Below, piece by piece: positions 1-64,000 of a stretch of DNA of 64,000 nt (its first letter is position 1; every line of letters begins with the position of its first letter). The DNA is from a virus (lineage: Duplodnaviria; Caudoviricetes). The position numbers were made by a program, and so were the translations under genes. The notes under the pieces were generated by a model that had not been told where the DNA came from, did no database searches, and was given only the letters and a program-made list of their open reading frames with translations. The stretch spans positions 96,001-160,000 of the IMG/VR virus record IMGVR_UViG_3300028591_005215, one strand, 5' to 3'.

Positions 1-392
1 GTAATATTAAGTTCAATTTTACCTACAAGCGTTCTACCTTCCCAATGCAACTCAGTGATGTTATGTGATATTCTTCCAAGGTCTATTGTAGATTCAGCTG
101 GGTGATTTAATTCTCCATATGCCCTATGCTCTGCTATCTTTTGTTGGTAAATCTCTACTTGCTTTTTCAACACGTCTTCAGGATATACTCTTCCGTTAGC
201 ATTTTTAATATCAAATTTCTGAAATACAGCATCTACAACAAATGGATAAGGAACGTGCCATCCACCGTCTTCTATTCCTTCTTTGATTGTTCTGTTTTTC
301 CCTTCGTTTAAAGAAATATACCCATCATTATCTATAATAAGTCCTTTACCTGTCTTACCTTTCTTTATTTCTATTAATTCATTTTTATTCAT
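1..392 (-). CDS. Prohead core protease, T4 gp21-like (partial; runs off the window start)
   Basis: Not in the ORF track. Manual translation from ATG at 392: MNKNELIEIKKGKTG...FQKFDIKNANGRVYPEDVL...RAYGELNHPAESTIDLGRISHNI. NxNGRxYP and GELxHP are gp21-family motifs. Confidence 0.9.
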   Translation of the reverse strand, partial: MNKNELIEIKKGKTGKGLIIDNDGYISLNEGKNRTIKEGIEDGGWHVPYPFVVDAVFQKFDIKNANGRVYPEDVLKKQVEIYQQKIAEHRAYGELNHPAESTIDLGRISHNITELHWEGRTLVGKIELNI

Positions 393-670
393 AATGCAAT
401 ATTTATTACTATATAATAAATATGTTTTTATAGTGAAAATATCTTAGACAATTTTTGATAAAATAAATAAAGAATGACAAAATAACGCTGACTTGCTGAA
501 TAGGCAATAGAACTTATTTAATTCACAAAAATGGTAAATAGTAGGGAATAATGAATAAAAATTAATATAATGTGCCATTTATTGTGTATTGTGGCATTCT
601 TTTTTAATATTTTTTACTTTAATTATATATTTATATTTAAAATAACTTAAAAATTTATTTTTTCAAATAA

Positions 671-2251
671 ATGAAGAAAAATAACAAAATAAGAAGCAAA
701 GTTGTAAAGGAATCTTTATTAGACTACAACAATCTTGCTAATACATTGAAAGAGAACACCACTGCTGCTGTAAGGGATTTACTTTCTGAAGCAGTACGTG
801 ATACATACTCTAAAATCCTTATGGAAGATGACGAAAAGGATTATGATGTAGAAGAAGTGGATGATACAGATTCTGAAACAGATGCAGACGAAGACGTAAC
901 AGCTGATGATTCAGCTGACGCAGAAGGTTCTGACGATGTTACTGACGATGCTGAAGCCACTGAAGATATTGATACTGACAATGATGGTGAAGTTGATGAC
1001 GCTGAATCAGAAGAAGGTGTTGATGATGAAGGTGCTTTAACAGGTGAAACAAGTGCATCTGGTGAGAACGAAGACGGTGATGAATGGTCTGAGTTTGACA
1101 AATATAAGGTTTCAGATGATGAGTATGACTTCTCAAATGCGGAAGACGATGAAATCGTAAAAGTTTACAAGTTATTGAATAATGATGACCAAGTTATTGT
1201 TAATAAAACTGATGATAATAAAGTTAGCATTAAAGATAACGAAGCAGGTACAGAATACCTTGTTGACTTAGGTTGTGAATCTGAAGGATTTGCTGATGAT
1301 GACACTGAAGATTTCGGTGATGAAGATGGGCTTGAAGAAGGAAATGATTTCAGTGCCGATGACGATGCAGATTTAGAAGATGAAGATGACTTTGATAACG
1401 AAGAAGATGATATGAATGAATCTAGAATTTATGAAATAGCTCTTGATGAATATGATTCACATGTTGGCTATACTGACAATTATCAGAGTAAGAGTCCATT
1501 AGACACAAAAGGCTTGAAGGTCGCAGATGACAAAGACAAGAACGATTGGGGTTCTAAAGGCTTGAAAGATAGAGGGGATTCTAAACCTTGGTCAGGAAAG
1601 AAAAATAATGCAAGTGAAAATCAGCCATTTACAGGTGCTAAAGGTAAAACCGTTGAAGAGGAAGATGAAATCGAAGGCGGTGATGCAAACGCTAATATCG
1701 CAGAAAGTGCTGGCGAAATGGGTGCACGAAGAGGTGCTAAAGCAAGAATGGTAGGAACTAAGTTCCATAGAACAAATTCAAGTGGTAATAAGCATCCTTA
1801 TGGTCAACATCACGTATCTACAGCTGGTGAATATGAAGGTGATGACAATGGTGCAGCTACAAACGAATCAATCATTCGCAAAGCTAACAAGATTTTCGCT
1901 GAAAACAAAGAACTTAAACAAGCTTTAGGCAAGTTTAAGAATGTTCTTGAAGAAGCTGCTGTTACTAACCTTAATTTAGGTCAAATCATTAAATTGATTT
2001 CTGAAAACACAACAACACAGAATGAAAAGAAAGAAATCATTGCAAGATTTGGCAAGGAAGCTAAAACAGTAGAGCAGTCAAAGAATTTGTATGAATCTAT
2101 TTCAAGAGATTTGAAGAAAAAAGATACTATGAATCTTGATGAAAGTAGGCAATATAATGTCGAAGGTTCAAAACAAATTAACGAAACACAAATCTATCAA
2201 TCAAAGGATTTAATTGATTCACTTGATTTAATGCATAGACTTTGTAAGTAA
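671..2251 (+). CDS. Prohead scaffold/core protein (gp22-like position), very acidic with a C-terminal coiled coil
   Basis: 526 aa, D/E-rich, directly upstream of the MCP. Many hydrophobic-X-E sites (LKE, LSE, LME, MNE, IAE, ISE, LYE, LDE, INE). Confidence 0.7.
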   Translation: MKKNNKIRSKVVKESLLDYNNLANTLKENTTAAVRDLLSEAVRDTYSKILMEDDEKDYDVEEVDDTDSETDADEDVTADDSADAEGSDDVTDDAEATEDIDTDNDGEVDDAESEEGVDDEGALTGETSASGENEDGDEWSEFDKYKVSDDEYDFSNAEDDEIVKVYKLLNNDDQVIVNKTDDNKVSIKDNEAGTEYLVDLGCESEGFADDDTEDFGDEDGLEEGNDFSADDDADLEDEDDFDNEEDDMNESRIYEIALDEYDSHVGYTDNYQSKSPLDTKGLKVADDKDKNDWGSKGLKDRGDSKPWSGKKNNASENQPFTGAKGKTVEEEDEIEGGDANANIAESAGEMGARRGAKARMVGTKFHRTNSSGNKHPYGQHHVSTAGEYEGDDNGAATNESIIRKANKIFAENKELKQALGKFKNVLEEAAVTNLNLGQIIKLISENTTTQNEKKEIIARFGKEAKTVEQSKNLYESISRDLKKKDTMNLDESRQYNVEGSKQINETQIYQSKDLIDSLDLMHRLCK

Positions 2252-2300
2252 TTAAAAAAAAAATAAATTAAAATTTTTATTAATAAAAATCTTTTTATAA

Positions 2301-4283
2301 ATGAGAGAATTTTTAACTAGCGGTCAAGTTGGTAATATCGAATTGAACGCACAAAAGAAAATACGTGAAGACATCCAGAATCGTTGGGACCAGTTAGGCT
2401 TTACTGAAGGCCTTGATGGCACAATTAAAGAAAATGTCGCTACGTTGTATGAAAACGAAGCAAAGCACTTGATTTATGAGGCCACTGCTTCTGATAACTC
2501 TGGTTCATTTGAAACTGTAGTTTTCCCTATTATCCGTAGGGTATTCAGCAAGTTGCTTGCTAATGATATCGTTTCAGTTCAGGCTATGAACTTGCCAGTA
2601 GGTAAATTGTTCTTCATTCTTCCTGTAACAAGTGAAAGAGAATGGGAAGTTCCTGCTGCTGGTGCTGCTGATGCAGCTGCTGGTGACATTGTAGATGGTA
2701 CTACAGGTCGTCACAAAGGTTTGATGGGTTATGACCGTACAAACCGTAACAAGGAAGGTCGTGTTGAGCCACGTTACTATCTTCCTGATGAAACTATCAA
2801 AGATTTGGATAAAGAAAAGTGGTATGTTCCTCAGTTGAATCAGACACCAGAAGATGCTACTACTTACGAAGCAGCATTGGAAGCAGCTAAGGCTGAAGGT
2901 CTTGGCGTAACCGCATTGCGTCAGGCAGGTCCTGAAGTTACTCAGTATTTCGAAAAGAGCTTGTATGACTTGTTCTACAATGATTTCTTGTATGATAACT
3001 CTAAGGGTAAGGTAACTATCAAGGTTGGTGAAGCTAAACTTGCTAAACTTACTCCACGTGGTATGGAAGATTTCGTAGATGGCGATTCTGTACAGGTTAA
3101 CGGTTTCGATGGTACTGTTCGTAACGTAATTCTTAAAGTTGGTGGTTTCTCAAGCTTCAACGCTTCTAAATTGACAGGTCCTGATGGCAACGAAATGGAC
3201 ACTGAAGGTTTCTTAGCTTCTTTGAAAGTTATCACTACACAGGCTATTGCAGCTGGTGAAGTTGAAGGTGCAAGTGGTGTTACTACTGCTTCTTTCAAGA
3301 AATACGAATCAGTTCCTTTCCGTGTTGCTACACAGAAATATGGTAAAGGTATCGTAGAATATGGTTCAGCTTGTGATGCTGAAGGTTATATGTACATCGA
3401 ACTTGATTTGGCTAAACCAGTAGTTCAGCAAGCAGGTACAATTGATGGTTATGTTGGTGTTAACCCATCAGCAATAGCAGACGCTTCAATGTTTAAAGTG
3501 GCTTGGGCTCAGTATGATTCACTTGAATTGGAAACTGAAATTGGTGAAGTTTCTTTCAAACTTGATTCAGTAACTGTATCAGTAGAAGAAAGAAAACTAC
3601 GTGCTACTTGGTCACCTGAATTGGCTCAGGATGTTAGTGCATTCCACAACATCGATGCTGAAGCTGAATTGACAGCTATTCTTTCTGAACAGATTGCAGC
3701 TGAAATTGACCGTGAAATTCTTCGTGACTTGCGTAAGGGTGCACCTTGGCAGGCTCGTTGGGATGTAAATGGTTGGAGACGTATGGCAGCATTCTCAACT
3801 AACTACACTCAGAAAGATTGGAATCAGGAATTGTTCACAAAGATTAATCAGATTTCTGCTCAGATTCATAAGGCTACACTACGTGGTGGTGCAAACTTCA
3901 TTGTAGTTTCTTCTGAAATTTCTGCATTGTTCGATAACTTGGAATACTTCCACGTTTCTGATGCAAGCGCTGAATCAGACCAGTACAATATGGGTATCGA
4001 AAAGATTGGTTCTTTGAACGGTCGTTATCAAGTATATCGTGACCCATATTCTCCACATTGGTCAATCATTATTGGTCACAAGGGTAAGTCACTTCTTGAT
4101 ACAGGCTACATCTATGCACCATATGTACCAATGCAGTTGACCCCTACAATCTACAACCCATTCAACTTTGCACCTGTTAAGGGTATTATGACTCGTTATG
4201 CTAAGAAGATGGTTAACAACCGTTACTACGGTCATGTACGTGTTGATGGTCTTGTACATTGGGATATTTCTGAATTGAGATAA
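2301..4283 (+). CDS. Major capsid protein, T4 gp23-like
   Basis: PIIRRVFSKLLANDIVSVQAMNLPVGKLF, RKLRATWSPELAQDVSAFHNIDAEAELTAILSEQIAAEIDREI and GYIYAPYVPM...FAPVKGIMTRY are gp23-family motifs; 660 aa. Confidence 0.97.
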   Translation: MREFLTSGQVGNIELNAQKKIREDIQNRWDQLGFTEGLDGTIKENVATLYENEAKHLIYEATASDNSGSFETVVFPIIRRVFSKLLANDIVSVQAMNLPVGKLFFILPVTSEREWEVPAAGAADAAAGDIVDGTTGRHKGLMGYDRTNRNKEGRVEPRYYLPDETIKDLDKEKWYVPQLNQTPEDATTYEAALEAAKAEGLGVTALRQAGPEVTQYFEKSLYDLFYNDFLYDNSKGKVTIKVGEAKLAKLTPRGMEDFVDGDSVQVNGFDGTVRNVILKVGGFSSFNASKLTGPDGNEMDTEGFLASLKVITTQAIAAGEVEGASGVTTASFKKYESVPFRVATQKYGKGIVEYGSACDAEGYMYIELDLAKPVVQQAGTIDGYVGVNPSAIADASMFKVAWAQYDSLELETEIGEVSFKLDSVTVSVEERKLRATWSPELAQDVSAFHNIDAEAELTAILSEQIAAEIDREILRDLRKGAPWQARWDVNGWRRMAAFSTNYTQKDWNQELFTKINQISAQIHKATLRGGANFIVVSSEISALFDNLEYFHVSDASAESDQYNMGIEKIGSLNGRYQVYRDPYSPHWSIIIGHKGKSLLDTGYIYAPYVPMQLTPTIYNPFNFAPVKGIMTRYAKKMVNNRYYGHVRVDGLVHWDISELR

Positions 4284-4310
4284 TAATCTATTTAGATTAT
4301 GCTTTATATA

Positions 4311-4344
4311 AAAGAAGGGTTCTTAATTGAGCTCTTCTTTTTTT
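4311..4344 (+). terminator. Intrinsic terminator after the MCP
   Basis: AAAGAAGGGTTC-TTAATT-GAGCTCTTCTTT hairpin followed by a T run. Confidence 0.8.
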
Positions 4345-4373
4345 GTTTTTTTTATTATTTTATTATATATTTG
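4342..4373 (+). promoter_or_regulatory. Bacteroidota-type promoter for the endonuclease gene
   Basis: TTTG (4342-4345), 20-nt spacer, TATATTTG (4366-4373); matches the -33 TTTG / -7 TAnnTTTG consensus. Confidence 0.6.
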
Positions 4374-4402
4374 TTCAAATATATGCTAAAAAAAAACAAT
4401 AA

Positions 4403-5914
4403 ATGCCAAAAAAAAGAATAACCTGTACTAAAGATTTTATAGAAAAAGCTAAAGAAATACATAATGATTTTTATGACTATTCCAAAGCAATTTTCAATAA
4501 AAGTAGTGAACCAATAACTATAATTTGCCCAATACATGGTGAATTTTTGCAAACACCAGAAAAGCATTTAAAAGGAAGGGGTTGTCCTAAATGTGGTGTA
4601 ATTAAACGAGCTAAAAAACGAACATATACCACTGAAACATTTATAGAAAAAGCTAAAGAAATACATAATGATTTTTATGATTATTCTAAAACAGAATATT
4701 TAAAAAGTAAAGAAAAAGTAATTGTTACCTGCCCACTGCATGGCGATTTCTTAATAAGCCCAAATAAGCATTTATGCGGGGAAGGATGCAATGAATGTAA
4801 AAAAGATAAAATACACAAATCTTTAACAAAAGATAATAGTCTTTTTAAAGAACAGTCATTTTCAGTTCATAATGGTAAATATGATTACAGTAAATCAATA
4901 TATAAAGGTGCTAAAGAATATATTAGTATAATATGTCATGAAAAGGATGAGAAGGGGAAAGAACATGGTGAATTTTTAATGACACCAGATGCCCATTTAA
5001 ATCAAAAACAAGGATGCCCTAAATGCGCTAAAATAGAATCACAAGCTGAAAATGAAATATATGAATTTGTTTGCAATATTATTGGTAAAGAAAACATACG
5101 TAAAAATGATAGAATTATTTTAAAAGGACTTGAATTAGACATTTATATACCATCTCTTCAAATAGCAATAGAATATAATGGTATTAGGTGGCATTCTGAA
5201 ATGTATAAAGATGATAAATTTTATCATTTAAATAAATTAAATAAATGCAACGAGCATGGTATTGCTCTTATTAATATATTTGAAGATGAATATATTAATA
5301 ATAAAAATTTAGTTCTTCAAAAGATAAAGCACATTTTGAAATGCGAAACTGACTTACCGAAAATAATGGCAAGAAAATGTGCTATAAGGGAAATTGATAA
5401 AGAATCAGCTGAAATATTTCTTAATAAAAATCATATACAAGGGTTTGTTAATTCCACTATTTATCTTGGCTGTTTTTATAATAATTTACTTGTAGGTGTA
5501 ATGACATTTTTAAAAGAAAAAGAAAGACAATGGAATTTAACAAGATTTGCTTCCATCAATAATTATATTTGCAATGGTGTTGGTGGCAAGTTATTTAAAT
5601 ATTTTGTAAGAACTTATAACCCATTAAATGTAAAATCATTTGCAGATAGAAGATGGACTTTAAGAAAAGAAAACAATATATATGTTCAATTAGGCTTTAA
5701 ATTAGATGATATTTTACCACCTGACTATAGATATTACTACCCTAAAGAATTTGGCATTAATAGAATGCACAAATTTGGTTTTAGGAAACAAATATTAAAT
5801 AAAAAATATGGTTTGCCACTTACTATGTCTGAAAGCGAAATGTGTCATGCGATAGGTGCTTATCGAATATATGATTGTGGGTTATTTAAATATGTATGGA
5901 AAAAAATAGAATGA
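4403..5914 (+). CDS. Free-standing putative homing endonuclease: Zn-finger repeats, Vsr/EDxHD-like nuclease, C-terminal GNAT-like domain
   Basis: Three repeats like IICPIHGEFLQTPEKHLKGRGCPKC; ELDIYIPSLQIAIEYNGIRWHS; C-terminal LTRFAS...GVGGKLF...SFADRRW...LGF. Paralogous to 53845..55137. Confidence 0.8.
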   Translation: MPKKRITCTKDFIEKAKEIHNDFYDYSKAIFNKSSEPITIICPIHGEFLQTPEKHLKGRGCPKCGVIKRAKKRTYTTETFIEKAKEIHNDFYDYSKTEYLKSKEKVIVTCPLHGDFLISPNKHLCGEGCNECKKDKIHKSLTKDNSLFKEQSFSVHNGKYDYSKSIYKGAKEYISIICHEKDEKGKEHGEFLMTPDAHLNQKQGCPKCAKIESQAENEIYEFVCNIIGKENIRKNDRIILKGLELDIYIPSLQIAIEYNGIRWHSEMYKDDKFYHLNKLNKCNEHGIALINIFEDEYINNKNLVLQKIKHILKCETDLPKIMARKCAIREIDKESAEIFLNKNHIQGFVNSTIYLGCFYNNLLVGVMTFLKEKERQWNLTRFASINNYICNGVGGKLFKYFVRTYNPLNVKSFADRRWTLRKENNIYVQLGFKLDDILPPDYRYYYPKEFGINRMHKFGFRKQILNKKYGLPLTMSESEMCHAIGAYRIYDCGLFKYVWKKIE

Positions 5915-5950
5915 AAGAGGGGCTCTTAATTGAGTCCCTCTTTTTTTTTA
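5914..5950 (+). terminator. Intrinsic terminator after the endonuclease
   Basis: AAAGAGGGGCTC-TTAATT-GAGTCCCTCTTT plus long T run. Confidence 0.8.
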
Positions 5951-5983
5951 TTTTTTTTTATTTCATTTACGATTTTCGCTAAA

Positions 5984-5990
5984 TATTTAT
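5984..5990 (+). promoter_or_regulatory. Putative late promoter motif TATTTAT (representative copy)
   Basis: Same gene-oriented motif at 628, 13037, 13081, 15533, 38148, 39810, 41937, 57771, 61634, 63330 (+) and 416, 17232, 20299, 25226, 38143, 59046 (-). Confidence 0.6.
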
Positions 5991-6024
5991 ATAAAAATAA
6001 GCATTTAAAAATTAGCATAATATT

Positions 6025-6297
6025 ATGAAACAAATTTTTGACCCATTGGCATTTTATGAAACGATGCCATCAAACGTAAAAAGCGTTAATTATATTAATG
6101 GGGACTTTAATCCTGACCATAAGGGCGATTATAGGAAAGGTATTAGCAAAACTGCTATGGAAGTAACTGATGCACTTGCAGACGATAACTTACCATTTGT
6201 GGATATACATGATTTCGAAGCTAATCAAACATTTACTGAATCAGTTAAACCTGGTAAAAAGGATGAAATTACTGAAGAAGTTAATGATGGTGAATAA
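6025..6297 (+). CDS. Hypothetical protein, probably virion-associated
   Basis: 90-aa ORF after a TATTTAT motif. N-terminal FDPLAFYE loosely resembles the (E/D)PYGY N-termini of the next two genes. Confidence 0.7.
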   Translation: MKQIFDPLAFYETMPSNVKSVNYINGDFNPDHKGDYRKGISKTAMEVTDALADDNLPFVDIHDFEANQTFTESVKPGKKDEITEEVNDGE

Positions 6298-6329
6298 TAT
6301 AAGTTAAAAAGTTAATAAAATAATAAATA

Positions 6330-8054
6330 ATGAGTGATAAAACAAGACATTTAGAACCATATGGATATAATACAGACTATGCTTACGAAGCTCAAAAATG
6401 CTGCTGCAATGCAGATAATGGAAAAGATAAAGAACAAGACGCAAGACTTGGTAGAGTGGATGAAGAATTGGCTCAAGTTGCAGGTGTCATTAACGGATGT
6501 GTTGACGACATTACAGAATTGTCTGGAAAAGTTGAAACAATTGATAACGAAATCTTGTCAATTAACGAAAGAGACGATAACCAAGATGCAGAACTTTCAA
6601 AATTATCAAAAAAAGTAGATACATGCGTAAGCATTAGTTCAATGACTGAATTAGAAGAAGCAGTTGTTGCGGAACTAAGGGATGATTTTTACACAAAACA
6701 GCAAACAAATGAAATATTTGCAACAATTGAAATGGTTTCTGGGTTAAGCAATGATAAAGCTGATGCTACTGAAGTGGAAGAATTGAAAAATAAAGTGGAA
6801 CAATTGCATGAAACTACAGATTCTTTAACAGCAGTTAAAGCTGACAAAGAAACTGTTAATGCACAAATTGATACTATTAACCAAAACGTAGTACAAATTA
6901 CTGACACATTAAATCAAAATTTGGTTAACGTTACAAACAATTTAATTTCACAAATAAATGCTACAACATCTACTGCTGATGAAGCTAAAAGAATTGCTGA
7001 TACTGCATACATGAATGATAAATATACAAGGGAACTTGTGGATAAAAGCATCGAAGATGCTAAAGATTTGTCAGATGAAATTGCTTCCAATTCAGAATTC
7101 ATAAGCAACATTTCTGCTAAAGTTCAGGAAATTGATGCTACACTTGAAAATAAAGCTGATATTTCATATGTTGATGAAAAAAATGATGAAATTTCTAATT
7201 TATCTGAAGAAGTGTCAGAAATTTCAGTTAAAATAGACTCGTATGACGCATATGTTAAAAGCATAGCAAACGAAAAAGCAAACCTTTCAGACTTTAATGA
7301 ACTATCTAATGATGTTAAGAACTTAGAAAATGAAGTGGAATCTAAAGCTAATGCTTCTGATTTAAATGAAGTAAAAGAAAACGTTGAAAATAATAATGAA
7401 AAAATTGAAGCTTTAGAACAAACTAAACAAGATGCAGGTGATTATGTAAGCGTTTCAATGCTTAATGATTATTACACAAAAGATGAAGCTGTTTCAAAGG
7501 ATGATTTGTCAGCAGAAATGATTAAAAAACAACCACTTGGTAATTATGTGAGTGCTGCGACACTTGATAATTATTATACCAAGGCTGAAACAACGCCTGT
7601 AAGTGAATTTAATGATTTCAAAACTGAAATAGAAGCTGAAGTTAATAGTAAAGCTGATAAAGAAGCATTATCTACCACGGCAAATAAGGCTAATACAGCT
7701 TCAGAAAAAGCACTTGAAGCGTTGAGTGAAACTGAAAACTTGACTAACAAAATTGAACTTGTTAATAGTGAGCTAAATGTGCTAAATAGTGATATTGAAG
7801 GTCTTGATAATTCTATTTCTAATAACACAACTTTAATATCAAAAATTGCTGATATTAACAACTTATCATCATATGTCGAAGGTGGTAAATATGTTAATAA
7901 TGGTAATGGTGTACTTGATGTTTTGCATAAAAAATTCCATTTGTTAATTAATGGCTTAGATGAAAGTGATTCAGGACTGTTAGGTGTTATATATCAAATG
8001 CAATCTGAAATTAATAACTTGAAAGAAAGAATAACAAATTTAGAAAATAATTAA
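6330..8054 (+). CDS. Long coiled-coil fibre-like protein
   Basis: 574 aa with heptad character, KAD and YYTK fibre-type motifs; shares the TADEAKRIADTAY.NDKYTRELVDK cassette with 8057..9157. Confidence 0.65.
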   Translation: MSDKTRHLEPYGYNTDYAYEAQKCCCNADNGKDKEQDARLGRVDEELAQVAGVINGCVDDITELSGKVETIDNEILSINERDDNQDAELSKLSKKVDTCVSISSMTELEEAVVAELRDDFYTKQQTNEIFATIEMVSGLSNDKADATEVEELKNKVEQLHETTDSLTAVKADKETVNAQIDTINQNVVQITDTLNQNLVNVTNNLISQINATTSTADEAKRIADTAYMNDKYTRELVDKSIEDAKDLSDEIASNSEFISNISAKVQEIDATLENKADISYVDEKNDEISNLSEEVSEISVKIDSYDAYVKSIANEKANLSDFNELSNDVKNLENEVESKANASDLNEVKENVENNNEKIEALEQTKQDAGDYVSVSMLNDYYTKDEAVSKDDLSAEMIKKQPLGNYVSAATLDNYYTKAETTPVSEFNDFKTEIEAEVNSKADKEALSTTANKANTASEKALEALSETENLTNKIELVNSELNVLNSDIEGLDNSISNNTTLISKIADINNLSSYVEGGKYVNNGNGVLDVLHKKFHLLINGLDESDSGLLGVIYQMQSEINNLKERITNLENN

Positions 8055-8056
8055 AA

Positions 8057-9157
8057 ATGGGTATAAGAATTAAATATCCAGACCCTTATGGATATGAAGA
8101 GCAACCTAAGTTTGATGGTCTTTCAACTGACCTGTCTAAAATTAAGGGTAAAAATGATGAACAGGATAAAGTCAATATCAAACAAGATGCTGAAATTGCT
8201 AATCTTGACGAAACTAACAAAAAGCAAGACGTAGAAATCGAAAATAAGAAAATTACTGTAGAACAAGAAGGTAATCTATTCATATTCTATCAAGGTGGCG
8301 AAAAAATAGCATCTATTTATCAGGAAGAAGGCTCAGGCTCAACTGTTGTTGGTGGTGAGCTTTCTGATGGTGGTAATACATTGACCATCATAAAAGATAG
8401 TGGTAGTAACGTTAATATTGACATATCTCAACTTATTAATGAAGTTGAATTAAATGCTGTTGTTAATGCTATTAATACCAATATTGTTGGTGTCACAAAT
8501 AATCTTCATCAAGAAATTACTGACACCAATACTACATTAAACGCAGTTAAAGATACTGCTGATGAAGCTAAAAGAATCGCTGATACTGCTTATTTGAATG
8601 ACAAGTATACAAGGGAACTTGTTGACAAGAATACGGCAGATATTGCTAAAATTGATGAAGATATTGAAGCTAAAATAGGGGATGCAGTTGAAGACTTGAC
8701 TGATGCAATTTCTGCTGGTGACAAGGCTAATGAAGACGCCATTAATGAAGTTAAAGAAGACTTACAGAATAATTACATGAATTCTGAAGCCACCACTAAT
8801 TTCATAAGTGGTACTGTTGACACTATGATTGCATCTAAAGGTTACATTAGTAATGAATCGTTCAATAATGAAATCAAGCCTTCATTAGATGAAGAATACG
8901 CAAGTAAAGAAGAATTGCATCAAGAAGTTGCTGAAGGCATTGCTAAAGTAGTTGCAGATGCCCCTGAAGACTTAGACACATTAAAAGAAGTTGCTGACTA
9001 CATAGCTTCTGATAAAACAAAAGCATCTGAAATTGAAGTCAAAATAGCTAAAAATGCTGAAGACATTGAAAATCTTTCTACAAAAGTAACTGAAGAGTAT
9101 GCAGAAAAAAAATCAGTAGAAGAATTAATTAGCATGCTTCAATCAGATATTTATTAA
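8057..9157 (+). CDS. Coiled-coil fibre-like protein
   Basis: Contains VVADAPEDLDTLKEVADYI, an APEDLDTLxE motif common in phage fibres; N-terminal PYGY. Confidence 0.65.
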   Translation: MGIRIKYPDPYGYEEQPKFDGLSTDLSKIKGKNDEQDKVNIKQDAEIANLDETNKKQDVEIENKKITVEQEGNLFIFYQGGEKIASIYQEEGSGSTVVGGELSDGGNTLTIIKDSGSNVNIDISQLINEVELNAVVNAINTNIVGVTNNLHQEITDTNTTLNAVKDTADEAKRIADTAYLNDKYTRELVDKNTADIAKIDEDIEAKIGDAVEDLTDAISAGDKANEDAINEVKEDLQNNYMNSEATTNFISGTVDTMIASKGYISNESFNNEIKPSLDEEYASKEELHQEVAEGIAKVVADAPEDLDTLKEVADYIASDKTKASEIEVKIAKNAEDIENLSTKVTEEYAEKKSVEELISMLQSDIY

Positions 9158-9193
9158 TAACTAACATTTTTAAATTTTAAAAAATTAATCATT

Positions 9194-10558
9194 ATGAACG
9201 AAAAATTACATTTACATTTATACCGTAACGGTAAGATGTACGCAAGTTATGAAGAAGCAATTGCTTCTTATGATAATGCAGATGTAACTAATGAAAACTT
9301 GGATGGTACTCCAAGACTTGCTAGATATGTCAAAAATGGCAAAGTAAAAACCATCTTTGGTGTGTATGCTAACGGGGCTGATGGTGCTAATGGGCATTGG
9401 ACTATTTTCGATACTGAAGCTGATATGGCTAATGTATCAGAAATTAAGAATTCGCTTGATGAAAACACTAAAAACGATGAAGAATACAGAAAATCCAATG
9501 ATTCTACCATTAATGCCTTAGATGTTGAAAAGGCAGATAAAAGGGATATGGTATGGGCTAAGGAAGAAAATGGTATTGTAGCAAGAAACACTAAAAACCA
9601 AAAAATAGCTGAATTGGGTGATGATGGCTCATTAAAACTATATGTTGAAGGTGAACTGCTTTCAATTAATGATTTACTTGGCCAATTAGCTCATGAAAGC
9701 TATAATGATGAAACTCACCAAAGTGCAGTAGTTAATCCTACTGAGCCTGGAGCACTTGTAGCTGACGAGGTTATCGTAAGCGGTACATTGGATGGTGCTG
9801 CGGTTAATGACAAAGTTGCTGTATCAGCTCAAAAGGATGCTATTGTTAACTTAGCTTACATTGAATCGAAACAATTGAGCGTTAAAGCTGAAGAAAACGT
9901 TACAGTTAACGACCTTTCAAGTGAAGGTGCTTTAGCAAAATCTATTTCAAATGCGGGTTTTATTGTTTCATCTAAAGGTGATGTTGTAATCAATGGTGGT
10001 ACAATTGGCATGGATGGTTATAACGCCTTAGAAATTGGTCTTGCAAATGGATATGAGCCAAAAAATGTTACTATCCAAAACCTAAACGTTGACAACACTT
10101 TAACTAATAACGCTATTTTGGTATTCGGTGTTCAGGAAGGTGGTATGATTACTTTGAAAAATTGCCATTTCAAAAAGGTTTCTAACGTTTTAAGATTTTC
10201 TAATAAACTTGGTGTAGGTAATGTAACTATTAACGTTGAAGACTGTACAGTAGACGAATGGGATGCTAATAAATCTTGGAGGGGCTTCTTAATCCTTGAA
10301 GATTATACATCAAAAACTAAAGAAGAATGCGATACTGCTAACCGTTTCAGTAGTGATAAAGTTACAGTACACTTCAAGAATTTAGTACATGCAGGTAAAA
10401 AGCTTGTTATGACTAAAGACGAAGCTTGCGATTACGAAAACAGTGAAAGAGTTGTTTATAAGTGTGTAGACTATGTTTCTGAATATGGAAGTGGCGCTAA
10501 CACTGACTTATATAACGAAGAAACTAAAGACACATATCCAACAATTACATTTGAATAA
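9194..10558 (+). CDS. Fibre/adhesin-like protein with a probable beta-helix C-terminus
   Basis: N-terminal HLHLYRN...EEAI...DGTPRLARY domain shared with 10773, 44037 and 49385; beta-rich repeats (NVTIQNL, ITLKNCHF, VTINVEDC). Confidence 0.55.
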   Translation: MNEKLHLHLYRNGKMYASYEEAIASYDNADVTNENLDGTPRLARYVKNGKVKTIFGVYANGADGANGHWTIFDTEADMANVSEIKNSLDENTKNDEEYRKSNDSTINALDVEKADKRDMVWAKEENGIVARNTKNQKIAELGDDGSLKLYVEGELLSINDLLGQLAHESYNDETHQSAVVNPTEPGALVADEVIVSGTLDGAAVNDKVAVSAQKDAIVNLAYIESKQLSVKAEENVTVNDLSSEGALAKSISNAGFIVSSKGDVVINGGTIGMDGYNALEIGLANGYEPKNVTIQNLNVDNTLTNNAILVFGVQEGGMITLKNCHFKKVSNVLRFSNKLGVGNVTINVEDCTVDEWDANKSWRGFLILEDYTSKTKEECDTANRFSSDKVTVHFKNLVHAGKKLVMTKDEACDYENSERVVYKCVDYVSEYGSGANTDLYNEETKDTYPTITFE

Positions 10559-10772
10559 TAAATCTAAGAAATAAGTTAGATATGGCAAGTCAAATTGCTG
10601 ATATACCTTTTGAGGTAGAAAGCAAACAAGAAAAAAATAATATGAGTGTCAAAGAAAAAAGAGTATTTGACACTCATACAAAAAAAGAACCAATAAAAAA
10701 GGAAAAAAACAATATTTTTGGGTTCTTTAAAAAAATTTTAAAATAGCAATTAAAACTTAATTTTTTAAACAA

Positions 10773-12968
10773 ATGGCTGTAAATAATCATATACAATTAT
10801 TTAGAAATCAAACTTTATTTGCATCAAGAGAAGATGCTATTATTGCATTAAATAATGCTAATAAATCCGTTGATGCAATGCAAGTTCAAGATGGTAACCC
10901 TGTTCTTGCTCGTTACACTGACACTGACAAGAGTGTTAAATCTTTGCTTGCTTTGTTCCATGTTGCAAATGATAAGACAACTTACACATTGGTAACTGAT
11001 GGCGCTGCTGTTGAAGCTGCTATTAGTGCATTGGAGACAAATGTTAATAACACTTTTGGCACTGGTGTTACTTCTGCAAATACAGCAACTGCTCAGTTTG
11101 CAGCTTTGAAGGGAACAACTGCTGACACAAAGGTTGCTGAATCTGTAGCTGGTGCTAAGAAATATACTGATGATGCAGTTAACACTTTGAAGAGTGGTGC
11201 TACTAAAGGCTATGATACTCTTAAGGGACTTGAAGATAAGATTAAAGGTGTTGAATCAGCAAATGCTGCTACAATTGGAGCACTTGATTTAGATACTGTT
11301 AGCGCAGAAGGAAGTGTGATAACTTCTGTTTCACAGACAGACGGTAAAGTTTCTGCTAGTGGTACGCCAATTGTTGACGTTAAATTGACAGGCTTTGCAA
11401 AAGACAGTGCTTCTGGTGATATTGCTGCTACAGATAGTGTTAAAGACGCCTTCTCTAAATTGGAGAATCGTATTATTAGCTCCACAAATAAAAACTCTTT
11501 GAGTGCTGGTAACAAATCAATTGTTGTTACATCTAGTGAAAATGGTAACACAGTGGCTGTTAAAATTAAGAGTGGTGAAAAAGTTCTTGCTCTTAATAAT
11601 GACACAACTGAAGAAAATGGTGGTATTTACACTGACATCAAACTCGTTAAAATTACAAGTGGTCTTGGTGCTAATGTAAAAGAAGCCTATCAATTGCAAG
11701 GTATTGGTGGTACACAACTTGGTAATACACAAATCGAAATTCCTAAAGATTATTCTTTGAAAGAAGCTTATCTTGGTTCTTCTGGAGATACCGTAAATTC
11801 AGAAACAGGTGATATTACAAAGGTGCCTGCTCAAGATGCGCAATCATTGAACTTTGTTTATCATCTTGAAAATGGTACGTATTCAATGGCTAAGGTGGAT
11901 GTTTCTAAATTCTTAACCCAAAGCGAATTTGCAAGTGGTGTTACTGCTGACAAGACAAGTGGTATTGTTCATGGTGTTGTTGATAGTACCTCTGAAGAAT
12001 TCTTGACTGTTGGTGAAAATGGTTTTAAACTTGATGGTGTACAAACTGCAATTAACTCAGCAAAAGCTGAAGCTAAGACTGCTGTTAGTAAAAAAACTAG
12101 TGGTCACGTAACTGTTACTGTAGTTTCAGATGCTACTGATGGTCATGCTGTAGTAACTGTAGCTGAAAATGACATCGCAAGTGCTGCTGACCTTGCAAAT
12201 GAGATTACCCACCGTAAAGCTGTTGATGGTATTGATGGTGATACTTATGTAGTTAATCAAAATACTAATTATATTAGCACTGCTACATCTTTGAACGATG
12301 CTGACATTAAGTTGGACGCTCAAGCTAAGGCTAATGCTGATGCTATTGCTATTTTGAATGGTAATGCTACTACTAACGGTTCAGTTGCTAAAGCCGTTGC
12401 TGATGCAAAAGACCTAATTAATGCTTATACTGTAAATAACAAAGCAATTAGTGGAAATCCTGTACTTGATGGTTCTGATATCACATTGACTGGTTATGAA
12501 GCAGCTACAGAAGCTTCTGCCCCTACTTCTGCTGATACAGTTAATGCAGCAATAGCTAAATTGTATAAGGCTATCAGCGATGCAACTGGTGGAGCAAGTT
12601 CAAGTATTTCTGATGAAATTGCACGTGCTGAATCTGCTGAAACATCAATTGATACAGCTGTAGGCTTAACCAAGGCTGTTGATGGTGAAAGTAGAACTTA
12701 CACTAACACAGGTACTTATATCGGAACTGGACAGACTAACACAATCACGTCTGATATCAAGGCTCTTGATACTCAGGTTAAGGCAAACGCTGACGCAATT
12801 GATTCTGCTAATACAAAGAATACATTATCATCTGCTAATAACGCTCTTGATATTAATGCACAGTCGAGTGGTACAACTTTGACTATCAAAGTTGACACGC
12901 AAACTGGTCTTGCAATTGATAGCGCAAAAGGTATTCAGATTTCAGGTATTGATGGCGGGACATACTAA
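10773..12968 (+). CDS. Fibre protein, A/T/S/G-rich
   Basis: 731 aa; HIQLFRN...DGNPVLARY N-terminus; SQTDGKV...LTGF...DSVKDAFSKLEN module shared with 49385; ends IDGGTY. Confidence 0.65.
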   Translation: MAVNNHIQLFRNQTLFASREDAIIALNNANKSVDAMQVQDGNPVLARYTDTDKSVKSLLALFHVANDKTTYTLVTDGAAVEAAISALETNVNNTFGTGVTSANTATAQFAALKGTTADTKVAESVAGAKKYTDDAVNTLKSGATKGYDTLKGLEDKIKGVESANAATIGALDLDTVSAEGSVITSVSQTDGKVSASGTPIVDVKLTGFAKDSASGDIAATDSVKDAFSKLENRIISSTNKNSLSAGNKSIVVTSSENGNTVAVKIKSGEKVLALNNDTTEENGGIYTDIKLVKITSGLGANVKEAYQLQGIGGTQLGNTQIEIPKDYSLKEAYLGSSGDTVNSETGDITKVPAQDAQSLNFVYHLENGTYSMAKVDVSKFLTQSEFASGVTADKTSGIVHGVVDSTSEEFLTVGENGFKLDGVQTAINSAKAEAKTAVSKKTSGHVTVTVVSDATDGHAVVTVAENDIASAADLANEITHRKAVDGIDGDTYVVNQNTNYISTATSLNDADIKLDAQAKANADAIAILNGNATTNGSVAKAVADAKDLINAYTVNNKAISGNPVLDGSDITLTGYEAATEASAPTSADTVNAAIAKLYKAISDATGGASSSISDEIARAESAETSIDTAVGLTKAVDGESRTYTNTGTYIGTGQTNTITSDIKALDTQVKANADAIDSANTKNTLSSANNALDINAQSSGTTLTIKVDTQTGLAIDSAKGIQISGIDGGTY

Positions 12969-12990
12969 TATTTAGTATAAAATAATAATT

Positions 12991-13023
12991 AATGGGTGGT
13001 AATAATTTACCGCCCATTTTTTT
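12991..13023 (+). terminator. Intrinsic terminator
   Basis: AATGGGTGGTAA...TTACCGCCCATT plus T run. Confidence 0.75.
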
Positions 13024-13091
13024 GTATTTTAGAAAATATTTATATTGGTAAGAACACAAGTAAATAAAATTAATGACAAATATTTATATAT

Positions 13092-15455
13092 ATGGCTTTA
13101 AAAATTAAACATATTAAGAGTAACCAGTTAATTGAACATGGTACTGACGAAAATAAGTATTATACACCTAAATTGCCATCCGTTAAAGACAGTAAAGGTG
13201 AAGTACTTGATAACCCACAGATTGAATACGGTGAGCTTGCTATTAACTATGCTAAAGGCTATGAAACCATTTCGTTGAGAAATGATAATAACGATGTCGT
13301 TACTTTTTCAACAACTGATAAAATGGTTGAATATGTTGGTGCGGTGTCACCTTTTGTGTATAACGAAAAAATAAAAAGTCTTGCAGTAAAGGGAAGTGGT
13401 TCAGTTGCTTCTGGTAATTTATCCTTTGCAGAAGGTTATCATACAACAGCGTCAGGAACATATTCTCATGCAGAAGGTAGTCTAACAAATGCTATCAGCA
13501 GCTATTCGCATGCTGAAGGTGAAGAAACCAGTGCCACAAGTAATGCATCTCATGCTGAAGGCAATAGTACATTAGCAAGTGGTAACGATTCACATGCTGA
13601 AGGTAATCAAACAACTGCAAGTGGTGCTTTTGGCTCTCACTCAGAAGGTCAAAACACAGTCGCTGGAGGCCAAAGTTCCCATGCAGAAGGTTCAAGTACA
13701 ACTGCAAGTGGCGAATATTCTCATGCTGAAGGTAATCAAACAACTGCAAGTGGTAAATATTCTCATGCAGAAGGTTCAAGTACAACTGCAAGTTATGATA
13801 ATTCCCATGCTGAAGGTAATCAAACAACTGCAAGTGGTATTACTTCTCACGCTGAAGGCCAAAGCACAGTCGCTGGAGGTCAAGGTTCCCATTCTGAAGG
13901 TATTGCAACTAATGCAACGAGTAATGCATCTCATGCTGAAGGCAATAGCACATTAGCAAGTGGTAACGATTCCCATGCTGAAGGTAATCAAACAACTGCA
14001 AGTGGTATTGCTTCTCACGCTGAAGGCCAAAGTACATTAGCAAGTGGTAACGATTCACATGCTGAAGGTATTGCAACTAATGCAACAAGTGCTGCATCTC
14101 ACTCTGAAGGTTTTATGGTAATAGCTAGCAATTTATATTCACATGCAGAAGGTGAACGAACAGTTGCTAGCGGCCAAGGTTCTCACGCTGAAGGTGGTTA
14201 TATACCTGCTGAAGTCGGCTTATCAGCTTCATATACAACTGCAAGTGGTAAATATTCTCATGCTGAAGGTGCTGGAACATTAGCAAGTGGTAATAATTCC
14301 CATGCTGAAGGTCAAAATACAACTGCAAGTGGGCAATCTTCTCATGCAGAAGGTTTTGAAACTATTGCAGTAGGTGATTATTCACATACTTCAGGTTCTT
14401 ACACTGAAGCATTAAATGATAATGAAACTGCTATTGGCGTTTTTAATTCATCTAGTCATGCAAGTAATACTTTTGGAGATAGTGGAAATACTATATTTAC
14501 AGTAGGTATTGGAAATTATGATTTGCCTAATCATGTTAGAAAGAATGCTTTTGAAATTAGGCAAAATGGTGACATTTATGCTCTTCAGAATTTGACAGAA
14601 GACAAGAATAGAATAGTTAAGAATACTGATACCTTAGCTGATGCATTTGAAGCTGTTGTAGATAAATTAAATGACCTTAGCGAAGGTGCTGAAGAAGGCG
14701 ATGCAAGTAAGTTGTCTAAAACTGAATTGTTAACAGTCTGGGATGCTGATTCTAATGCTTCTGGCACCACATTTGATGCAAAGACAATTGCAAAGGTTAT
14801 TACCGATAATGAACAGACAACGGCAGCAGCATATAATGCAAAGGTTGGTTTTGCCGAATATAATTCAACTGATAAAAAGATTTATTTCTATAAGGACAGC
14901 ACTAATAAGACTACTGCTTTAGCTGAAATTGACACATCTGACTTTATCAAGGATGGCATGGTATCAAATGTTGAGATTAATAATGGCAATTTGGTGATAA
15001 CTTTTAATACTGATAGTAATAAAGAAGATATTTCTTTACCATTGACAAGCATATTCAATCCATCTAATTATTATACAAAAAATGATGTTGATACTGCTTT
15101 GAGTGGTAAAGCTGACGCATCTACTGTAACTAGTCATACAAGTAATAGTGATATTCACATTACTGCTAGTGAAAGAACTGCTTGGAATGCGAAACTTGAC
15201 GCATCAGCATACACTCCAACTGATTTGAGTAATTATTACACTAAATCAGAAACAAGCGGTGCTACTGAAATTAGTACAGCCTTGAGTAGTAAACAAGGTA
15301 ATTTAACAAGTGGTAATGGAATATCTATTAGTGAAAATAATGAAATTAGCGTTAAAGTTAAAGATGATGTAGCTAATGCATTCACAAATCTTTTGAGGAT
15401 TGATGATAATGGGTATCTGTATGTTAACGAAACTTTGGATGCTGGTGATTATTAA
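13092..15455 (+). CDS. Adhesin/fibre with YadA-head-like 14-aa beta-roll repeats
   Basis: About 22 repeats of ASGxxSHAEGxxTx, then TVGIG...RKNAFEIRQNG neck-like motif; ends LDAGDY. Confidence 0.8.
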   Translation: MALKIKHIKSNQLIEHGTDENKYYTPKLPSVKDSKGEVLDNPQIEYGELAINYAKGYETISLRNDNNDVVTFSTTDKMVEYVGAVSPFVYNEKIKSLAVKGSGSVASGNLSFAEGYHTTASGTYSHAEGSLTNAISSYSHAEGEETSATSNASHAEGNSTLASGNDSHAEGNQTTASGAFGSHSEGQNTVAGGQSSHAEGSSTTASGEYSHAEGNQTTASGKYSHAEGSSTTASYDNSHAEGNQTTASGITSHAEGQSTVAGGQGSHSEGIATNATSNASHAEGNSTLASGNDSHAEGNQTTASGIASHAEGQSTLASGNDSHAEGIATNATSAASHSEGFMVIASNLYSHAEGERTVASGQGSHAEGGYIPAEVGLSASYTTASGKYSHAEGAGTLASGNNSHAEGQNTTASGQSSHAEGFETIAVGDYSHTSGSYTEALNDNETAIGVFNSSSHASNTFGDSGNTIFTVGIGNYDLPNHVRKNAFEIRQNGDIYALQNLTEDKNRIVKNTDTLADAFEAVVDKLNDLSEGAEEGDASKLSKTELLTVWDADSNASGTTFDAKTIAKVITDNEQTTAAAYNAKVGFAEYNSTDKKIYFYKDSTNKTTALAEIDTSDFIKDGMVSNVEINNGNLVITFNTDSNKEDISLPLTSIFNPSNYYTKNDVDTALSGKADASTVTSHTSNSDIHITASERTAWNAKLDASAYTPTDLSNYYTKSETSGATEISTALSSKQGNLTSGNGISISENNEISVKVKDDVANAFTNLLRIDDNGYLYVNETLDAGDY
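13400..14430 (+). repeat. 42-bp coding tandem repeat array (SHAEG)
   Basis: Near-identical DNA units such as CATGCTGAAGGTAATCAAACAACTGCAAGT recur several times. Confidence 0.9.
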
Positions 15456-15480
15456 TTGATGAGTTATAATAAAAAAAATA

Positions 15481-15515
15481 AAAAGGATAGATTTTTTTAT
15501 AATCTATCCTTTTTT
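15481..15515 (+). terminator. Intrinsic terminator
   Basis: AAAGGATAGATT...AATCTATCCTTT plus T run. Confidence 0.75.
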
Positions 15516-15650
15516 ATTGCCATTTATCAAACTATTTATAGTATGACACTTGTTTAATAGTAATTTTCATACTTTTTAGGCACTATTGTCTTTACACCTT
15601 ATGAAATCGCTATTTCAGTGGAAATAACTAATAGACAAAATTAAAACAAA

Positions 15651-16229
15651 ATGGCAAAAAACATTCAACACATTTTGCATAAAAAAAGTAATGATGCAAA
15701 TGCAAATGGTTCACCTAAATTACCTACTGCTGACGTCCTAAGCAATGGTGAAATAGCAATCAATTACAAAAAGGGGATTGAAACAATTTCTATTAAAAAT
15801 GACAACAACGAAATTGTAACATTCTCAAGTGATAATAAAATTAATGACTTAATTAATTCTCAATTAATTCATTCGTATGATAGTGCTTCGACAGCTACCA
15901 ATGCAACTTATGATGCCAAGACAATTACAGATACAATAAATGAAAATGAAAGGATTGTAGCTGCTGCTTATAATTCAATTTCAGGCTCAGTAAGTTCTCA
16001 TGCAAGTAATAGTGATATTCATATTACTGCTAGTGAAAGAACTGCTTGGAATAATAAAGTTGACACGGCAGATTTGAATACTAATAACTTGATTGTGAGT
16101 GGCATGACCGCTAATGTGCCTTTTGCAAATGGTAATACATTATCTTTTGCCCTTACAAAGATACTTGAAGAGATAACCAATCTAAGTAATAGGATTGCTG
16201 CGTTGGAAAACAACTCGAATAATGAATAA
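15651..16229 (+). CDS. Short fibre-like protein, paralogue of 13092..15455 without the repeats
   Basis: Shares PKLP...GE(I/L)AINYxKGxETISxxNDNNxxVTFS, DAKTI...NE...AAAYN and SNSDIHITASERTAWN with 13092..15455. Confidence 0.7.
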   Translation: MAKNIQHILHKKSNDANANGSPKLPTADVLSNGEIAINYKKGIETISIKNDNNEIVTFSSDNKINDLINSQLIHSYDSASTATNATYDAKTITDTINENERIVAAAYNSISGSVSSHASNSDIHITASERTAWNNKVDTADLNTNNLIVSGMTANVPFANGNTLSFALTKILEEITNLSNRIAALENNSNNE

Positions 16230-16289
16230 AACAGATTGGTGGATTGGTTAATAAACTGTTTCCAATAATTATATGATAGTGAAAATAAT

Positions 16290-16321
16290 AAAAGGTAGAT
16301 AAGTTAACTTATCTACCTTTT
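16290..16321. terminator. Bidirectional terminator between convergent genes
   Basis: Perfect palindrome AAAAGGTAGATAAGTTAACTTATCTACCTTTT. Confidence 0.8.
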
Positions 16322-16335
16322 ATTTTATAATAGTA

Positions 16336-17148
16336 TTAGGAATCTAACCTATCAAGAATCTTAGTAATTAATTTGTTTCTAACAATATCTTCTCTTGAAA
16401 AAGTTGTAACTGCCACTTCTTCCATTCCATCCAATTTATCAGCCACATATGATAGCCCACATTCATCTTTCCCTTTTACAATTGATTGCCTATTTACTTG
16501 CTCGCAATCACCTGTAATAACAAGTTTACTTTTTTCACCAATGCGAGTAAGGATAAGTTTCATATCTTCTTTAGTATATTGTTCTGCTTCATTAACAAGA
16601 ATAAGTGCATTATCAAATGTTTTACCTAACATAAAGTTAATAAATTCATATTGTATAACACCACTATTAATCAGTTGGCTTGAAATTAATTTTGCTTCAT
16701 TATTTTCACTCATTTTAAGGATTTTTTCAATAGTATATCTATCTACATCCTTAAATGGTCTTGTTTTATCTTCAAGTTCACCTTTTAGGAAGCCAAACCC
16801 CATGTCTTTTCCAGATGCTTGTGCTGTAGGTACTACCATTATAATTTTATCAAATTCACCATCCTTTATTGCCTTAAGTCCATAAGATAACGACATAAAT
16901 GATTTGCCCGTACCAGCAGAACCTGTTCCAAAGCATATTTCTTTATTTTTATCTTTAAGTGATTTTAGAAATTCTTTTTGCTTTTCATTTTTGCATTTAA
17001 TGCTTAATTTATAACTTAAAAGTTTTAGCTGATTCTTATATCCATCAACATATTCATAATTATCGCTTAATTCAGGCGCTTTCATTTTTGCATTGATGAA
17101 GTCCAAATCTTCTTCTGAAATGTTTGCTAAACGCTTTCTTTTTCCCAT
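16336..17148 (-). CDS. phoH: PhoH-family ATPase
   Basis: KNEKQ, GSAGTGKS Walker A, GFLKGELEDK, TRIGEKSKLVITGDCEQ, EDIVRN. Likely start MGKRK at 17148. Confidence 0.92.
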   Translation of the reverse strand: MGKRKRLANISEEDLDFINAKMKAPELSDNYEYVDGYKNQLKLLSYKLSIKCKNEKQKEFLKSLKDKNKEICFGTGSAGTGKSFMSLSYGLKAIKDGEFDKIIMVVPTAQASGKDMGFGFLKGELEDKTRPFKDVDRYTIEKILKMSENNEAKLISSQLINSGVIQYEFINFMLGKTFDNALILVNEAEQYTKEDMKLILTRIGEKSKLVITGDCEQVNRQSIVKGKDECGLSYVADKLDGMEEVAVTTFSREDIVRNKLITKILDRLDS

Positions 17149-17326
17149 AAAATTTTTAATTAAAATTGTTAGTAAAAAAATAAATGGCATAAAACCTATA
17201 ATTCAATTATAAGGCAATCCTTTTTTCAATTATAAATATTGTCCATTTCCTATTTAAATGATATGAAAACATACGAATTTGTCAAGAAAGTAGAAATATT
17301 TTGTCTATTTAACATTTTTTTAGAAC

Positions 17327-17632
17327 TTTGATAGAGTTATTAAGAAAAACAGTATTATATTTGCAACATATAAATCAAACAACTGTTTAAAAAATTATGA
17401 AATGTTCAATTTAATTAATAATAATGTAGATAAAAAAATATAAAAATACTATTCTTAGAATTAAAAAAATAGGTTTAACAAACATTAACTAAAACTATTT
17501 GGAAAAATAGAAATAAAAGAATATATTGCCATTGTTAACAAGAAAACAACAACGTTAATTAATTAACGAAATGTTTAATATCTTTTAACAAAAAAGATTT
17601 GCAATTATGAAAACAAAGTAATATATTGCAGT
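17327..17632 (+). promoter_or_regulatory. Three tandem host-type promoter-like elements
   Basis: TATATTTGC at 17356 and TATATTGC near 17522 and 17622, each preceded by TTTG and a TTTAACA element. Confidence 0.55.
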
Positions 17633-17676
17633 CGTTAATCAAAACAATAATTAATAACTTCAAATTTTAGAAGAGT

Positions 17677-18714
17677 ATGCAGAATTTAGATTTCAGTGCA
17701 TTTCAGATGCCAACAGCAGTAGACAACGTAGTAGTAGAAAACAATGTAGAAACTACACCATCAGTCATTGACTTCGACCACTTCGAGGATTGGTCTGAAA
17801 AAAAGGTTCAAGACTTAACTCTTGACCAACTTCGTCAGACTTCACGTGAACTTGGTGGAAATGGTGCTCCTAACAATGGCATTCTTCATTATCAGTTCAT
17901 TCAAAAAGTTCTTGATATGTGTAATGAACGTGGATTCAACGCTGAAATTCGTGACCTTTTTGCTTGTAAGCAAGGTTCTTCACAGTGGCCTGGTGTATCA
18001 ATCGTTGATGATATTGCAAAACGTATTGATGAGCCAGAATTGCTTCAGCAAAGAAACATTCACGCCACAATTGTAAGACGTGTGTTCTGCAATATTGTGA
18101 TTAAGGATTTCGATGAAAGTTCTGAATATACTAACGCACTTACATTGTCTTATTCACAGCGTGGTATACAAGCAGCTGTAGGACAGCACGTATATGCTTG
18201 CCATAACATGACAATCCTTGGTGCTGAACAGACTATTTCTACCTTCAATGATGGCACTACACCTAACAAAGGTCGCTATTCACGTGTTAAGATGAATTAT
18301 GAAAGTATTCTTCAGAAGATTGCTGATTGGTTAGACCATATGGATTCAATCGCACACAATGGAAGCGAGCGAATCAAGAAGATGAAGAGTACTGTCATCC
18401 CTGCTAATGTAATGTATGGATTATTTGGTGTGCTTGCAGCATATCGTGTTCAGTGTGACACAACAGTTCAGAGTATTCACGTTAAGGAAACATACCCACT
18501 TAACAACTCTCAGTTGAATACATTTATCGAAACCTGCCTTATCAAGGCAAAACAGAATTCTTATGCTGACCCTAACAAACAGGGATTCATTACAGCTTGG
18601 GATTTTTACAATGCAGCTACTGACACACAGAAGGCGCAGCAGATGGATAGCGTTCAGGTAATCCCACAAAATGTTGCATTACTGAACTTTATGGATAAGT
18701 TTGTTATTGGATAA
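17677..18714 (+). CDS. DUF3871/DUF932-like protein
   Basis: TLDQL...GILHYQFI...RRVFCNI...GQHVYACHNMTILG...ITAWDFYNAATD pattern resembles this Bacteroidota family. Confidence 0.55.
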   Translation: MQNLDFSAFQMPTAVDNVVVENNVETTPSVIDFDHFEDWSEKKVQDLTLDQLRQTSRELGGNGAPNNGILHYQFIQKVLDMCNERGFNAEIRDLFACKQGSSQWPGVSIVDDIAKRIDEPELLQQRNIHATIVRRVFCNIVIKDFDESSEYTNALTLSYSQRGIQAAVGQHVYACHNMTILGAEQTISTFNDGTTPNKGRYSRVKMNYESILQKIADWLDHMDSIAHNGSERIKKMKSTVIPANVMYGLFGVLAAYRVQCDTTVQSIHVKETYPLNNSQLNTFIETCLIKAKQNSYADPNKQGFITAWDFYNAATDTQKAQQMDSVQVIPQNVALLNFMDKFVIG

Positions 18715-18720
18715 CAAAAT

Positions 18721-18750
18721 AAAAGGATAGTCTTGATTGACTATCCTTTT
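18721..18750. terminator. Bidirectional terminator
   Basis: AAAAGGATAGTC-TTGATT-GACTATCCTTTT between convergent genes. Confidence 0.85.
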
Positions 18751-18755
18751 ATTAT

Positions 18756-20279
18756 TTATATATATTTATTATTTAAATCATCTATAATTTTAAAATGTAT
18801 TTTATCGTGATGTATAATTGATTGCATACCGTAATTTATTTTAATGTCCACATAATAATTTTGCGGTATTAACATATTAGTATCAATTATCATATAACTT
18901 TCGGTTATTGTTTTATTTAAATGCTCCCATTTAATAACATCTATTTCTCTTTCACCGTCTTTTATATATAACCTTGCTTCTATACCGTCAATATTTTGTA
19001 CTTGCTTTGGTGTGTAGTTTACCCTTGTTATAACACCAAGTTTTCTAACGTCACCACGTTTTATTTCCTCATTGTCAGCAATACCAAACACTTGAGGTGT
19101 GAATGTTGGTTCATCTTCTATTGAGTTACCAATATTAAACCATACAGATGGTTGTTTAAGGGTAAAATCGAGCCCTACATCGCTTAGTTTTGTTCCATGG
19201 TATATAATATTAGTCCAAGTGTCATAAAGCATTGTATTGGACTCAAAATCGTTATGTGACAAATTGATATCTATATAATAAACACCAGTTGAATGTTGTT
19301 TTACCTCATATTCTTTTGAAAATTCTTCATAACCGCCATTTTCTTCAGAATAAACATCACCTGATACTGTGCATTTAGGCAATTCGTCAAGGTTCGTCAA
19401 TTTGCCACCTATTGTACAATAAAGATATAGCTTATTGTCCTTGTCTATAACGAAATTAGCCCTATCATCGGATATATAATCAGAATATTCAGTTTCTACA
19501 TATGGTTCAAAAAATGTGTTTGTTTTATCTGTTAAAAAGCCAACATAATTATCCTGTAAACTTTCTGACCTATAATAGGTATAAGCATTTTTTTCTGACG
19601 TGTTTTCAAAGTCTGGTGTAAATGCTACAGCAATACCATAATTTTCCAATTCACCTGTAATAAACTTATTGAAAATATCTGTTATATCCAATAATATATT
19701 TTCATTACCAATGTCAAAATGCTGTCTACCTATAATAATTTCGCTTCCTATTTCAGAAGAAAATTTATCGTATTCTTTTGATAACGTATCCGTAGAATAT
19801 ATGCCATCTTCAGGCCACTTATAGCCATTTTTAGGTTGATACCAATTGCTTCCATCGTATGACACTAATCTTGATGCGTTATGTCTATTTTTAGTGCCAA
19901 AATAATCTATATTAAAAGCATTTTTGGTATAATCAAAACCTTTACCTCTATCCCATTCTTGTGGTACAAGGAAAAAAATAATATCAAAAGACGTTGCACG
20001 TTTTTTAACACCATTACCAATAGAACTTGCATTTTTTTCATGCAATTGTGTAAAGTCTAAAGAACCTGCATTTGTTATATGTAGTGTATGCTTTAGTTTA
20101 TCTACATTTGGGAATATTCCATTTTTAACCATTTCTTTTACTTTGCTATGGTCAAAATAAAATAACATTCTCGTAGTGTGTAAACCATATACCAATTCTG
20201 ATATAGGGTTTATACCAGTATTTATTTTGCTTTCTTTGATAATAGTATTAAATTTGCTTAAATATGTACGTTGTATCAT
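18756..20279 (-). CDS. Probable structural (baseplate/tail-associated) protein
   Basis: 507 aa, beta-rich, late motif upstream (20299-20305), adjacent to the spike gene. Confidence 0.55.
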   Translation of the reverse strand: MIQRTYLSKFNTIIKESKINTGINPISELVYGLHTTRMLFYFDHSKVKEMVKNGIFPNVDKLKHTLHITNAGSLDFTQLHEKNASSIGNGVKKRATSFDIIFFLVPQEWDRGKGFDYTKNAFNIDYFGTKNRHNASRLVSYDGSNWYQPKNGYKWPEDGIYSTDTLSKEYDKFSSEIGSEIIIGRQHFDIGNENILLDITDIFNKFITGELENYGIAVAFTPDFENTSEKNAYTYYRSESLQDNYVGFLTDKTNTFFEPYVETEYSDYISDDRANFVIDKDNKLYLYCTIGGKLTNLDELPKCTVSGDVYSEENGGYEEFSKEYEVKQHSTGVYYIDINLSHNDFESNTMLYDTWTNIIYHGTKLSDVGLDFTLKQPSVWFNIGNSIEDEPTFTPQVFGIADNEEIKRGDVRKLGVITRVNYTPKQVQNIDGIEARLYIKDGEREIDVIKWEHLNKTITESYMIIDTNMLIPQNYYVDIKINYGMQSIIHHDKIHFKIIDDLNNKYI

Positions 20280-20307
20280 TTCTTTGATTTATTTAATAAT
20301 AAATATT

Positions 20308-21261
20308 TTAAGATATGCGAACTACTGTAGATAGTATATCATTCAAGTCAAAATTCTTAACTGAAAGTACATAATCAGCTACAACTGGTGGCAAGCCATT
20401 GTAATTATGCACATGATTTAAAAATGCATCACATAATAATTTAAGAAATTTTACAAGCACATCACCTTTAGGAAGTTGATGGAGCTGCGACATCATTTCA
20501 TCCATATCACCATCCCTAATTAAAGATTTATTCTTCGCTTTTTCAACATTAATAGATGTATCTCTAACACCTACAATGTTAATCTTGTCTGCAACAATAT
20601 TAATTGCACTATTCATGTAATTAGATTGACTAATCTTTTCACCAGCTTTAGCATCATAATTTTTAGATAATGTGCCCAAATTTTCCTTATACTTCATTTG
20701 TATGTAAGCAGGGTCAACATTATTAAAAATTATTTTGCCTACATTAAGAATAGTACCTTCTTTTCTTGAACCAATATTTGCAAGTGTGTCTTCCTTTCTT
20801 ATGCCACATCTAAGAACAACTTCATCAGACCCTTCTTTTGTGTGTCTCATTATCATGTCTTGACTGTCCCTTCCAACAACTGACACATCGCCAATTTCAG
20901 GGAAAGAACCATCTGTCCTTGAATCATTATGTATATTACCCAAAGGTTCAATTGCCCTACCATCTAAACAGGCTAATGCTTCCCCTCTACCATATTGGAA
21001 TTCACTTTTGGTATTATATTGTGGCTGTGGAATAATTGGTCCTATATAATACCTATTACTATCTTTTCTCTTATCATCTTCATTGATAATAAACACACCT
21101 TCACCAACTTTAGGCACTACTTGAAACTGTTTAGGCATTAGAGGGAATGCCCAAGGTAATTCAGAGCTCCCATCTTGTTTAGTCCTTGCTTTAATTCTTA
21201 GACCACCTGCAGGGTCAGTTGTAGTTTCTTCTACATGACCCATTTTTACTATTATCGCCAT
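20308..21261 (-). CDS. Baseplate central spike (gp5/gpV-like OB fold with HxH tip)
   Basis: DPAGGLRIKAR...LPWAFPLMP...VPKVGEGVFI...YYIG OB-fold pattern; C-terminal FLNHVHNY. Confidence 0.75.
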   Translation of the reverse strand: MAIIVKMGHVEETTTDPAGGLRIKARTKQDGSSELPWAFPLMPKQFQVVPKVGEGVFIINEDDKRKDSNRYYIGPIIPQPQYNTKSEFQYGRGEALACLDGRAIEPLGNIHNDSRTDGSFPEIGDVSVVGRDSQDMIMRHTKEGSDEVVLRCGIRKEDTLANIGSRKEGTILNVGKIIFNNVDPAYIQMKYKENLGTLSKNYDAKAGEKISQSNYMNSAINIVADKINIVGVRDTSINVEKAKNKSLIRDGDMDEMMSQLHQLPKGDVLVKFLKLLCDAFLNHVHNYNGLPPVVADYVLSVKNFDLNDILSTVVRIS

Positions 21262-21434
21262 AATCCTTTACTTCGTTTATCTATCTCTTTTTTAGCATTG
21301 GAATAATCAATATCAAGTTCTTGCATTTCATGTATAAGTTGCAAAACTTTTCTTTTATTAGCTTCGTATTTATCTTCCAATGCTTTAAGTTTTAAATTAA
21401 GTTCAGCATTAGTATAATTTTTAAAATTTTCCAT
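21252..21434 (-). CDS. Small coiled-coil hypothetical protein
   Basis: Starts MENFKNY just after the upstream stop; overlaps the spike start. Confidence 0.65.
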   Translation of the reverse strand: MENFKNYTNAELNLKLKALEDKYEANKRKVLQLIHEMQELDIDYSNAKKEIDKRSKGLWR

Positions 21435-21435
21435 T

Positions 21436-21828
21436 TTATTGTATGATTGCTGTACCGTTAGCAAAATTTGTATTAATCCCTTGTGAAATCATAGGTCCAC
21501 CTGAATTAGAACCAGTAGTTACAACTGTCAGTGCACCAGGTTGCACTGCGATTTGAATATTTGCATCTTCATGTAAAGCCCTATATATTTCTTCAACAAT
21601 AGCAAATATTACTGCAACGGTTTTATTTTCATCGCCATCTTTAAAGTGGCCTGTAGGTATTCCGTGTTTTTGCAAAGCTTTAACAATATTACCAACTGAT
21701 ATAACAGTGGATAACCCAGGTCTTTTAAAACCGCCTATTGCCATAAGCATTGCAGGTATAATTGGTGCAGCCGACCTTATTGATTCAAAAACTGCATTTA
21801 TTGGTCTTGTTATTGAACTTATATTCAT
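21436..21828 (-). CDS. Hypothetical protein, baseplate region
   Basis: In a tightly packed minus-strand operon; C-terminal VTTGSNSGGP. Confidence 0.65.
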   Translation of the reverse strand: MNISSITRPINAVFESIRSAAPIIPAMLMAIGGFKRPGLSTVISVGNIVKALQKHGIPTGHFKDGDENKTVAVIFAIVEEIYRALHEDANIQIAVQPGALTVVTTGSNSGGPMISQGINTNFANGTAIIQ

Positions 21829-21830
21829 TT

Positions 21831-24815
21831 TTAACAATTATCTGTAGATACTGGTTTATCAGTATTATTATTTGTTATAATATCAGCATATCCTACATTG
21901 TCTATAATTGTAGGCAAATCATAATCATATCCGTTTCCATTGTTATAATATTCAGAACCGCTAAATTTACTCTTTAACCCTTCTAATACTGAATTTAATT
22001 GGGCAGAATAAGACTTGTCAACATTTAACAATGCCATTAATTGTGATAAAATGTTTTGATGAACTGATATCTGTTCTTTCTTAACTTCAACTTTTAATTC
22101 AACAGCCAATTTGCCAACAGAATCAAGAACATAATCAAGTATTTTCTTGATTATTAAATCCCTTATTTCTTTAACTATGCCCACAACAACGCCTTTCATG
22201 CCATTAAGTAAATCATTAGCATTAAATGTCTCACCACCATCACCCATTAATTGTTTGTTAACTGCAATAAGCATTAGCAATTTAGGACTTAATATTGATT
22301 CTACTATAACAGATACAAGTTGACTTATCATGTTGGTAGTAAAATTAATTTTAACTTTTTTGGCGTCAGCAGTTGTGTAAGCTGTTGTTAATGCACTTCC
22401 ATTAGTTTGACTAATTTTAGCCGTAGCTGCTGTTATTACATTACTAATTACTTTTTTCTGTTCTTCTTTAGTACCATATTCAGGATATTCTTGAAGTATG
22501 CCGTATACATCAGTAAAATCTACCGAATTATTCTTATCATTTATATATGGCTGCTGATTATATCTTTTTTCTTCAGCAGTTTTTAGCATTGATTCAAATC
22601 TGCTATTGTCAAACTTAAAAAAGCAATCAGACAATTCAGAATCTTCAGTTTCAACAATTTCCCTAACAATTTCAACAATAGAATTTCTCATGTCATTGAA
22701 ATTAATGTCTGATTTTCCATTATTAAAATCAAACCCAACTTCAAAAGAAGCATCATTACTTGGGTTAGTTGCTGCTTCCAATAGTTTATAGCATACAACT
22801 TTAGAGTCAAGTAGCTTCATTCCCATGACAAAATCATAGTTAAATTCATACACTGTAAGACCTTTATAGCATTGTACTAAATGTTTGGTATAATCACCTT
22901 CCCTATTATTTTTATCATTGTAATCAGCCAAAAAATAGTCACCTGTGTCTATACTAATGTATAACCCGCAAGAGTCCTCTTCTTCACCAACCATTAATTT
23001 TACATATCCATTATCATTTTCTTCACTTTTAGCTATTTTAGTATTTAGACATTCAGTGAGGACTGATATATACTTAGCCTTCGTAGAATCTGTATCAGTA
23101 GGGTCACTTTGCGAATTAGACGGTTTCCACGCTTCAATTGACATTTTAAAAGCCAATATTTCATGCGCTTCATAAGTTTCTACTATTTTAGTTTTAACTT
23201 TATTAATGTCTTTTACATCATCAACCGTTTCGCTGTAAATCATAACAGCAACATTTTTAAGATTATCTAAATATGAAGCATTATTCATTGCTTCAGTTAC
23301 TGCCATATTACTATTAAAAAGTCCTATTTTATCATTATGGACATATGGCAAATTTTTAGAATTCATCCTTTCAGTTGGTAATGAAAAAGCACCGTTTGGG
23401 TCAGGATTTCCATAAGCATCAAATAATATTCTTTTTGCTCTCCATATAGGTTCACCTGTATCCACATATGGTAGATATACATATGGTTTAGGCAAAATAG
23501 TAAATTTAAGCTTTTGCGTTGACCCTCCTACATATGTTGTTGCATAATCAGTAGGCTGCATATATTGCAAATTGCATATAGCAATTTGATTTGTATAATC
23601 ATCTATACTGCTTTTAGATTTATATCCTAAATTATAGTTATAATATTTAGTTTTATCAACATATAAATCAGCACTATTCCAGTTACTTGAAACAGGCACA
23701 AATTGATTGGAAAAAATTCTTGTTGCACCTGTATCTGAAATATCTTGCTCTTCATAGTTAGCACCTATACATAATGCTATTTCGTTAGGTGTATTTTCAT
23801 TAACAATTGCTGTGCCTACTGATATGTTAGACGATTCATTTTCATCAATAACATTAAGATTCATCGGTGTAAAAAGACTTGCCTTTCCATCTTGACCTGA
23901 CATATCAACAAATTTAGTGCCATTTATTGATACTGTTTGCCCTGAAATAACTGCTTCGGTTGGTGAAGGAAACTTCGCAACATGCATTACAAACCATATA
24001 AAAGCATTTCTATCTTCGGCCCTACATAGTTCCCATTTACTTCTCATATTTCCGTAAATAGCATTCCTATTCACTTCATTTGACCCATCAGTTTTTTGTG
24101 CTATATTGTATCCAGCGTTTTCAGAAACGCCAAAGTCTTTCAAAAACTTAGTCATTTCATCATAAAGAACGCCAAAGTAATAATTTTTACCTTTATCACT
24201 ATAAGGTGAAAATGCTAATATACCTTCAGGGTCAATTGAATCACAGTCTATTAACATTCCACGTTCTGCTTCAGCAGATGGCGTCCCATCATATGATTTA
24301 AATTTATATTTTAATTCATCAAAATAGTATTCTCCAGTTCTTTGCCTTAATTGCTTTGGTATTCTTGGGTCAGCTGCACAAGATACTATTGATTTGATAT
24401 TAGATAGTAATGAAGCTTTAATACCAAGTTCAACAGCAGGTAAAACATCAACCAACAAATCAACTAAAAAAGCTTTTAATTCTTCATCAGTTACGCCAAG
24501 TTTTGATAATAAGTCCATTAGTAACCCCAATGGGCTTAAAGAAAAATTAAAAGAATTAGACGTAAGTACATCCATTCCAGCATCAACAAATGCAGGCAAT
24601 TCTTCCATAATTGCCATTGCAGTATCAAGATTGGCATATACTTCTCTTTCAGAATCTTTTATTTTTTTCTGATATTCATTTGCCTTATCTTGCGCTACTG
24701 ATTTTTTCTTTGCATCTAATGCATTATTTTTAGCACCTTCAGTTTTACCAATTAAGGTACTACTATTTATTTGCACTTGAGAAGATACTTTATTTGATGA
24801 TGTACTTACTGCCAT
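21831..24815 (-). CDS. Large hypothetical structural protein (994 aa)
   Basis: Long ORF in the spike operon with helical N- and C-terminal regions; no recognisable catalytic motif. Confidence 0.6.
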   Translation of the reverse strand: MAVSTSSNKVSSQVQINSSTLIGKTEGAKNNALDAKKKSVAQDKANEYQKKIKDSEREVYANLDTAMAIMEELPAFVDAGMDVLTSNSFNFSLSPLGLLMDLLSKLGVTDEELKAFLVDLLVDVLPAVELGIKASLLSNIKSIVSCAADPRIPKQLRQRTGEYYFDELKYKFKSYDGTPSAEAERGMLIDCDSIDPEGILAFSPYSDKGKNYYFGVLYDEMTKFLKDFGVSENAGYNIAQKTDGSNEVNRNAIYGNMRSKWELCRAEDRNAFIWFVMHVAKFPSPTEAVISGQTVSINGTKFVDMSGQDGKASLFTPMNLNVIDENESSNISVGTAIVNENTPNEIALCIGANYEEQDISDTGATRIFSNQFVPVSSNWNSADLYVDKTKYYNYNLGYKSKSSIDDYTNQIAICNLQYMQPTDYATTYVGGSTQKLKFTILPKPYVYLPYVDTGEPIWRAKRILFDAYGNPDPNGAFSLPTERMNSKNLPYVHNDKIGLFNSNMAVTEAMNNASYLDNLKNVAVMIYSETVDDVKDINKVKTKIVETYEAHEILAFKMSIEAWKPSNSQSDPTDTDSTKAKYISVLTECLNTKIAKSEENDNGYVKLMVGEEEDSCGLYISIDTGDYFLADYNDKNNREGDYTKHLVQCYKGLTVYEFNYDFVMGMKLLDSKVVCYKLLEAATNPSNDASFEVGFDFNNGKSDINFNDMRNSIVEIVREIVETEDSELSDCFFKFDNSRFESMLKTAEEKRYNQQPYINDKNNSVDFTDVYGILQEYPEYGTKEEQKKVISNVITAATAKISQTNGSALTTAYTTADAKKVKINFTTNMISQLVSVIVESILSPKLLMLIAVNKQLMGDGGETFNANDLLNGMKGVVVGIVKEIRDLIIKKILDYVLDSVGKLAVELKVEVKKEQISVHQNILSQLMALLNVDKSYSAQLNSVLEGLKSKFSGSEYYNNGNGYDYDLPTIIDNVGYADIITNNNTDKPVSTDNC

Positions 24816-25210
24816 TATTTCTTAAGTTCTATAGTTTTAGTTTTATCAGGTTCTTCGTATGATTCACTTACCATTTGCCTAATCTTTTTCATGTCAAATG
24901 TACCTACACTTGCAGCCCCAGATTCAACTGCTTCTTTGACATTGCCGTTGTGATTCATAATTTCAGTCATTAATTTGGCAATATCCAATTTTGTTCTAAT
25001 AGCTTTGTCTTTGATTGTCATATAATCATTCATAGCTTTAGAATACTTTTGTTTACTGTCCATTACTTCGTCTTGTAAACGTGTAGCGTTTGCCAATTTA
25101 TTCATTTCATCTTGAGCTTGAATAAGTTGTTGGTCAGCTAATCTATACGTTTCCTGCAACAATTCACGAATATTATTGGAACTATTTAATTCAACTTTAA
25201 ATTTTGCCAT
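24815..25210 (-). CDS. Hypothetical helical protein
   Basis: TAATG overlap with the next gene; late motif upstream. Confidence 0.7.
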   Translation of the reverse strand: MAKFKVELNSSNNIRELLQETYRLADQQLIQAQDEMNKLANATRLQDEVMDSKQKYSKAMNDYMTIKDKAIRTKLDIAKLMTEIMNHNGNVKEAVESGAASVGTFDMKKIRQMVSESYEEPDKTKTIELKK

Positions 25211-25237
25211 ATTTATAATTTATAAATAAATATTAGT

Positions 25238-25963
25238 TTATTCATTTATCATTACTTTTTTTAAGCCGTAATACGCTGCTTTATACTTTCGCATACCGTC
25301 TCTAATTTGTTTGGTATTAAGCAATGTTGTTTCTTTAAGAAACAATAAAATAGAACTTTTATTGAATTTATTACTACCCATTTGTGCAAATAAATCTTCC
25401 CAGTTAGTCATTAATTCAATAAGCGCTTGTCCTACCTTTATTTCATCATCATTAAGTTTTAATATATCCCTATCTTCTATAATTCCATAAATTTCTTTAA
25501 TGGTCTTTCTCATTAACTCATTTAAAAATGCTAAATTTGTTGTTTCATCTGAATAGGAAAACTTAATATTATCAATGATGTCGTTTTGCATTACGTCATA
25601 CCTATCATTCCTTTTTTGATTTTTATTAAATTGATTAATTTTATATATCAAATAATTTTTACAAATTGTACCACAGTATGAATAAGCTTTATACCCAACA
25701 TCAGGTTTAAAATTATTAATCTTAGTCATCAAAAAAGAAATTGTGTCATCAAATGTTTCTTTGAATTCTTCATTAGGCGGATAAAGATTATATCTTCTTA
25801 TAATTGATTCCACCATTTTAGTTAGAGCTGGCTCTAACCATTCATTAAAGATTTTATCTTTTTCTTCCTTTGTTTCCGCTTTTAAATAATCTTTAATAGC
25901 TTGTTCCTGCTCCAAGCCAAAATAATTTTTATTTTTTGAAGGTTTACGACCTCTACGACCCAT
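25238..25963 (-). CDS. Phage sigma factor, T4 gp55-like (late transcription)
   Basis: KNYF...LTKMVESIIRRY...ISFLMTKINNFKPDVGYKAYSYCGTICKNYLI resembles sigma region 2 of gp55-like proteins. Confidence 0.7.
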   Translation of the reverse strand: MGRRGRKPSKNKNYFGLEQEQAIKDYLKAETKEEKDKIFNEWLEPALTKMVESIIRRYNLYPPNEEFKETFDDTISFLMTKINNFKPDVGYKAYSYCGTICKNYLIYKINQFNKNQKRNDRYDVMQNDIIDNIKFSYSDETTNLAFLNELMRKTIKEIYGIIEDRDILKLNDDEIKVGQALIELMTNWEDLFAQMGSNKFNKSSILLFLKETTLLNTKQIRDGMRKYKAAYYGLKKVMINE

Positions 25964-26115
25964 TTTTAATTTTGTCTTTGTATTTATATTTAGATGAAAC
26001 GTCTAAATAAGTTATTTTTATACTAAATATCATCAAAGGCAAAATTCTACGTAATTTCAACGCACTTTCTTTCACATTTTTTTTCAAAAATCTCCGTGTT
26101 GCTATTTTGATGTAT

Positions 26116-26151
26116 AAAAAAATGACGTTAACCATTACAATTAACGCCATT
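26116..26151 (-). terminator. Intrinsic terminator after the glycosyltransferase operon
   Basis: Minus-strand AAUGGCGUUAA/UUAACGUCAUU stem (one G-U pair) followed by a U run. Confidence 0.6.
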
Positions 26152-26178
26152 ATATAAATCATTTAAAACTCAATTATT

Positions 26179-26943
26179 TTAGTTTTCTTTGTTATAAGGC
26201 GATATTTCTCTTTCTTTGAAGAAATACTCCTTTTTAGCAATTCCCATCCAATACTTTACTTCATCATCAGTAACAGTATTTCTGTAAGATTCAATCAAAG
26301 AATCCTTTCTTCCAAGATAATGAACATATCCAACCTTTGGAATGACAAATACTTTCTTACCTTTATTAGTTGCCCTTAAAAGGAATTCATACCAAAAGTA
26401 AATTTCAATATTCGGCTTTAACCCACCAATTTCTTTCCAATCTGCGGTATTAAATACAGAACCTGTTAAATAAAACTCAAAAAAGTTTTGCAAACAGTCT
26501 AAATCAATATAGCCAATTTCATTACTAAAACTTGATGCCCAAGGCGCTTCATTACCGAAACCAGCATATTCTTTAGTGTTGAAATCCACCAAATCTTCAA
26601 GTGGCATAAAAACACTAACAGTAGGCTCATTATCAATATATTTCTTAGCGTTATCAAACCAAATTGGCGTATATTCGTCATCATATTCAAGAATGGTAAA
26701 CCACTTATAATTTTCATCTACTGCATTGTTAACTAATGTCTGAAAATTAGTAGCATCACCATTTGATAATACTTTTACATTCTTATAATCTGCTACTGCC
26801 TTAGTAATTTCATCAGAATAAGTGTCATTTGTTGAAACTACAATATCAAAATCATTTGGAACAGATTTAATTGCATCTTCAAGTAATGGTTTAACTTCTT
26901 CATCAAATTTATGTAAAGGCAAAATAACTAATATTTCACTCAT
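26179..26943 (-). CDS. Glycosyltransferase, GT-A fold (GT2-like)
   Basis: ILVILP N-terminal strand, ILEYDDEY (DxD-like), WKEIGG, YEFLLR. Confidence 0.75.
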   Translation of the reverse strand: MSEILVILPLHKFDEEVKPLLEDAIKSVPNDFDIVVSTNDTYSDEITKAVADYKNVKVLSNGDATNFQTLVNNAVDENYKWFTILEYDDEYTPIWFDNAKKYIDNEPTVSVFMPLEDLVDFNTKEYAGFGNEAPWASSFSNEIGYIDLDCLQNFFEFYLTGSVFNTADWKEIGGLKPNIEIYFWYEFLLRATNKGKKVFVIPKVGYVHYLGRKDSLIESYRNTVTDDEVKYWMGIAKKEYFFKEREISPYNKEN

Positions 26944-27040
26944 TTTTTTAGTCTCTATTAAAAATTATTAATTAATACAATACAATCCACATTATTTGGT
27001 TCGTAACTACCTAAAATTTCACTGCATGTATATTTCTCCA

Positions 27041-28159
27041 TTATTTTTCGGCTTTAGCATTTTTATCCTCAACAACTTTAACAAGTTGTTCCATTTCAAC
27101 TTTCCTGTTTGAAATAACACCATCAAGGTATTCTGTAAATTCTTTCTTCGTTGTTTCATAAGGATAAAGTTCATTAGCTTTTTTAACTTCATCGTAAATC
27201 TTAGAAGGTACAGTATCAGTGAGCCAAGAACGTACTGCACTTGCTATTACCTTTTGAACGTTCTTTATATCGTCAAACCAAATACAACAATTTCTTAAAT
27301 TCCCAAAGCTATTATCGTCATCATCATACATCCAATCCAATGGTGCATCAGGTATTTTAGCAATCACAATAGACCCACTTTTAACTGCTTCAAGTGCGCT
27401 ATATCCAAAACTTGTATCATTATCAATCCAAATTGTGATAGCACTATCTCGCAAAGATTGTGCGAACTGTTCTTTTGGCAAACCCCTCAAATCTCTAAAT
27501 GAAACCCATTTAAATGATGGATATTTCCAATAAAATGGTTTAACAATTCTATTGATATCAGATTGGTCAGAAGCAACAATATTAACAATCATCTTTTTTG
27601 GTGCAATTGTATTCCCAAACATTTTATCAACATATGGTGTAATTACTTTAGTCTTTACATATGGAAAAATATCCTTCAAAAGTTCTGCGTTATGATTTGT
27701 ATTTGTAATAGCTTCCATAATACCAAAATCACCCCACTGTGCTGCAAATGGCATTTGCTCAATAAGATAATCATAATTTTGCAAAATAGCGATTCTCTTA
27801 CAAGGTAATTTCTTTGTTTGGTTCATTACATTAGCAAAAATTTCAGGAATAAACAAAATGTCTGAAGGTGCAATTTCTACATCATCTTTTGCAATATTAT
27901 AATGAGGAATACTTGAATAATCTTCGCCAAGCCAATCTTTTACTCCAACGAATTCATCATTTTTATCTTCCTGATAAAGCATTGAAACTTTATACCCTTC
28001 TGAACTTGCAATTTTAGCTAATTTGTATATATATTCAAGGCTTCCGCTAGGATTACCTTTAGTATCAAGAACGAAAAAGAAAACGTTATTTTCTTTCTTA
28101 TCAATCTTTGATATTTCACTTTTAATCCTTTTTAAAGCTTTTTCTTCTTTCTTATCCAT
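27041..28159 (-). CDS. Glycosyltransferase-like, GT-B fold (divergent)
   Basis: PSGSLEYIYKLA, DILFIPEI, SFGYSALEAVKSGSIVI (GT4-like FG...EA motif). Confidence 0.7.
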   Translation of the reverse strand: MDKKEEKALKRIKSEISKIDKKENNVFFFVLDTKGNPSGSLEYIYKLAKIASSEGYKVSMLYQEDKNDEFVGVKDWLGEDYSSIPHYNIAKDDVEIAPSDILFIPEIFANVMNQTKKLPCKRIAILQNYDYLIEQMPFAAQWGDFGIMEAITNTNHNAELLKDIFPYVKTKVITPYVDKMFGNTIAPKKMIVNIVASDQSDINRIVKPFYWKYPSFKWVSFRDLRGLPKEQFAQSLRDSAITIWIDNDTSFGYSALEAVKSGSIVIAKIPDAPLDWMYDDDDNSFGNLRNCCIWFDDIKNVQKVIASAVRSWLTDTVPSKIYDEVKKANELYPYETTKKEFTEYLDGVISNRKVEMEQLVKVVEDKNAKAEK

Positions 28160-28169
28160 TTTAAAATTA

Positions 28170-28520
28170 TTACTGATTTATTTCTTTAATTAATCCATAA
28201 TTCACCATAGTATTTAATACCATTCTTTCACCAAGTGACATAGGTGTAATTGATGTATCAAATTCAATATTATCTAATGTTTGCATAAATGTTTTTAGCA
28301 AATCATAACGAATAGTCTGTTTTCCAGAAAAATCACTTCCTTTAACTTCATGAACAACCTTACTTAAAAGTTCCTGTTTTCCTTCATCATTAACACCCCA
28401 AGTTTCAGTAATTTCACTATCACGTGTCTTGTTCAGGTCAACATCTTCTTCAAAAACAAATTTTTTAATTTCATTTAAATCGAAAACCAAGTTTTCATTA
28501 ATTTTATTGTTTTCTTCCAT
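28170..28520 (-). CDS. Hypothetical protein
   Basis: ORF within the operon; likely start MEENNK. Confidence 0.7.
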   Translation of the reverse strand: MEENNKINENLVFDLNEIKKFVFEEDVDLNKTRDSEITETWGVNDEGKQELLSKVVHEVKGSDFSGKQTIRYDLLKTFMQTLDNIEFDTSITPMSLGERMVLNTMVNYGLIKEINQ

Positions 28521-28524
28521 TATA

Positions 28525-29151
28525 CTACTTTTTAAGCTCAATTAATTTATCAAGAAAATTTTCGTCATTTATAACACTTTCCATATCCGAATAAATGATG
28601 TCATCCTTTAACCCATCAATAGTTTCATCCTTTTCAAGCTTCCAATTTGTTGCAATTTTAACAGGTATTTTACCATCCTTCTTAGCCCATTTAATTACGT
28701 CATAATTAGAAGAAATAATTACATCACATTTATTTGACATTTCTTCGATATTTTTAGGGAATATAACCTCACGAACTCTGGTTCCTAATTTACTCAGAAA
28801 AAAATATGTTGACTGTATAGTCAAAGCTTCTTCATTCAGACTATAGTAAATCACCCTAAATTCTTCATCTTCCCTATTTGTCATTTCTTCCATCCAATTT
28901 GTAATGTCTCTTGGTAGATTTTTATCCATTGCTTTAGCACACCCAAAAATTTCATATGGATAATCAATATAGATGAATTCATTTAATTCTTTTTTACTAT
29001 CAAATTTGATATACTTGCTCAAAACATTTTCAGACTTTTCATCAATATCTTCAATGTCAAGTTCTTCATTATAATCTCGTTGATAATATTTTAACAACTG
29101 TTTGTTTATGTTCCTTATTACGTGATTTAATTCAATCGCTATAGTAATCAT
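28525..29151 (-). CDS. HAD/5'(3')-deoxyribonucleotidase-like protein with a degenerate motif I
   Basis: MITIAIELNHVIRN in the IxIDxDxV position; TYFFL and DVII motifs. Confidence 0.5.
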   Translation of the reverse strand: MITIAIELNHVIRNINKQLLKYYQRDYNEELDIEDIDEKSENVLSKYIKFDSKKELNEFIYIDYPYEIFGCAKAMDKNLPRDITNWMEEMTNREDEEFRVIYYSLNEEALTIQSTYFFLSKLGTRVREVIFPKNIEEMSNKCDVIISSNYDVIKWAKKDGKIPVKIATNWKLEKDETIDGLKDDIIYSDMESVINDENFLDKLIELKK

Positions 29152-29178
29152 TACATTATTTATTTCTTATAAAATATA

Positions 29179-30198
29179 TTATTTATTCCGACCAAGTAAA
29201 TATTCTGGTAAACATTTTTTGCAAATACATTTTCCATAAGTATATTTCGTTACATCAGCATCATACACATTCATTTCATCACCACAAATTTCACACTTGG
29301 CAACTCTTGTCACCCCACCTGTTATATCAACTGAAACGTTTTTACGTTCTTTATTCTGATATTTTTTTTCCATAGATTCATCAAAAAATTTGTTTCTCAA
29401 ATTATTGATTGTATATCCTTCCCAATTGAATGTTAGCCTAATTTCAGCATTGCTTTCTTCGCATTTAGTCAAAAAAGGTTTATAAAATCCGTATACTATC
29501 AAGTCAGGTTCATCGTTAGTTGCCTTGTATGTCGTGAAATTTAATGTTATCATAGAAGACGCTAATTCATTATGCCTATAAACTGATTCAACAATTTTTC
29601 TATCAGAAAACAATTTTGTGTTTTCGTAAATTGTAATAAGTTTTTTTAATTCATTGATGAATGGTGCTGATTTTTTATTATACCCATCAGGAATATTACT
29701 AAAGTGTAAAGTAGTAAATATTTCATTAGTTTCTTTGTTTATATCCACGTCAATTTGTGTTGCAAATTGTTCTAATTTAAAAATAACAAGAGGGTTATTG
29801 TATGCTATCTGTAATGTATAATTTTCCACACCATAAGACCCAATTCTTTTCAGTTCTTCCAACACATCAGATGTGATTAATTTGCATTCCTGTGAAAACT
29901 TAATATGATTGGTTCTCTTATTTTCTTCTTTTTTCAAAACCGTACCATTACCAACGTATTCATACTTTTTAGCTTCATCATCAACTTTATAGGTTCTATA
30001 ACGTAATTCTTTTACTGATTGTGTTAATTCACCTTTTAGTAAATGTTTTGCAACCCTTTCATCAGAAACTTCTTTTTCAATTTCCTGCCCATCACCGTTA
30101 CTTGAATTTGAAGTCATTATTTCTTCGTTGGCAGCTTTCATACCAAAAGGTAATGCGTAAAAAAGCTTATACGCAATATCTTTTATTTTATTCATCAT
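29179..30198 (-). CDS. Hypothetical protein with a C-terminal Zn finger
   Basis: CEICG...CICKKC at the C-terminus. Confidence 0.7.
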   Translation of the reverse strand: MMNKIKDIAYKLFYALPFGMKAANEEIMTSNSSNGDGQEIEKEVSDERVAKHLLKGELTQSVKELRYRTYKVDDEAKKYEYVGNGTVLKKEENKRTNHIKFSQECKLITSDVLEELKRIGSYGVENYTLQIAYNNPLVIFKLEQFATQIDVDINKETNEIFTTLHFSNIPDGYNKKSAPFINELKKLITIYENTKLFSDRKIVESVYRHNELASSMITLNFTTYKATNDEPDLIVYGFYKPFLTKCEESNAEIRLTFNWEGYTINNLRNKFFDESMEKKYQNKERKNVSVDITGGVTRVAKCEICGDEMNVYDADVTKYTYGKCICKKCLPEYLLGRNK

Positions 30199-30436
30199 AT
30201 ATTTCAAAAAGTTTTTCTTTAATTATGTTTCTTAACACGTTAAGTAATGAAACGAATTTACCTCTTTCGTTATACAAATGCTGTGTATCGATATCCATTC
30301 TTTGAAATTGTGGGTCAGCACTCATTGTTGCATAATTTGTTAAATCCTTAGCATAGCTTTCGCACATAGCTTCAGTTGCAGACATCAATTCAATTAATTC
30401 AGTTAATGTCTTTTTTCTTAATTTTTCTACATTCAT
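30188..30436 (-). CDS. Small hypothetical protein
   Basis: MNVEKLRKK start; stop overlaps the next gene's start. Confidence 0.65.
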   Translation of the reverse strand: MNVEKLRKKTLTELIELMSATEAMCESYAKDLTNYATMSADPQFQRMDIDTQHLYNERGKFVSLLNVLRNIIKEKLFEIYDE

Positions 30437-30477
30437 AATTCTTTTTATTTTATTTAATGTTAACAAAATCTATGCCA

Positions 30478-31167
30478 TTATTTTTTCATTTTAATTGGCA
30501 ACTTATCTTTATATTTTTTAATTATAATATCCCTGTTTGCATACCATTCATCTTTTAACTCGCCAACTGAATTATGCGCAAGTCTAATATTAGTAGTTAC
30601 ACCTATTTTTGTTTTTCCGTCAATATAGTTAGCTAAGCAAAAATCAATATCATAAAAGTTGAATCCAGATATATCAGCATCAAAATTTTTACTTATTCTT
30701 TTTTTATGTATTGCCATGAAAAGACCATCAATTACACATACTTCTTCTAAGTCATTTTTAATTAATGGCGAAAATGCCGTTAGCCAAGATTTTCCATTAT
30801 TCCTATGCAATACTTGGCCATATTTTTTTTCATACTGCCACCAAGCGCCATTTTCATCAAATTCGGCAGACCCTGCTACACCAATTATTCCATAATCTTC
30901 ATGTTCATTGAATAATCTTAATATTTCTTTGCCCCATCCTTCTTTTAAAAATTCAACATCATCATGAACAAAAACTATAATATTGCTTTCAACTTTTTCA
31001 GACTTAACCATATCTTCATAAATTTGTGTTAGCCCAACCCCATCAGGATTAATCAGAAAAAATATATGTGAATTACATCCACAAGTGTTTTTCATGTGTT
31101 GTATAAAATCTTTTTTGTCATCGCTTGTTTCTCTTGAACAAACAACTACTGAAATACTGTCTTCCAT
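30478..31167 (-). CDS. Glycosyltransferase-like, GT-A fold
   Basis: ISVVVCS, VFVHDDVEF, GIIGVAG, IDGLFMA, FYDIDFCL. Confidence 0.85.
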   Translation of the reverse strand: MEDSISVVVCSRETSDDKKDFIQHMKNTCGCNSHIFFLINPDGVGLTQIYEDMVKSEKVESNIIVFVHDDVEFLKEGWGKEILRLFNEHEDYGIIGVAGSAEFDENGAWWQYEKKYGQVLHRNNGKSWLTAFSPLIKNDLEEVCVIDGLFMAIHKKRISKNFDADISGFNFYDIDFCLANYIDGKTKIGVTTNIRLAHNSVGELKDEWYANRDIIIKKYKDKLPIKMKK

Positions 31168-31199
31168 TTTTTTTAATTTGTATAAAAAATAAAAAAAAA

Positions 31200-31237
31200 T
31201 ACAGGTAAATCAATAATGATAAACCTGTATTTTTTTT
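31200..31237. terminator. Terminator-like hairpin
   Basis: TACAGGT...ACCTGTA stem flanked by A and T runs. Confidence 0.55.
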
Positions 31238-31245
31238 ATAACTAC

Positions 31246-32325
31246 TTACTTATTAATAGATTCGTAAGAAGCCTTAGATATGACAATTGTTTCTGAATTT
31301 TTTAAATCATCCAACGTCCTTGAATTAGTATATGACATTGCTGAACGTAAATAATCAGAAAGATTTTCAGTCCATTGTGGTAAATTATATTTTATTTTAA
31401 TAAATTTAGAAATACCTTCAGATGTGTGTGTTTTTTCACCATTTAAATCAATTTGACCTTCTTTTGAAGCCATCCCATAAAACTTTTTATATAACCTACC
31501 TTTTAGTTCTTTGTTACCTGCTAAATAACTGTCGATTTCGTTTTGATTAGCTCTATGATAATTGTTAGGGCTATCTTCTACCCATACCTCAGCAGAGCTC
31601 TCAACACAAGAAGAAAAAAGCCCACCAATCATAGCATAATCAGCGCCTAAAGCAATTGCCTTAATAATATCAGAATAATTTCTAATGCCACCATCTGCTA
31701 TTATTTTTGGCAAATTTCTTCTTGGACTTGTTCGATTAATCTCGTCTTTAACTTTTACAATATCATCAATTAAAGAAGCAACTGGGTAATGTATTGCAGT
31801 ATTTGAACTTGTTATACAACCCGCACCAGTTCCAATATTAATCCTAACGTAATCAGCACCTGCTTCAGCTAAAACTTTATAAGTTAATGGATTCGCTATA
31901 TTACCTACCATTATCTCAGTTTTTGTATTAGCATATAATGTTTTAAATGATTTAACCAAATCAATCATTTTATGCATATGACCGTTAGCAATATCAATTA
32001 GAATTTTAATATTGTTTGATTTTTGATGCTTATTGATGAATAAAGATTCAAATTCATTTAAACCAAATGCAGACCATTTTCCATTTAAAGAGTATTCAAC
32101 TCTTGTATTAACATTTACTGTTCTTGGTAGTATTGCGTTAATTTTATTACGTTCAAATAATTCAAAATTGTTTTCGTCAACAACACTACTCATAGGTGCA
32201 GTAAATAATGGCAACATTCCATTGTAAAATGGACAACATTCATTTCTATGTTTTATGTCACTAACAATTGATGGCACAATTGCTATGTCATTATAGCAAT
32301 ATTTAATTTCTTTATTTATCGCCAT
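31246..32325 (-). CDS. GMP reductase / IMP dehydrogenase family protein (no CBS domains)
   Basis: TAPM, IDIANGH, VGNIA, IGTGAGCIT (catalytic Cys loop), IIADGGI, FYGMAS, SEG, LRSAMSY. Confidence 0.9.
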   Translation of the reverse strand: MAINKEIKYCYNDIAIVPSIVSDIKHRNECCPFYNGMLPLFTAPMSSVVDENNFELFERNKINAILPRTVNVNTRVEYSLNGKWSAFGLNEFESLFINKHQKSNNIKILIDIANGHMHKMIDLVKSFKTLYANTKTEIMVGNIANPLTYKVLAEAGADYVRINIGTGAGCITSSNTAIHYPVASLIDDIVKVKDEINRTSPRRNLPKIIADGGIRNYSDIIKAIALGADYAMIGGLFSSCVESSAEVWVEDSPNNYHRANQNEIDSYLAGNKELKGRLYKKFYGMASKEGQIDLNGEKTHTSEGISKFIKIKYNLPQWTENLSDYLRSAMSYTNSRTLDDLKNSETIVISKASYESINK

Positions 32326-32827
32326 ATATTTTTCTATTTCGTTTTACAACCCAATTAATATTAGCAGGTTTACCGTTTACTGTTTTAATATTAAAAACAT
32401 TACAATCAATTCGCATACCACCTTCTGTTAAGCCAGATACAATTACACAACTAATAATTCTATCAATTTTAATATTGATATTACTACCAGTAAAAGTACT
32501 TAGCGAAATATTATCCCCAATTTTTAATGTTCGCTCATTAAGTAAAATATTGTTGTCTATAAAATATCGCCACTTTCTCATTATTTGTTTACATCGTGGG
32601 TATTGTACATAAAAATATGTACCACCATAAGGAAACCCTAATAAACCAGGTATTACATTTCTAAGGCCACAATATTTTACTTTGGCAATAAAAAATTCAT
32701 CAAATGAAGTAGGGAGTTTTATTAATGATTTTGAATTTTTATTTAAAGTATCATTTACTGATACTACTATTGAATTGTAGATTTTTTCTTTCTTGCAAAA
32801 TCTTAAGAATATTTGTTTTAATGTCAT
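32312..32827 (-). CDS. Hypothetical protein
   Basis: 171-aa ORF overlapping the next gene's start. Confidence 0.65.
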   Translation of the reverse strand: MTLKQIFLRFCKKEKIYNSIVVSVNDTLNKNSKSLIKLPTSFDEFFIAKVKYCGLRNVIPGLLGFPYGGTYFYVQYPRCKQIMRKWRYFIDNNILLNERTLKIGDNISLSTFTGSNINIKIDRIISCVIVSGLTEGGMRIDCNVFNIKTVNGKPANINWVVKRNRKIYGDK

Positions 32828-32836
32828 AATATTTAA

Positions 32837-33466
32837 TTATTCTCCCGTAGAACCATGTCCACCTTCTCCACGGGAAGTTTCACTTAATTCTTTAACAATC
32901 TCAAAATTAACATCAGGATAAGGCAAAACAACCATTTGGCCTATTCTTTTACCAACCTCATATGGTGCAAATTCAAGATTACGTGTCATTTCAATGATAC
33001 GTTCTTTAGCCTTTTCAGCTTCATTATTTGCCTTTTTAAGTACTTTATTAAATCTTAGAACATTGAAAGGGTTAGTTAACTGTTTGGCGATTGATTTCAT
33101 AAAAGCCTTATTAGCAACTGTTTCAGCTCTTTGGTATGTTGATGTTCTTGATTTAAAGCACCACAAGATTTCACCACGATATAATGTAGAATCTACAATT
33201 CCAACTGAATTAGTTAAATAACAATCTGTTTTTCTGTTTGAAGACCTTGGAAACATAAAAACGCCAAAACCTTTGTCAGTTTCAAATGTAATACCTGTAT
33301 GATAGATATAGCAATCCATTTTTTCATCCCATTCTACTGAAATTGCTGTTATATCCATACCAACATCACCTTCATTAACACCATCATCAGTTACATGCGC
33401 ATATGTTGGAATTACTGCCTTTTCATCAAGTTTTTTAATCTTAACGTTAATCGTTTTTCTACTCAT
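32837..33466 (-). CDS. dut: Trimeric dUTPase with an extra insertion
   Basis: GMDI (I), PRSS (II), GIVDSTLYRGEI (III), RIGQMVV (IV), RGEGGHGSTG (V). Confidence 0.92.
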   Translation of the reverse strand: MSRKTINVKIKKLDEKAVIPTYAHVTDDGVNEGDVGMDITAISVEWDEKMDCYIYHTGITFETDKGFGVFMFPRSSNRKTDCYLTNSVGIVDSTLYRGEILWCFKSRTSTYQRAETVANKAFMKSIAKQLTNPFNVLRFNKVLKKANNEAEKAKERIIEMTRNLEFAPYEVGKRIGQMVVLPYPDVNFEIVKELSETSRGEGGHGSTGE

Positions 33467-33475
33467 ATAATGTTT

Positions 33476-34048
33476 TTATCGTTTTTTATTAATTGCCTGT
33501 AAATATGTCATTTCGTTTGCTTGCCTTACAATTGATGCAAGTTGACTTGCATGCCAACGTGCTTGGTCATCACTTAAATCCCTATCATTAATTGTCATAG
33601 CTTCAGCTTCTTCAGGTGTGAATTTAATTCCAAATGATTGAGCTAACACTAAAGAATGCAAACCTGTTCTGATTGAAGGTTGTGTTGAATCATATTTATA
33701 AATCAAACCACGTTTCTCAATCTCATAAGGATTATCATTAGGGATAAGTCTTACCGCCTTTGCAATTTGGTGTAGTAAACAAACTTTAACTAATGTTTCC
33801 TGATTAACTCTTGCGTCTTCAGCAAATAAACCGTTAAGTTTGACTGCAAAAATTGTAAGTACTTTAAGAATAACTTCTATTAATGTACCATCGCCACAAA
33901 GTCCGTCACCTTTTTCGTTTGAAATTGAAAAACTTGCGTTTTTAAGTTTTTCACCAATTGTTTCAACTAATTGGTCAGTTTCAATACCTAATTGATTTAG
34001 TTTCTTGATAAATAAATCAAAATTGTGTTGTTTAAGTTCTTCTGTCAT
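33476..34048 (-). CDS. HD-fold-like protein with HQ in place of HD
   Basis: VCLLHQIAK in the LLHDxGK position; SL...FGIKFTPEEAEAM...LASIVRQAN follows the phage HD pattern. Start MTEEL. Confidence 0.55.
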   Translation of the reverse strand: MTEELKQHNFDLFIKKLNQLGIETDQLVETIGEKLKNASFSISNEKGDGLCGDGTLIEVILKVLTIFAVKLNGLFAEDARVNQETLVKVCLLHQIAKAVRLIPNDNPYEIEKRGLIYKYDSTQPSIRTGLHSLVLAQSFGIKFTPEEAEAMTINDRDLSDDQARWHASQLASIVRQANEMTYLQAINKKR

Positions 34049-34092
34049 ATCTTTTAACTTAAAATTGAATAATATTTTTTCCAAATACAATG

Positions 34093-34124
34093 CAAATATA
34101 CATAAAATTATTGGTAAAAGCAAA
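34093..34124 (-). promoter_or_regulatory. Bacteroidota-type promoter for the HD-dut-GMPR block
   Basis: Minus strand TTTG (34124-34121), 20-nt spacer, TATATTTG (34100-34093). Confidence 0.65.
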
Positions 34125-34146
34125 TAAATGTTAAATAGATTTTTCT

Positions 34147-34305
34147 TTCTTTATATATTTCTTTCTTTATATAATATTATTTATATAATAATAAAAAAAT
34201 AAAATAATATTATATTATATATTACATGATATTTAATAAAATATTTACATGATATATTACATGATATTTAATAAAATATTTAAAAAAGAAGAAATATATA
34301 AAGAA
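34147..34305. repeat. AT-rich inverted plus direct repeat array (candidate replication origin)
   Basis: Perfect 17-bp inverted repeat (34147-34163 / 34289-34305) enclosing a 31-bp direct repeat (34217-34247, 34252-34282). Confidence 0.8.
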
Positions 34306-34676
34306 GAAATGAATTGCTGTGCAGGTATGCAAACAGCAAAACAGTTGAAATTTAAATGTAATTAAAGAAAAAATAATAAAAAATAATGTTACTTCCAATT
34401 TAATGAAATTATACTATAGATTCTGTTAACGTTCAAGAATACAAATTATTCAAAAAATAATTAAATTCATGTAAAGAGATTTGCGCCACATAGCTTAATG
34501 AACTATTAATAGAATACTTTCTAGTCTTAATTAAAAGATAAGTTCAAGTTATAAAAAAGAAATGTGAAATTACAAAGATAATTTAAAAGGAAATCTTTCA
34601 TGATTTCCTTTTTTTGTTACTTCATCTATTGATTTATTCAATTTATTTCTTATTTTTTAAATAAATGTTACATTAG

Positions 34677-35909
34677 ATGGATAAAAAGATAAAAATGTTG
34701 GTTATTCCCAGTGACACTACGGGCGTTGGCAGGTTCCGTTCGGTAAGCCCTCATACTTATATTGCAGAACACTATAAAGACGAGTTTGATATAGATATTA
34801 TGTACATTAACGATATACCTGTAGGTGATTTGGAAAATTTTTTCAAACAATACGACTTGATTCATATTCATAAGCAACTTGACAAGGGGTTGGAACTTAT
34901 GAATTTAATTAAATTTTTAGGCATCCCTGTAATTGTTGATGTTGATGACCATTATTATCTTGGTAATGACCACCCTATGAGTCTTTCAGCAAAAAAAGAA
35001 AAGTGGCATGAACCAATTATTAAACATTTGGAAGCTGCTGATTATGTATCTACAACAACACCAATTTTCGCAAAAGAACTGAAAAAACATAATAAAAATG
35101 TTTTAGTATTTCCTAATGCAATTGACCCTACTGAAAAACAGTATAGCCCTGAAAAGAATAAATCTGACTTATTGAGAGTTGGTCTTATCTGTGGTTCATC
35201 ACATTTACACGATGTTGAACTTTTGAAAGGCGTTTCAGAAACTGCAAAACCTGGTTCTGGTGTTCAATTAGTTCTATGCGGTTTTGACACAAATGGTACA
35301 AGAACAATTTATCATAATGATACAGGGCAAGTTGAAAGAAGGCCTATTTTGCCACAAGAATCTGTGTGGTTTGAATATGAAAAGATTATCACAAATAATT
35401 ACAAATACATTTCACCTGAACATCGTGATTTCTTGTTGAAATTTATGAAGGGTGTTGATGACCCATTTGTAAATGAACCATATAGAAGAATGTGGACAAG
35501 AGACATTAACTCATACGCAACACACTACCAAAATGTAGACGTACTGTTAGCACCTTTGAAGGAAAATGAATTTAATAAAATGAAGTCACAGCTTAAAGAA
35601 ATTGAAGCTGGATTTACTAATACTGCATTAATTGCACAAAACTTTGGTGCTTACACATTGGACTTGACACCATTTAAGAAATTTGGTGGGGAAATTGATG
35701 AAAATGGAACTGCATTACTTGTAGATAGTAGAAAAAACCACAAAGATTGGAAAAAGAATATTGAATTTTTAGCGGCTAATCCTGAATATGTAAATAAATT
35801 GAAAAATAATTTGCATAATTTGGTTAAAGATAAGTATTCACTTGAAACTGTATGCAAGCAAAGAGTTGAAGCATATAGGAAGATAGTTCAAGAACACGAA
35901 GAGCTCTAA
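34677..35909 (+). CDS. Glycosyltransferase, GT-B fold (GT4-like)
   Basis: GVGRFRSVSP, IVDVDD, VFPNAID, DVLLAPL...FNKMKSQLKEIEAG. Confidence 0.88.
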   Translation: MDKKIKMLVIPSDTTGVGRFRSVSPHTYIAEHYKDEFDIDIMYINDIPVGDLENFFKQYDLIHIHKQLDKGLELMNLIKFLGIPVIVDVDDHYYLGNDHPMSLSAKKEKWHEPIIKHLEAADYVSTTTPIFAKELKKHNKNVLVFPNAIDPTEKQYSPEKNKSDLLRVGLICGSSHLHDVELLKGVSETAKPGSGVQLVLCGFDTNGTRTIYHNDTGQVERRPILPQESVWFEYEKIITNNYKYISPEHRDFLLKFMKGVDDPFVNEPYRRMWTRDINSYATHYQNVDVLLAPLKENEFNKMKSQLKEIEAGFTNTALIAQNFGAYTLDLTPFKKFGGEIDENGTALLVDSRKNHKDWKKNIEFLAANPEYVNKLKNNLHNLVKDKYSLETVCKQRVEAYRKIVQEHEEL

Positions 35910-36022
35910 TAGCTAAATAATTTTTTAAAACAAGAAGTTAATAATGAACAAAGCTAAACTTTGTTCATGTTTTAGCATACTGCATGATTTAAATATTTTA
36001 TTTAACTTTTTTAACAAAAATT

Positions 36023-36051
36023 AAGGGTGCAGTTTTTTACTACACCCTTTT
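36023..36051. terminator. Terminator between convergent genes
   Basis: AAGGGTGCAGT...ACTACACCCTTTT. Confidence 0.7.
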
Positions 36052-36055
36052 ATTT

Positions 36056-38029
36056 TCAATATTTATTATTTTTCTTTTCAAATTTATAGTTTCTAACTAT
36101 ATTACCATATTCAATAGGACAATTATAAAATTTAAACGACCTTAAATACCCTATAAATGTGCCTGCAAAATTCTTCTCTAATGGGTAAACTTTAGTTGGG
36201 TTAATCATATAATTAGGTAAAATTGTTTCAGCCAACCCCTGTGTTCCACCTCCTAAAGAAATGTTATAAGGAACGCCTTCTTGTTTTTCGTAAGGCTCAT
36301 TTAATTCCCTAAGATTTATTTTTGGCAATGATTTTGTGATATACACTAATTTACCATCAACATAGAAATACATTTTCATTGTGTTTGACGAAGGGATTAC
36401 CTTAACGTGTATTGTCTGCCATTCACAATCTTTTATAACATTAGGGAAAGAATAACCTTCCTCTATGGATGTTTTATCATCACCACTTATTGTACAATCT
36501 ACAGTTAATAATCTATAGCCTATTTTGCCATCATCAGTTATTCTAAATGCAAGTGCATTGTTATATATATCATCATACAATTCTGACATATTGTACTCTG
36601 AATTAGCTGATTCACGTATATTTTCAATGCTATCTACTGTGTACCCTGTACAAGTTCTATTCATCAAGATAAAAAGATTTCCTTTAAATCTATTTTTTCT
36701 GCCATACATTTCAAATTGTGTACCTTCTACCCAATTATCTACTGTGTACCCTGTACAAGTTCTATTGAATGTTATAAATTTATTATCAGTTGTGAACAAT
36801 ATTTCTTGGTGAAGCATTCTTATGCTTAATTCATTATCAGTTTTATAGTCAAAATAAGTGATGTCCATTTCTGGCTCTATATAATCTCTACCATCATCTA
36901 ATCCGTCAAAATCTGATATTAAGCCATCTTCTCCGAAGAATTCTTCATTATTAACATTATCGCAATTATTTACATTGTTGGTGTTAAAAGTTTCTTTAAT
37001 GCACCCACAGCTTGAACATTGGCATCCTCTATAATATGCCCTTGATTTGGTAATATTTTTTGATTTTGAAGAATCACAACAATTGCAGCCTATAATATCG
37101 TGAGGTAGTTCTTCATTTATAACTTTAGGCTGTACAGAAAAATCAATAAAATCCTCAAGTCCAAAATATTCATCTTCACAATCTTTTTCATATAATTTTT
37201 CATCATAATAATTATAATTTAAAAAATTATCAAGATTAAATTCATCTATATATTCAGGATTTGGGTCATAGAAATTACCAATAATATAATCGTCTTTATC
37301 AATGTGTGCGTCTTCAACATAGTCATCTGGTGATAAAGCTTCGCATTCATCTTCTTTTTTATAAAGATAAGACCATTTATTTTCAGCCCTTGTCCCTATA
37401 TAGAAAAATATACCTTTATTTTCAGGATATTTATCATTTAAAGTTTTGTTGGATTCCTTTTCTAAGTCACATTTTTTTAATTGAAATTCAAATTCCCAAG
37501 GTGAATCTTCTGATAAATTAGATGGTAAGACTTGATATTTATCACATTGCGTTTTGAAAAAACCTTGGTAAAATCCACCATTTAGTTTAACTTGACATTT
37601 TTCCAAATGTAACGGATATTCATATTGTAATGTATTTCCACTTACAGCGTGTAATTTAAGCCTATTGTCATCCTCATCAATTCTCCATGGGTTATTTTGA
37701 TAAAGTTCCCAAAATTCTTTATTAGAAACTCTATCTTTTCTAAATTGGAATAACCCGTTATCTAAACCAGTGTAAGATATGTTGTACATTGTGTTGCCTA
37801 TAGACACACTATTTTCCCATGTGTAGTTATTTGTACTTAGAATCCAAGTATCACCGCTAACGCAATCATCATTACATATGTCAATATAAGCGCATAAGCA
37901 ATCATCATATAGCCCATTACTGAAATTATAATGAGAATATCTATCTTTATCAACAAAGAAATCCCAATATTCATCTTTGTCAATCATCAGTTTTAAATTG
38001 TGAAGGTTATTTTGCTTTAGATTAGACAT
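36056..38029 (-). CDS. Probable structural protein with a LamG/concanavalin-like domain and Cys-rich acidic insert
   Basis: WQTIHV...MYFYVDGKLV...ISLGGG...FIGYLRSFKFY; CNCC and CQCSSCGC clusters; NRTCTGYTVD twice. Confidence 0.55.
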   Translation of the reverse strand: MSNLKQNNLHNLKLMIDKDEYWDFFVDKDRYSHYNFSNGLYDDCLCAYIDICNDDCVSGDTWILSTNNYTWENSVSIGNTMYNISYTGLDNGLFQFRKDRVSNKEFWELYQNNPWRIDEDDNRLKLHAVSGNTLQYEYPLHLEKCQVKLNGGFYQGFFKTQCDKYQVLPSNLSEDSPWEFEFQLKKCDLEKESNKTLNDKYPENKGIFFYIGTRAENKWSYLYKKEDECEALSPDDYVEDAHIDKDDYIIGNFYDPNPEYIDEFNLDNFLNYNYYDEKLYEKDCEDEYFGLEDFIDFSVQPKVINEELPHDIIGCNCCDSSKSKNITKSRAYYRGCQCSSCGCIKETFNTNNVNNCDNVNNEEFFGEDGLISDFDGLDDGRDYIEPEMDITYFDYKTDNELSIRMLHQEILFTTDNKFITFNRTCTGYTVDNWVEGTQFEMYGRKNRFKGNLFILMNRTCTGYTVDSIENIRESANSEYNMSELYDDIYNNALAFRITDDGKIGYRLLTVDCTISGDDKTSIEEGYSFPNVIKDCEWQTIHVKVIPSSNTMKMYFYVDGKLVYITKSLPKINLRELNEPYEKQEGVPYNISLGGGTQGLAETILPNYMINPTKVYPLEKNFAGTFIGYLRSFKFYNCPIEYGNIVRNYKFEKKNNKY

Positions 38030-38174
38030 TATACTATCATTTTTAATATTTTAGTTTTTTTAACTTATTCAATTTAATTCGTGAAATTAGTCTTCAATAA
38101 TTTTATTAATTCCACTAATTATCACAGTCTATTTACTATTTAATAAATATTTATTTTATAATAAAAGGCATGGT

Positions 38175-38432
38175 ATGAAAGTAATTAAATTAACTGAATC
38201 ACAGTTCCGTAGACTATTGGAATCTGACGATAGTGCACCTTCTTTTGATGGTGGCGATGTAACTGAATACAATTCTGGGGAAAAGGTTACAAATTCAGCT
38301 TCAGTGCATGATACTGATGGAAATATTAAATTTGGTAAAGAGCCTGACACTGACGATGTCGCAAATCAATTATCTGCGCAACAATGGTACGCTAATGGAA
38401 CAACAAATAATAATCACGCATTAAATTATTAA
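38175..38432 (+). CDS. Small protein with an LTES leader (putative head cargo)
   Basis: MKVIKLTESQFRRLLES. Confidence 0.75.
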   Translation: MKVIKLTESQFRRLLESDDSAPSFDGGDVTEYNSGEKVTNSASVHDTDGNIKFGKEPDTDDVANQLSAQQWYANGTTNNNHALNY

Positions 38433-38433
38433 T

Positions 38434-39807
38434 ATGGCTCTTTTTATAGATGAAGCAGTAGATGACAAACTTAGTAAAAAAACTACTGTTATACCAAAAA
38501 ATATACATAATCTTGTTTTAAAGGTTAAAGGTGAATACGGTAATAATACAACACAAGACGGTTACAAAACAGTTAACCGCCTTTTAGACGCTTCTTACAA
38601 TAAAGGGAAGAAAAGAAAAGATGGCATTTCAGCAAAAGATGATAATGAACCTAAGTTAGATAAAAAAGATGGGCTTGTAAAATTTCCAACGTCAGCAGCA
38701 CGTAAAATGGTAATTGATTTGAAAAAAGAAAAGAATTTCATTGACCCACAAGCAAAACAACAGATTATAAATTATTTGGCAACTGATGTCAAATCTAAAG
38801 AAAGTGCTGTAAAAAATAATAATAATGTTCCACAAGTCCCAAAGCTTGCAAAGCCACCAAAGGCTAAACAAGAAAAAACAGCAAGTTCTATTAAAGTTGG
38901 CAACGCTAATGTAAACTTACATGAAACAAAAAGGAAAAAAATTATTATACCTGAATCAAAACTTATCATATTAAAAGAACATAAAGACCAATTAAATATT
39001 CCATTTAATCATGATACGGAAAATTATGATTATAAAGAAAATTGGGAACATTATATAGATTTTCTTGAAGAGTATGGGAAATATGGGCAATTACCACATT
39101 CGCAATGTGACGTAAGTGATGTTCGGGATAAGATTGCAGACATTTTACCAAATGTTTTAGATGAATTAGTTGGAGGTGAGGAAGGAATGTATAATGAATT
39201 AAGGCAAGAAGACTTTATATACGAAATGCTTAACGATGGGTATAGCGAAGAATACGTATCAATGGAAGACTTTGATGATTTTAATCCTGAAGAAATGAGT
39301 GCAGATGAATATCTTAGAGACTTTGATACGAATGACGTGTTTAGTAGCCTAAATAGAACAGGTGAAGAAGCATATGAAGATTATGTATATGAATTTTTTA
39401 AACACAGATTAGGTGAATATGGCTTCCCTTATTCTTTAACATACAACAATAGAGGGTTAATCTATGTTGAAAGAGCTATCAGTGTTAACGGGCTAATGAA
39501 AAGGCAGAAAACTAACCCATTTATTGGTAAATATGATTCAGTAGGCGAATATTGGACTTGGGATAATGGAAATAGTGAACCTTATTGTGGCGGTCAAGGA
39601 ACAACTGTAACACTTAAAGGTTGGGTTGACCCGTCAGAAGTTGATTGGTATCATACATTATACGTAAATATGTATGACTTAAATGAAGAAAAAGAACTTT
39701 ACATACCAAATGCTAACGTAGAAATTGTTTCAGTAACAATTTACGATGGGGCAACTGGTAAAGATAAATCATTTGGCTTGCAAAAACCTATAATTATTAA
39801 AGCATAA
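38434..39807 (+). CDS. Putative head protein with a C-terminal ADP-ribosyltransferase-like domain
   Basis: Internal KKIIIPESKLIILKE; C-terminal YVERAI...GEYWTWD...VDWYHTL...EEKEL fits an R-S/T-E ART layout. Confidence 0.5.
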   Translation: MALFIDEAVDDKLSKKTTVIPKNIHNLVLKVKGEYGNNTTQDGYKTVNRLLDASYNKGKKRKDGISAKDDNEPKLDKKDGLVKFPTSAARKMVIDLKKEKNFIDPQAKQQIINYLATDVKSKESAVKNNNNVPQVPKLAKPPKAKQEKTASSIKVGNANVNLHETKRKKIIIPESKLIILKEHKDQLNIPFNHDTENYDYKENWEHYIDFLEEYGKYGQLPHSQCDVSDVRDKIADILPNVLDELVGGEEGMYNELRQEDFIYEMLNDGYSEEYVSMEDFDDFNPEEMSADEYLRDFDTNDVFSSLNRTGEEAYEDYVYEFFKHRLGEYGFPYSLTYNNRGLIYVERAISVNGLMKRQKTNPFIGKYDSVGEYWTWDNGNSEPYCGGQGTTVTLKGWVDPSEVDWYHTLYVNMYDLNEEKELYIPNANVEIVSVTIYDGATGKDKSFGLQKPIIIKA

Positions 39808-39850
39808 ACTATTTATTATTAAAATAAAATATTTAAAATTTATATAAATT

Positions 39851-40264
39851 ATGTCAACAATTAATGAAAACGGACAGACTTGTCTTGAAACAAGGGGTAT
39901 TACCGAAAGACAAAATGAAATTGTACGTTCAGATTACAATATTGAAGACCAATATAGTGCAACACATAAAGATGCTTTAAGTGATGGTGACGCACTTGGT
40001 AAAGGTACAGGACATGGTGGCCATACGGCTTGGTTACCTGACTGTTCTAAACCAACAAATATGATTGATTATTCTAATTTTGATACAAGTAATGGCGGTG
40101 GCCTTTATGATATTGAGGGCAGAAATGATATTGGTGGCCGTAAAAAAGCTATGGCTTCACAATTGTACAATGAAGAAAATCAATATAGCGCTGGTTTAAT
40201 AAGCACTGCTGAAAATGTGGCAGACGGACAATATTTCATTGGCCAAACAACAAAACATCTATAA
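39851..40264 (+). CDS. Hypothetical virion protein, Gly/Asp-rich
   Basis: Late motif upstream; HKDALSDGDALGKGTG. Confidence 0.7.
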   Translation: MSTINENGQTCLETRGITERQNEIVRSDYNIEDQYSATHKDALSDGDALGKGTGHGGHTAWLPDCSKPTNMIDYSNFDTSNGGGLYDIEGRNDIGGRKKAMASQLYNEENQYSAGLISTAENVADGQYFIGQTTKHL

Positions 40265-40279
40265 TTTAAAGTATAAAGC

Positions 40280-41056
40280 ATGAGTTTGAACCTATACGAC
40301 ATACTTAACAATGTATTAAACGAATCAGTCAATCAAAATAGTGTAATAAATGCGATTGATTCAAAAAATCGTGTCTTTATAGATTATAGTGATGAAGATA
40401 ATAATGCCCCAGGTAGAAGGTTAATAGAACCTTATGCCTTGGGTGTTACTAAAGCAGGAAATTTAGCATTAAGAGCTTTCCAATATCAAGGAGCTACTTT
40501 ACGTGGTGTGCCTAAATGGAAACTATTTAGACTTGATAGAATTAATAAATGGACTCCTCTTAAATCACATTTTAACTTGCCACCTAATGAACAAGGATTT
40601 GATTCGCCTGCTTATAATGAACGTGGGGATAATACGTTAGTAAGTGTGATTAAGCAAGTAAGCTTTGGTAAGAATGATTATTTATACCAACCTTCACTTG
40701 ACAAAGAAAGAAAAAGAACTGACATGGTTAAAAACCATGCAAATGCAATGGACTTAAGTAATTTGGAAGCAATGCCTAAAGGTCCAATTGTGCAAAAGAA
40801 AAACAATATTTTTACTTCAAGGCCTAATAGTAAAAAATATGCCGAATATAGAAAAAATGTTATGAACACACAAAGGGATGCAACAGAAACTGAAAAGTAT
40901 TGGGGTGACTATGATAAGGCAGAACAAGAAAGAATAAATCAGCAGATTCAAAATAAAGAGGATGATGAAATGAATAATTATCGTGGTCCTGTGAAAGATT
41001 TTGATGATGATGAAAATGATTACGAAAATTTTATAAAAAATGGCAGCGGCAGATAA
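40280..41056 (+). CDS. WYL-domain protein
   Basis: IDY...RRLIEPYALG...LRAFQ...WKLFRLDRI; N-terminal ILNNVLNES. Confidence 0.8.
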   Translation: MSLNLYDILNNVLNESVNQNSVINAIDSKNRVFIDYSDEDNNAPGRRLIEPYALGVTKAGNLALRAFQYQGATLRGVPKWKLFRLDRINKWTPLKSHFNLPPNEQGFDSPAYNERGDNTLVSVIKQVSFGKNDYLYQPSLDKERKRTDMVKNHANAMDLSNLEAMPKGPIVQKKNNIFTSRPNSKKYAEYRKNVMNTQRDATETEKYWGDYDKAEQERINQQIQNKEDDEMNNYRGPVKDFDDDENDYENFIKNGSGR

Positions 41057-41822
41057 TATTACAACATTAGATAATTCGGCATTTGCAAGAATAAAACAAA
41101 ATGCAAGAAATAGTAAAGCAAGAAAACTAATACACGAAGATGCTAAAAATGATGCTCATATAATTGCTGAAAGACAAAAAGAAAGAAGCAATTTTCTTAA
41201 ATCTTCAAATTCGCTTGCTAACGATGCTTTTGATTCTATGGAAGACAGTTATGCCACTTCAACTAATAAAATGCAGCAGGGGCAAATTAACGAAGAAATA
41301 GGGGCAGCTGGATTACAGTATGACCAAATGCTTCAACAAAGAATGGCCAAATTACAGCAAAGTATGAATAATCAAGTTCAGAATACAATGAACAGTGGCC
41401 TTGGGCTTATACAGCAAAATAGAATTGTTGAAGATGCACCTAAAGCAAGTAATTTTCTTCCGAAAGAAATTCTTGAACAGTTTAAAAGTAATCCTATTGA
41501 CACTGAAGTATTAAGTCCAAATAAACCTGTTCTTGATACAATTGGTGCTACAAATGGCTATGTGAATGAACGCCAAATGACTCAAGAGACAACTACCAAT
41601 AATGGAATTGACTATAATATGATACAAAATATAGTTGAAACGGCAGTAAAAAAATATGCAAAGGCTTTGAATAAATCTTTACTAAATGAAAATAAAACTT
41701 CAAATGGTAGCAATAATTTAAAAGCAATGAAAATTGGCAATAAATTTAGTTTTATTTCGGAAAATGGTGACGTTTATGAAGCTGTTTTAAAATTTAAGGG
41801 TAATATTAATAGTAAAAAATAG
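41040..41822 (+). CDS. Hypothetical protein, probably internal head
   Basis: Low complexity with several hydrophobic-X-E sites; IQNIVETAVKKY...LLNE. Confidence 0.7.
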   Translation: MAAADNITTLDNSAFARIKQNARNSKARKLIHEDAKNDAHIIAERQKERSNFLKSSNSLANDAFDSMEDSYATSTNKMQQGQINEEIGAAGLQYDQMLQQRMAKLQQSMNNQVQNTMNSGLGLIQQNRIVEDAPKASNFLPKEILEQFKSNPIDTEVLSPNKPVLDTIGATNGYVNERQMTQETTTNNGIDYNMIQNIVETAVKKYAKALNKSLLNENKTSNGSNNLKAMKIGNKFSFISENGDVYEAVLKFKGNINSKK

Positions 41823-41887
41823 AAATTGCGTTGCATGTTATAAATTAAGATAAATTTAATTATAAATAAGGAAATTAAATGACTAAT

Positions 41888-41922
41888 AAAGGGTGAATTT
41901 CTGTGATGAAGTTCGCCCTTTT
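41888..41922 (+). terminator. Intrinsic terminator
   Basis: AAAGGGTGAATTTC...GAAGTTCGCCCTTTT. Confidence 0.75.
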
Positions 41923-41972
41923 ATCGTTTTATTTACTATTTATTAACAAATAAGCTAAATAAAATAATTAAA

Positions 41973-44015
41973 ATGAAAGGACTTTACTTTTACAAGTTAA
42001 TGTCTCCATATCCAGAAGATGTAACGAAGAATTGTAGATTGACAGTTAATGAAATCGACAGTAACTTCTTAAATCTAAAAGATGAGGATATCCAAAGCGC
42101 TGAATTCGATTGTGAAGCAAATGTCATTACCCTCACAAGAAACAACGGCGAGAAGCTGCAAGCCGATTTGTCTTGTGCTATGTCAGGGGTGACAAAGAAT
42201 TTTGATGTAACTTTCGAAGAAGAAGGCGATTGCACTGGAACAGGTGTACTGAAATTCAGCTGGGATGAAGACGGAAATACCTATGAATCTAAAATTGAAG
42301 GTATTGTAACAAAAGATAACGTTGGCAACTATGTTATGACCGAAGCTATAACTGATGGAACTATCATAGGTAACGGCAGAGATGGTAGTCCATTAGGTTT
42401 AAATCCTGTTGAACAAACTGGACATTATAAACCAGTGATAGATTTATTCGATGTAACTGAAGGTGGTGAATTACCTGAAAAAGATAAAGTTAATATTGGT
42501 GATAGATATTTAACATTAGAAAAAGTTGATGATTACGGCTATCTTTATAATAGAAAAGGTGTTGATGAAATAATTGAAAAATTAAATAATGGATGGCGAG
42601 TTCCTACTAAAGAAGATTGGGATAATCTTTTAAATGCTATTGAACCTTGCGCTTATAGAAATCACAATTCAAGTGATTGCCATATAGAATTGGGTAAATT
42701 GGCTGGTAAAGAATTAAAAACAAAGGAAGAATGGCCTTTTGATAATGCTACAAGTGCTATTACTGATGACACAGCATATTTGTTTGATGAAATAGTTCCT
42801 GCTAATAAGCCTATTAATTCTAAAGGCACTAATAAATATAATTTCTCAGTTTTACCAAGCGGTTATGCTTACGAAAAAAATGATGAAATTAAAAAGTTTG
42901 GTGAAGTAGCAAAATATTGGACTAATTCACAGACAATGCCAACTGCACAAAGTGATTATTATACAAAGGCATTTATGTATAATTTATCTGGTGTATGGCA
43001 AGAAGCTGATTGCCCTTATAATTTTTATTCGGTAAGACTTATTAAGGATTATACAGGTAGTAATGCAAGAGAAACTGCTTACATAGGAGGTAGGCATTAT
43101 GAAGAAATATTAATGCCTGCATTGAATTCTGAACACGGTTTTGCATTGTGGACAAAAACAAATGTTGACATAGAAGTATCAGAAGACAATATGATTAAGT
43201 ATTCTGATGCATATCAAACAAAGTCGCATAAAGTTTATGTTATAAATGAATGGACTGGTAAAGAATGGGAAAGAAAAATTTTACCAGAAGGCGGAGTTGT
43301 AGTAATTAATAAACAGCAAGATTGTGACCATGAAATTGATACTGAATATCGCTTAGTTGATGGAAAATTAGTTGCCACTGATGATATTGTATATATGCGA
43401 GCTCTTTTAAAGCTTACCCCATTGATTAACGAGTTAATTGGCAATGTTGATGGTGAAAAAGAAGAACGTGAAGAATCTGATAGGGTATTAAGTGGCGCTA
43501 TTACAACCGAAATCGAACGTGCTAAAGCGGAAGAAGCAAGGATTGAAGAAGAGTTACAGGACGCTATTTTAGATGAATCAATTAAACGTGAAGAAGAGGA
43601 TGAAAAGATTGAAAGCAAAATAACTGCTGAAAGCAATACAAGGAAAGAAGCAGATGACGCTTTGGGTGAATCTTTAAATGTTGAAATTGAACGTGCTAAA
43701 GCAGAAGAAGTAAGGCTTAACGAACTTATTGAAGTGCTAAGTGGTTCAATTGAAACTGAGTCAGAAAGTGCTTCTACTATTGAAGCAGCGTTAAGTGGAG
43801 CTATTACAACCGAAATCGAACGTGCTAAAGCGGAAGAAGCAAGGATTGAGGGGTTAGTACCTGTAGGCGCTGAATATGAAATTAAGGCTAATTTGGATGG
43901 ATTTGAAGACATCAAAGAAAACAGAACAGCCAGTAAAATAGAAATACCTTCATTTAGTGGTACTAACAATACTGTTATTGTTATTGACTATGATTTTGGT
44001 GAAATTACAAAATAA
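41973..44015 (+). CDS. Fibre protein with a Fibrobacter succinogenes major paralogous (FISUMP) domain and coiled-coil repeats
   Basis: LTVNEIDSNF N-terminus; YGYLYN...GWRVPTKEDWDNL...GTNKYNFSVLPSG...YWT...SVRLIKD; EIERAKAEE repeats. Confidence 0.75.
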   Translation: MKGLYFYKLMSPYPEDVTKNCRLTVNEIDSNFLNLKDEDIQSAEFDCEANVITLTRNNGEKLQADLSCAMSGVTKNFDVTFEEEGDCTGTGVLKFSWDEDGNTYESKIEGIVTKDNVGNYVMTEAITDGTIIGNGRDGSPLGLNPVEQTGHYKPVIDLFDVTEGGELPEKDKVNIGDRYLTLEKVDDYGYLYNRKGVDEIIEKLNNGWRVPTKEDWDNLLNAIEPCAYRNHNSSDCHIELGKLAGKELKTKEEWPFDNATSAITDDTAYLFDEIVPANKPINSKGTNKYNFSVLPSGYAYEKNDEIKKFGEVAKYWTNSQTMPTAQSDYYTKAFMYNLSGVWQEADCPYNFYSVRLIKDYTGSNARETAYIGGRHYEEILMPALNSEHGFALWTKTNVDIEVSEDNMIKYSDAYQTKSHKVYVINEWTGKEWERKILPEGGVVVINKQQDCDHEIDTEYRLVDGKLVATDDIVYMRALLKLTPLINELIGNVDGEKEEREESDRVLSGAITTEIERAKAEEARIEEELQDAILDESIKREEEDEKIESKITAESNTRKEADDALGESLNVEIERAKAEEVRLNELIEVLSGSIETESESASTIEAALSGAITTEIERAKAEEARIEGLVPVGAEYEIKANLDGFEDIKENRTASKIEIPSFSGTNNTVIVIDYDFGEITK

Positions 44016-44036
44016 TAAAAATATCATATTATAAAG

Positions 44037-47000
44037 ATGAGTAATAGATTAAGGTTTGTACATAGGACTGATATATTTCCTACAAGAAAGGAAGCAGTAG
44101 ATTTCTTGACAAATAACTATTATAAGCAAGTGACACGTCCTTCACTTTTCGCAGAGCCTGTAGTTCTGCGTTATGGTGATGAAGAAAGTCCTAGTATAAT
44201 TCTTGCCATTGGCTCTAAAGGAACTGGTGGCACAAACCCTACTAAGGAATCAGAATATTTCTTGATTGACGTACAGGGTTTAAAAGATGATGCAGAAGCA
44301 AAATATGCTGAAATAGAAAATTCTTTGGCTAAGTTAGCATTTGCTGTCGAAAATACAAACACATTGTCTTTAAATTATGAAGATGGTGTTGTTAAAGGGG
44401 ATGTGAATATTCCTGAAGAAGTTGTTGTTTTGAAAGAAAACATTTCAAATATCATTAAGACAAATAAAGATGGACTTTATTCTTATGTTAATCTTGAATT
44501 TGAAAGTAAAACAAACACATTTAAATTTCAGGTAAATGATGTTGTAAAAACATTTGACATTCCGACAGTTGTTGATGGTAAATACGACCCAAACAAAGAA
44601 TCAATTACACTTATTTATTCAGACGGTCGCTCAAAAGATATTGATGTGGATGGTCTTATTGATGAGTGGGATGTAGAAGGAGAAATGTCAGAGACACCTG
44701 TTGTTTTGACTAAGGTTAAACATACTGATAAAGAAGATGGCGTAATTGACAGGGCAAGCGAAACAAAGGACATTTTAAAAGCTGATGTTAGAATTGCTGA
44801 TACTGTTGATATGCCACATAACATTCTACAGAAAACTGCTGATGGCAAGAAATTATTTGTAAAGGGTACTGCTGATAACATTTACTATAAAGATGGTAAA
44901 AATGTTAAGGAAGTAATTGAAAATATTAAAACTGATGTTTCTGATTACAAAGAAAACGTTATTTATCGTGATTATGCAAGTAATGGTGATTATAAAGGTA
45001 TTGCTTCAGTGGTTAAACTTGACTATGATAAAGAAACTAATATACTTAAATTTTCAAGTTCAGATACAAACGGTATAATCAATAGTAAAGAGTATAAACT
45101 AAATAGTGCTTCATTTATTGATGATATTACATATGACACTGCTAACCAAACAATTACTATTCGTTATAAGGATAGTGAAGGAAAAACTCAAAAAGCAACA
45201 ATTGACATGTCAACATTGTTGGATGATTGGGTAACAAACAGTGATGCACATAATGTTGAACTTGTTAAGCAAACAAGTCAGGGTAAAAAAGATGTTTTAT
45301 CCGCTGACGTTAAATTAGCTGAAAAGACAACTGTAAACCATCAAATTTTAGAAGAAGTTGACCATACTTTGGTTGTTAAAGGTTCTTCTGACAACATTTA
45401 TCATGAAAAAGATGGAAATGTTAAGGCAGCACTTGATAGAATAGATTCCGCTATTGAAAAAGCTAATGCTGACAGAATTGATTCTGATGAAGTAATCAAT
45501 AATGAGATTGGCAAAATCAATAGAACAATTGGTGATGCTTTTGAAGATAATAATCATGCAAATATCACGGCTAAGTTCAATGAATTGAATGAAAAGGCTG
45601 ATACCGAAATTGCGGAAAGAAGAGAATCTGATGAAGTGTTTAGCGGTGCTATCGCAAGTGAAATTACAAGGGCTACAAGTGCTGAAACAGCTTTACAAAC
45701 TGCAATTAGCAATGAAATTACAAGGGCTACTACTGAAGAAGAGAGAATTGAAGGAAAATTTGATGGGGCAACTAATGTTTTAGCTGATACAATAGGTAGT
45801 GGTTTTACAAGTGACCCTCATGAAAATATTAGCAATTGGAAAGGTGAAGTTGAAAAAACATTTGAAAATCTTATCAATAAGGATGATACTTTAACAAACA
45901 CGATAAATTCTGAAGTTGAACGTGCTCAATCTGCTGAACAGTTGAATGCTGATGCGATTACCGAAGAAGTTGGACGTGCTACAAGTGCTGAAACAGCTTT
46001 GCAAACTGCAATTGAATCTGAAGTTGCAAGGGCTACAGAAACTGAAGCTAAAAACTTAACAGATACAACTAACTATATTAATTCAAATGTCAAAACACTT
46101 TCTGATACAATCGGTACAGGCTTTACAGCTTACCCTAATGAAAATATCACTGCAAAATTTGAATTATTAGATAGTAATATCAGTAATGAAGTAACACGTG
46201 CTACAAGTGCTGAAACATCTTTACAGAATGCAATTACTGCTGAAAGCACACGTTCCACAAGTGCTGAAACAGCTTTACAAGCTGCAATTGATAAACTTAA
46301 TGAAGATACATACATTAGGGTAGGTGAAACTGCTACTATTGCCTTAAATAAAGAAGATAAGGACAGTTTCCACACAATTACAGGTAGAGTTAAGAGAAGC
46401 GTTGCTGAAGGCAATAATATTATCGAAAAAGAAGATGGTATTTATTCAAATGTTAAATTAACATATACTGAAGCTGACAATACTTTGCACTTTTCAGTAA
46501 ACGGTGGCGAGGCAACAAACATCCCACTTGTATCGCATTCTTTGATTGATAGTATTTACTATAATCCATCAAAAGAAGCTATCATTATTGAATATACTGT
46601 AAATGGTGTTAAACAGGAGAATATTGAAGTTCCTGTTAAAGACTTAATTGATGAAATTACAGTCTCAGACGATAAGAGCGGAGCTATTGAGTTAGCAAAA
46701 ACACATAATCATTCTGGTGCTACTATTGGGCCTGATGTCATTTCAGCAAAGGTAATTATTAGTGCACTTGGCGACAACATTGTTGTGAATAGCAATGGCG
46801 GACTTTATGTAAGCGGTGATAGTGTGAGAACAAGTGCATCAACGATTTCAACTAAAATAGCAAACGATAAACGTGATGAAGCTATCAGTTCTGCAAAAAC
46901 ATATACTGATAGGGAAATTGGTGCATTAAGCGCTGATACAGCATCAAAAATAAACGTTGAAAAAGAACGTGCATTAGGTGCTGAACAGTTAAATACCAAT

Positions 47001-49364
47001 GCAATAACTAATGAAGTTGGACGTGCTAAAGATTCTGAAGCATCTTTGCAAACTGCAATTGATTCTGAAAAGGAACGTGCATTAGTTGCTGAACAGTTAA
47101 ATGCTAATGCAATAGCTAATGAAGAAACACGTGCCAAAGGTGCTGAAACAGCATTAAGTGGTGCTATTGCAACTGAAGTTACAAGGGCTACAAGTGCTGA
47201 AACGAAATTGCAAACTGCAATTGAGTCTGAAGCAAATAATAGGGGTGCTGCTATCAGTAATGAAGTAACACGTGCTACAAATGCTGAAGCAACTTTACAG
47301 ACAGCAATTAACAATGAAATTGAACGTGCAAGTGAAGCGGAAGAAGCTTTAAGCAGCAGTATTACTAAAGAAGAAACTGATAGAAAAGCAGAAGATGGTG
47401 AATTAGCTGCTGCCATCACTAAAGAAGAAACTGATAGAAAAGAAGCAATTACTGCTGAAGTTGAACGTGCTCAATCTGCTGAACAGTTGAATACTAATGC
47501 AATTACCGCAGAAGTTGGACGTGCTACAAGTGCTGAAACAGCTTTACGAACCGCAATTAGCAATGAAAGTGCACGTGCTGCAAATGCTGAAACAGCATTA
47601 AGTGGTGTTATTACAACTGAAGTTACAAGAGCTAAAGGTGCTGAAATGGCTAATACTAATGCAATTACCGCAGAAGTTGGGCGTGCTAAAGATTCTGAAG
47701 CATCTTTGCAAACTGCAATTAGCAATGAAAGTGCACGTGCTACAAGTGCTGAAACAGCTTTACGAACTGCGATTGATAATGAAGTTACAAGGGCTAAAGG
47801 TGCTGAAATGACTAATACTAATGCAATTACCGCAGAAGTTGGACGTGCTACAAGTGCTGAAACAGCTTTACGAACCGCAATTGATACCGAAACAAATTAT
47901 CGCACAACTGCTTATAATACTCTTATTGATAAAATTAGTACTGAAACACAGACTCGTAAAAACGAAGATGATAAACTTTTAAGTGGTATTACTGATGTTA
48001 GAAATTCTTTGAATTCAGAAGTAACAAATCGTCAAAATGCAGATGCAGCACTTGATAGCAAGATTTCTGCTGAAACAGCAAATAGAACTGCTGCTATACA
48101 ATCTATTAATGATAGAATTGAAAGTAAGGTTACTGAAGTTAAAAATTATGCTGATGAGGTTGGTGCTAATACTTTAGAAGATGCAAAAGCAGATTCTACA
48201 ATCAAGGATAAAGATAATTTAACTACAGCTAAAGCATATACTGACAGAAAAGTATTGGAATCTAAAACAGAAACATTAGCAAGTGCTAGTGCTACAGCAG
48301 ACAATAAAGATGCGGCTATTTTAGCTACAGCTAAAGATTATACTAACGTACAGATTGCTAATGCTTCATTATCAGGTGGTTCAACTACAACTACTGATGC
48401 AACGGTTAATGGAAAAATCATTAGTGTCAATGTTAAAACAGGTGGTATTATTAAAGCTGATGCTAATAATGGCGGTGTTTATGCAAGCAATTCAAAATTG
48501 GAATATGATAACACTACTAATAAGATAGCATTTACTGATAACTTAGGAGTACAAAGCACATTTACGCTTAATGGTGTTTCATTTATTGAAAGTGCAAATT
48601 ATGATGAAAGTACGCATATATTGACTATTACATATGAAGACCAATCAGGTACTGCTCATAATATTACTGTTGATTTGGCTAAGCTGATAGTAGATACTCA
48701 AGCAAGTAATGTTGGTAATACAGTTGCAGTTACTGTAAGTGACATTACAGATGATAAAGGCATTTCAATAAGAAATATTTCTGCTAATTTGAATATTGCT
48801 ACAAATGTACCTAATAATATTTTGAAAGTAGATAATACAACGGAAAATCATTCAGTTTATGTTGATGGTAGTGGTATTGTAACGAATGCTAATAATATCC
48901 AAACATTATCTGGAAAGGTAGGAACTAATGAAGCCAAGTTGAATACCCTTGCAAGAATAACCGTAAGCAATGAAGACCCAAGTTTGTCTTACGCCAATAC
49001 AAACTACATTTCAGGACAAACAACAATGAAAGATGCTGATGTGGCATTGGACATGCAAATTAAAACTAATACTGATTCAATAGCTACATTGGATAATTCT
49101 TTGAATCATGCTAAGTTTAGCACAAATGGTACAGTAGGAAAACTTGATACATATGGTGAAATTAAAGATAGTAATATGTCGCTACGGGAAGCAATTATAG
49201 AATTAGCCAAACAGTTAGCCAACCTTGCTAGTGAGACTTTATTTAACGATGCTGATGGTGCTTCTGGTGTTGAGCTTGGCGTTCCAACGAGAAAGGGTAG
49301 AACTATCAAAGTTACTAATATGGACTATGGTTCAGATGATGAAGATAATTTGGAAACTAATTAA
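44037..49364 (+). CDS. Very long fibre protein (1775 aa) with 18-aa ExxRAxxAE coiled-coil repeats
   Basis: Repeats such as AITAEVGRATSAETALRT; recurring globular module ending LIDEW/LLDDW/LIDEI; N-terminal domain shared with 9194 and 10773. Confidence 0.8.
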   Translation: MSNRLRFVHRTDIFPTRKEAVDFLTNNYYKQVTRPSLFAEPVVLRYGDEESPSIILAIGSKGTGGTNPTKESEYFLIDVQGLKDDAEAKYAEIENSLAKLAFAVENTNTLSLNYEDGVVKGDVNIPEEVVVLKENISNIIKTNKDGLYSYVNLEFESKTNTFKFQVNDVVKTFDIPTVVDGKYDPNKESITLIYSDGRSKDIDVDGLIDEWDVEGEMSETPVVLTKVKHTDKEDGVIDRASETKDILKADVRIADTVDMPHNILQKTADGKKLFVKGTADNIYYKDGKNVKEVIENIKTDVSDYKENVIYRDYASNGDYKGIASVVKLDYDKETNILKFSSSDTNGIINSKEYKLNSASFIDDITYDTANQTITIRYKDSEGKTQKATIDMSTLLDDWVTNSDAHNVELVKQTSQGKKDVLSADVKLAEKTTVNHQILEEVDHTLVVKGSSDNIYHEKDGNVKAALDRIDSAIEKANADRIDSDEVINNEIGKINRTIGDAFEDNNHANITAKFNELNEKADTEIAERRESDEVFSGAIASEITRATSAETALQTAISNEITRATTEEERIEGKFDGATNVLADTIGSGFTSDPHENISNWKGEVEKTFENLINKDDTLTNTINSEVERAQSAEQLNADAITEEVGRATSAETALQTAIESEVARATETEAKNLTDTTNYINSNVKTLSDTIGTGFTAYPNENITAKFELLDSNISNEVTRATSAETSLQNAITAESTRSTSAETALQAAIDKLNEDTYIRVGETATIALNKEDKDSFHTITGRVKRSVAEGNNIIEKEDGIYSNVKLTYTEADNTLHFSVNGGEATNIPLVSHSLIDSIYYNPSKEAIIIEYTVNGVKQENIEVPVKDLIDEITVSDDKSGAIELAKTHNHSGATIGPDVISAKVIISALGDNIVVNSNGGLYVSGDSVRTSASTISTKIANDKRDEAISSAKTYTDREIGALSADTASKINVEKERALGAEQLNTNAITNEVGRAKDSEASLQTAIDSEKERALVAEQLNANAIANEETRAKGAETALSGAIATEVTRATSAETKLQTAIESEANNRGAAISNEVTRATNAEATLQTAINNEIERASEAEEALSSSITKEETDRKAEDGELAAAITKEETDRKEAITAEVERAQSAEQLNTNAITAEVGRATSAETALRTAISNESARAANAETALSGVITTEVTRAKGAEMANTNAITAEVGRAKDSEASLQTAISNESARATSAETALRTAIDNEVTRAKGAEMTNTNAITAEVGRATSAETALRTAIDTETNYRTTAYNTLIDKISTETQTRKNEDDKLLSGITDVRNSLNSEVTNRQNADAALDSKISAETANRTAAIQSINDRIESKVTEVKNYADEVGANTLEDAKADSTIKDKDNLTTAKAYTDRKVLESKTETLASASATADNKDAAILATAKDYTNVQIANASLSGGSTTTTDATVNGKIISVNVKTGGIIKADANNGGVYASNSKLEYDNTTNKIAFTDNLGVQSTFTLNGVSFIESANYDESTHILTITYEDQSGTAHNITVDLAKLIVDTQASNVGNTVAVTVSDITDDKGISIRNISANLNIATNVPNNILKVDNTTENHSVYVDGSGIVTNANNIQTLSGKVGTNEAKLNTLARITVSNEDPSLSYANTNYISGQTTMKDADVALDMQIKTNTDSIATLDNSLNHAKFSTNGTVGKLDTYGEIKDSNMSLREAIIELAKQLANLASETLFNDADGASGVELGVPTRKGRTIKVTNMDYGSDDEDNLETN
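46950..47890 (+). repeat. 54-bp-period coding repeat region
   Basis: CGTGCTACAAGTGCTGAAACAGCTTTACGAA and AATGCAATTACCGCAGAAGTTGG recur. Confidence 0.8.
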
Positions 49365-49384
49365 TTTTGTAAAGAACTTTTAAG

Positions 49385-51169
49385 ATGCCAGATAATAAAA
49401 AAATAGCACAAAGTATAAAAAGGCATTTACAGATTAGAACTAAAAGTAGATGGGAATATGGTAACTCCAAAGATGATGCTAAGAACTCGATTCTTAGCAC
49501 CACTGGGGTTACCCCTGTTGATGTTTTTGAGAATGATGCGACAACACAGTCAGAACCTATTATTCAATTTTATGCAACAAAAAAAGACAATTATGCTGGT
49601 GGTACTAATGAATCCACAATAAGGTTAATTCTTGGTTTTGGTACAGGTGTACCTGACCACCCAATAGCAATATATGATGAAGGGTTGCAAGAAGAAATTA
49701 ATAATATAGAACGTGCAACTTTAGGGGAATCTGACTATGGGCATTATTCGGCATCAACTACTACAGGTGATTATTCAATAGTTAGTGGTGCTACAAGTTT
49801 GATTGATGCTGTTAAAAAAATTGACCAATATGTTGATGATTCTAATTATGATGAAACAGGTAGTAATTATAAATACATTTATCATATTAATCAAAAAAAT
49901 GGTAGAATTAGTGCTGACACAAGAAGTATTAAAGATGGTGTTTTAACAGGTTATGTGCAACCAACTGACCATCCTATTAGTATTAATGGTACTGATACAA
50001 TTGAAAGTGCTTTTAAAAAGATTGACAGCTATATTGGCGATTTAGACTTTGAAGTCAGTGGTGGTTCAGATAAATATGTTTATTATGTTAAGCAAACTAA
50101 TGGCAAAGTTTCTGCAACCACAAGGTCTGTAAAAGATGGGCTTTTAACAGGATATTCTAAACCTACTGACCACCCCATAAATATTTCAGAAACAGATACA
50201 ATTGAAGGGGCATTAAAAAAGATTGATGATTATGTAGGCAAATCGGACTTTAAAGTTGATGGCTCTGATTACCAATATGTTTATTATGTTGAGCAAACTG
50301 ATGGTAGAGTTTCCGCCAAGGTTAAAAGTATTAAAGACGGTAAGATATATAATTATGGCGGAAGTAAAACACCTGTTAATATAGAATCAACAGATACCAT
50401 TGAGGAAGTTATTGATAAGTTTAATAAGTATCTAAATAGTTTAGATATATCAAGTGGTGAATCAGGAAGTTTTATCTCTGGGGTAACGCAAACTGATGGA
50501 CTTGTAAGCGTTAAACTTGGTAAAATAATAGATGCTAAATTGTTGAACTATGCCAATAATTTGTCTTCAGGTGGTGACATTGAAAGTAATGATTCTATTG
50601 CAACAGCTTTCTCAAAAATTGAAAACAATATAGATTCTATAGAAGCATCTTTTTCAAGACTTCAAAATGAGACTGACACTATCGAATCAGCTGTTGGTCT
50701 TAATAGCGATGGAAGTTATAGTAAAACTAGTACTAAACATAGTTCTGGTGCAACTACTACCAAGGGTGCTATTGAAGCAATAGATAACTATATTGCATCG
50801 TTAAATGATTCTGAAAATAAATCAGGAACAGTAGTCACTACAGTAAGCCAAGCAGATGGGCATGTTTCACATGATAGAGCTTATTTACCTAATATTATTT
50901 TAACAGGGTATGATAAAAGTGCTGATAGCGGTGCTGTAACTGCTTCTGATAGTCTTGAAAAAGCTATATCAAAGCTTGAAAATAACACTACGTCAATATC
51001 TAACAGAGCAGTGTTAGATGTTAAGCTAAATAACAAAAGTATAATTTCAAATCAAATTGCAAATTTTTATACTACAAGTAGTGGTGATACACATAACGTA
51101 ACTTTCACTGAAGCTAATGGGTTTATTAGTGGTGACGTTAGTAATTATATTTGCGGAGATTACGCATAA
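49385..51169 (+). CDS. Fibre protein with about five tandem ~68-aa modules
   Basis: QTNG(K/R)(I/V)SA...KDG.LTGY..PTDHPI.I..TDTIE.A.KKID repeats; ends ICGDYA. Confidence 0.7.
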   Translation: MPDNKKIAQSIKRHLQIRTKSRWEYGNSKDDAKNSILSTTGVTPVDVFENDATTQSEPIIQFYATKKDNYAGGTNESTIRLILGFGTGVPDHPIAIYDEGLQEEINNIERATLGESDYGHYSASTTTGDYSIVSGATSLIDAVKKIDQYVDDSNYDETGSNYKYIYHINQKNGRISADTRSIKDGVLTGYVQPTDHPISINGTDTIESAFKKIDSYIGDLDFEVSGGSDKYVYYVKQTNGKVSATTRSVKDGLLTGYSKPTDHPINISETDTIEGALKKIDDYVGKSDFKVDGSDYQYVYYVEQTDGRVSAKVKSIKDGKIYNYGGSKTPVNIESTDTIEEVIDKFNKYLNSLDISSGESGSFISGVTQTDGLVSVKLGKIIDAKLLNYANNLSSGGDIESNDSIATAFSKIENNIDSIEASFSRLQNETDTIESAVGLNSDGSYSKTSTKHSSGATTTKGAIEAIDNYIASLNDSENKSGTVVTTVSQADGHVSHDRAYLPNIILTGYDKSADSGAVTASDSLEKAISKLENNTTSISNRAVLDVKLNNKSIISNQIANFYTTSSGDTHNVTFTEANGFISGDVSNYICGDYA

Positions 51170-51302
51170 TAAAAAAAGGCGATGGTATAGAAGTTAACTC
51201 TAATACTCAAAGAAATGGGCAGTCTAATCAATGGCTGTTCATTTCCTTTTATAAGTTTATATATTGAATAAAATTCTTGAATTGTTAATTTTTACATTAG
51301 AA

Positions 51303-52232
51303 ATGTTTAAGAAAATGATTGATTTTAACCAAGCAATAAGCATCATAAGAAGAAATGGTGGCTTCAAGTCAAATAGAAAAGATACATCATATTACAGAAC
51401 GTATACTATAGAAGGTAATAGACCATTACAAGCACGTGTTTCAAATCACGGAACATGGTTATGGACTTGGTATGACAAAGATTATGACCCATCATATGCT
51501 ATTAATTTCTGTGTTGTGTTTTCTGAAAATGGTGAATATGATTCTGACGTATCTGTTGATATGGACATAAAGGATGAAGAAGGAAATGTAATTGGACGGA
51601 AGAAATCATTTGAAGTTATTCAGTATGTCTATAACTGCCAAATACTTGATGATAATGATGCAGCGCTAATAAATCAAGCAGTTCAGAATATATGGCAAAA
51701 CAAAGGGTTTAAAGACCCATTGGCAAACACCCCAAAGCACGCAAAAGTAATAATATTAAGACCAAACGAAACACCAGAGATAATAACAGAAGCAAAACAT
51801 ACAAATATGAATAAGAAATTAATTAGATTAACAGGCCTTGATTGGAGAACATATGCAAATGCAGCAAAGAAGAGGGACGCACAGATACAGCAATTAGGCC
51901 GTGATGCAACTGATAAAGGTGGTAATCGTTTAACACATTTAAGAAATAACTTGGATTATGCTGCATCTGATGCTTTAACGTCTAAATATGCACAAAGGCA
52001 TAACAATGGCTATCCAACCAATAATGCTGATGTCTACACTAAAAACGGTTATCAGACTGTTACAACCAACAATTTTGATGGTAATGGAAGGTGGTCAAGA
52101 GGCGAATTCAATTATGATAACAAAGGTAATATAGATAAACAAGGTTACAATATGAATTCGCAAATGGACAACGAGGTAGAAGACTATATGAAAGGTAAAT
52201 CAAAATACATTAAAGGTAAAGGTTGGCAATAA
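51303..52232 (+). CDS. Two-part hypothetical protein, putative head cargo
   Basis: N-terminal SYY...RVSNH domain joined via IITEAKHTN to MNKKLIRLTGLDWRTY. Start at 51303 or 51315. Confidence 0.65.
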   Translation: MFKKMIDFNQAISIIRRNGGFKSNRKDTSYYRTYTIEGNRPLQARVSNHGTWLWTWYDKDYDPSYAINFCVVFSENGEYDSDVSVDMDIKDEEGNVIGRKKSFEVIQYVYNCQILDDNDAALINQAVQNIWQNKGFKDPLANTPKHAKVIILRPNETPEIITEAKHTNMNKKLIRLTGLDWRTYANAAKKRDAQIQQLGRDATDKGGNRLTHLRNNLDYAASDALTSKYAQRHNNGYPTNNADVYTKNGYQTVTTNNFDGNGRWSRGEFNYDNKGNIDKQGYNMNSQMDNEVEDYMKGKSKYIKGKGWQ

Positions 52233-52264
52233 TTAAGCAGCCTTGCACAGTTTTAACAAACTTT

Positions 52265-52301
52265 AAAAGGTGAGTGAAAAAAAAAATCACTCACCTTTTT
52301 T
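52265..52301. terminator. Bidirectional terminator
   Basis: AAAAGGTGAGTGA-(A run)-TCACTCACCTTTT between convergent genes. Confidence 0.85.
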
Positions 52302-52304
52302 ATT

Positions 52305-53858
52305 TTAGTATACAAAAAATTCTGATTTAATATCATCAAACACGAATCCTCCTGTTGAAGGCTTTTTATCTGGTAGCTTTTTAAAATAGAAATGCATATC
52401 AGAATTCATTGTTACAATAGAATTCAATGACGATGGAATTACTCCTTCTGTTTCAAATTCTCTAATTTCTGCTTCAGACAAATTATTCAAAGCATTTAGA
52501 TATTTTTCGTTTTCAATTTGATAAGTTTCGTCAGTTTCTTGCTTTAACTCTTCTTGATAATCAGAAACAAGTTTGTCCCAATCTTGACCAATTTCTTTAA
52601 TAAATGGTGGTACTTGCTTAATTTTAACCCAATATTCTATTTCTTTACGTTCTGGAGTCATTAACGCTTCATATGAATCTTGGTCTTCTACCTTATTAGG
52701 CTGTCCTGATACAAGCTGCGCTTGTTCTTCTGTGAAATATTTTCTATCTTTAGGATTTGTTATAAGAATATCTTCACGAATATCAGTTGAGAAACAAACC
52801 AATAACGGTGTAATACGCTTGTTAAATTGGTCAATATATTTTTCAACGTTATATTCTATTGAGCCAAACCCTAATTCTTCTGATTCAGAACAAAGTACAT
52901 CATCTTCAGAATCTACAATTTCCTTTGGTACTAATTGACAATTAAGAACAATTTCATCTTCTTCACGAATGATATACTTTTTCAACATTTCTTTTTTATC
53001 TTTAGTTTTAAGATTTTTATAAAGAATGTTTTTCTTCTCACATTCTGGTGCCAAAAGTTCACGTGTAATTTTAGCATTAAGTTCTTCTTCTTTACCGTTA
53101 AACATAACATATTGATGCGTTATTCGTTTAACGTCTGAATCAGATTTCTTTTCACCAGTGTTTATATAGAAAATTGTATCACTTACATTTACTTTAACAT
53201 CATTCTTAATAACAAGTTCGTACCAAGCCTGTCTTGACTTTTTAGTTCCTGCTTTTGTTAACGTCTTAGTGTCTGCTATATAATCATTGATAGTTTTCTT
53301 AATATTACCTTTAGATGCTATATCCTTAATAGGTATTTGGTAATTATAAATTCTATCTATATAATCATAATATGCTTCAAGAAAATCGTGTCCTTTTGCG
53401 TGAAGTAACATATCCACACCCTTATCAATAAACTTTTCAAGGTAGCCTGACATTTTTCTTGATTTAATAGTATTACCTACTTTCTTTGTAGAACCATTTG
53501 GCATTAAGTCGGCATAGTTCTTTCTTGCGAAGTTGATGGTAGCATCACAGAACTCGTCTATTCCTAATCCCATTTTGTTCACGCCACCGTTATATGGTTT
53601 GCTAAGGTACAAATCCTCAAACTCAGCCACATCAGCTTCAACACCAGTATACTTTTTACCTTTTACACTGTTTCTACCAGCACCTGTACTGATATAAGGG
53701 TTAGTTTCTGTATACCTAAATTCATCATCTTTAGGCATTTGGAAGTTAAAACCATCTGTGTTTGAAATTACGTTCAAACCCAAAGCATTAATTACAGTAC
53801 CATCTAAACTTATGTCAAAGACATAGTCATTTATTTTACCAATATTAATTTTCTCCAT
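52305..53858 (-). CDS. polB: DNA polymerase family B, C-terminal fragment, preceded by a 33-aa C-intein
   Basis: MEKINIGKINDYVFDISLDGTVINALGLNVISN then TDGFNF (second half of motif C) and RKNYA. Likely start 53858. Confidence 0.9.
   Translation of the reverse strand: MEKINIGKINDYVFDISLDGTVINALGLNVISNTDGFNFQMPKDDEFRYTETNPYISTGAGRNSVKGKKYTGVEADVAEFEDLYLSKPYNGGVNKMGLGIDEFCDATINFARKNYADLMPNGSTKKVGNTIKSRKMSGYLEKFIDKGVDMLLHAKGHDFLEAYYDYIDRIYNYQIPIKDIASKGNIKKTINDYIADTKTLTKAGTKKSRQAWYELVIKNDVKVNVSDTIFYINTGEKKSDSDVKRITHQYVMFNGKEEELNAKITRELLAPECEKKNILYKNLKTKDKKEMLKKYIIREEDEIVLNCQLVPKEIVDSEDDVLCSESEELGFGSIEYNVEKYIDQFNKRITPLLVCFSTDIREDILITNPKDRKYFTEEQAQLVSGQPNKVEDQDSYEALMTPERKEIEYWVKIKQVPPFIKEIGQDWDKLVSDYQEELKQETDETYQIENEKYLNALNNLSEAEIREFETEGVIPSSLNSIVTMNSDMHFYFKKLPDKKPSTGGFVFDDIKSEFFVY
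53760..53858 (-). mobile_element. Split intein, C-terminal half (IntC)
   Basis: Block F DYVFDIS; block G ending ISN, followed by the +1 Thr. Confidence 0.88.
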
Positions 53859-55137
53859 TTTTCCAAACGTATTTAAAAAGTCCACAATCCCATATTTTTT
53901 TAGCGCCAATTTTTTTAACCATTTCGGTTTCTGTCATGGTTAGTGGAAGGTTGTATTTTTTATTTAATATTACTTTTCTAAACCCAAATTTATGGAATCT
54001 AATACAAGTCCCATTTATAAAATATCTGTAATTCGGCCTTAATGTGGATTCATGCTTAAACCCAAGTTTGCTATATAAATTGTTTGTAGAATTTAATGTC
54101 CATCTTCTGTCAGCAAAAGATTTGATTTCATTAGGGGTATATTTTTCTGTGAAATATTTGAATAGTTTTCCACCAACACCTATTGAACGTTTATTTATGT
54201 CTGTCGCAAATCTGACTAATTCCCATTTACCTGGACCGTTCCTATTAAACAACATAACACCACAAAGTTCATTTTTATTAAATGCTCCTATGTACACAGT
54301 TGCCTTACATCTTCCCTGTATGTGATTTTTATCCAAAAAATCAGAGGAATCAGTGAAATTTATTTCGTGTATTGAACATTTCCTTCCATATATTTTCTCT
54401 AAGTCATAATCTTTACCAATTATGTGTTTTATTTTGCTTAATACTATTTCTTTGTGATTCATATATTCATCTTCGAAAATCTGTATTAATCTTACGCCTT
54501 TGCTTTCGCACATTTCAGTTTTCATAAGATGATAATTTTTTGGCTTTTCGCTGTGCCAGTATAATCCATTAAATTCAATAGCCAATTTCATAGAAGGTAT
54601 GTAAATATCAAGTTCGAACCCATCAAGCAATGTCCTGTCACCAAATGATATCTCACGGTCATTTCCGATAAGGTTTTTTATAAATTCCCCTATTTCTTCT
54701 TCTGGTTTTGATTTGGAAGAATAACAATGTCTGCACCCACCATTTGGTGATGTTATGTGGTCACATGCAATTTTTGTGAATTCATTTCCACACTTTTTAC
54801 ATTTTATTGTTATTTTTGAATGACTGTTTTCATATTCATTCTCTATGTTTGGAAATTCATATGTATTACCAAAACGCTTTTCTGACTCCTTTATAAAACT
54901 TTCATAATTGTTCTTGTGATACTCAACTGCATATTTTTTACCGCATGATGGGCATCCTTGACCATTCATATGATTTTTAGGCGTCTGCCAAAATTCTCCA
55001 TGAATGGGACATATTATCTTAACTTTAGTTCTTTGATTTTTATATTCAGACTGAGAATATATGTATTTGCCACCATGAACTAAATTAGACCTTTCTTCAA
55101 ATATTTTCTGATTTAATCTATACACATTTCGTTTCAT
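53845..55137 (-). CDS. Free-standing putative homing endonuclease between the split-intein halves
   Basis: IICPIHGEFWQTPKNHMNGQGCPSCG; ELDIYIPSMKLAIEFNGLYWHS; GNAT-like C-terminus. Overlaps the IntC start by 14 nt. Confidence 0.85.
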   Translation of the reverse strand: MKRNVYRLNQKIFEERSNLVHGGKYIYSQSEYKNQRTKVKIICPIHGEFWQTPKNHMNGQGCPSCGKKYAVEYHKNNYESFIKESEKRFGNTYEFPNIENEYENSHSKITIKCKKCGNEFTKIACDHITSPNGGCRHCYSSKSKPEEEIGEFIKNLIGNDREISFGDRTLLDGFELDIYIPSMKLAIEFNGLYWHSEKPKNYHLMKTEMCESKGVRLIQIFEDEYMNHKEIVLSKIKHIIGKDYDLEKIYGRKCSIHEINFTDSSDFLDKNHIQGRCKATVYIGAFNKNELCGVMLFNRNGPGKWELVRFATDINKRSIGVGGKLFKYFTEKYTPNEIKSFADRRWTLNSTNNLYSKLGFKHESTLRPNYRYFINGTCIRFHKFGFRKVILNKKYNLPLTMTETEMVKKIGAKKIWDCGLFKYVWKNGEN

Positions 55138-55195
55138 GTAGTTTTTAGTTCGATTTTCAGGTTATTTAAAAAAAAGAAAAGAGAAATTATTTCAT

Positions 55196-55756
55196 TTAGT
55201 GCGTTTTTCTTTTTAAGAACAATATTCCAGCTTGGCAAGTTTTGCTAAATGTATCTAACGGCATTTCTCCCCATTCGTTTAAAAAGGCTTTTACTATGTT
55301 TAGATTGTTAGTATTTAATAATGCGATTGGCACTCTATCAATAGTACCATCTTTTATCATTTTTACCATCATTTTAGCCTTTTTTTCGGTTAGCCACTTA
55401 AAATTACCATTAGTTTCTATTGGTTTTGTATAATATTCAAATTTAGTGTCATCATTAACATCACTTGGCTTAATTTTTTGTTGGTTAGCGTTAAACAAAC
55501 TATGGTCTTCTGTCACTGTAACACTCATATTACCTTCAGAAACGGTGTATAATGGCTTATTTGTCTTATGACGGTATATGTAGCTAGGTCGAGCCCATCC
55601 GCTTCTACAAAGTACTTTATATGGCTTTTTAGAATAATCATATTCTCTTCCTAAAGCATCTGTTTCTGTTTTGCCTATCAACTCTTCAATTGGCTTAATA
55701 TCAATCATTCCATCACTATCATATTTAATAAATAATGGTGTATCACCAGTGAATGA
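55196..55756 (-). mobile_element. Split intein, N-terminal half (IntN, 186 aa)
   Basis: Block A SFTGDTPLFIK...IKPIEEL; block B VTVTEDHSLF; tail resembling a LAGLIDADG remnant. Confidence 0.9.
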
Positions 55757-57640
55757 ATCACCTACAATAGGGACATAGCCAAGATTGGAGAAATGTGAAA
55801 TCATTAGTCGAAGTGACATACGACCAATACATGTAGTCATTTCAGCAGCATCAATATCACCAAATGGGAATACCATAGGACACCCATAAGACCCAAAGAA
55901 TGAATTTCCTAAAATCTTTAATGGAAGCTGTTTCTTATCATTACCCATCTTTTCAGCTTTCCAATATTGTTGCTTTTCCTTTAATTCTTTAATTTGCTCT
56001 GGCGTTAAGCTATCACCTTTTTCCTTGATGTACTTACCAATTTTTTTAGCTTTTTCACCTGCATCCCCTTTTAATTCCTTATATTTTTCACGTTGCGTCA
56101 GAATATATTCAAGCAGATGGAGCATAATATGTGTTACGTCAAGAGGTGTTCTAACATTCCAAGTAAGAATAATTGAAGGGTAAAGTGAATTGTAGTCAAG
56201 CTTTACAATTCGGCTAACATACCCTGTTTTTAAAAGGCGAGACAGTCCACCTGTAAAACGTTTGTTATTACCTGTTGATGGTACTGCCAATCCGTTTTCG
56301 TAGCACCAAGCTAACATAATAAGTTTCCAAATACCTGCTGTTCCCATCGTACAAGCACGTGTGAATGTAGTTGGTAACATCTTAGCAACAAGGAAATTTG
56401 ATTCGTTTAACTTTAGTTCTACTTTTTCGGCTTCCCAAATATCATCCAACAAATATCTTTCAACTATGTACCGTCCACTTTTAGCCACATAGTTTTTAGT
56501 TAAAGGGTGTTTTTGTGTTATTTCATACCAATCACCATTTTCATCATTGAAAGCAAACTTTGGCTCAGTTATATTCCAAGTTTTTGAAATAATATTACCT
56601 GGTACATATACACGATTTGCCTTCTTTAAGTCAAGATATTTCGTGATATATTTCAAGTTTGCTGATTTCATATTAGAATCAAGTGCTTGGGCACGTCTTA
56701 CTGCGTGAAGTGAATCGAGAATGTTATGACCCCACATAATAGTAGGTCTATAGTATTCCATTTCACCACCCAATTTAAGAATTGATTCCTTAGCTTTCTT
56801 ATATATAGGATGTTTAAAATATTTAAGTGAAATTTCTTCAAATGTAGTGCCTAATATTTGTGAACGAACAATGAAAAAGTCCCAGTCAAACACTTCAGAG
56901 TTGTGGCCGAATATGACATCAGGTTTAATCTTTGCCATTATAGCAACAGTTTCTTCTATTGCTTCAAGTTCATTTTTATCACGTTCTTCATCCGTTTCAC
57001 CTGTTATAGTGATAATCTTTTCAAACCCGTGGTTTGTTCTAATACCAATCTGTTCAATTCTATGTATTTTAGGGTTCAAACCTTGGGTTTCGATATCGAA
57101 TGACATTCTAAGTAAATCATCATAGTTTTCATAACCTTTAAATAGACGTTCACCTGTTTCAATCATATGTTGCTCAACAGGTGAACAAGCCATAAATTCT
57201 TTATTAGAATCTTTCGAATCATCACCTTTCTTTTTCCTTTCATAAATAGGCGTACCTGCTTCTTGGAAGAACATCATAAAGTGCTGATAACTCATTGCCC
57301 TTGTTGATTGAAAAAGATACTTATATCCATTTTCAAGTCGGTCAGAGAATTCACTACCTTCATCACCTGTTTTTAATGCTTTAATCGTTATACCATATTC
57401 ACGTAATTTCTTGCGTAATGTACCACGATTACCTTCAAACATACGAATAGCAGCACTATGTTTGACCCAAACGAAAGGTTTAAATGGTTCAAGCTTTACC
57501 CTTTTTTGCCCTTCTTCATTAACATAAATAACACTTACCTTTTCATCATCATAACTACATTCCATAGTGATGATATGTTCCATAGGGTTATACCCCATAA
57601 GGAAAGTGTTAACAACATCAGTTGTAATTTCTTTAATCAT
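55196..57640 (-). CDS. polB: DNA polymerase family B, N-terminal fragment (exonuclease and palm) fused to an N-intein
   Basis: FDIET (ExoI), GHNSEVFDW (ExoII), YLLDD (ExoIII), LDYNSLYPS (A), KILGNSFFG (B), YVPIVGD then intein. Confidence 0.93.
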   Translation of the reverse strand: MIKEITTDVVNTFLMGYNPMEHIITMECSYDDEKVSVIYVNEEGQKRVKLEPFKPFVWVKHSAAIRMFEGNRGTLRKKLREYGITIKALKTGDEGSEFSDRLENGYKYLFQSTRAMSYQHFMMFFQEAGTPIYERKKKGDDSKDSNKEFMACSPVEQHMIETGERLFKGYENYDDLLRMSFDIETQGLNPKIHRIEQIGIRTNHGFEKIITITGETDEERDKNELEAIEETVAIMAKIKPDVIFGHNSEVFDWDFFIVRSQILGTTFEEISLKYFKHPIYKKAKESILKLGGEMEYYRPTIMWGHNILDSLHAVRRAQALDSNMKSANLKYITKYLDLKKANRVYVPGNIISKTWNITEPKFAFNDENGDWYEITQKHPLTKNYVAKSGRYIVERYLLDDIWEAEKVELKLNESNFLVAKMLPTTFTRACTMGTAGIWKLIMLAWCYENGLAVPSTGNNKRFTGGLSRLLKTGYVSRIVKLDYNSLYPSIILTWNVRTPLDVTHIMLHLLEYILTQREKYKELKGDAGEKAKKIGKYIKEKGDSLTPEQIKELKEKQQYWKAEKMGNDKKQLPLKILGNSFFGSYGCPMVFPFGDIDAAEMTTCIGRMSLRLMISHFSNLGYVPIVGDSFTGDTPLFIKYDSDGMIDIKPIEELIGKTETDALGREYDYSKKPYKVLCRSGWARPSYIYRHKTNKPLYTVSEGNMSVTVTEDHSLFNANQQKIKPSDVNDDTKFEYYTKPIETNGNFKWLTEKKAKMMVKMIKDGTIDRVPIALLNTNNLNIVKAFLNEWGEMPLDTFSKTCQAGILFLKRKTH

Positions 57641-57706
57641 AGTATTTACTTTATTTTTTTATGCTTTAAATCTGAAAGCCACATTAAGTAGCATTGATTT
57701 TTGAAA

Positions 57707-57738
57707 CAAATATATACTAAAAACCATTAAAAAACAAA
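57707..57738 (-). promoter_or_regulatory. Bacteroidota-type promoter for polB
   Basis: Minus strand TTTG (57738-57735), 20-nt spacer, TATATTTG (57714-57707). Confidence 0.65.
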
Positions 57739-57844
57739 ATTTAGTTTTAGCTTTTTTTTGAAAAAATAAATATTTATTATATATAATAAAATACTTTACT
57801 AAAAAAAATAAGTTTGATATAAGAAAATAAATTAATAAATTCTT

Positions 57845-58078
57845 ATGGATAAAATTAAAAAAATCATAAAAGAAGAAACAAGGAAAATTCTTATGGAATA
57901 TGGAGATACGTTTAAAAATCCTAATATAGCTAATAAAATAGAAATATATGCTAATGAAATGCAGGATGACTTAAACAAAATAATAAACGATGGTGTACAC
58001 AGTAAACGTGATATTGTATTGCTTAATTGGCAGAAAGCCATAAATGGGCTTAAAGATACAGCTAAAAGAATAAGATAA
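57845..58078 (+). CDS. Small protein with a leader-like N-terminus
   Basis: MDKIKKIIKEETRKILME; late motif at 57771-57777. Confidence 0.65.
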   Translation: MDKIKKIIKEETRKILMEYGDTFKNPNIANKIEIYANEMQDDLNKIINDGVHSKRDIVLLNWQKAINGLKDTAKRIR

Positions 58079-58080
58079 AA

Positions 58081-58115
58081 AAAAAGAGGAACTAAATAAA
58101 TAGTTCCTCTTTTTT
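58081..58115. terminator. Bidirectional terminator
   Basis: AAAAAGAGGAACTA-AATAAA-TAGTTCCTCTTTTT. Confidence 0.85.
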
Positions 58116-58145
58116 AGACAATTATATAAGGTTGCGTAAAGCAGC

Positions 58146-58538
58146 TTAATACGTATCAAAATCACCGTGTTCATTACGCTCATACCAATCTTCAGGTTCG
58201 TGTTCAAACTGTGAACTTGATTGACTTTCGAGCATTTCTGATAAATAAGCCATATTGCCATTTAACTTGTTTGCCATTTCTGCAATTTCAACAAGTCTAT
58301 CTTTCTCTTCATTGGACAAAATCTTGAACTGATTAATTCTGCCATTAAGCACATCATAGAATAAAGCTTCATTTATGTCGTGCATTTTTGACATTGTTTG
58401 ATACATAAATTTAGCGAACATAGAACGATTATTGTATATATTTGGTGTGGAATCATCTTCTTTCAATATTCTGTTCACTGATTTCTCCACAATTCTGTGA
58501 AGGTCACTTTCTGTTAGTCTTATAAGTTTTTTAGTCAT
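58146..58538 (-). CDS. Small protein with a full LTESDL leader (putative head cargo)
   Basis: MTKKLIRLTESDLHRIVEKSVNRILKE; start at 58538. Confidence 0.75.
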   Translation of the reverse strand: MTKKLIRLTESDLHRIVEKSVNRILKEDDSTPNIYNNRSMFAKFMYQTMSKMHDINEALFYDVLNGRINQFKILSNEEKDRLVEIAEMANKLNGNMAYLSEMLESQSSSQFEHEPEDWYERNEHGDFDTY

Positions 58539-58652
58539 ATATATATATATTAATTTGTTATTTATTATTAAATATTTCAATATAAACAAAAATGTAGCCA
58601 TTTTTGCCTAAAAGCTTCATTTGCTTGAATCTAATTTCAATATAGCTACTTT

Positions 58653-59033
58653 TCATGGCAAAATAATTATGTTGAGTGTTTCACGGATTGGCATTATTAA
58701 TTTACCTGTTGGGTATTCAGTTTCATCGGATTTGATTGGGTTGAATGTAATGTCAAACGTTCCTTTATAAGTACCAACGTCTTTAGTGTCACGTTCTTTC
58801 CAATCATAGCAGATTACATATTTTTCCGCACATCCACCATCTTCTTTTAATTTGATATAACAAGGCGCTTTAGCTACTTTTGTGATATTGGTATCTATGT
58901 TAACCATTGTAAATGTTATAGAACAATTCTGAATCGAGTCATAAAATTTTCTATAGTCATGTCTACCGTCTTCGATTAATTCCATTCGTAGTGTTGGTAG
59001 TGTGCTATTTTGTCGTATATAGAAGTACTCCAT
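58653..59033 (-). CDS. BppU-N-like Ig-fold structural protein
   Basis: FYIRQNSTLP...ITFTM...YDWKERDTKDVGTYKGTFDITF. Confidence 0.5.
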   Translation of the reverse strand: MEYFYIRQNSTLPTLRMELIEDGRHDYRKFYDSIQNCSITFTMVNIDTNITKVAKAPCYIKLKEDGGCAEKYVICYDWKERDTKDVGTYKGTFDITFNPIKSDETEYPTGKLIMPIRETLNIIILP

Positions 59034-59054
59034 TGTTTTTTTTATATAAATAGT

Positions 59055-59477
59055 TTACGACATTAAAATATTTTTAATTGCTAACTTGCGTTCAACTTCA
59101 TCATATGTTTCTCCAAACATAAATATTAGTCTTCCGTCTTCAGGGTAAGAATCATAACCGTCAATATTCTCGAAACACAATGAAACTACACCGTCCATAC
59201 AATCTTGCATCCCAAAGCATCCATTATTTTGAATTAAGTCAAATTGTATTTTTGTCTTTACTATATGCGTTTCAGTTTTATACTCTTCTGCCACCATTAG
59301 GCTATTAATAAGGGAACAAGGTTTATATTCAAAATCATCACCCCACACTTCATCAGGGTTGTCGGTAAAAATGAATTCATACCTATAGTTACCATCTTCT
59401 TCTTGCCCCACTAAATTTACGAAGCATAGATAAAGTTTTTTTTCTTCAGTTTCATCAAATTCCAAATCTTCATTCAT
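59055..59477 (-). CDS. Acidic hypothetical protein
   Basis: 140-aa ORF co-oriented with its neighbours. Confidence 0.7.
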   Translation of the reverse strand: MNEDLEFDETEEKKLYLCFVNLVGQEEDGNYRYEFIFTDNPDEVWGDDFEYKPCSLINSLMVAEEYKTETHIVKTKIQFDLIQNNGCFGMQDCMDGVVSLCFENIDGYDSYPEDGRLIFMFGETYDEVERKLAIKNILMS

Positions 59478-59590
59478 AACGCAGTATCATTTTTATTTAA
59501 TATTTTTTAAGCCAATTTGGCATATTTAATTAAATATACCAAATCAGCTCCTTTAATTATAAAATACTTCTAATGCTTTTTAGCAATAAT

Positions 59591-61555
59591 TTATTTTTCC
59601 TTTTCCGATACAATAATATTATTAATAACATCTTGCTTACCACGAACAATATCTAACATTCTATCAAAATACGTCCCATTAAATGATTGATAATAAATTG
59701 TGCAAGGTTTTGTTTGGCTTAAACGGTGAATTCTGTTCTCAGCTTGCAAATTATCAGCTGGAACAAAGGAAAAATTGTTAAATACAACTACATCACCTGC
59801 TGTTAAGGTAAGACCTACCGAAGCACTTTGTAAATTACCTATGAAAACTTTTACATTATTATCTTTTTGAAAACGTTCTACTGATTCGTTTTTCTTTTTT
59901 AATGATATTTTGCCATTATGATAAACCGAAATACCTTCAAATTCTTTTCTAAATGCGTTTATTTCATTATCATATGCGCAAAATATAATAACTTTATGAT
60001 TTTTTTCAATGCATTTCCTAACAAGCGAAATTGTTCTTGGAATCATTTTATCAGCAAGCCATTGTCTTAAAATGCTGCCTTCAATAAGTTTTTTGTATTT
60101 TTCGGAATTTTCAGACTTTTCTTCAGAATCTAATTGCTGCTTATAATTATCCCAAATATTATCATATGAAATTTCTTCTTCAGTTGAAAGGCTGTAGTGT
60201 AAGAATTTTACACGTTTTTCGACCATAGATTTCAAATCTTCAGTTACACGTCTTAGATAAAAAGGTTTAATTATTTCCTGTAATTCATCCATATTAGTGT
60301 CTTCACCAGGTATTACTATTTTAGGGCAAGATTTTTCAAGGCATTCATCTAATAGTCTTTTTTCATTATAAGAAAGGTCCGCCCATTCCTTTTTACCGCA
60401 TTTCTTAAGGAAAATTGATGTGTACGCCTTTCTTGGGCCTTTTTTATAGAAGACTTTAGCCCCACAATATCTTATCATATAGTTTTCCCAATTTTTTGTA
60501 ACCCTACAACCTATAATTTTAAGCAAATTATAAAGATTATGAGCACCATTTGTTATCATTGTGCCTGTAAGTTCGAAAATTCCGTCAGGATTACTACGTT
60601 TAAGTAGGTCTTTTACAATTTTAAAACGTCCTGACGATGAATTTGACAGTCTATGCGCCTCATCAATGATAAAAAGGTCAAAATTTGACTTATATAATTG
60701 GCTATTATCCATTGCATCTGAAACAATTTGCGTGTTTCTTGACACAATTTCCTTTTCTTTTACTTCAGTGAACACATTTCCATTATCATCTACGTTTAAT
60801 TCCTTCTTTTTGATTTTTTGTGTTGGTATTTTATAAAAATTTTCCAAAATATCATAATTTATGATTGTAAATTTTGCATCATCCCATTTAGAGCCGTTAA
60901 CAATAGTAATGTCTTTTTCATCAACGTAGCTTTTCAACTCATTTTTCCATGTTTCCTTAACTGAAGCAGGACAAACAACCAAAATATGTTTATAGCCACC
61001 TGCAAGTGCTGCAACAATGGCAGAAACTGTTTTGCCAAGGCCCATTTCGTCCGCTAAAATCGCCTTTTTACGTGTTACAAGGAACTTTACTGCATCTTCT
61101 TGATGAGAGTAGAGAATTCTTCCACTTCTCTTGTTATAAGGGTTGAAATCTATTTCTTTTTTAGTCCAATCTTCTAATAAAAAGTCTGTTAGAACAGCAT
61201 CTTTGGAAACAAACATCATTTGTGCTTCTACTGATTGCCTGTATTTAGCATAAAACACGTAAGTTGTTGTTGTATCACCAATATACCACCCAACAAACAG
61301 TTTTTTAGGCGTAAAATCTATATTCCATTCTTCTTTCTTTTTCTCTCCCCACCATTCTGCTACTTTAACTAATTTATTAATTAAAATTGGCTTTTTATCG
61401 TAATTTCTAAGAATAAATTCTACTTGAAAATCATTTAATTGAGATGTTTTATAAGCATACACATTATTTTTAAGATTAATAATGTAAGGATTTTCCCCAT
61501 TATAATCTTTCAAAATTCCATATGCTTGTTCTGTCTTTTTTAATGATATTGCCAT
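59591..61555 (-). CDS. SNF2-family helicase/translocase
   Basis: LADEMGLGKT, VVCPAS, IIDEAH, LTGT, LRR, VGLTLT, QAENRIHR. Confidence 0.92.
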   Translation of the reverse strand: MAISLKKTEQAYGILKDYNGENPYIINLKNNVYAYKTSQLNDFQVEFILRNYDKKPILINKLVKVAEWWGEKKKEEWNIDFTPKKLFVGWYIGDTTTTYVFYAKYRQSVEAQMMFVSKDAVLTDFLLEDWTKKEIDFNPYNKRSGRILYSHQEDAVKFLVTRKKAILADEMGLGKTVSAIVAALAGGYKHILVVCPASVKETWKNELKSYVDEKDITIVNGSKWDDAKFTIINYDILENFYKIPTQKIKKKELNVDDNGNVFTEVKEKEIVSRNTQIVSDAMDNSQLYKSNFDLFIIDEAHRLSNSSSGRFKIVKDLLKRSNPDGIFELTGTMITNGAHNLYNLLKIIGCRVTKNWENYMIRYCGAKVFYKKGPRKAYTSIFLKKCGKKEWADLSYNEKRLLDECLEKSCPKIVIPGEDTNMDELQEIIKPFYLRRVTEDLKSMVEKRVKFLHYSLSTEEEISYDNIWDNYKQQLDSEEKSENSEKYKKLIEGSILRQWLADKMIPRTISLVRKCIEKNHKVIIFCAYDNEINAFRKEFEGISVYHNGKISLKKKNESVERFQKDNNVKVFIGNLQSASVGLTLTAGDVVVFNNFSFVPADNLQAENRIHRLSQTKPCTIYYQSFNGTYFDRMLDIVRGKQDVINNIIVSEKEK

Positions 61556-61660
61556 TATATTTTATATTATATATAAAATATAACTTTTTTTCAATACAAA
61601 TCAACTATTTATTTCTTATTTGCAAATGGAAACTATTTATTTATAAAAATAAAAAAATTA

Positions 61661-62380
61661 ATGAAAGTAATAATCACTGAATCACAATATAAAAAGTTGT
61701 TTGAAGCGCAAATGGAAGGATTTCGTTTGGATGCCTTAAATACAATGCCTTATGCTAAGAAAGTCAGATATTGCAAAGAAATGCTTGGGAATCCAATAGG
61801 GAATGGCTCAAGCAGAATTGTGTTCCAAATTGATGATGAAAAATGCCTTAAATTGGCTAAGAATCAAAAAGGGGTTGCACAAAATGAAGAAGAATGCTCA
61901 ATAACACGTGACAGTTATAAGGAACAGACAGGATTATTTCCTAAAGTATACCAATTTGATGGCGACCATACCCAACTGTTCGGATATGATGGTAATGAAG
62001 AACCAAGATATCAATGGATAGTATGTGAATATGTTCTACCAGCAAAGGCTCAAGACTTTAAAAAAGTCACAGGTTTTGATTGGAAACTTGTTTGTAATTT
62101 TATAATGTACCAAGGTAGTAGATATGAACGAGGGATTGCACGATATGATAGGTCTGTTATTAATGATAATAATATTGATGAAATATTGGAAGCTGACGAA
62201 AATGGTTCATATTTCTTAAATGAATTAGAAAATTATCTCGGAAGTTATCAACCACCAACAGGTGATTATACAAGATTAGCAAATTGGGGGATGGTTCAAC
62301 GTGATGGGGAAACACATATGGTTATCCTTGATTCAGGATTAAGTGAAGAAATATATAATAATTTTTACAGAAGAAGATAA
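61661..62380 (+). CDS. Protein kinase-like protein with an ITES leader
   Basis: IGNGSSRIVF (Gly loop), CLKLA (Lys), QNEEE (helix C), GDYTRLANWG (catalytic loop), ILDSGL (DFG equivalent). Confidence 0.75.
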   Translation: MKVIITESQYKKLFEAQMEGFRLDALNTMPYAKKVRYCKEMLGNPIGNGSSRIVFQIDDEKCLKLAKNQKGVAQNEEECSITRDSYKEQTGLFPKVYQFDGDHTQLFGYDGNEEPRYQWIVCEYVLPAKAQDFKKVTGFDWKLVCNFIMYQGSRYERGIARYDRSVINDNNIDEILEADENGSYFLNELENYLGSYQPPTGDYTRLANWGMVQRDGETHMVILDSGLSEEIYNNFYRRR

Positions 62381-62381
62381 A

Positions 62382-62654
62382 ATGAAAAAACTAATTAGAC
62401 TTACAGAAGGCGATTTGCACCGTATTATTGAAAATAGCGTTAAACGTGTTTTGAAAGAATATAACCATAATAGTTGACTTGGTAAGAAATTGGATATGGC
62501 AGACATGGAAGCTAAACATGGTAATGGTAATATAGATGACAAGCATGGTAGGGCTGCAATGGCTGCTATGAGCGATGATGATGAAACATCAGATATAGCA
62601 AAAAGAGATAAAGGCTTAGGTAGAAGACCTAAATATAAAGGTGATAAAGAATAA
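62382..62654 (+). pseudogene. Leader-bearing 90-codon gene interrupted by an in-frame TGA at 62475-62477
   Basis: MKKLIRLTEGDLHRIIENSVKRVLKEYNHNS*LGKKLDMAD...KYKGDKE*; the final TAA overlaps the next ATG. Confidence 0.6.
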
Positions 62655-63187
62655 TGGATTTCAATAAAAACACACAAAGAAGAGTACCAATCAATAGAAA
62701 CAATCTCTTTTATTCTGAAGAAGATTTTGATTTTGAAATGGAAATAGGTAAAAATTATATAGAACAGGACATGAACCAAACTGTAGTTCTATATCAGGTT
62801 GACTTAACTAAATCAAATGCAGACGCTTTATATGGTGAAACTGATGCTAAACAGGTTGCCTATAAAGCGCCTGTTGAAATTCATTGCGTTTATGAAATTG
62901 AACAACCAGAACTAAAATCGTATGACAAATCAAAAAATTTAGGTACATATATGAAAACTGGTAAATTAACACTTGGTGTTTATCAAGAAACATTGGATGA
63001 ACTTGGTGTTGATATTAAGAAGGGTGACTATATTGGTGTTCAGATAAGTCAAACACATATGGAATACTTTACTGTTTCAAATGATGGCAGAAATAACTAT
63101 GATAATGCGCACACATTGTTTGGAATCGAACCTTTATTTCGTACAATTTATGCTTATCCAGTCGACCAATCGGAATTCAGTGCGTAA
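62654..63187 (+). CDS. Head completion/neck protein (gp14-like)
   Basis: VVLYQVD...DALYGE...PVEIHC...IKKGDYI...YFTV. Confidence 0.55.
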   Translation: MDFNKNTQRRVPINRNNLFYSEEDFDFEMEIGKNYIEQDMNQTVVLYQVDLTKSNADALYGETDAKQVAYKAPVEIHCVYEIEQPELKSYDKSKNLGTYMKTGKLTLGVYQETLDELGVDIKKGDYIGVQISQTHMEYFTVSNDGRNNYDNAHTLFGIEPLFRTIYAYPVDQSEFSA

Positions 63188-63290
63188 CTACATGGCATTT
63201 TTTATGGTGCTAAATTTAACCGAATCACAGTTTGCAAAGATATTTGAAAATCTTTCCAATGAAGAATAGGAAAGATATTAAGAGAAGAAA

Positions 63291-63326
63291 TAATGGGAAC
63301 TATTTAATTTAGTTCCCATTATTTTT
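63291..63326 (+). terminator. Intrinsic terminator
   Basis: TAATGGGAACTA...TAGTTCCCATTA plus T run. Confidence 0.75.
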
Positions 63327-63356
63327 GCATATTTATTAATATAAAAAATTGTTAAA

Positions 63357-64000
63357 ATGGCATTAATACAACCAAAACCATATTTAGATAGGTTTAAAGT
63401 AAGGAATAAAGCAACAGGCAAAGAACGTAGAAGGAATATGTCAAAAATAATTTTAGAAAATTCTGCTTTTTTCCCTAAACCTATTACGTATGAAGATATA
63501 GATAAAGAATTTTTTAATTGGGTAGACAAAAAGCTTGATTTGGTATATGATGGAAAACGTTTACCTACATATAGATTGTTTTCCAATCAGAAGATTTCTG
63601 AATATTCTCAAACTTGGCAAAATCTTGATGATACAGGTAATATTATAATGAATTTTAAAACAATTACACGTGATAATAATCCACAACATGGCGAAGGGCA
63701 AGGCGCTCCGTTTAATGTACCTGGGCATAGGGATTATACAATGTTTGCTGTCCCTGTTTTACAAGAAAATGGGGAAGAAGCATATGATTTATATTCAATG
63801 AAGCAACCATTTGCTATTAATTTTGTATATACTGTAAATTTAATATGTAATAAGTATGAATTACTTAATAGATTTAACGAAATGGTTCATTATGAATTTC
63901 AATCGCTTGAATGCTATATAGCGCCTAATGGTCATGCAATGCCTATGATATTAGAATCCATTAATGATGAATCAGAATATACAATTGACGATAGGAAGTT
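63357..64000 (+). CDS. Tail completion/terminator-like protein (gp15-like), partial
   Basis: Manual translation MALIQPKPYL...EDIDKEFFNWV...QPFAINFVYTVNLICNKYELLNRFNE..., open to the window end; late motif at 63330. Confidence 0.5.
   Translation, partial: MALIQPKPYLDRFKVRNKATGKERRRNMSKIILENSAFFPKPITYEDIDKEFFNWVDKKLDLVYDGKRLPTYRLFSNQKISEYSQTWQNLDDTGNIIMNFKTITRDNNPQHGEGQGAPFNVPGHRDYTMFAVPVLQENGEEAYDLYSMKQPFAINFVYTVNLICNKYELLNRFNEMVHYEFQSLECYIAPNGHAMPMILESINDESEYTIDDRK

Follow-up and report, generated by a model that had tools for sequence, protein, structure and literature searches.

The window, a 64,000-nucleotide stretch (positions 96,001 to 160,000) of the 279,749-bp genome of an uncultured T4-like phage with a rumen Prevotella host, contains several copies of a 16-to-26-residue leader peptide, which across the genome heads or separates about a dozen unrelated proteins. 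A sequence-only reading of the same DNA had located leaders at 38175, 58538 and 61661, and all three are present. Gene A (38175..38432, plus strand, 85 residues) starts with a short leader, MKVIKLTESQFRRLLE (38175-38222), followed by an acidic/polar tail; the leader HMM reports it with an E-value of 8e-8 when its own seed is used, hence circularly, and of 1.4e-4 with an independent profile. The ensuing gene B (38434..39807, plus strand, 457 residues) contains two internal leader-like segments: KKIIIPESKLIILKE (38932-38976), found as that reading had proposed, and a second stretch (39109-39162, residues 226-243) that aligns with the leader of the leader gene at genome position 264955. The C-terminal domain of gene B is homologous to the mature part of this same 264955 protein (BLASTP 6e-19), and the alignment begins within the leader. 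Gene C (51303..52232, plus strand, 309 residues) consists of an N-domain, a truncated internal leader MNKKLIRLT (51807-51833), also recognized earlier, and a tail common to leader gene 202634. It is of the IS1595-passenger type, its N-domain being 78-84% identical to passengers adjoining IS1595 transposases. The N-domain that precedes internal leaders is conserved and yields a predicted model with a pLDDT of 78; Foldseek (E > 0.5), VIA-align (best Z 3.2) and a PDB sequence profile (E > 0.3) return no convincing structural relative.

Gene E, encoded on the minus strand (58149..58538, 130 residues), has its true start at MTKKLIRLTES..., and its long leader (58458-58538) is the HMM hit with an E-value of 3e-15. 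Relative G005 has a homologue of the part that follows the leader, placed between its terminase and portal genes, and a fused form (P0135) carries the N-domain ahead of gene E's leader and cargo. Gene F (61661..62380, plus strand, 239 residues) comprises a short leader, MKVIITESQYKKLFE (61661-61705), immediately followed by an alanine and then by a minimal protein-kinase-like domain. In an alignment of 40 family members, E7, E15 and A16 are nearly invariant, as is the [LI]-x-E↓A junction (the arrow marks a candidate cut here and below). The gene F model (pLDDT 85.7) returns Foldseek matches with APH(2'')/ULK1/CK1 at a probability of about 1, and a homologue is found in the head module of relative G003, between portal and protease (E 4e-20). 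A T7-kinase lead for gene F also came from Atlas.

Two further leaders reported by the sequence-only reading, at 62382 and 63204, do exist, but they do not head intact genes. Gene G (62382..62654, plus strand), a probable pseudogene, has a long leader (62382-62459) and is closed after 31 codons by an in-frame TGA (62475-62477), the remaining ancestral frame extending to 62654. Its relative P0109, a protein of ~90 residues that is 93% identical downstream, has a serine in place of the TGA. Recoding of TGA was considered and rejected, since code 11 leaves every large ORF uninterrupted and P0109 has a sense codon at this place. Remnant H (63204..63269, plus strand) is the decayed start of a short-leader gene, a 21-codon frame beginning MVLNLTESQFAKIFE... 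(HMM E 9e-5). The other proposed members were not recovered: the ORF at 57845..58078 (plus strand) with MDKIKKIIKEETRKILME is matched by neither HMM and has no family match, the WYL protein is likewise missed by both HMMs, and the N-terminus of the scaffold was dropped because hhalign gives it a probability of only 5% against the leader profile.

The leader peptide and its boundary

The long form of the leader has the consensus KKLIRLTESDLHRIV.ESV.R.L.E (written out, M.KKLIRLTE-SDLHRIV.ESV.R.L.E), and a second, short form of 15-16 residues reads MK.I..TESQ...L.E. Scanning this genome and its relatives with a leader HMM was a check proposed with the first reading. Applied to all 279,749 bp of the genome, split into 6,796 stop-to-stop frames, the HMM reports 11 frames with E-values of 1e-15 to 1e-4, together with a few weaker ones. 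Robust cases of a gene headed by the leader number at least 11, and probable ones about 14. Complete relatives contain 7-18 copies per genome, Prevotella isolates of 3.5 Mb contain 1, and more than 5,000 metagenomic proteins carry the leader. Among 50,697 phage records, neither megablast nor tblastn finds anything related to the region or to the tag, and no cultured relative is known to carry it. LTESDL is a textbook helix N-cap, and thus some of the leader's conservation may be purely structural; against the PDB, the leader profile matches only designed helical repeats. An RHH-like DNA-binding reading of its strand and helix was also considered and found no supporting match.

Comparison of 117 distinct leaders delineates the end of the tag. 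Position 23 is L, I, V or M and position 25 is Glu in all 117, and conservation is absent beyond this terminal Glu. The leader ends in this [LIVM]-x-E motif, exactly where conservation stops and where the tag adjoins the predicted mature protein. The P1' residue that follows the last leader Glu varies, with I, G, S, A, V and others occurring. Since different codons are used in 307 of the 606 codon pairs that encode the same leader residue, selection acts on the peptide and not on the DNA. The ~30 nt before the leader ATG are likewise conserved, and the conserved DNA covers roughly 80-110 bp. That the sequences following the leader are unrelated, as claimed earlier, is borne out: once the first 30 residues are removed from 15 leader-associated proteins (the member proteins together with those of window genes B, C and D), similarity is left in only 3 pairs. 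Pfam and PHROGs return no match for most tagged proteins; two weak PHROG matches among them are annotated 'DNA binding protein' (E 0.035) and 'head maturation protease' (E 0.003). Placement of the leader is not strictly N-terminal, as genes B, C and 197243 and many metagenomic proteins have it internally or in tandem.

A candidate late-type promoter motif, ATATTTATT (38147..38155, plus strand), is located 28 nt upstream of gene A, the label 'late' being based only on the identity of the genes downstream. A similar promoter-like motif, CTATTTAT (61633..61640, plus strand), lies 28 nt upstream of gene F, with a second copy at 61605-61612. Of 93 cases of the pattern ATATTTAT[AT], 38 lie 15-65 nt before a start on the same strand, as compared with 11-13 of 94 in controls, and a looser core, [AC]TATTTAT, is present ahead of 6 of the 14 leader genes as well as of portal, protease, scaffold and tail genes. 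This orientation-specific, promoter-like motif thus seems to link leader genes to structural genes.

Head module, attached domains and IS1595 elements

The window opens within a gp21-like prohead protease gene (1..392, minus strand), as the sequence-only reading had recognized. Only the N-terminal 130 of its 237 residues are encoded there, and the gene (genome positions 95679-96392) continues upstream of the window. It matches Peptidase_S77 (PF03420, 5.4e-21) and phrog_207 (1.5e-41) and is 29% identical to T4 gp21. Between the protease and the major capsid protein (MCP) lies a scaffold-like protein (671..2251, plus strand, 526 residues), conserved in 6 relatives, with a conserved N-terminal helix ending in [IL]L-x-E and then an acidic tract. 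The gp23-like MCP (2301..4283, plus strand) shows ~38% identity to the MCP of Flavobacterium phage immuto by tblastn. Alignments with T4 gp23/gp24 and relatives predict a maturation site in it, ...HLIYE↓ATASDNSGS, conserved in relatives and in the position that the maturation sites of T4 gp24/gp23 occupy. The gene order TerL, portal, X, a conserved 142-144-residue protein, 1-4 leader genes, protease, scaffold and MCP is found in six of seven genomes (this phage and five of its six relatives); in the sixth relative, short-form-like genes occupy the leader-gene slot between portal and protease. This slot beside the protease corresponds to the place of gp67/gp68 in the T4 order gp20-67-68-21-22-23, where phage immuto has a 74-residue gene starting with a similar helix that ends in L-E-E. 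An S77 protease is present in all five leader-carrying relatives that are at least 90% complete and in 7 of 15 fragments. Among 121 loci, the commonest neighbours of leader genes after the IS transposase are head genes (12-21 of the 80 viral loci).

Most tagged proteins have a single domain or none known. The domains identified are the mini-kinase of gene F, ART-PolyVal and inorganic pyrophosphatase (InPase), the latter on 4 of 120 tagged proteins. P0198 is a fusion of ART-PolyVal (3.7e-19) with an F-type kinase, and in fusions the junction ahead of the kinase retains [LI]-x-E↓A. An ART-PolyVal lead was also noted for leader gene 34645. The attached domains are effector-like, and their types are among those described for capsid-packaged polyvalent proteins. 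Such proteins occur in phages and conjugative elements and are multi-module proteins thought to be packaged and delivered with DNA (Iyer et al. 2017, PMC5512222), and they share with the present set the ART-PolyVal domain, the C-terminally truncated mini-kinases of Bacteroidetes phages, InPase, the cassette-like variation and, as in P0198, multi-module polypeptides. In contrast, most candidate effectors here are encoded individually by small genes that each carry a tag of their own; modules, when joined, are joined by a repeated leader bearing the head protease motif, and a MuF-type anchor or autoprotease was not seen.

The leader is also found outside phages. Of the 41 bacterial loci, 23 have a convergent IS1595 transposase or its remnant beside the leader ORF, as do 16 of the 80 viral loci. 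The transposase comprises a DDE_Tnp_IS1595 domain (PF12762, 8.6e-43) and a zinc ribbon (PF12760, 5.5e-9). In Bacteroidales chromosomes, the leader occurs within the IS1595 passenger ORF in 10 of 10 loci whose flank is long enough and whose transposase shows 76% identity or more. Inverted repeats (GGCAAyTATATA...) at both ends of the elements at loci L019, L023 and L039 enclose the leader ORF; inspection of one element, L019, revealed no matching 8-mer in its flanks as a target-site duplication. DNA of the phage and of the Prevotella MA2016 element is 95% identical over 699 bp, and identity ends inside the leader. These comparisons indicate that the leader is a recombination junction and a constant passenger of an IS1595 transposon in chromosomes of Prevotella and other Bacteroidales. 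The transposase is rare in phages, and the phage genome here holds a remnant only. The element resembles IS1595-family insertion sequences in its transposase type, its terminal inverted repeats of ~28 bp and the extra ORFs inside. It differs from family members with passengers in that its passenger is hypervariable except for the phage leader and exchanges sequence with jumbo-phage genes. Because the leader occurs in IS1595 elements of bacterial chromosomes, where no prohead exists, a role that is not tied to capsids is hinted at.

A candidate capsid address and its alternatives

In this phage lineage, the leader probably corresponds to the T4 capsid-targeting sequence (CTS) and propeptide, loading cargo into the head, and this is, on circumstantial evidence, the best explanation of the data. 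In T4, the CTS is carried by IPI-III, and gp21 also removes propeptides from Alt, gp67 and gp68 (Mullaney and Black 1996; PMC9026906, PMC3012670), the head protease following an L/I-X-E rule (PMC9026906). Both systems combine a T4-type head module and S77 protease with a short N-terminal tag on unrelated proteins that ends in L/I-x-E; tagged genes are located in the gp67/68 slot as well as dispersed, and cargo sets vary among relatives. By this analogy of mechanism, the present system would be a variant of T4 capsid targeting. However, the tag measures 16-26 residues here as compared with 10 in T4, about 14 genes per genome are tagged instead of about 3-5, and the tag also serves as an internal or tandem linker and resides in IS1595 elements of host chromosomes. 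The leader, 2.5 times longer, has no evident similarity to T4's 10-residue CTS. In phiKZ-like giant phages, the propeptides of inner-body and ejection proteins are cut after Glu by a gp21-related protease (PMC9026906); many head-internal proteins processed after Glu, and redundant sites within the propeptide, would be common to both, the latter being predicted here. The phiKZ-like propeptides, in contrast, share no single portable sequence and belong to another phage lineage.

From the tag, its boundary and genomic distribution, synteny, the protease gene and the domain types, we infer targeting, cleavage, expression timing and injection of the tagged proteins as follows. The short strand and amphipathic helix of the leader would bring the protein into the scaffolding core as the prohead assembles. 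The gp21-type S77 protease would then cut after Glu in [L/I/V]-x-E, with candidate sites at LTE↓S (residue 10) and at the invariant last Glu (residue 26-27), and, in this phage, an extra one at I-[VI]-E (residue 18). Cleavage would free the cargo inside the head, from which it probably exits with the DNA at infection. If the tag is cleavable as proposed, it would tolerate use as a linker between modules, giving polyprotein-like cargo, and its ~80-110 bp of conserved DNA may provide the crossover point for exchange of cargo modules, including with IS1595 elements that carry a tagged gene. The packaging-tag interpretation advanced by the sequence-only reading thus agrees with the T4 analogy in protease, [LIVM]-x-E end, synteny, promoter-like motif and domains, but not in a solely N-terminal position. 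An N-terminal packaging tag of phage effectors is by itself too narrow a description, because the tag is often internal or repeated, is a recombination junction and is a fixed IS1595 passenger.

Alternatively, the leader could be the assembly helix of an expanded gp67-like family of prohead-core or scaffold-accessory proteins. The helix would build the core or set its size, would be broken down along with the core and would be no portable address, and the attached parts would not be injected effectors. The gp67/gp68 slot is indeed the most constant place of leader genes, the head-module member of this phage has an acidic tail as T4 gp67 does, and the immuto gene at the slot has its similar initial helix. 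We nevertheless consider this unlikely, as the copies are mostly scattered and joined to enzyme-like domains (kinase, ART, InPase), copy number and content differ widely among close relatives, and the tag is placed between unrelated modules. A somewhat less probable reading makes the leader a cassette-exchange or gene-start module of a hypervariable IS1595 gene family, namely a promoter or translation start combined with a recombination site, whose peptide acts independently of capsids, for example as a transposase partner or on the host. The adjoining transposases and remnants, the enclosing inverted repeats, the presence of the leader in every informative close locus when starting from the transposase, the end of the MA2016 identity inside the leader and the conserved nucleotides upstream of the ATG all suit such a module. 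Codon usage, in contrast, shows selection on the peptide rather than the DNA, phages hold many copies and rarely a transposase, and the invariant terminal Glu and head-module synteny would be left unexplained. Least of all do we expect a RiPP-like recognition sequence for a modifying enzyme or another dedicated partner: neighbour clustering over the 121 loci yields no recurrent enzyme except the transposase, and the only radical-SAM frame of the genome is a 170-residue, NrdG-like one located 12 kb from the nearest leader gene.

The capsid address and the transposon may also be connected. It is conceivable, if doubtful, that a Bacteroidales IS1595 subclade captured the jumbo-phage capsid-address tag, so that its passenger is loaded into the heads of infecting phages. 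The passenger, made of N-domain, tag and variable tail, could then be a host- or IS-encoded 'Trojan' cargo interfering with the phage, or else the element's product could travel with phage DNA. Cargo modules would continually be swapped between phage genomes and host chromosomes by recombination at the tag, and the tag would be a currency common to virus, transposon and host.

Should the tag serve as a signal for loading and cleavage, it would also be a candidate tool to load foreign proteins into capsids of this kind. A single portable address used for many cargoes, as in T4, would be a general and lineage-specific principle, and could be extended to polyprotein-like cargo whose parts are connected by cleavable tags. 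The IS1595 link would provide a concrete route for the movement of cargo genes between phage and host. Sequence alone would then mark the injected-protein repertoire of the abundant uncultured Prevotella jumbo phages of rumen and gut, a repertoire of thousands of proteins, mostly of unknown function, that would be candidate host-takeover and anti-defence factors.

Leader forms and the candidate cleavage site

The leader motifs listed in the sequence-only reading, which proposed a shared peptide on unrelated proteins, are found in the window. HMM comparison of the leader with all 6,796 stop-to-stop frames of the contig returns 11 frames at E-values of 1e-15 to 1e-4 and several weaker ones. The long form (~26 residues) has the consensus M.KKLIRLTESDLHRI[IV]E.SV.R[IV]LKE, and the short form (~15-16 residues), MK[VI]I.[LI]TESQ[FY]..L[LF]E, matches its first two thirds. 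Long-form leaders open gene E (58149-58538, minus strand, leader at 58538) and gene G (62382-62654, plus strand). In the latter, an in-frame TGA at 62475-62477 ends the frame after 31 codons; a protein from a relative, P0109, has a serine at this position and is an intact ~90-aa protein, 93% identical to the downstream frame of G. The short form begins genes A (38175-38432, plus strand) and F (61661-62380, plus strand), while remnant H (63204-63269, plus strand) comprises 21 codons. Gene C (51303-52232, plus strand) carries a truncated internal copy at 51807, and gene B (38434-39807, plus strand) two internal leader-like stretches. The ORF at 57845, initially listed as a member, and the WYL protein, initially noted as a weaker match, return no match with the HMMs, and profile comparison does not support the inclusion of the scaffold. 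As had been claimed, the sequences that follow the leader are unrelated: in a set of 15 proteins made up of the leader members together with window genes B, C, and D, only three pairs remain alike once the first 30 residues are removed. In nine long leaders, 307 of 606 same-residue codon pairs use different codons, indicating that conservation acts on the peptide and not on the DNA.

Conservation of the tag ends at a defined C-terminal boundary. Across 117 different leaders taken from other loci, position 23 is invariably L/I/V/M and position 25 Glu, both lying outside the two peptide patterns used for fetching these loci, and the residues after this Glu exhibit no conservation. The T4 protease gp21 cuts after the Glu of L/I-X-E (PMC9026906), the T4 major capsid protein (MCP) site being LTE↓A. 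The first ten leader residues, M.KKLIRLTE, likewise finish with an L/I-X-E-type end. In the gene F family (40 members), E7, E15, and A16 are nearly invariant and yield an [LI]-x-E↓A junction ahead of the kinase core, which is also retained in fusions where the kinase lies behind another domain. The MCP of this phage clade contains a conserved ...LIYE↓ATASDNSGS segment where T4 gp24 and gp23 are matured. Judged from these residues, the tag boundary, the gene F junction, and the MCP site are all consistent with a candidate cleavage after Glu.

The T4-like head module

The 279,749-bp viral contig (G+C 30.6%, ~80% complete according to CheckV), of which the window covers bases 96,001-160,000, is a T4-like genome without a close DNA-level relative among 50,697 phage records. 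The product of window 2301-4283 is a gp23-type MCP of 660 residues whose best match among cultured phages comes from Flavobacterium phage immuto (~38% identity), followed by T4-like cyanophages and coliphages. The T4 gp21-type prohead protease, a Peptidase_S77 (PF03420) of 237 residues, has its N-terminal part encoded at window 1-392 (minus strand), and its full gene covers 95679-96392 (minus strand) of the contig. Comparison of the present genome with six relatives reveals a head block ordered as large terminase, portal, a conserved protein X, a conserved 142-144-aa protein, one to four leader genes, protease, scaffold, and MCP. G003 deviates in that the genes at the leader slot start with short-form-like peptides. 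In T4, the equivalent slot is occupied by gp67 and gp68, small prohead-core proteins cut by gp21 (PMC9026906), and the head-module leader gene at contig positions 94387-94707 encodes a strongly acidic tail, as in gp67. Window genes have counterparts in this block as well: a full-length homologue of gene F is located between portal and protease in G003 (E-value 4e-20), and in relative G005 a homologue of gene E, similar past the leader, lies between terminase and portal. In 121 fetched loci, one transposase is the most frequent neighbour of leader genes and head genes come next. This enrichment of head genes may be somewhat inflated, as the 80 viral loci were picked by their match to a profile built in part from the head-module member. 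No recurring modifying enzyme is found beside leader genes in these 121 loci.

Of the 93 genome-wide occurrences of the 9-mer ATATTTAT[AT] (for example at window 38147-38155), 38 precede a start on the same strand by 15-65 nt, two orientation controls giving 11-13 of 94; the T4 late-promoter box TATAAATA shows no enrichment in the genome. With the looser core [AC]TATTTAT, matches lie upstream of the portal, protease, scaffold, and several tail genes, as well as of 6 of 14 leader genes, A and F among them. Given the genes downstream of it, this motif may serve as a late promoter.

Several other features of the head region deserve description. A 241-aa Dps/ferritin-like protein (phrog_858 at 8e-7; DUF5856 below the cut-off) is encoded at positions 94722-95447 of the contig (L006:4722-5447), separating the leader gene from the protease; it has a 589-aa relative in another phage and may itself be head-internal. 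Gene 198 of Flavobacterium phage vB_FspM_immuto_3-5A (L143:7312-7533), between portal and S77 protease, encodes 74 residues whose N-terminus, MKKSQIVKAVQEVLEE, forms a leader-flavoured helix with an L-E-E end, a hint that such helices have long been part of gp67-slot proteins in T4-like phages of Bacteroidota. Two frames upstream of the window differ in length from those of relatives, the portal frame (contig 88469-91849) comprising 1,126 residues as compared with 673-695 and the large-terminase frame (86029-87522) 497 as compared with 625; endonuclease-like ORFs adjoin both (L006 and L005). These anomalies look like intein or homing-endonuclease insertions, similar to the split DNA polymerase at window 52305-57640.

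Domains of the proposed cargo and spread of the leader

The model of gene F (pLDDT 85.7) displays a small protein-kinase-like domain. Foldseek reports aminoglycoside phosphotransferases, ULK1, and CK1 at a probability of ~1 with TM-scores of only 0.3-0.4, one Atlas lead is the T7 kinase family, and the kinase motifs (glycine loop, Lys, D..N, and D-S-G) are conserved. In the relative protein P0198, a gene F-type kinase is fused to an ART-PolyVal domain (3.7e-19). Another leader gene (contig 34223-34645, minus strand; L002:16223-16645) encodes 141 residues beginning with MNITESDLNIIV...; its only leads are Atlas hits with ART-PolyVal, RES, and PARP folds (feature score 0.91, TM-score ~0.55), and it could represent a packaged ADP-ribosyltransferase similar to Alt. 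An InPase domain is present in 4 of 120 tagged metagenomic proteins. Iyer et al. assign these domain types to polyvalent proteins and include truncated kinases found as separate proteins in Bacteroidetes phages; polyvalent proteins encoded by phages are presumed to be packaged in the capsid and delivered with the DNA (PMC5512222).

In public metagenomes, the leader profile identifies more than 5,000 proteins of 71-2,000 residues, almost none with a Pfam domain. Many contain the leader two to three times (at the N-terminus, between modules, or near the C-terminus), the internal copies often retaining the initial Met and conserved upstream residues. Leader-bearing IMG/VR contigs span 16-412 kb. 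The S77 protease is encoded in all five such records that are at least 90% complete and in 7 of 15 fragments, approximately as expected from fragment completeness. Complete relatives harbour 7, 10, 18, and 17 long-form copies and the present genome 9; no leader was found in cultured phages. Three Prevotella/Segatella isolates (3.4-3.6 Mb) possess one copy each. The MAG 'Alphaproteobacteria bacterium UBA3650' (L034, L038, L041) has five copies on small contigs, one MAG contig also bearing the large terminase of this phage clade; these leader contigs resemble phage DNA that ended up in a bacterial bin.

The leader ORF is directly followed by a convergent 328-aa transposase (PF12762 at 8.6e-43, plus an IS1595 zinc ribbon), or by the C-terminal remnant of this transposase, in 23 of 41 bacterial and 16 of 80 viral loci. 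The elements (L019:2732-5520 from Prevotella sp. MA2016, L023:3093-5514, and L039:2901-5393) measure 2.4-2.8 kb, are bounded by ~28-bp inverted repeats (GGCAAyTATATA...), and contain a small variable ORF, the leader-bearing passenger ORF, and the convergent transposase. When searching from the transposase, the convergent leader ORF is present in 10 of 10 loci whose identity is 76% or higher and whose flank is long enough, and absent from those with more distant transposases. The passenger typically comprises an N-domain of ~170-200 residues, the leader, and a variable tail. The N-domain has the invariants R.SNH, D, N, Y.Y, and DP (window 51303-51812; L009:5273-5872), and its model (pLDDT 78) returns no convincing structural or sequence match. 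Among copies with transposases 87-93% identical in DNA, the passenger region is conserved only over ~90-110 bp around the leader. Gene C is of the passenger type, its leader truncated. So is the gene at contig 197243-198142, followed by a transposase C-terminal remnant at 198157-198320 (minus strand; L009:6157-6320). Its 95% DNA identity over 699 bp to the chromosomal passenger of Prevotella sp. MA2016 points to a recent phage-host exchange. Since, in addition, the bacterial assemblies holding the motif are nearly all Prevotellaceae or other Bacteroidales, a rumen Prevotella is the most likely host. Identity of this gene to the MA2016 element stops inside the leader, as does that of gene C to its relatives, and the leader is therefore a recombination junction.

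Proposed function of the tag

The leader system is best explained as a counterpart, specific to this lineage, of the capsid-targeting and propeptide system of T4, a reading that we consider probable. The tag would address proteins to the prohead core, where the S77 protease would remove or sever it after Glu; a cleavable tag would also account for the tolerance of fusions made through it. Injection of the cargo and its action on the host are a more tentative proposal, with close to even chances. Diverse internal proteins alike only in their capsid-targeting sequence (CTS) are already known from T4-even phages (PMC3012670, PMC9026906). As compared with the T4 CTS, what is new here, in a system known from its sequences, is the sequence and length of the tag, the scale of its use, its role as an inter-module linker, its coupling to polyvalent-protein domain types, and an insertion sequence that carries it into host chromosomes. 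The simplest account of the IS1595 association would be that one element captured a tagged phage gene and that recombination at the tag, involving phage genes, has later shuffled the passenger region of this element. As this association is constant within the subclade, the tag may also have a role beyond capsids.
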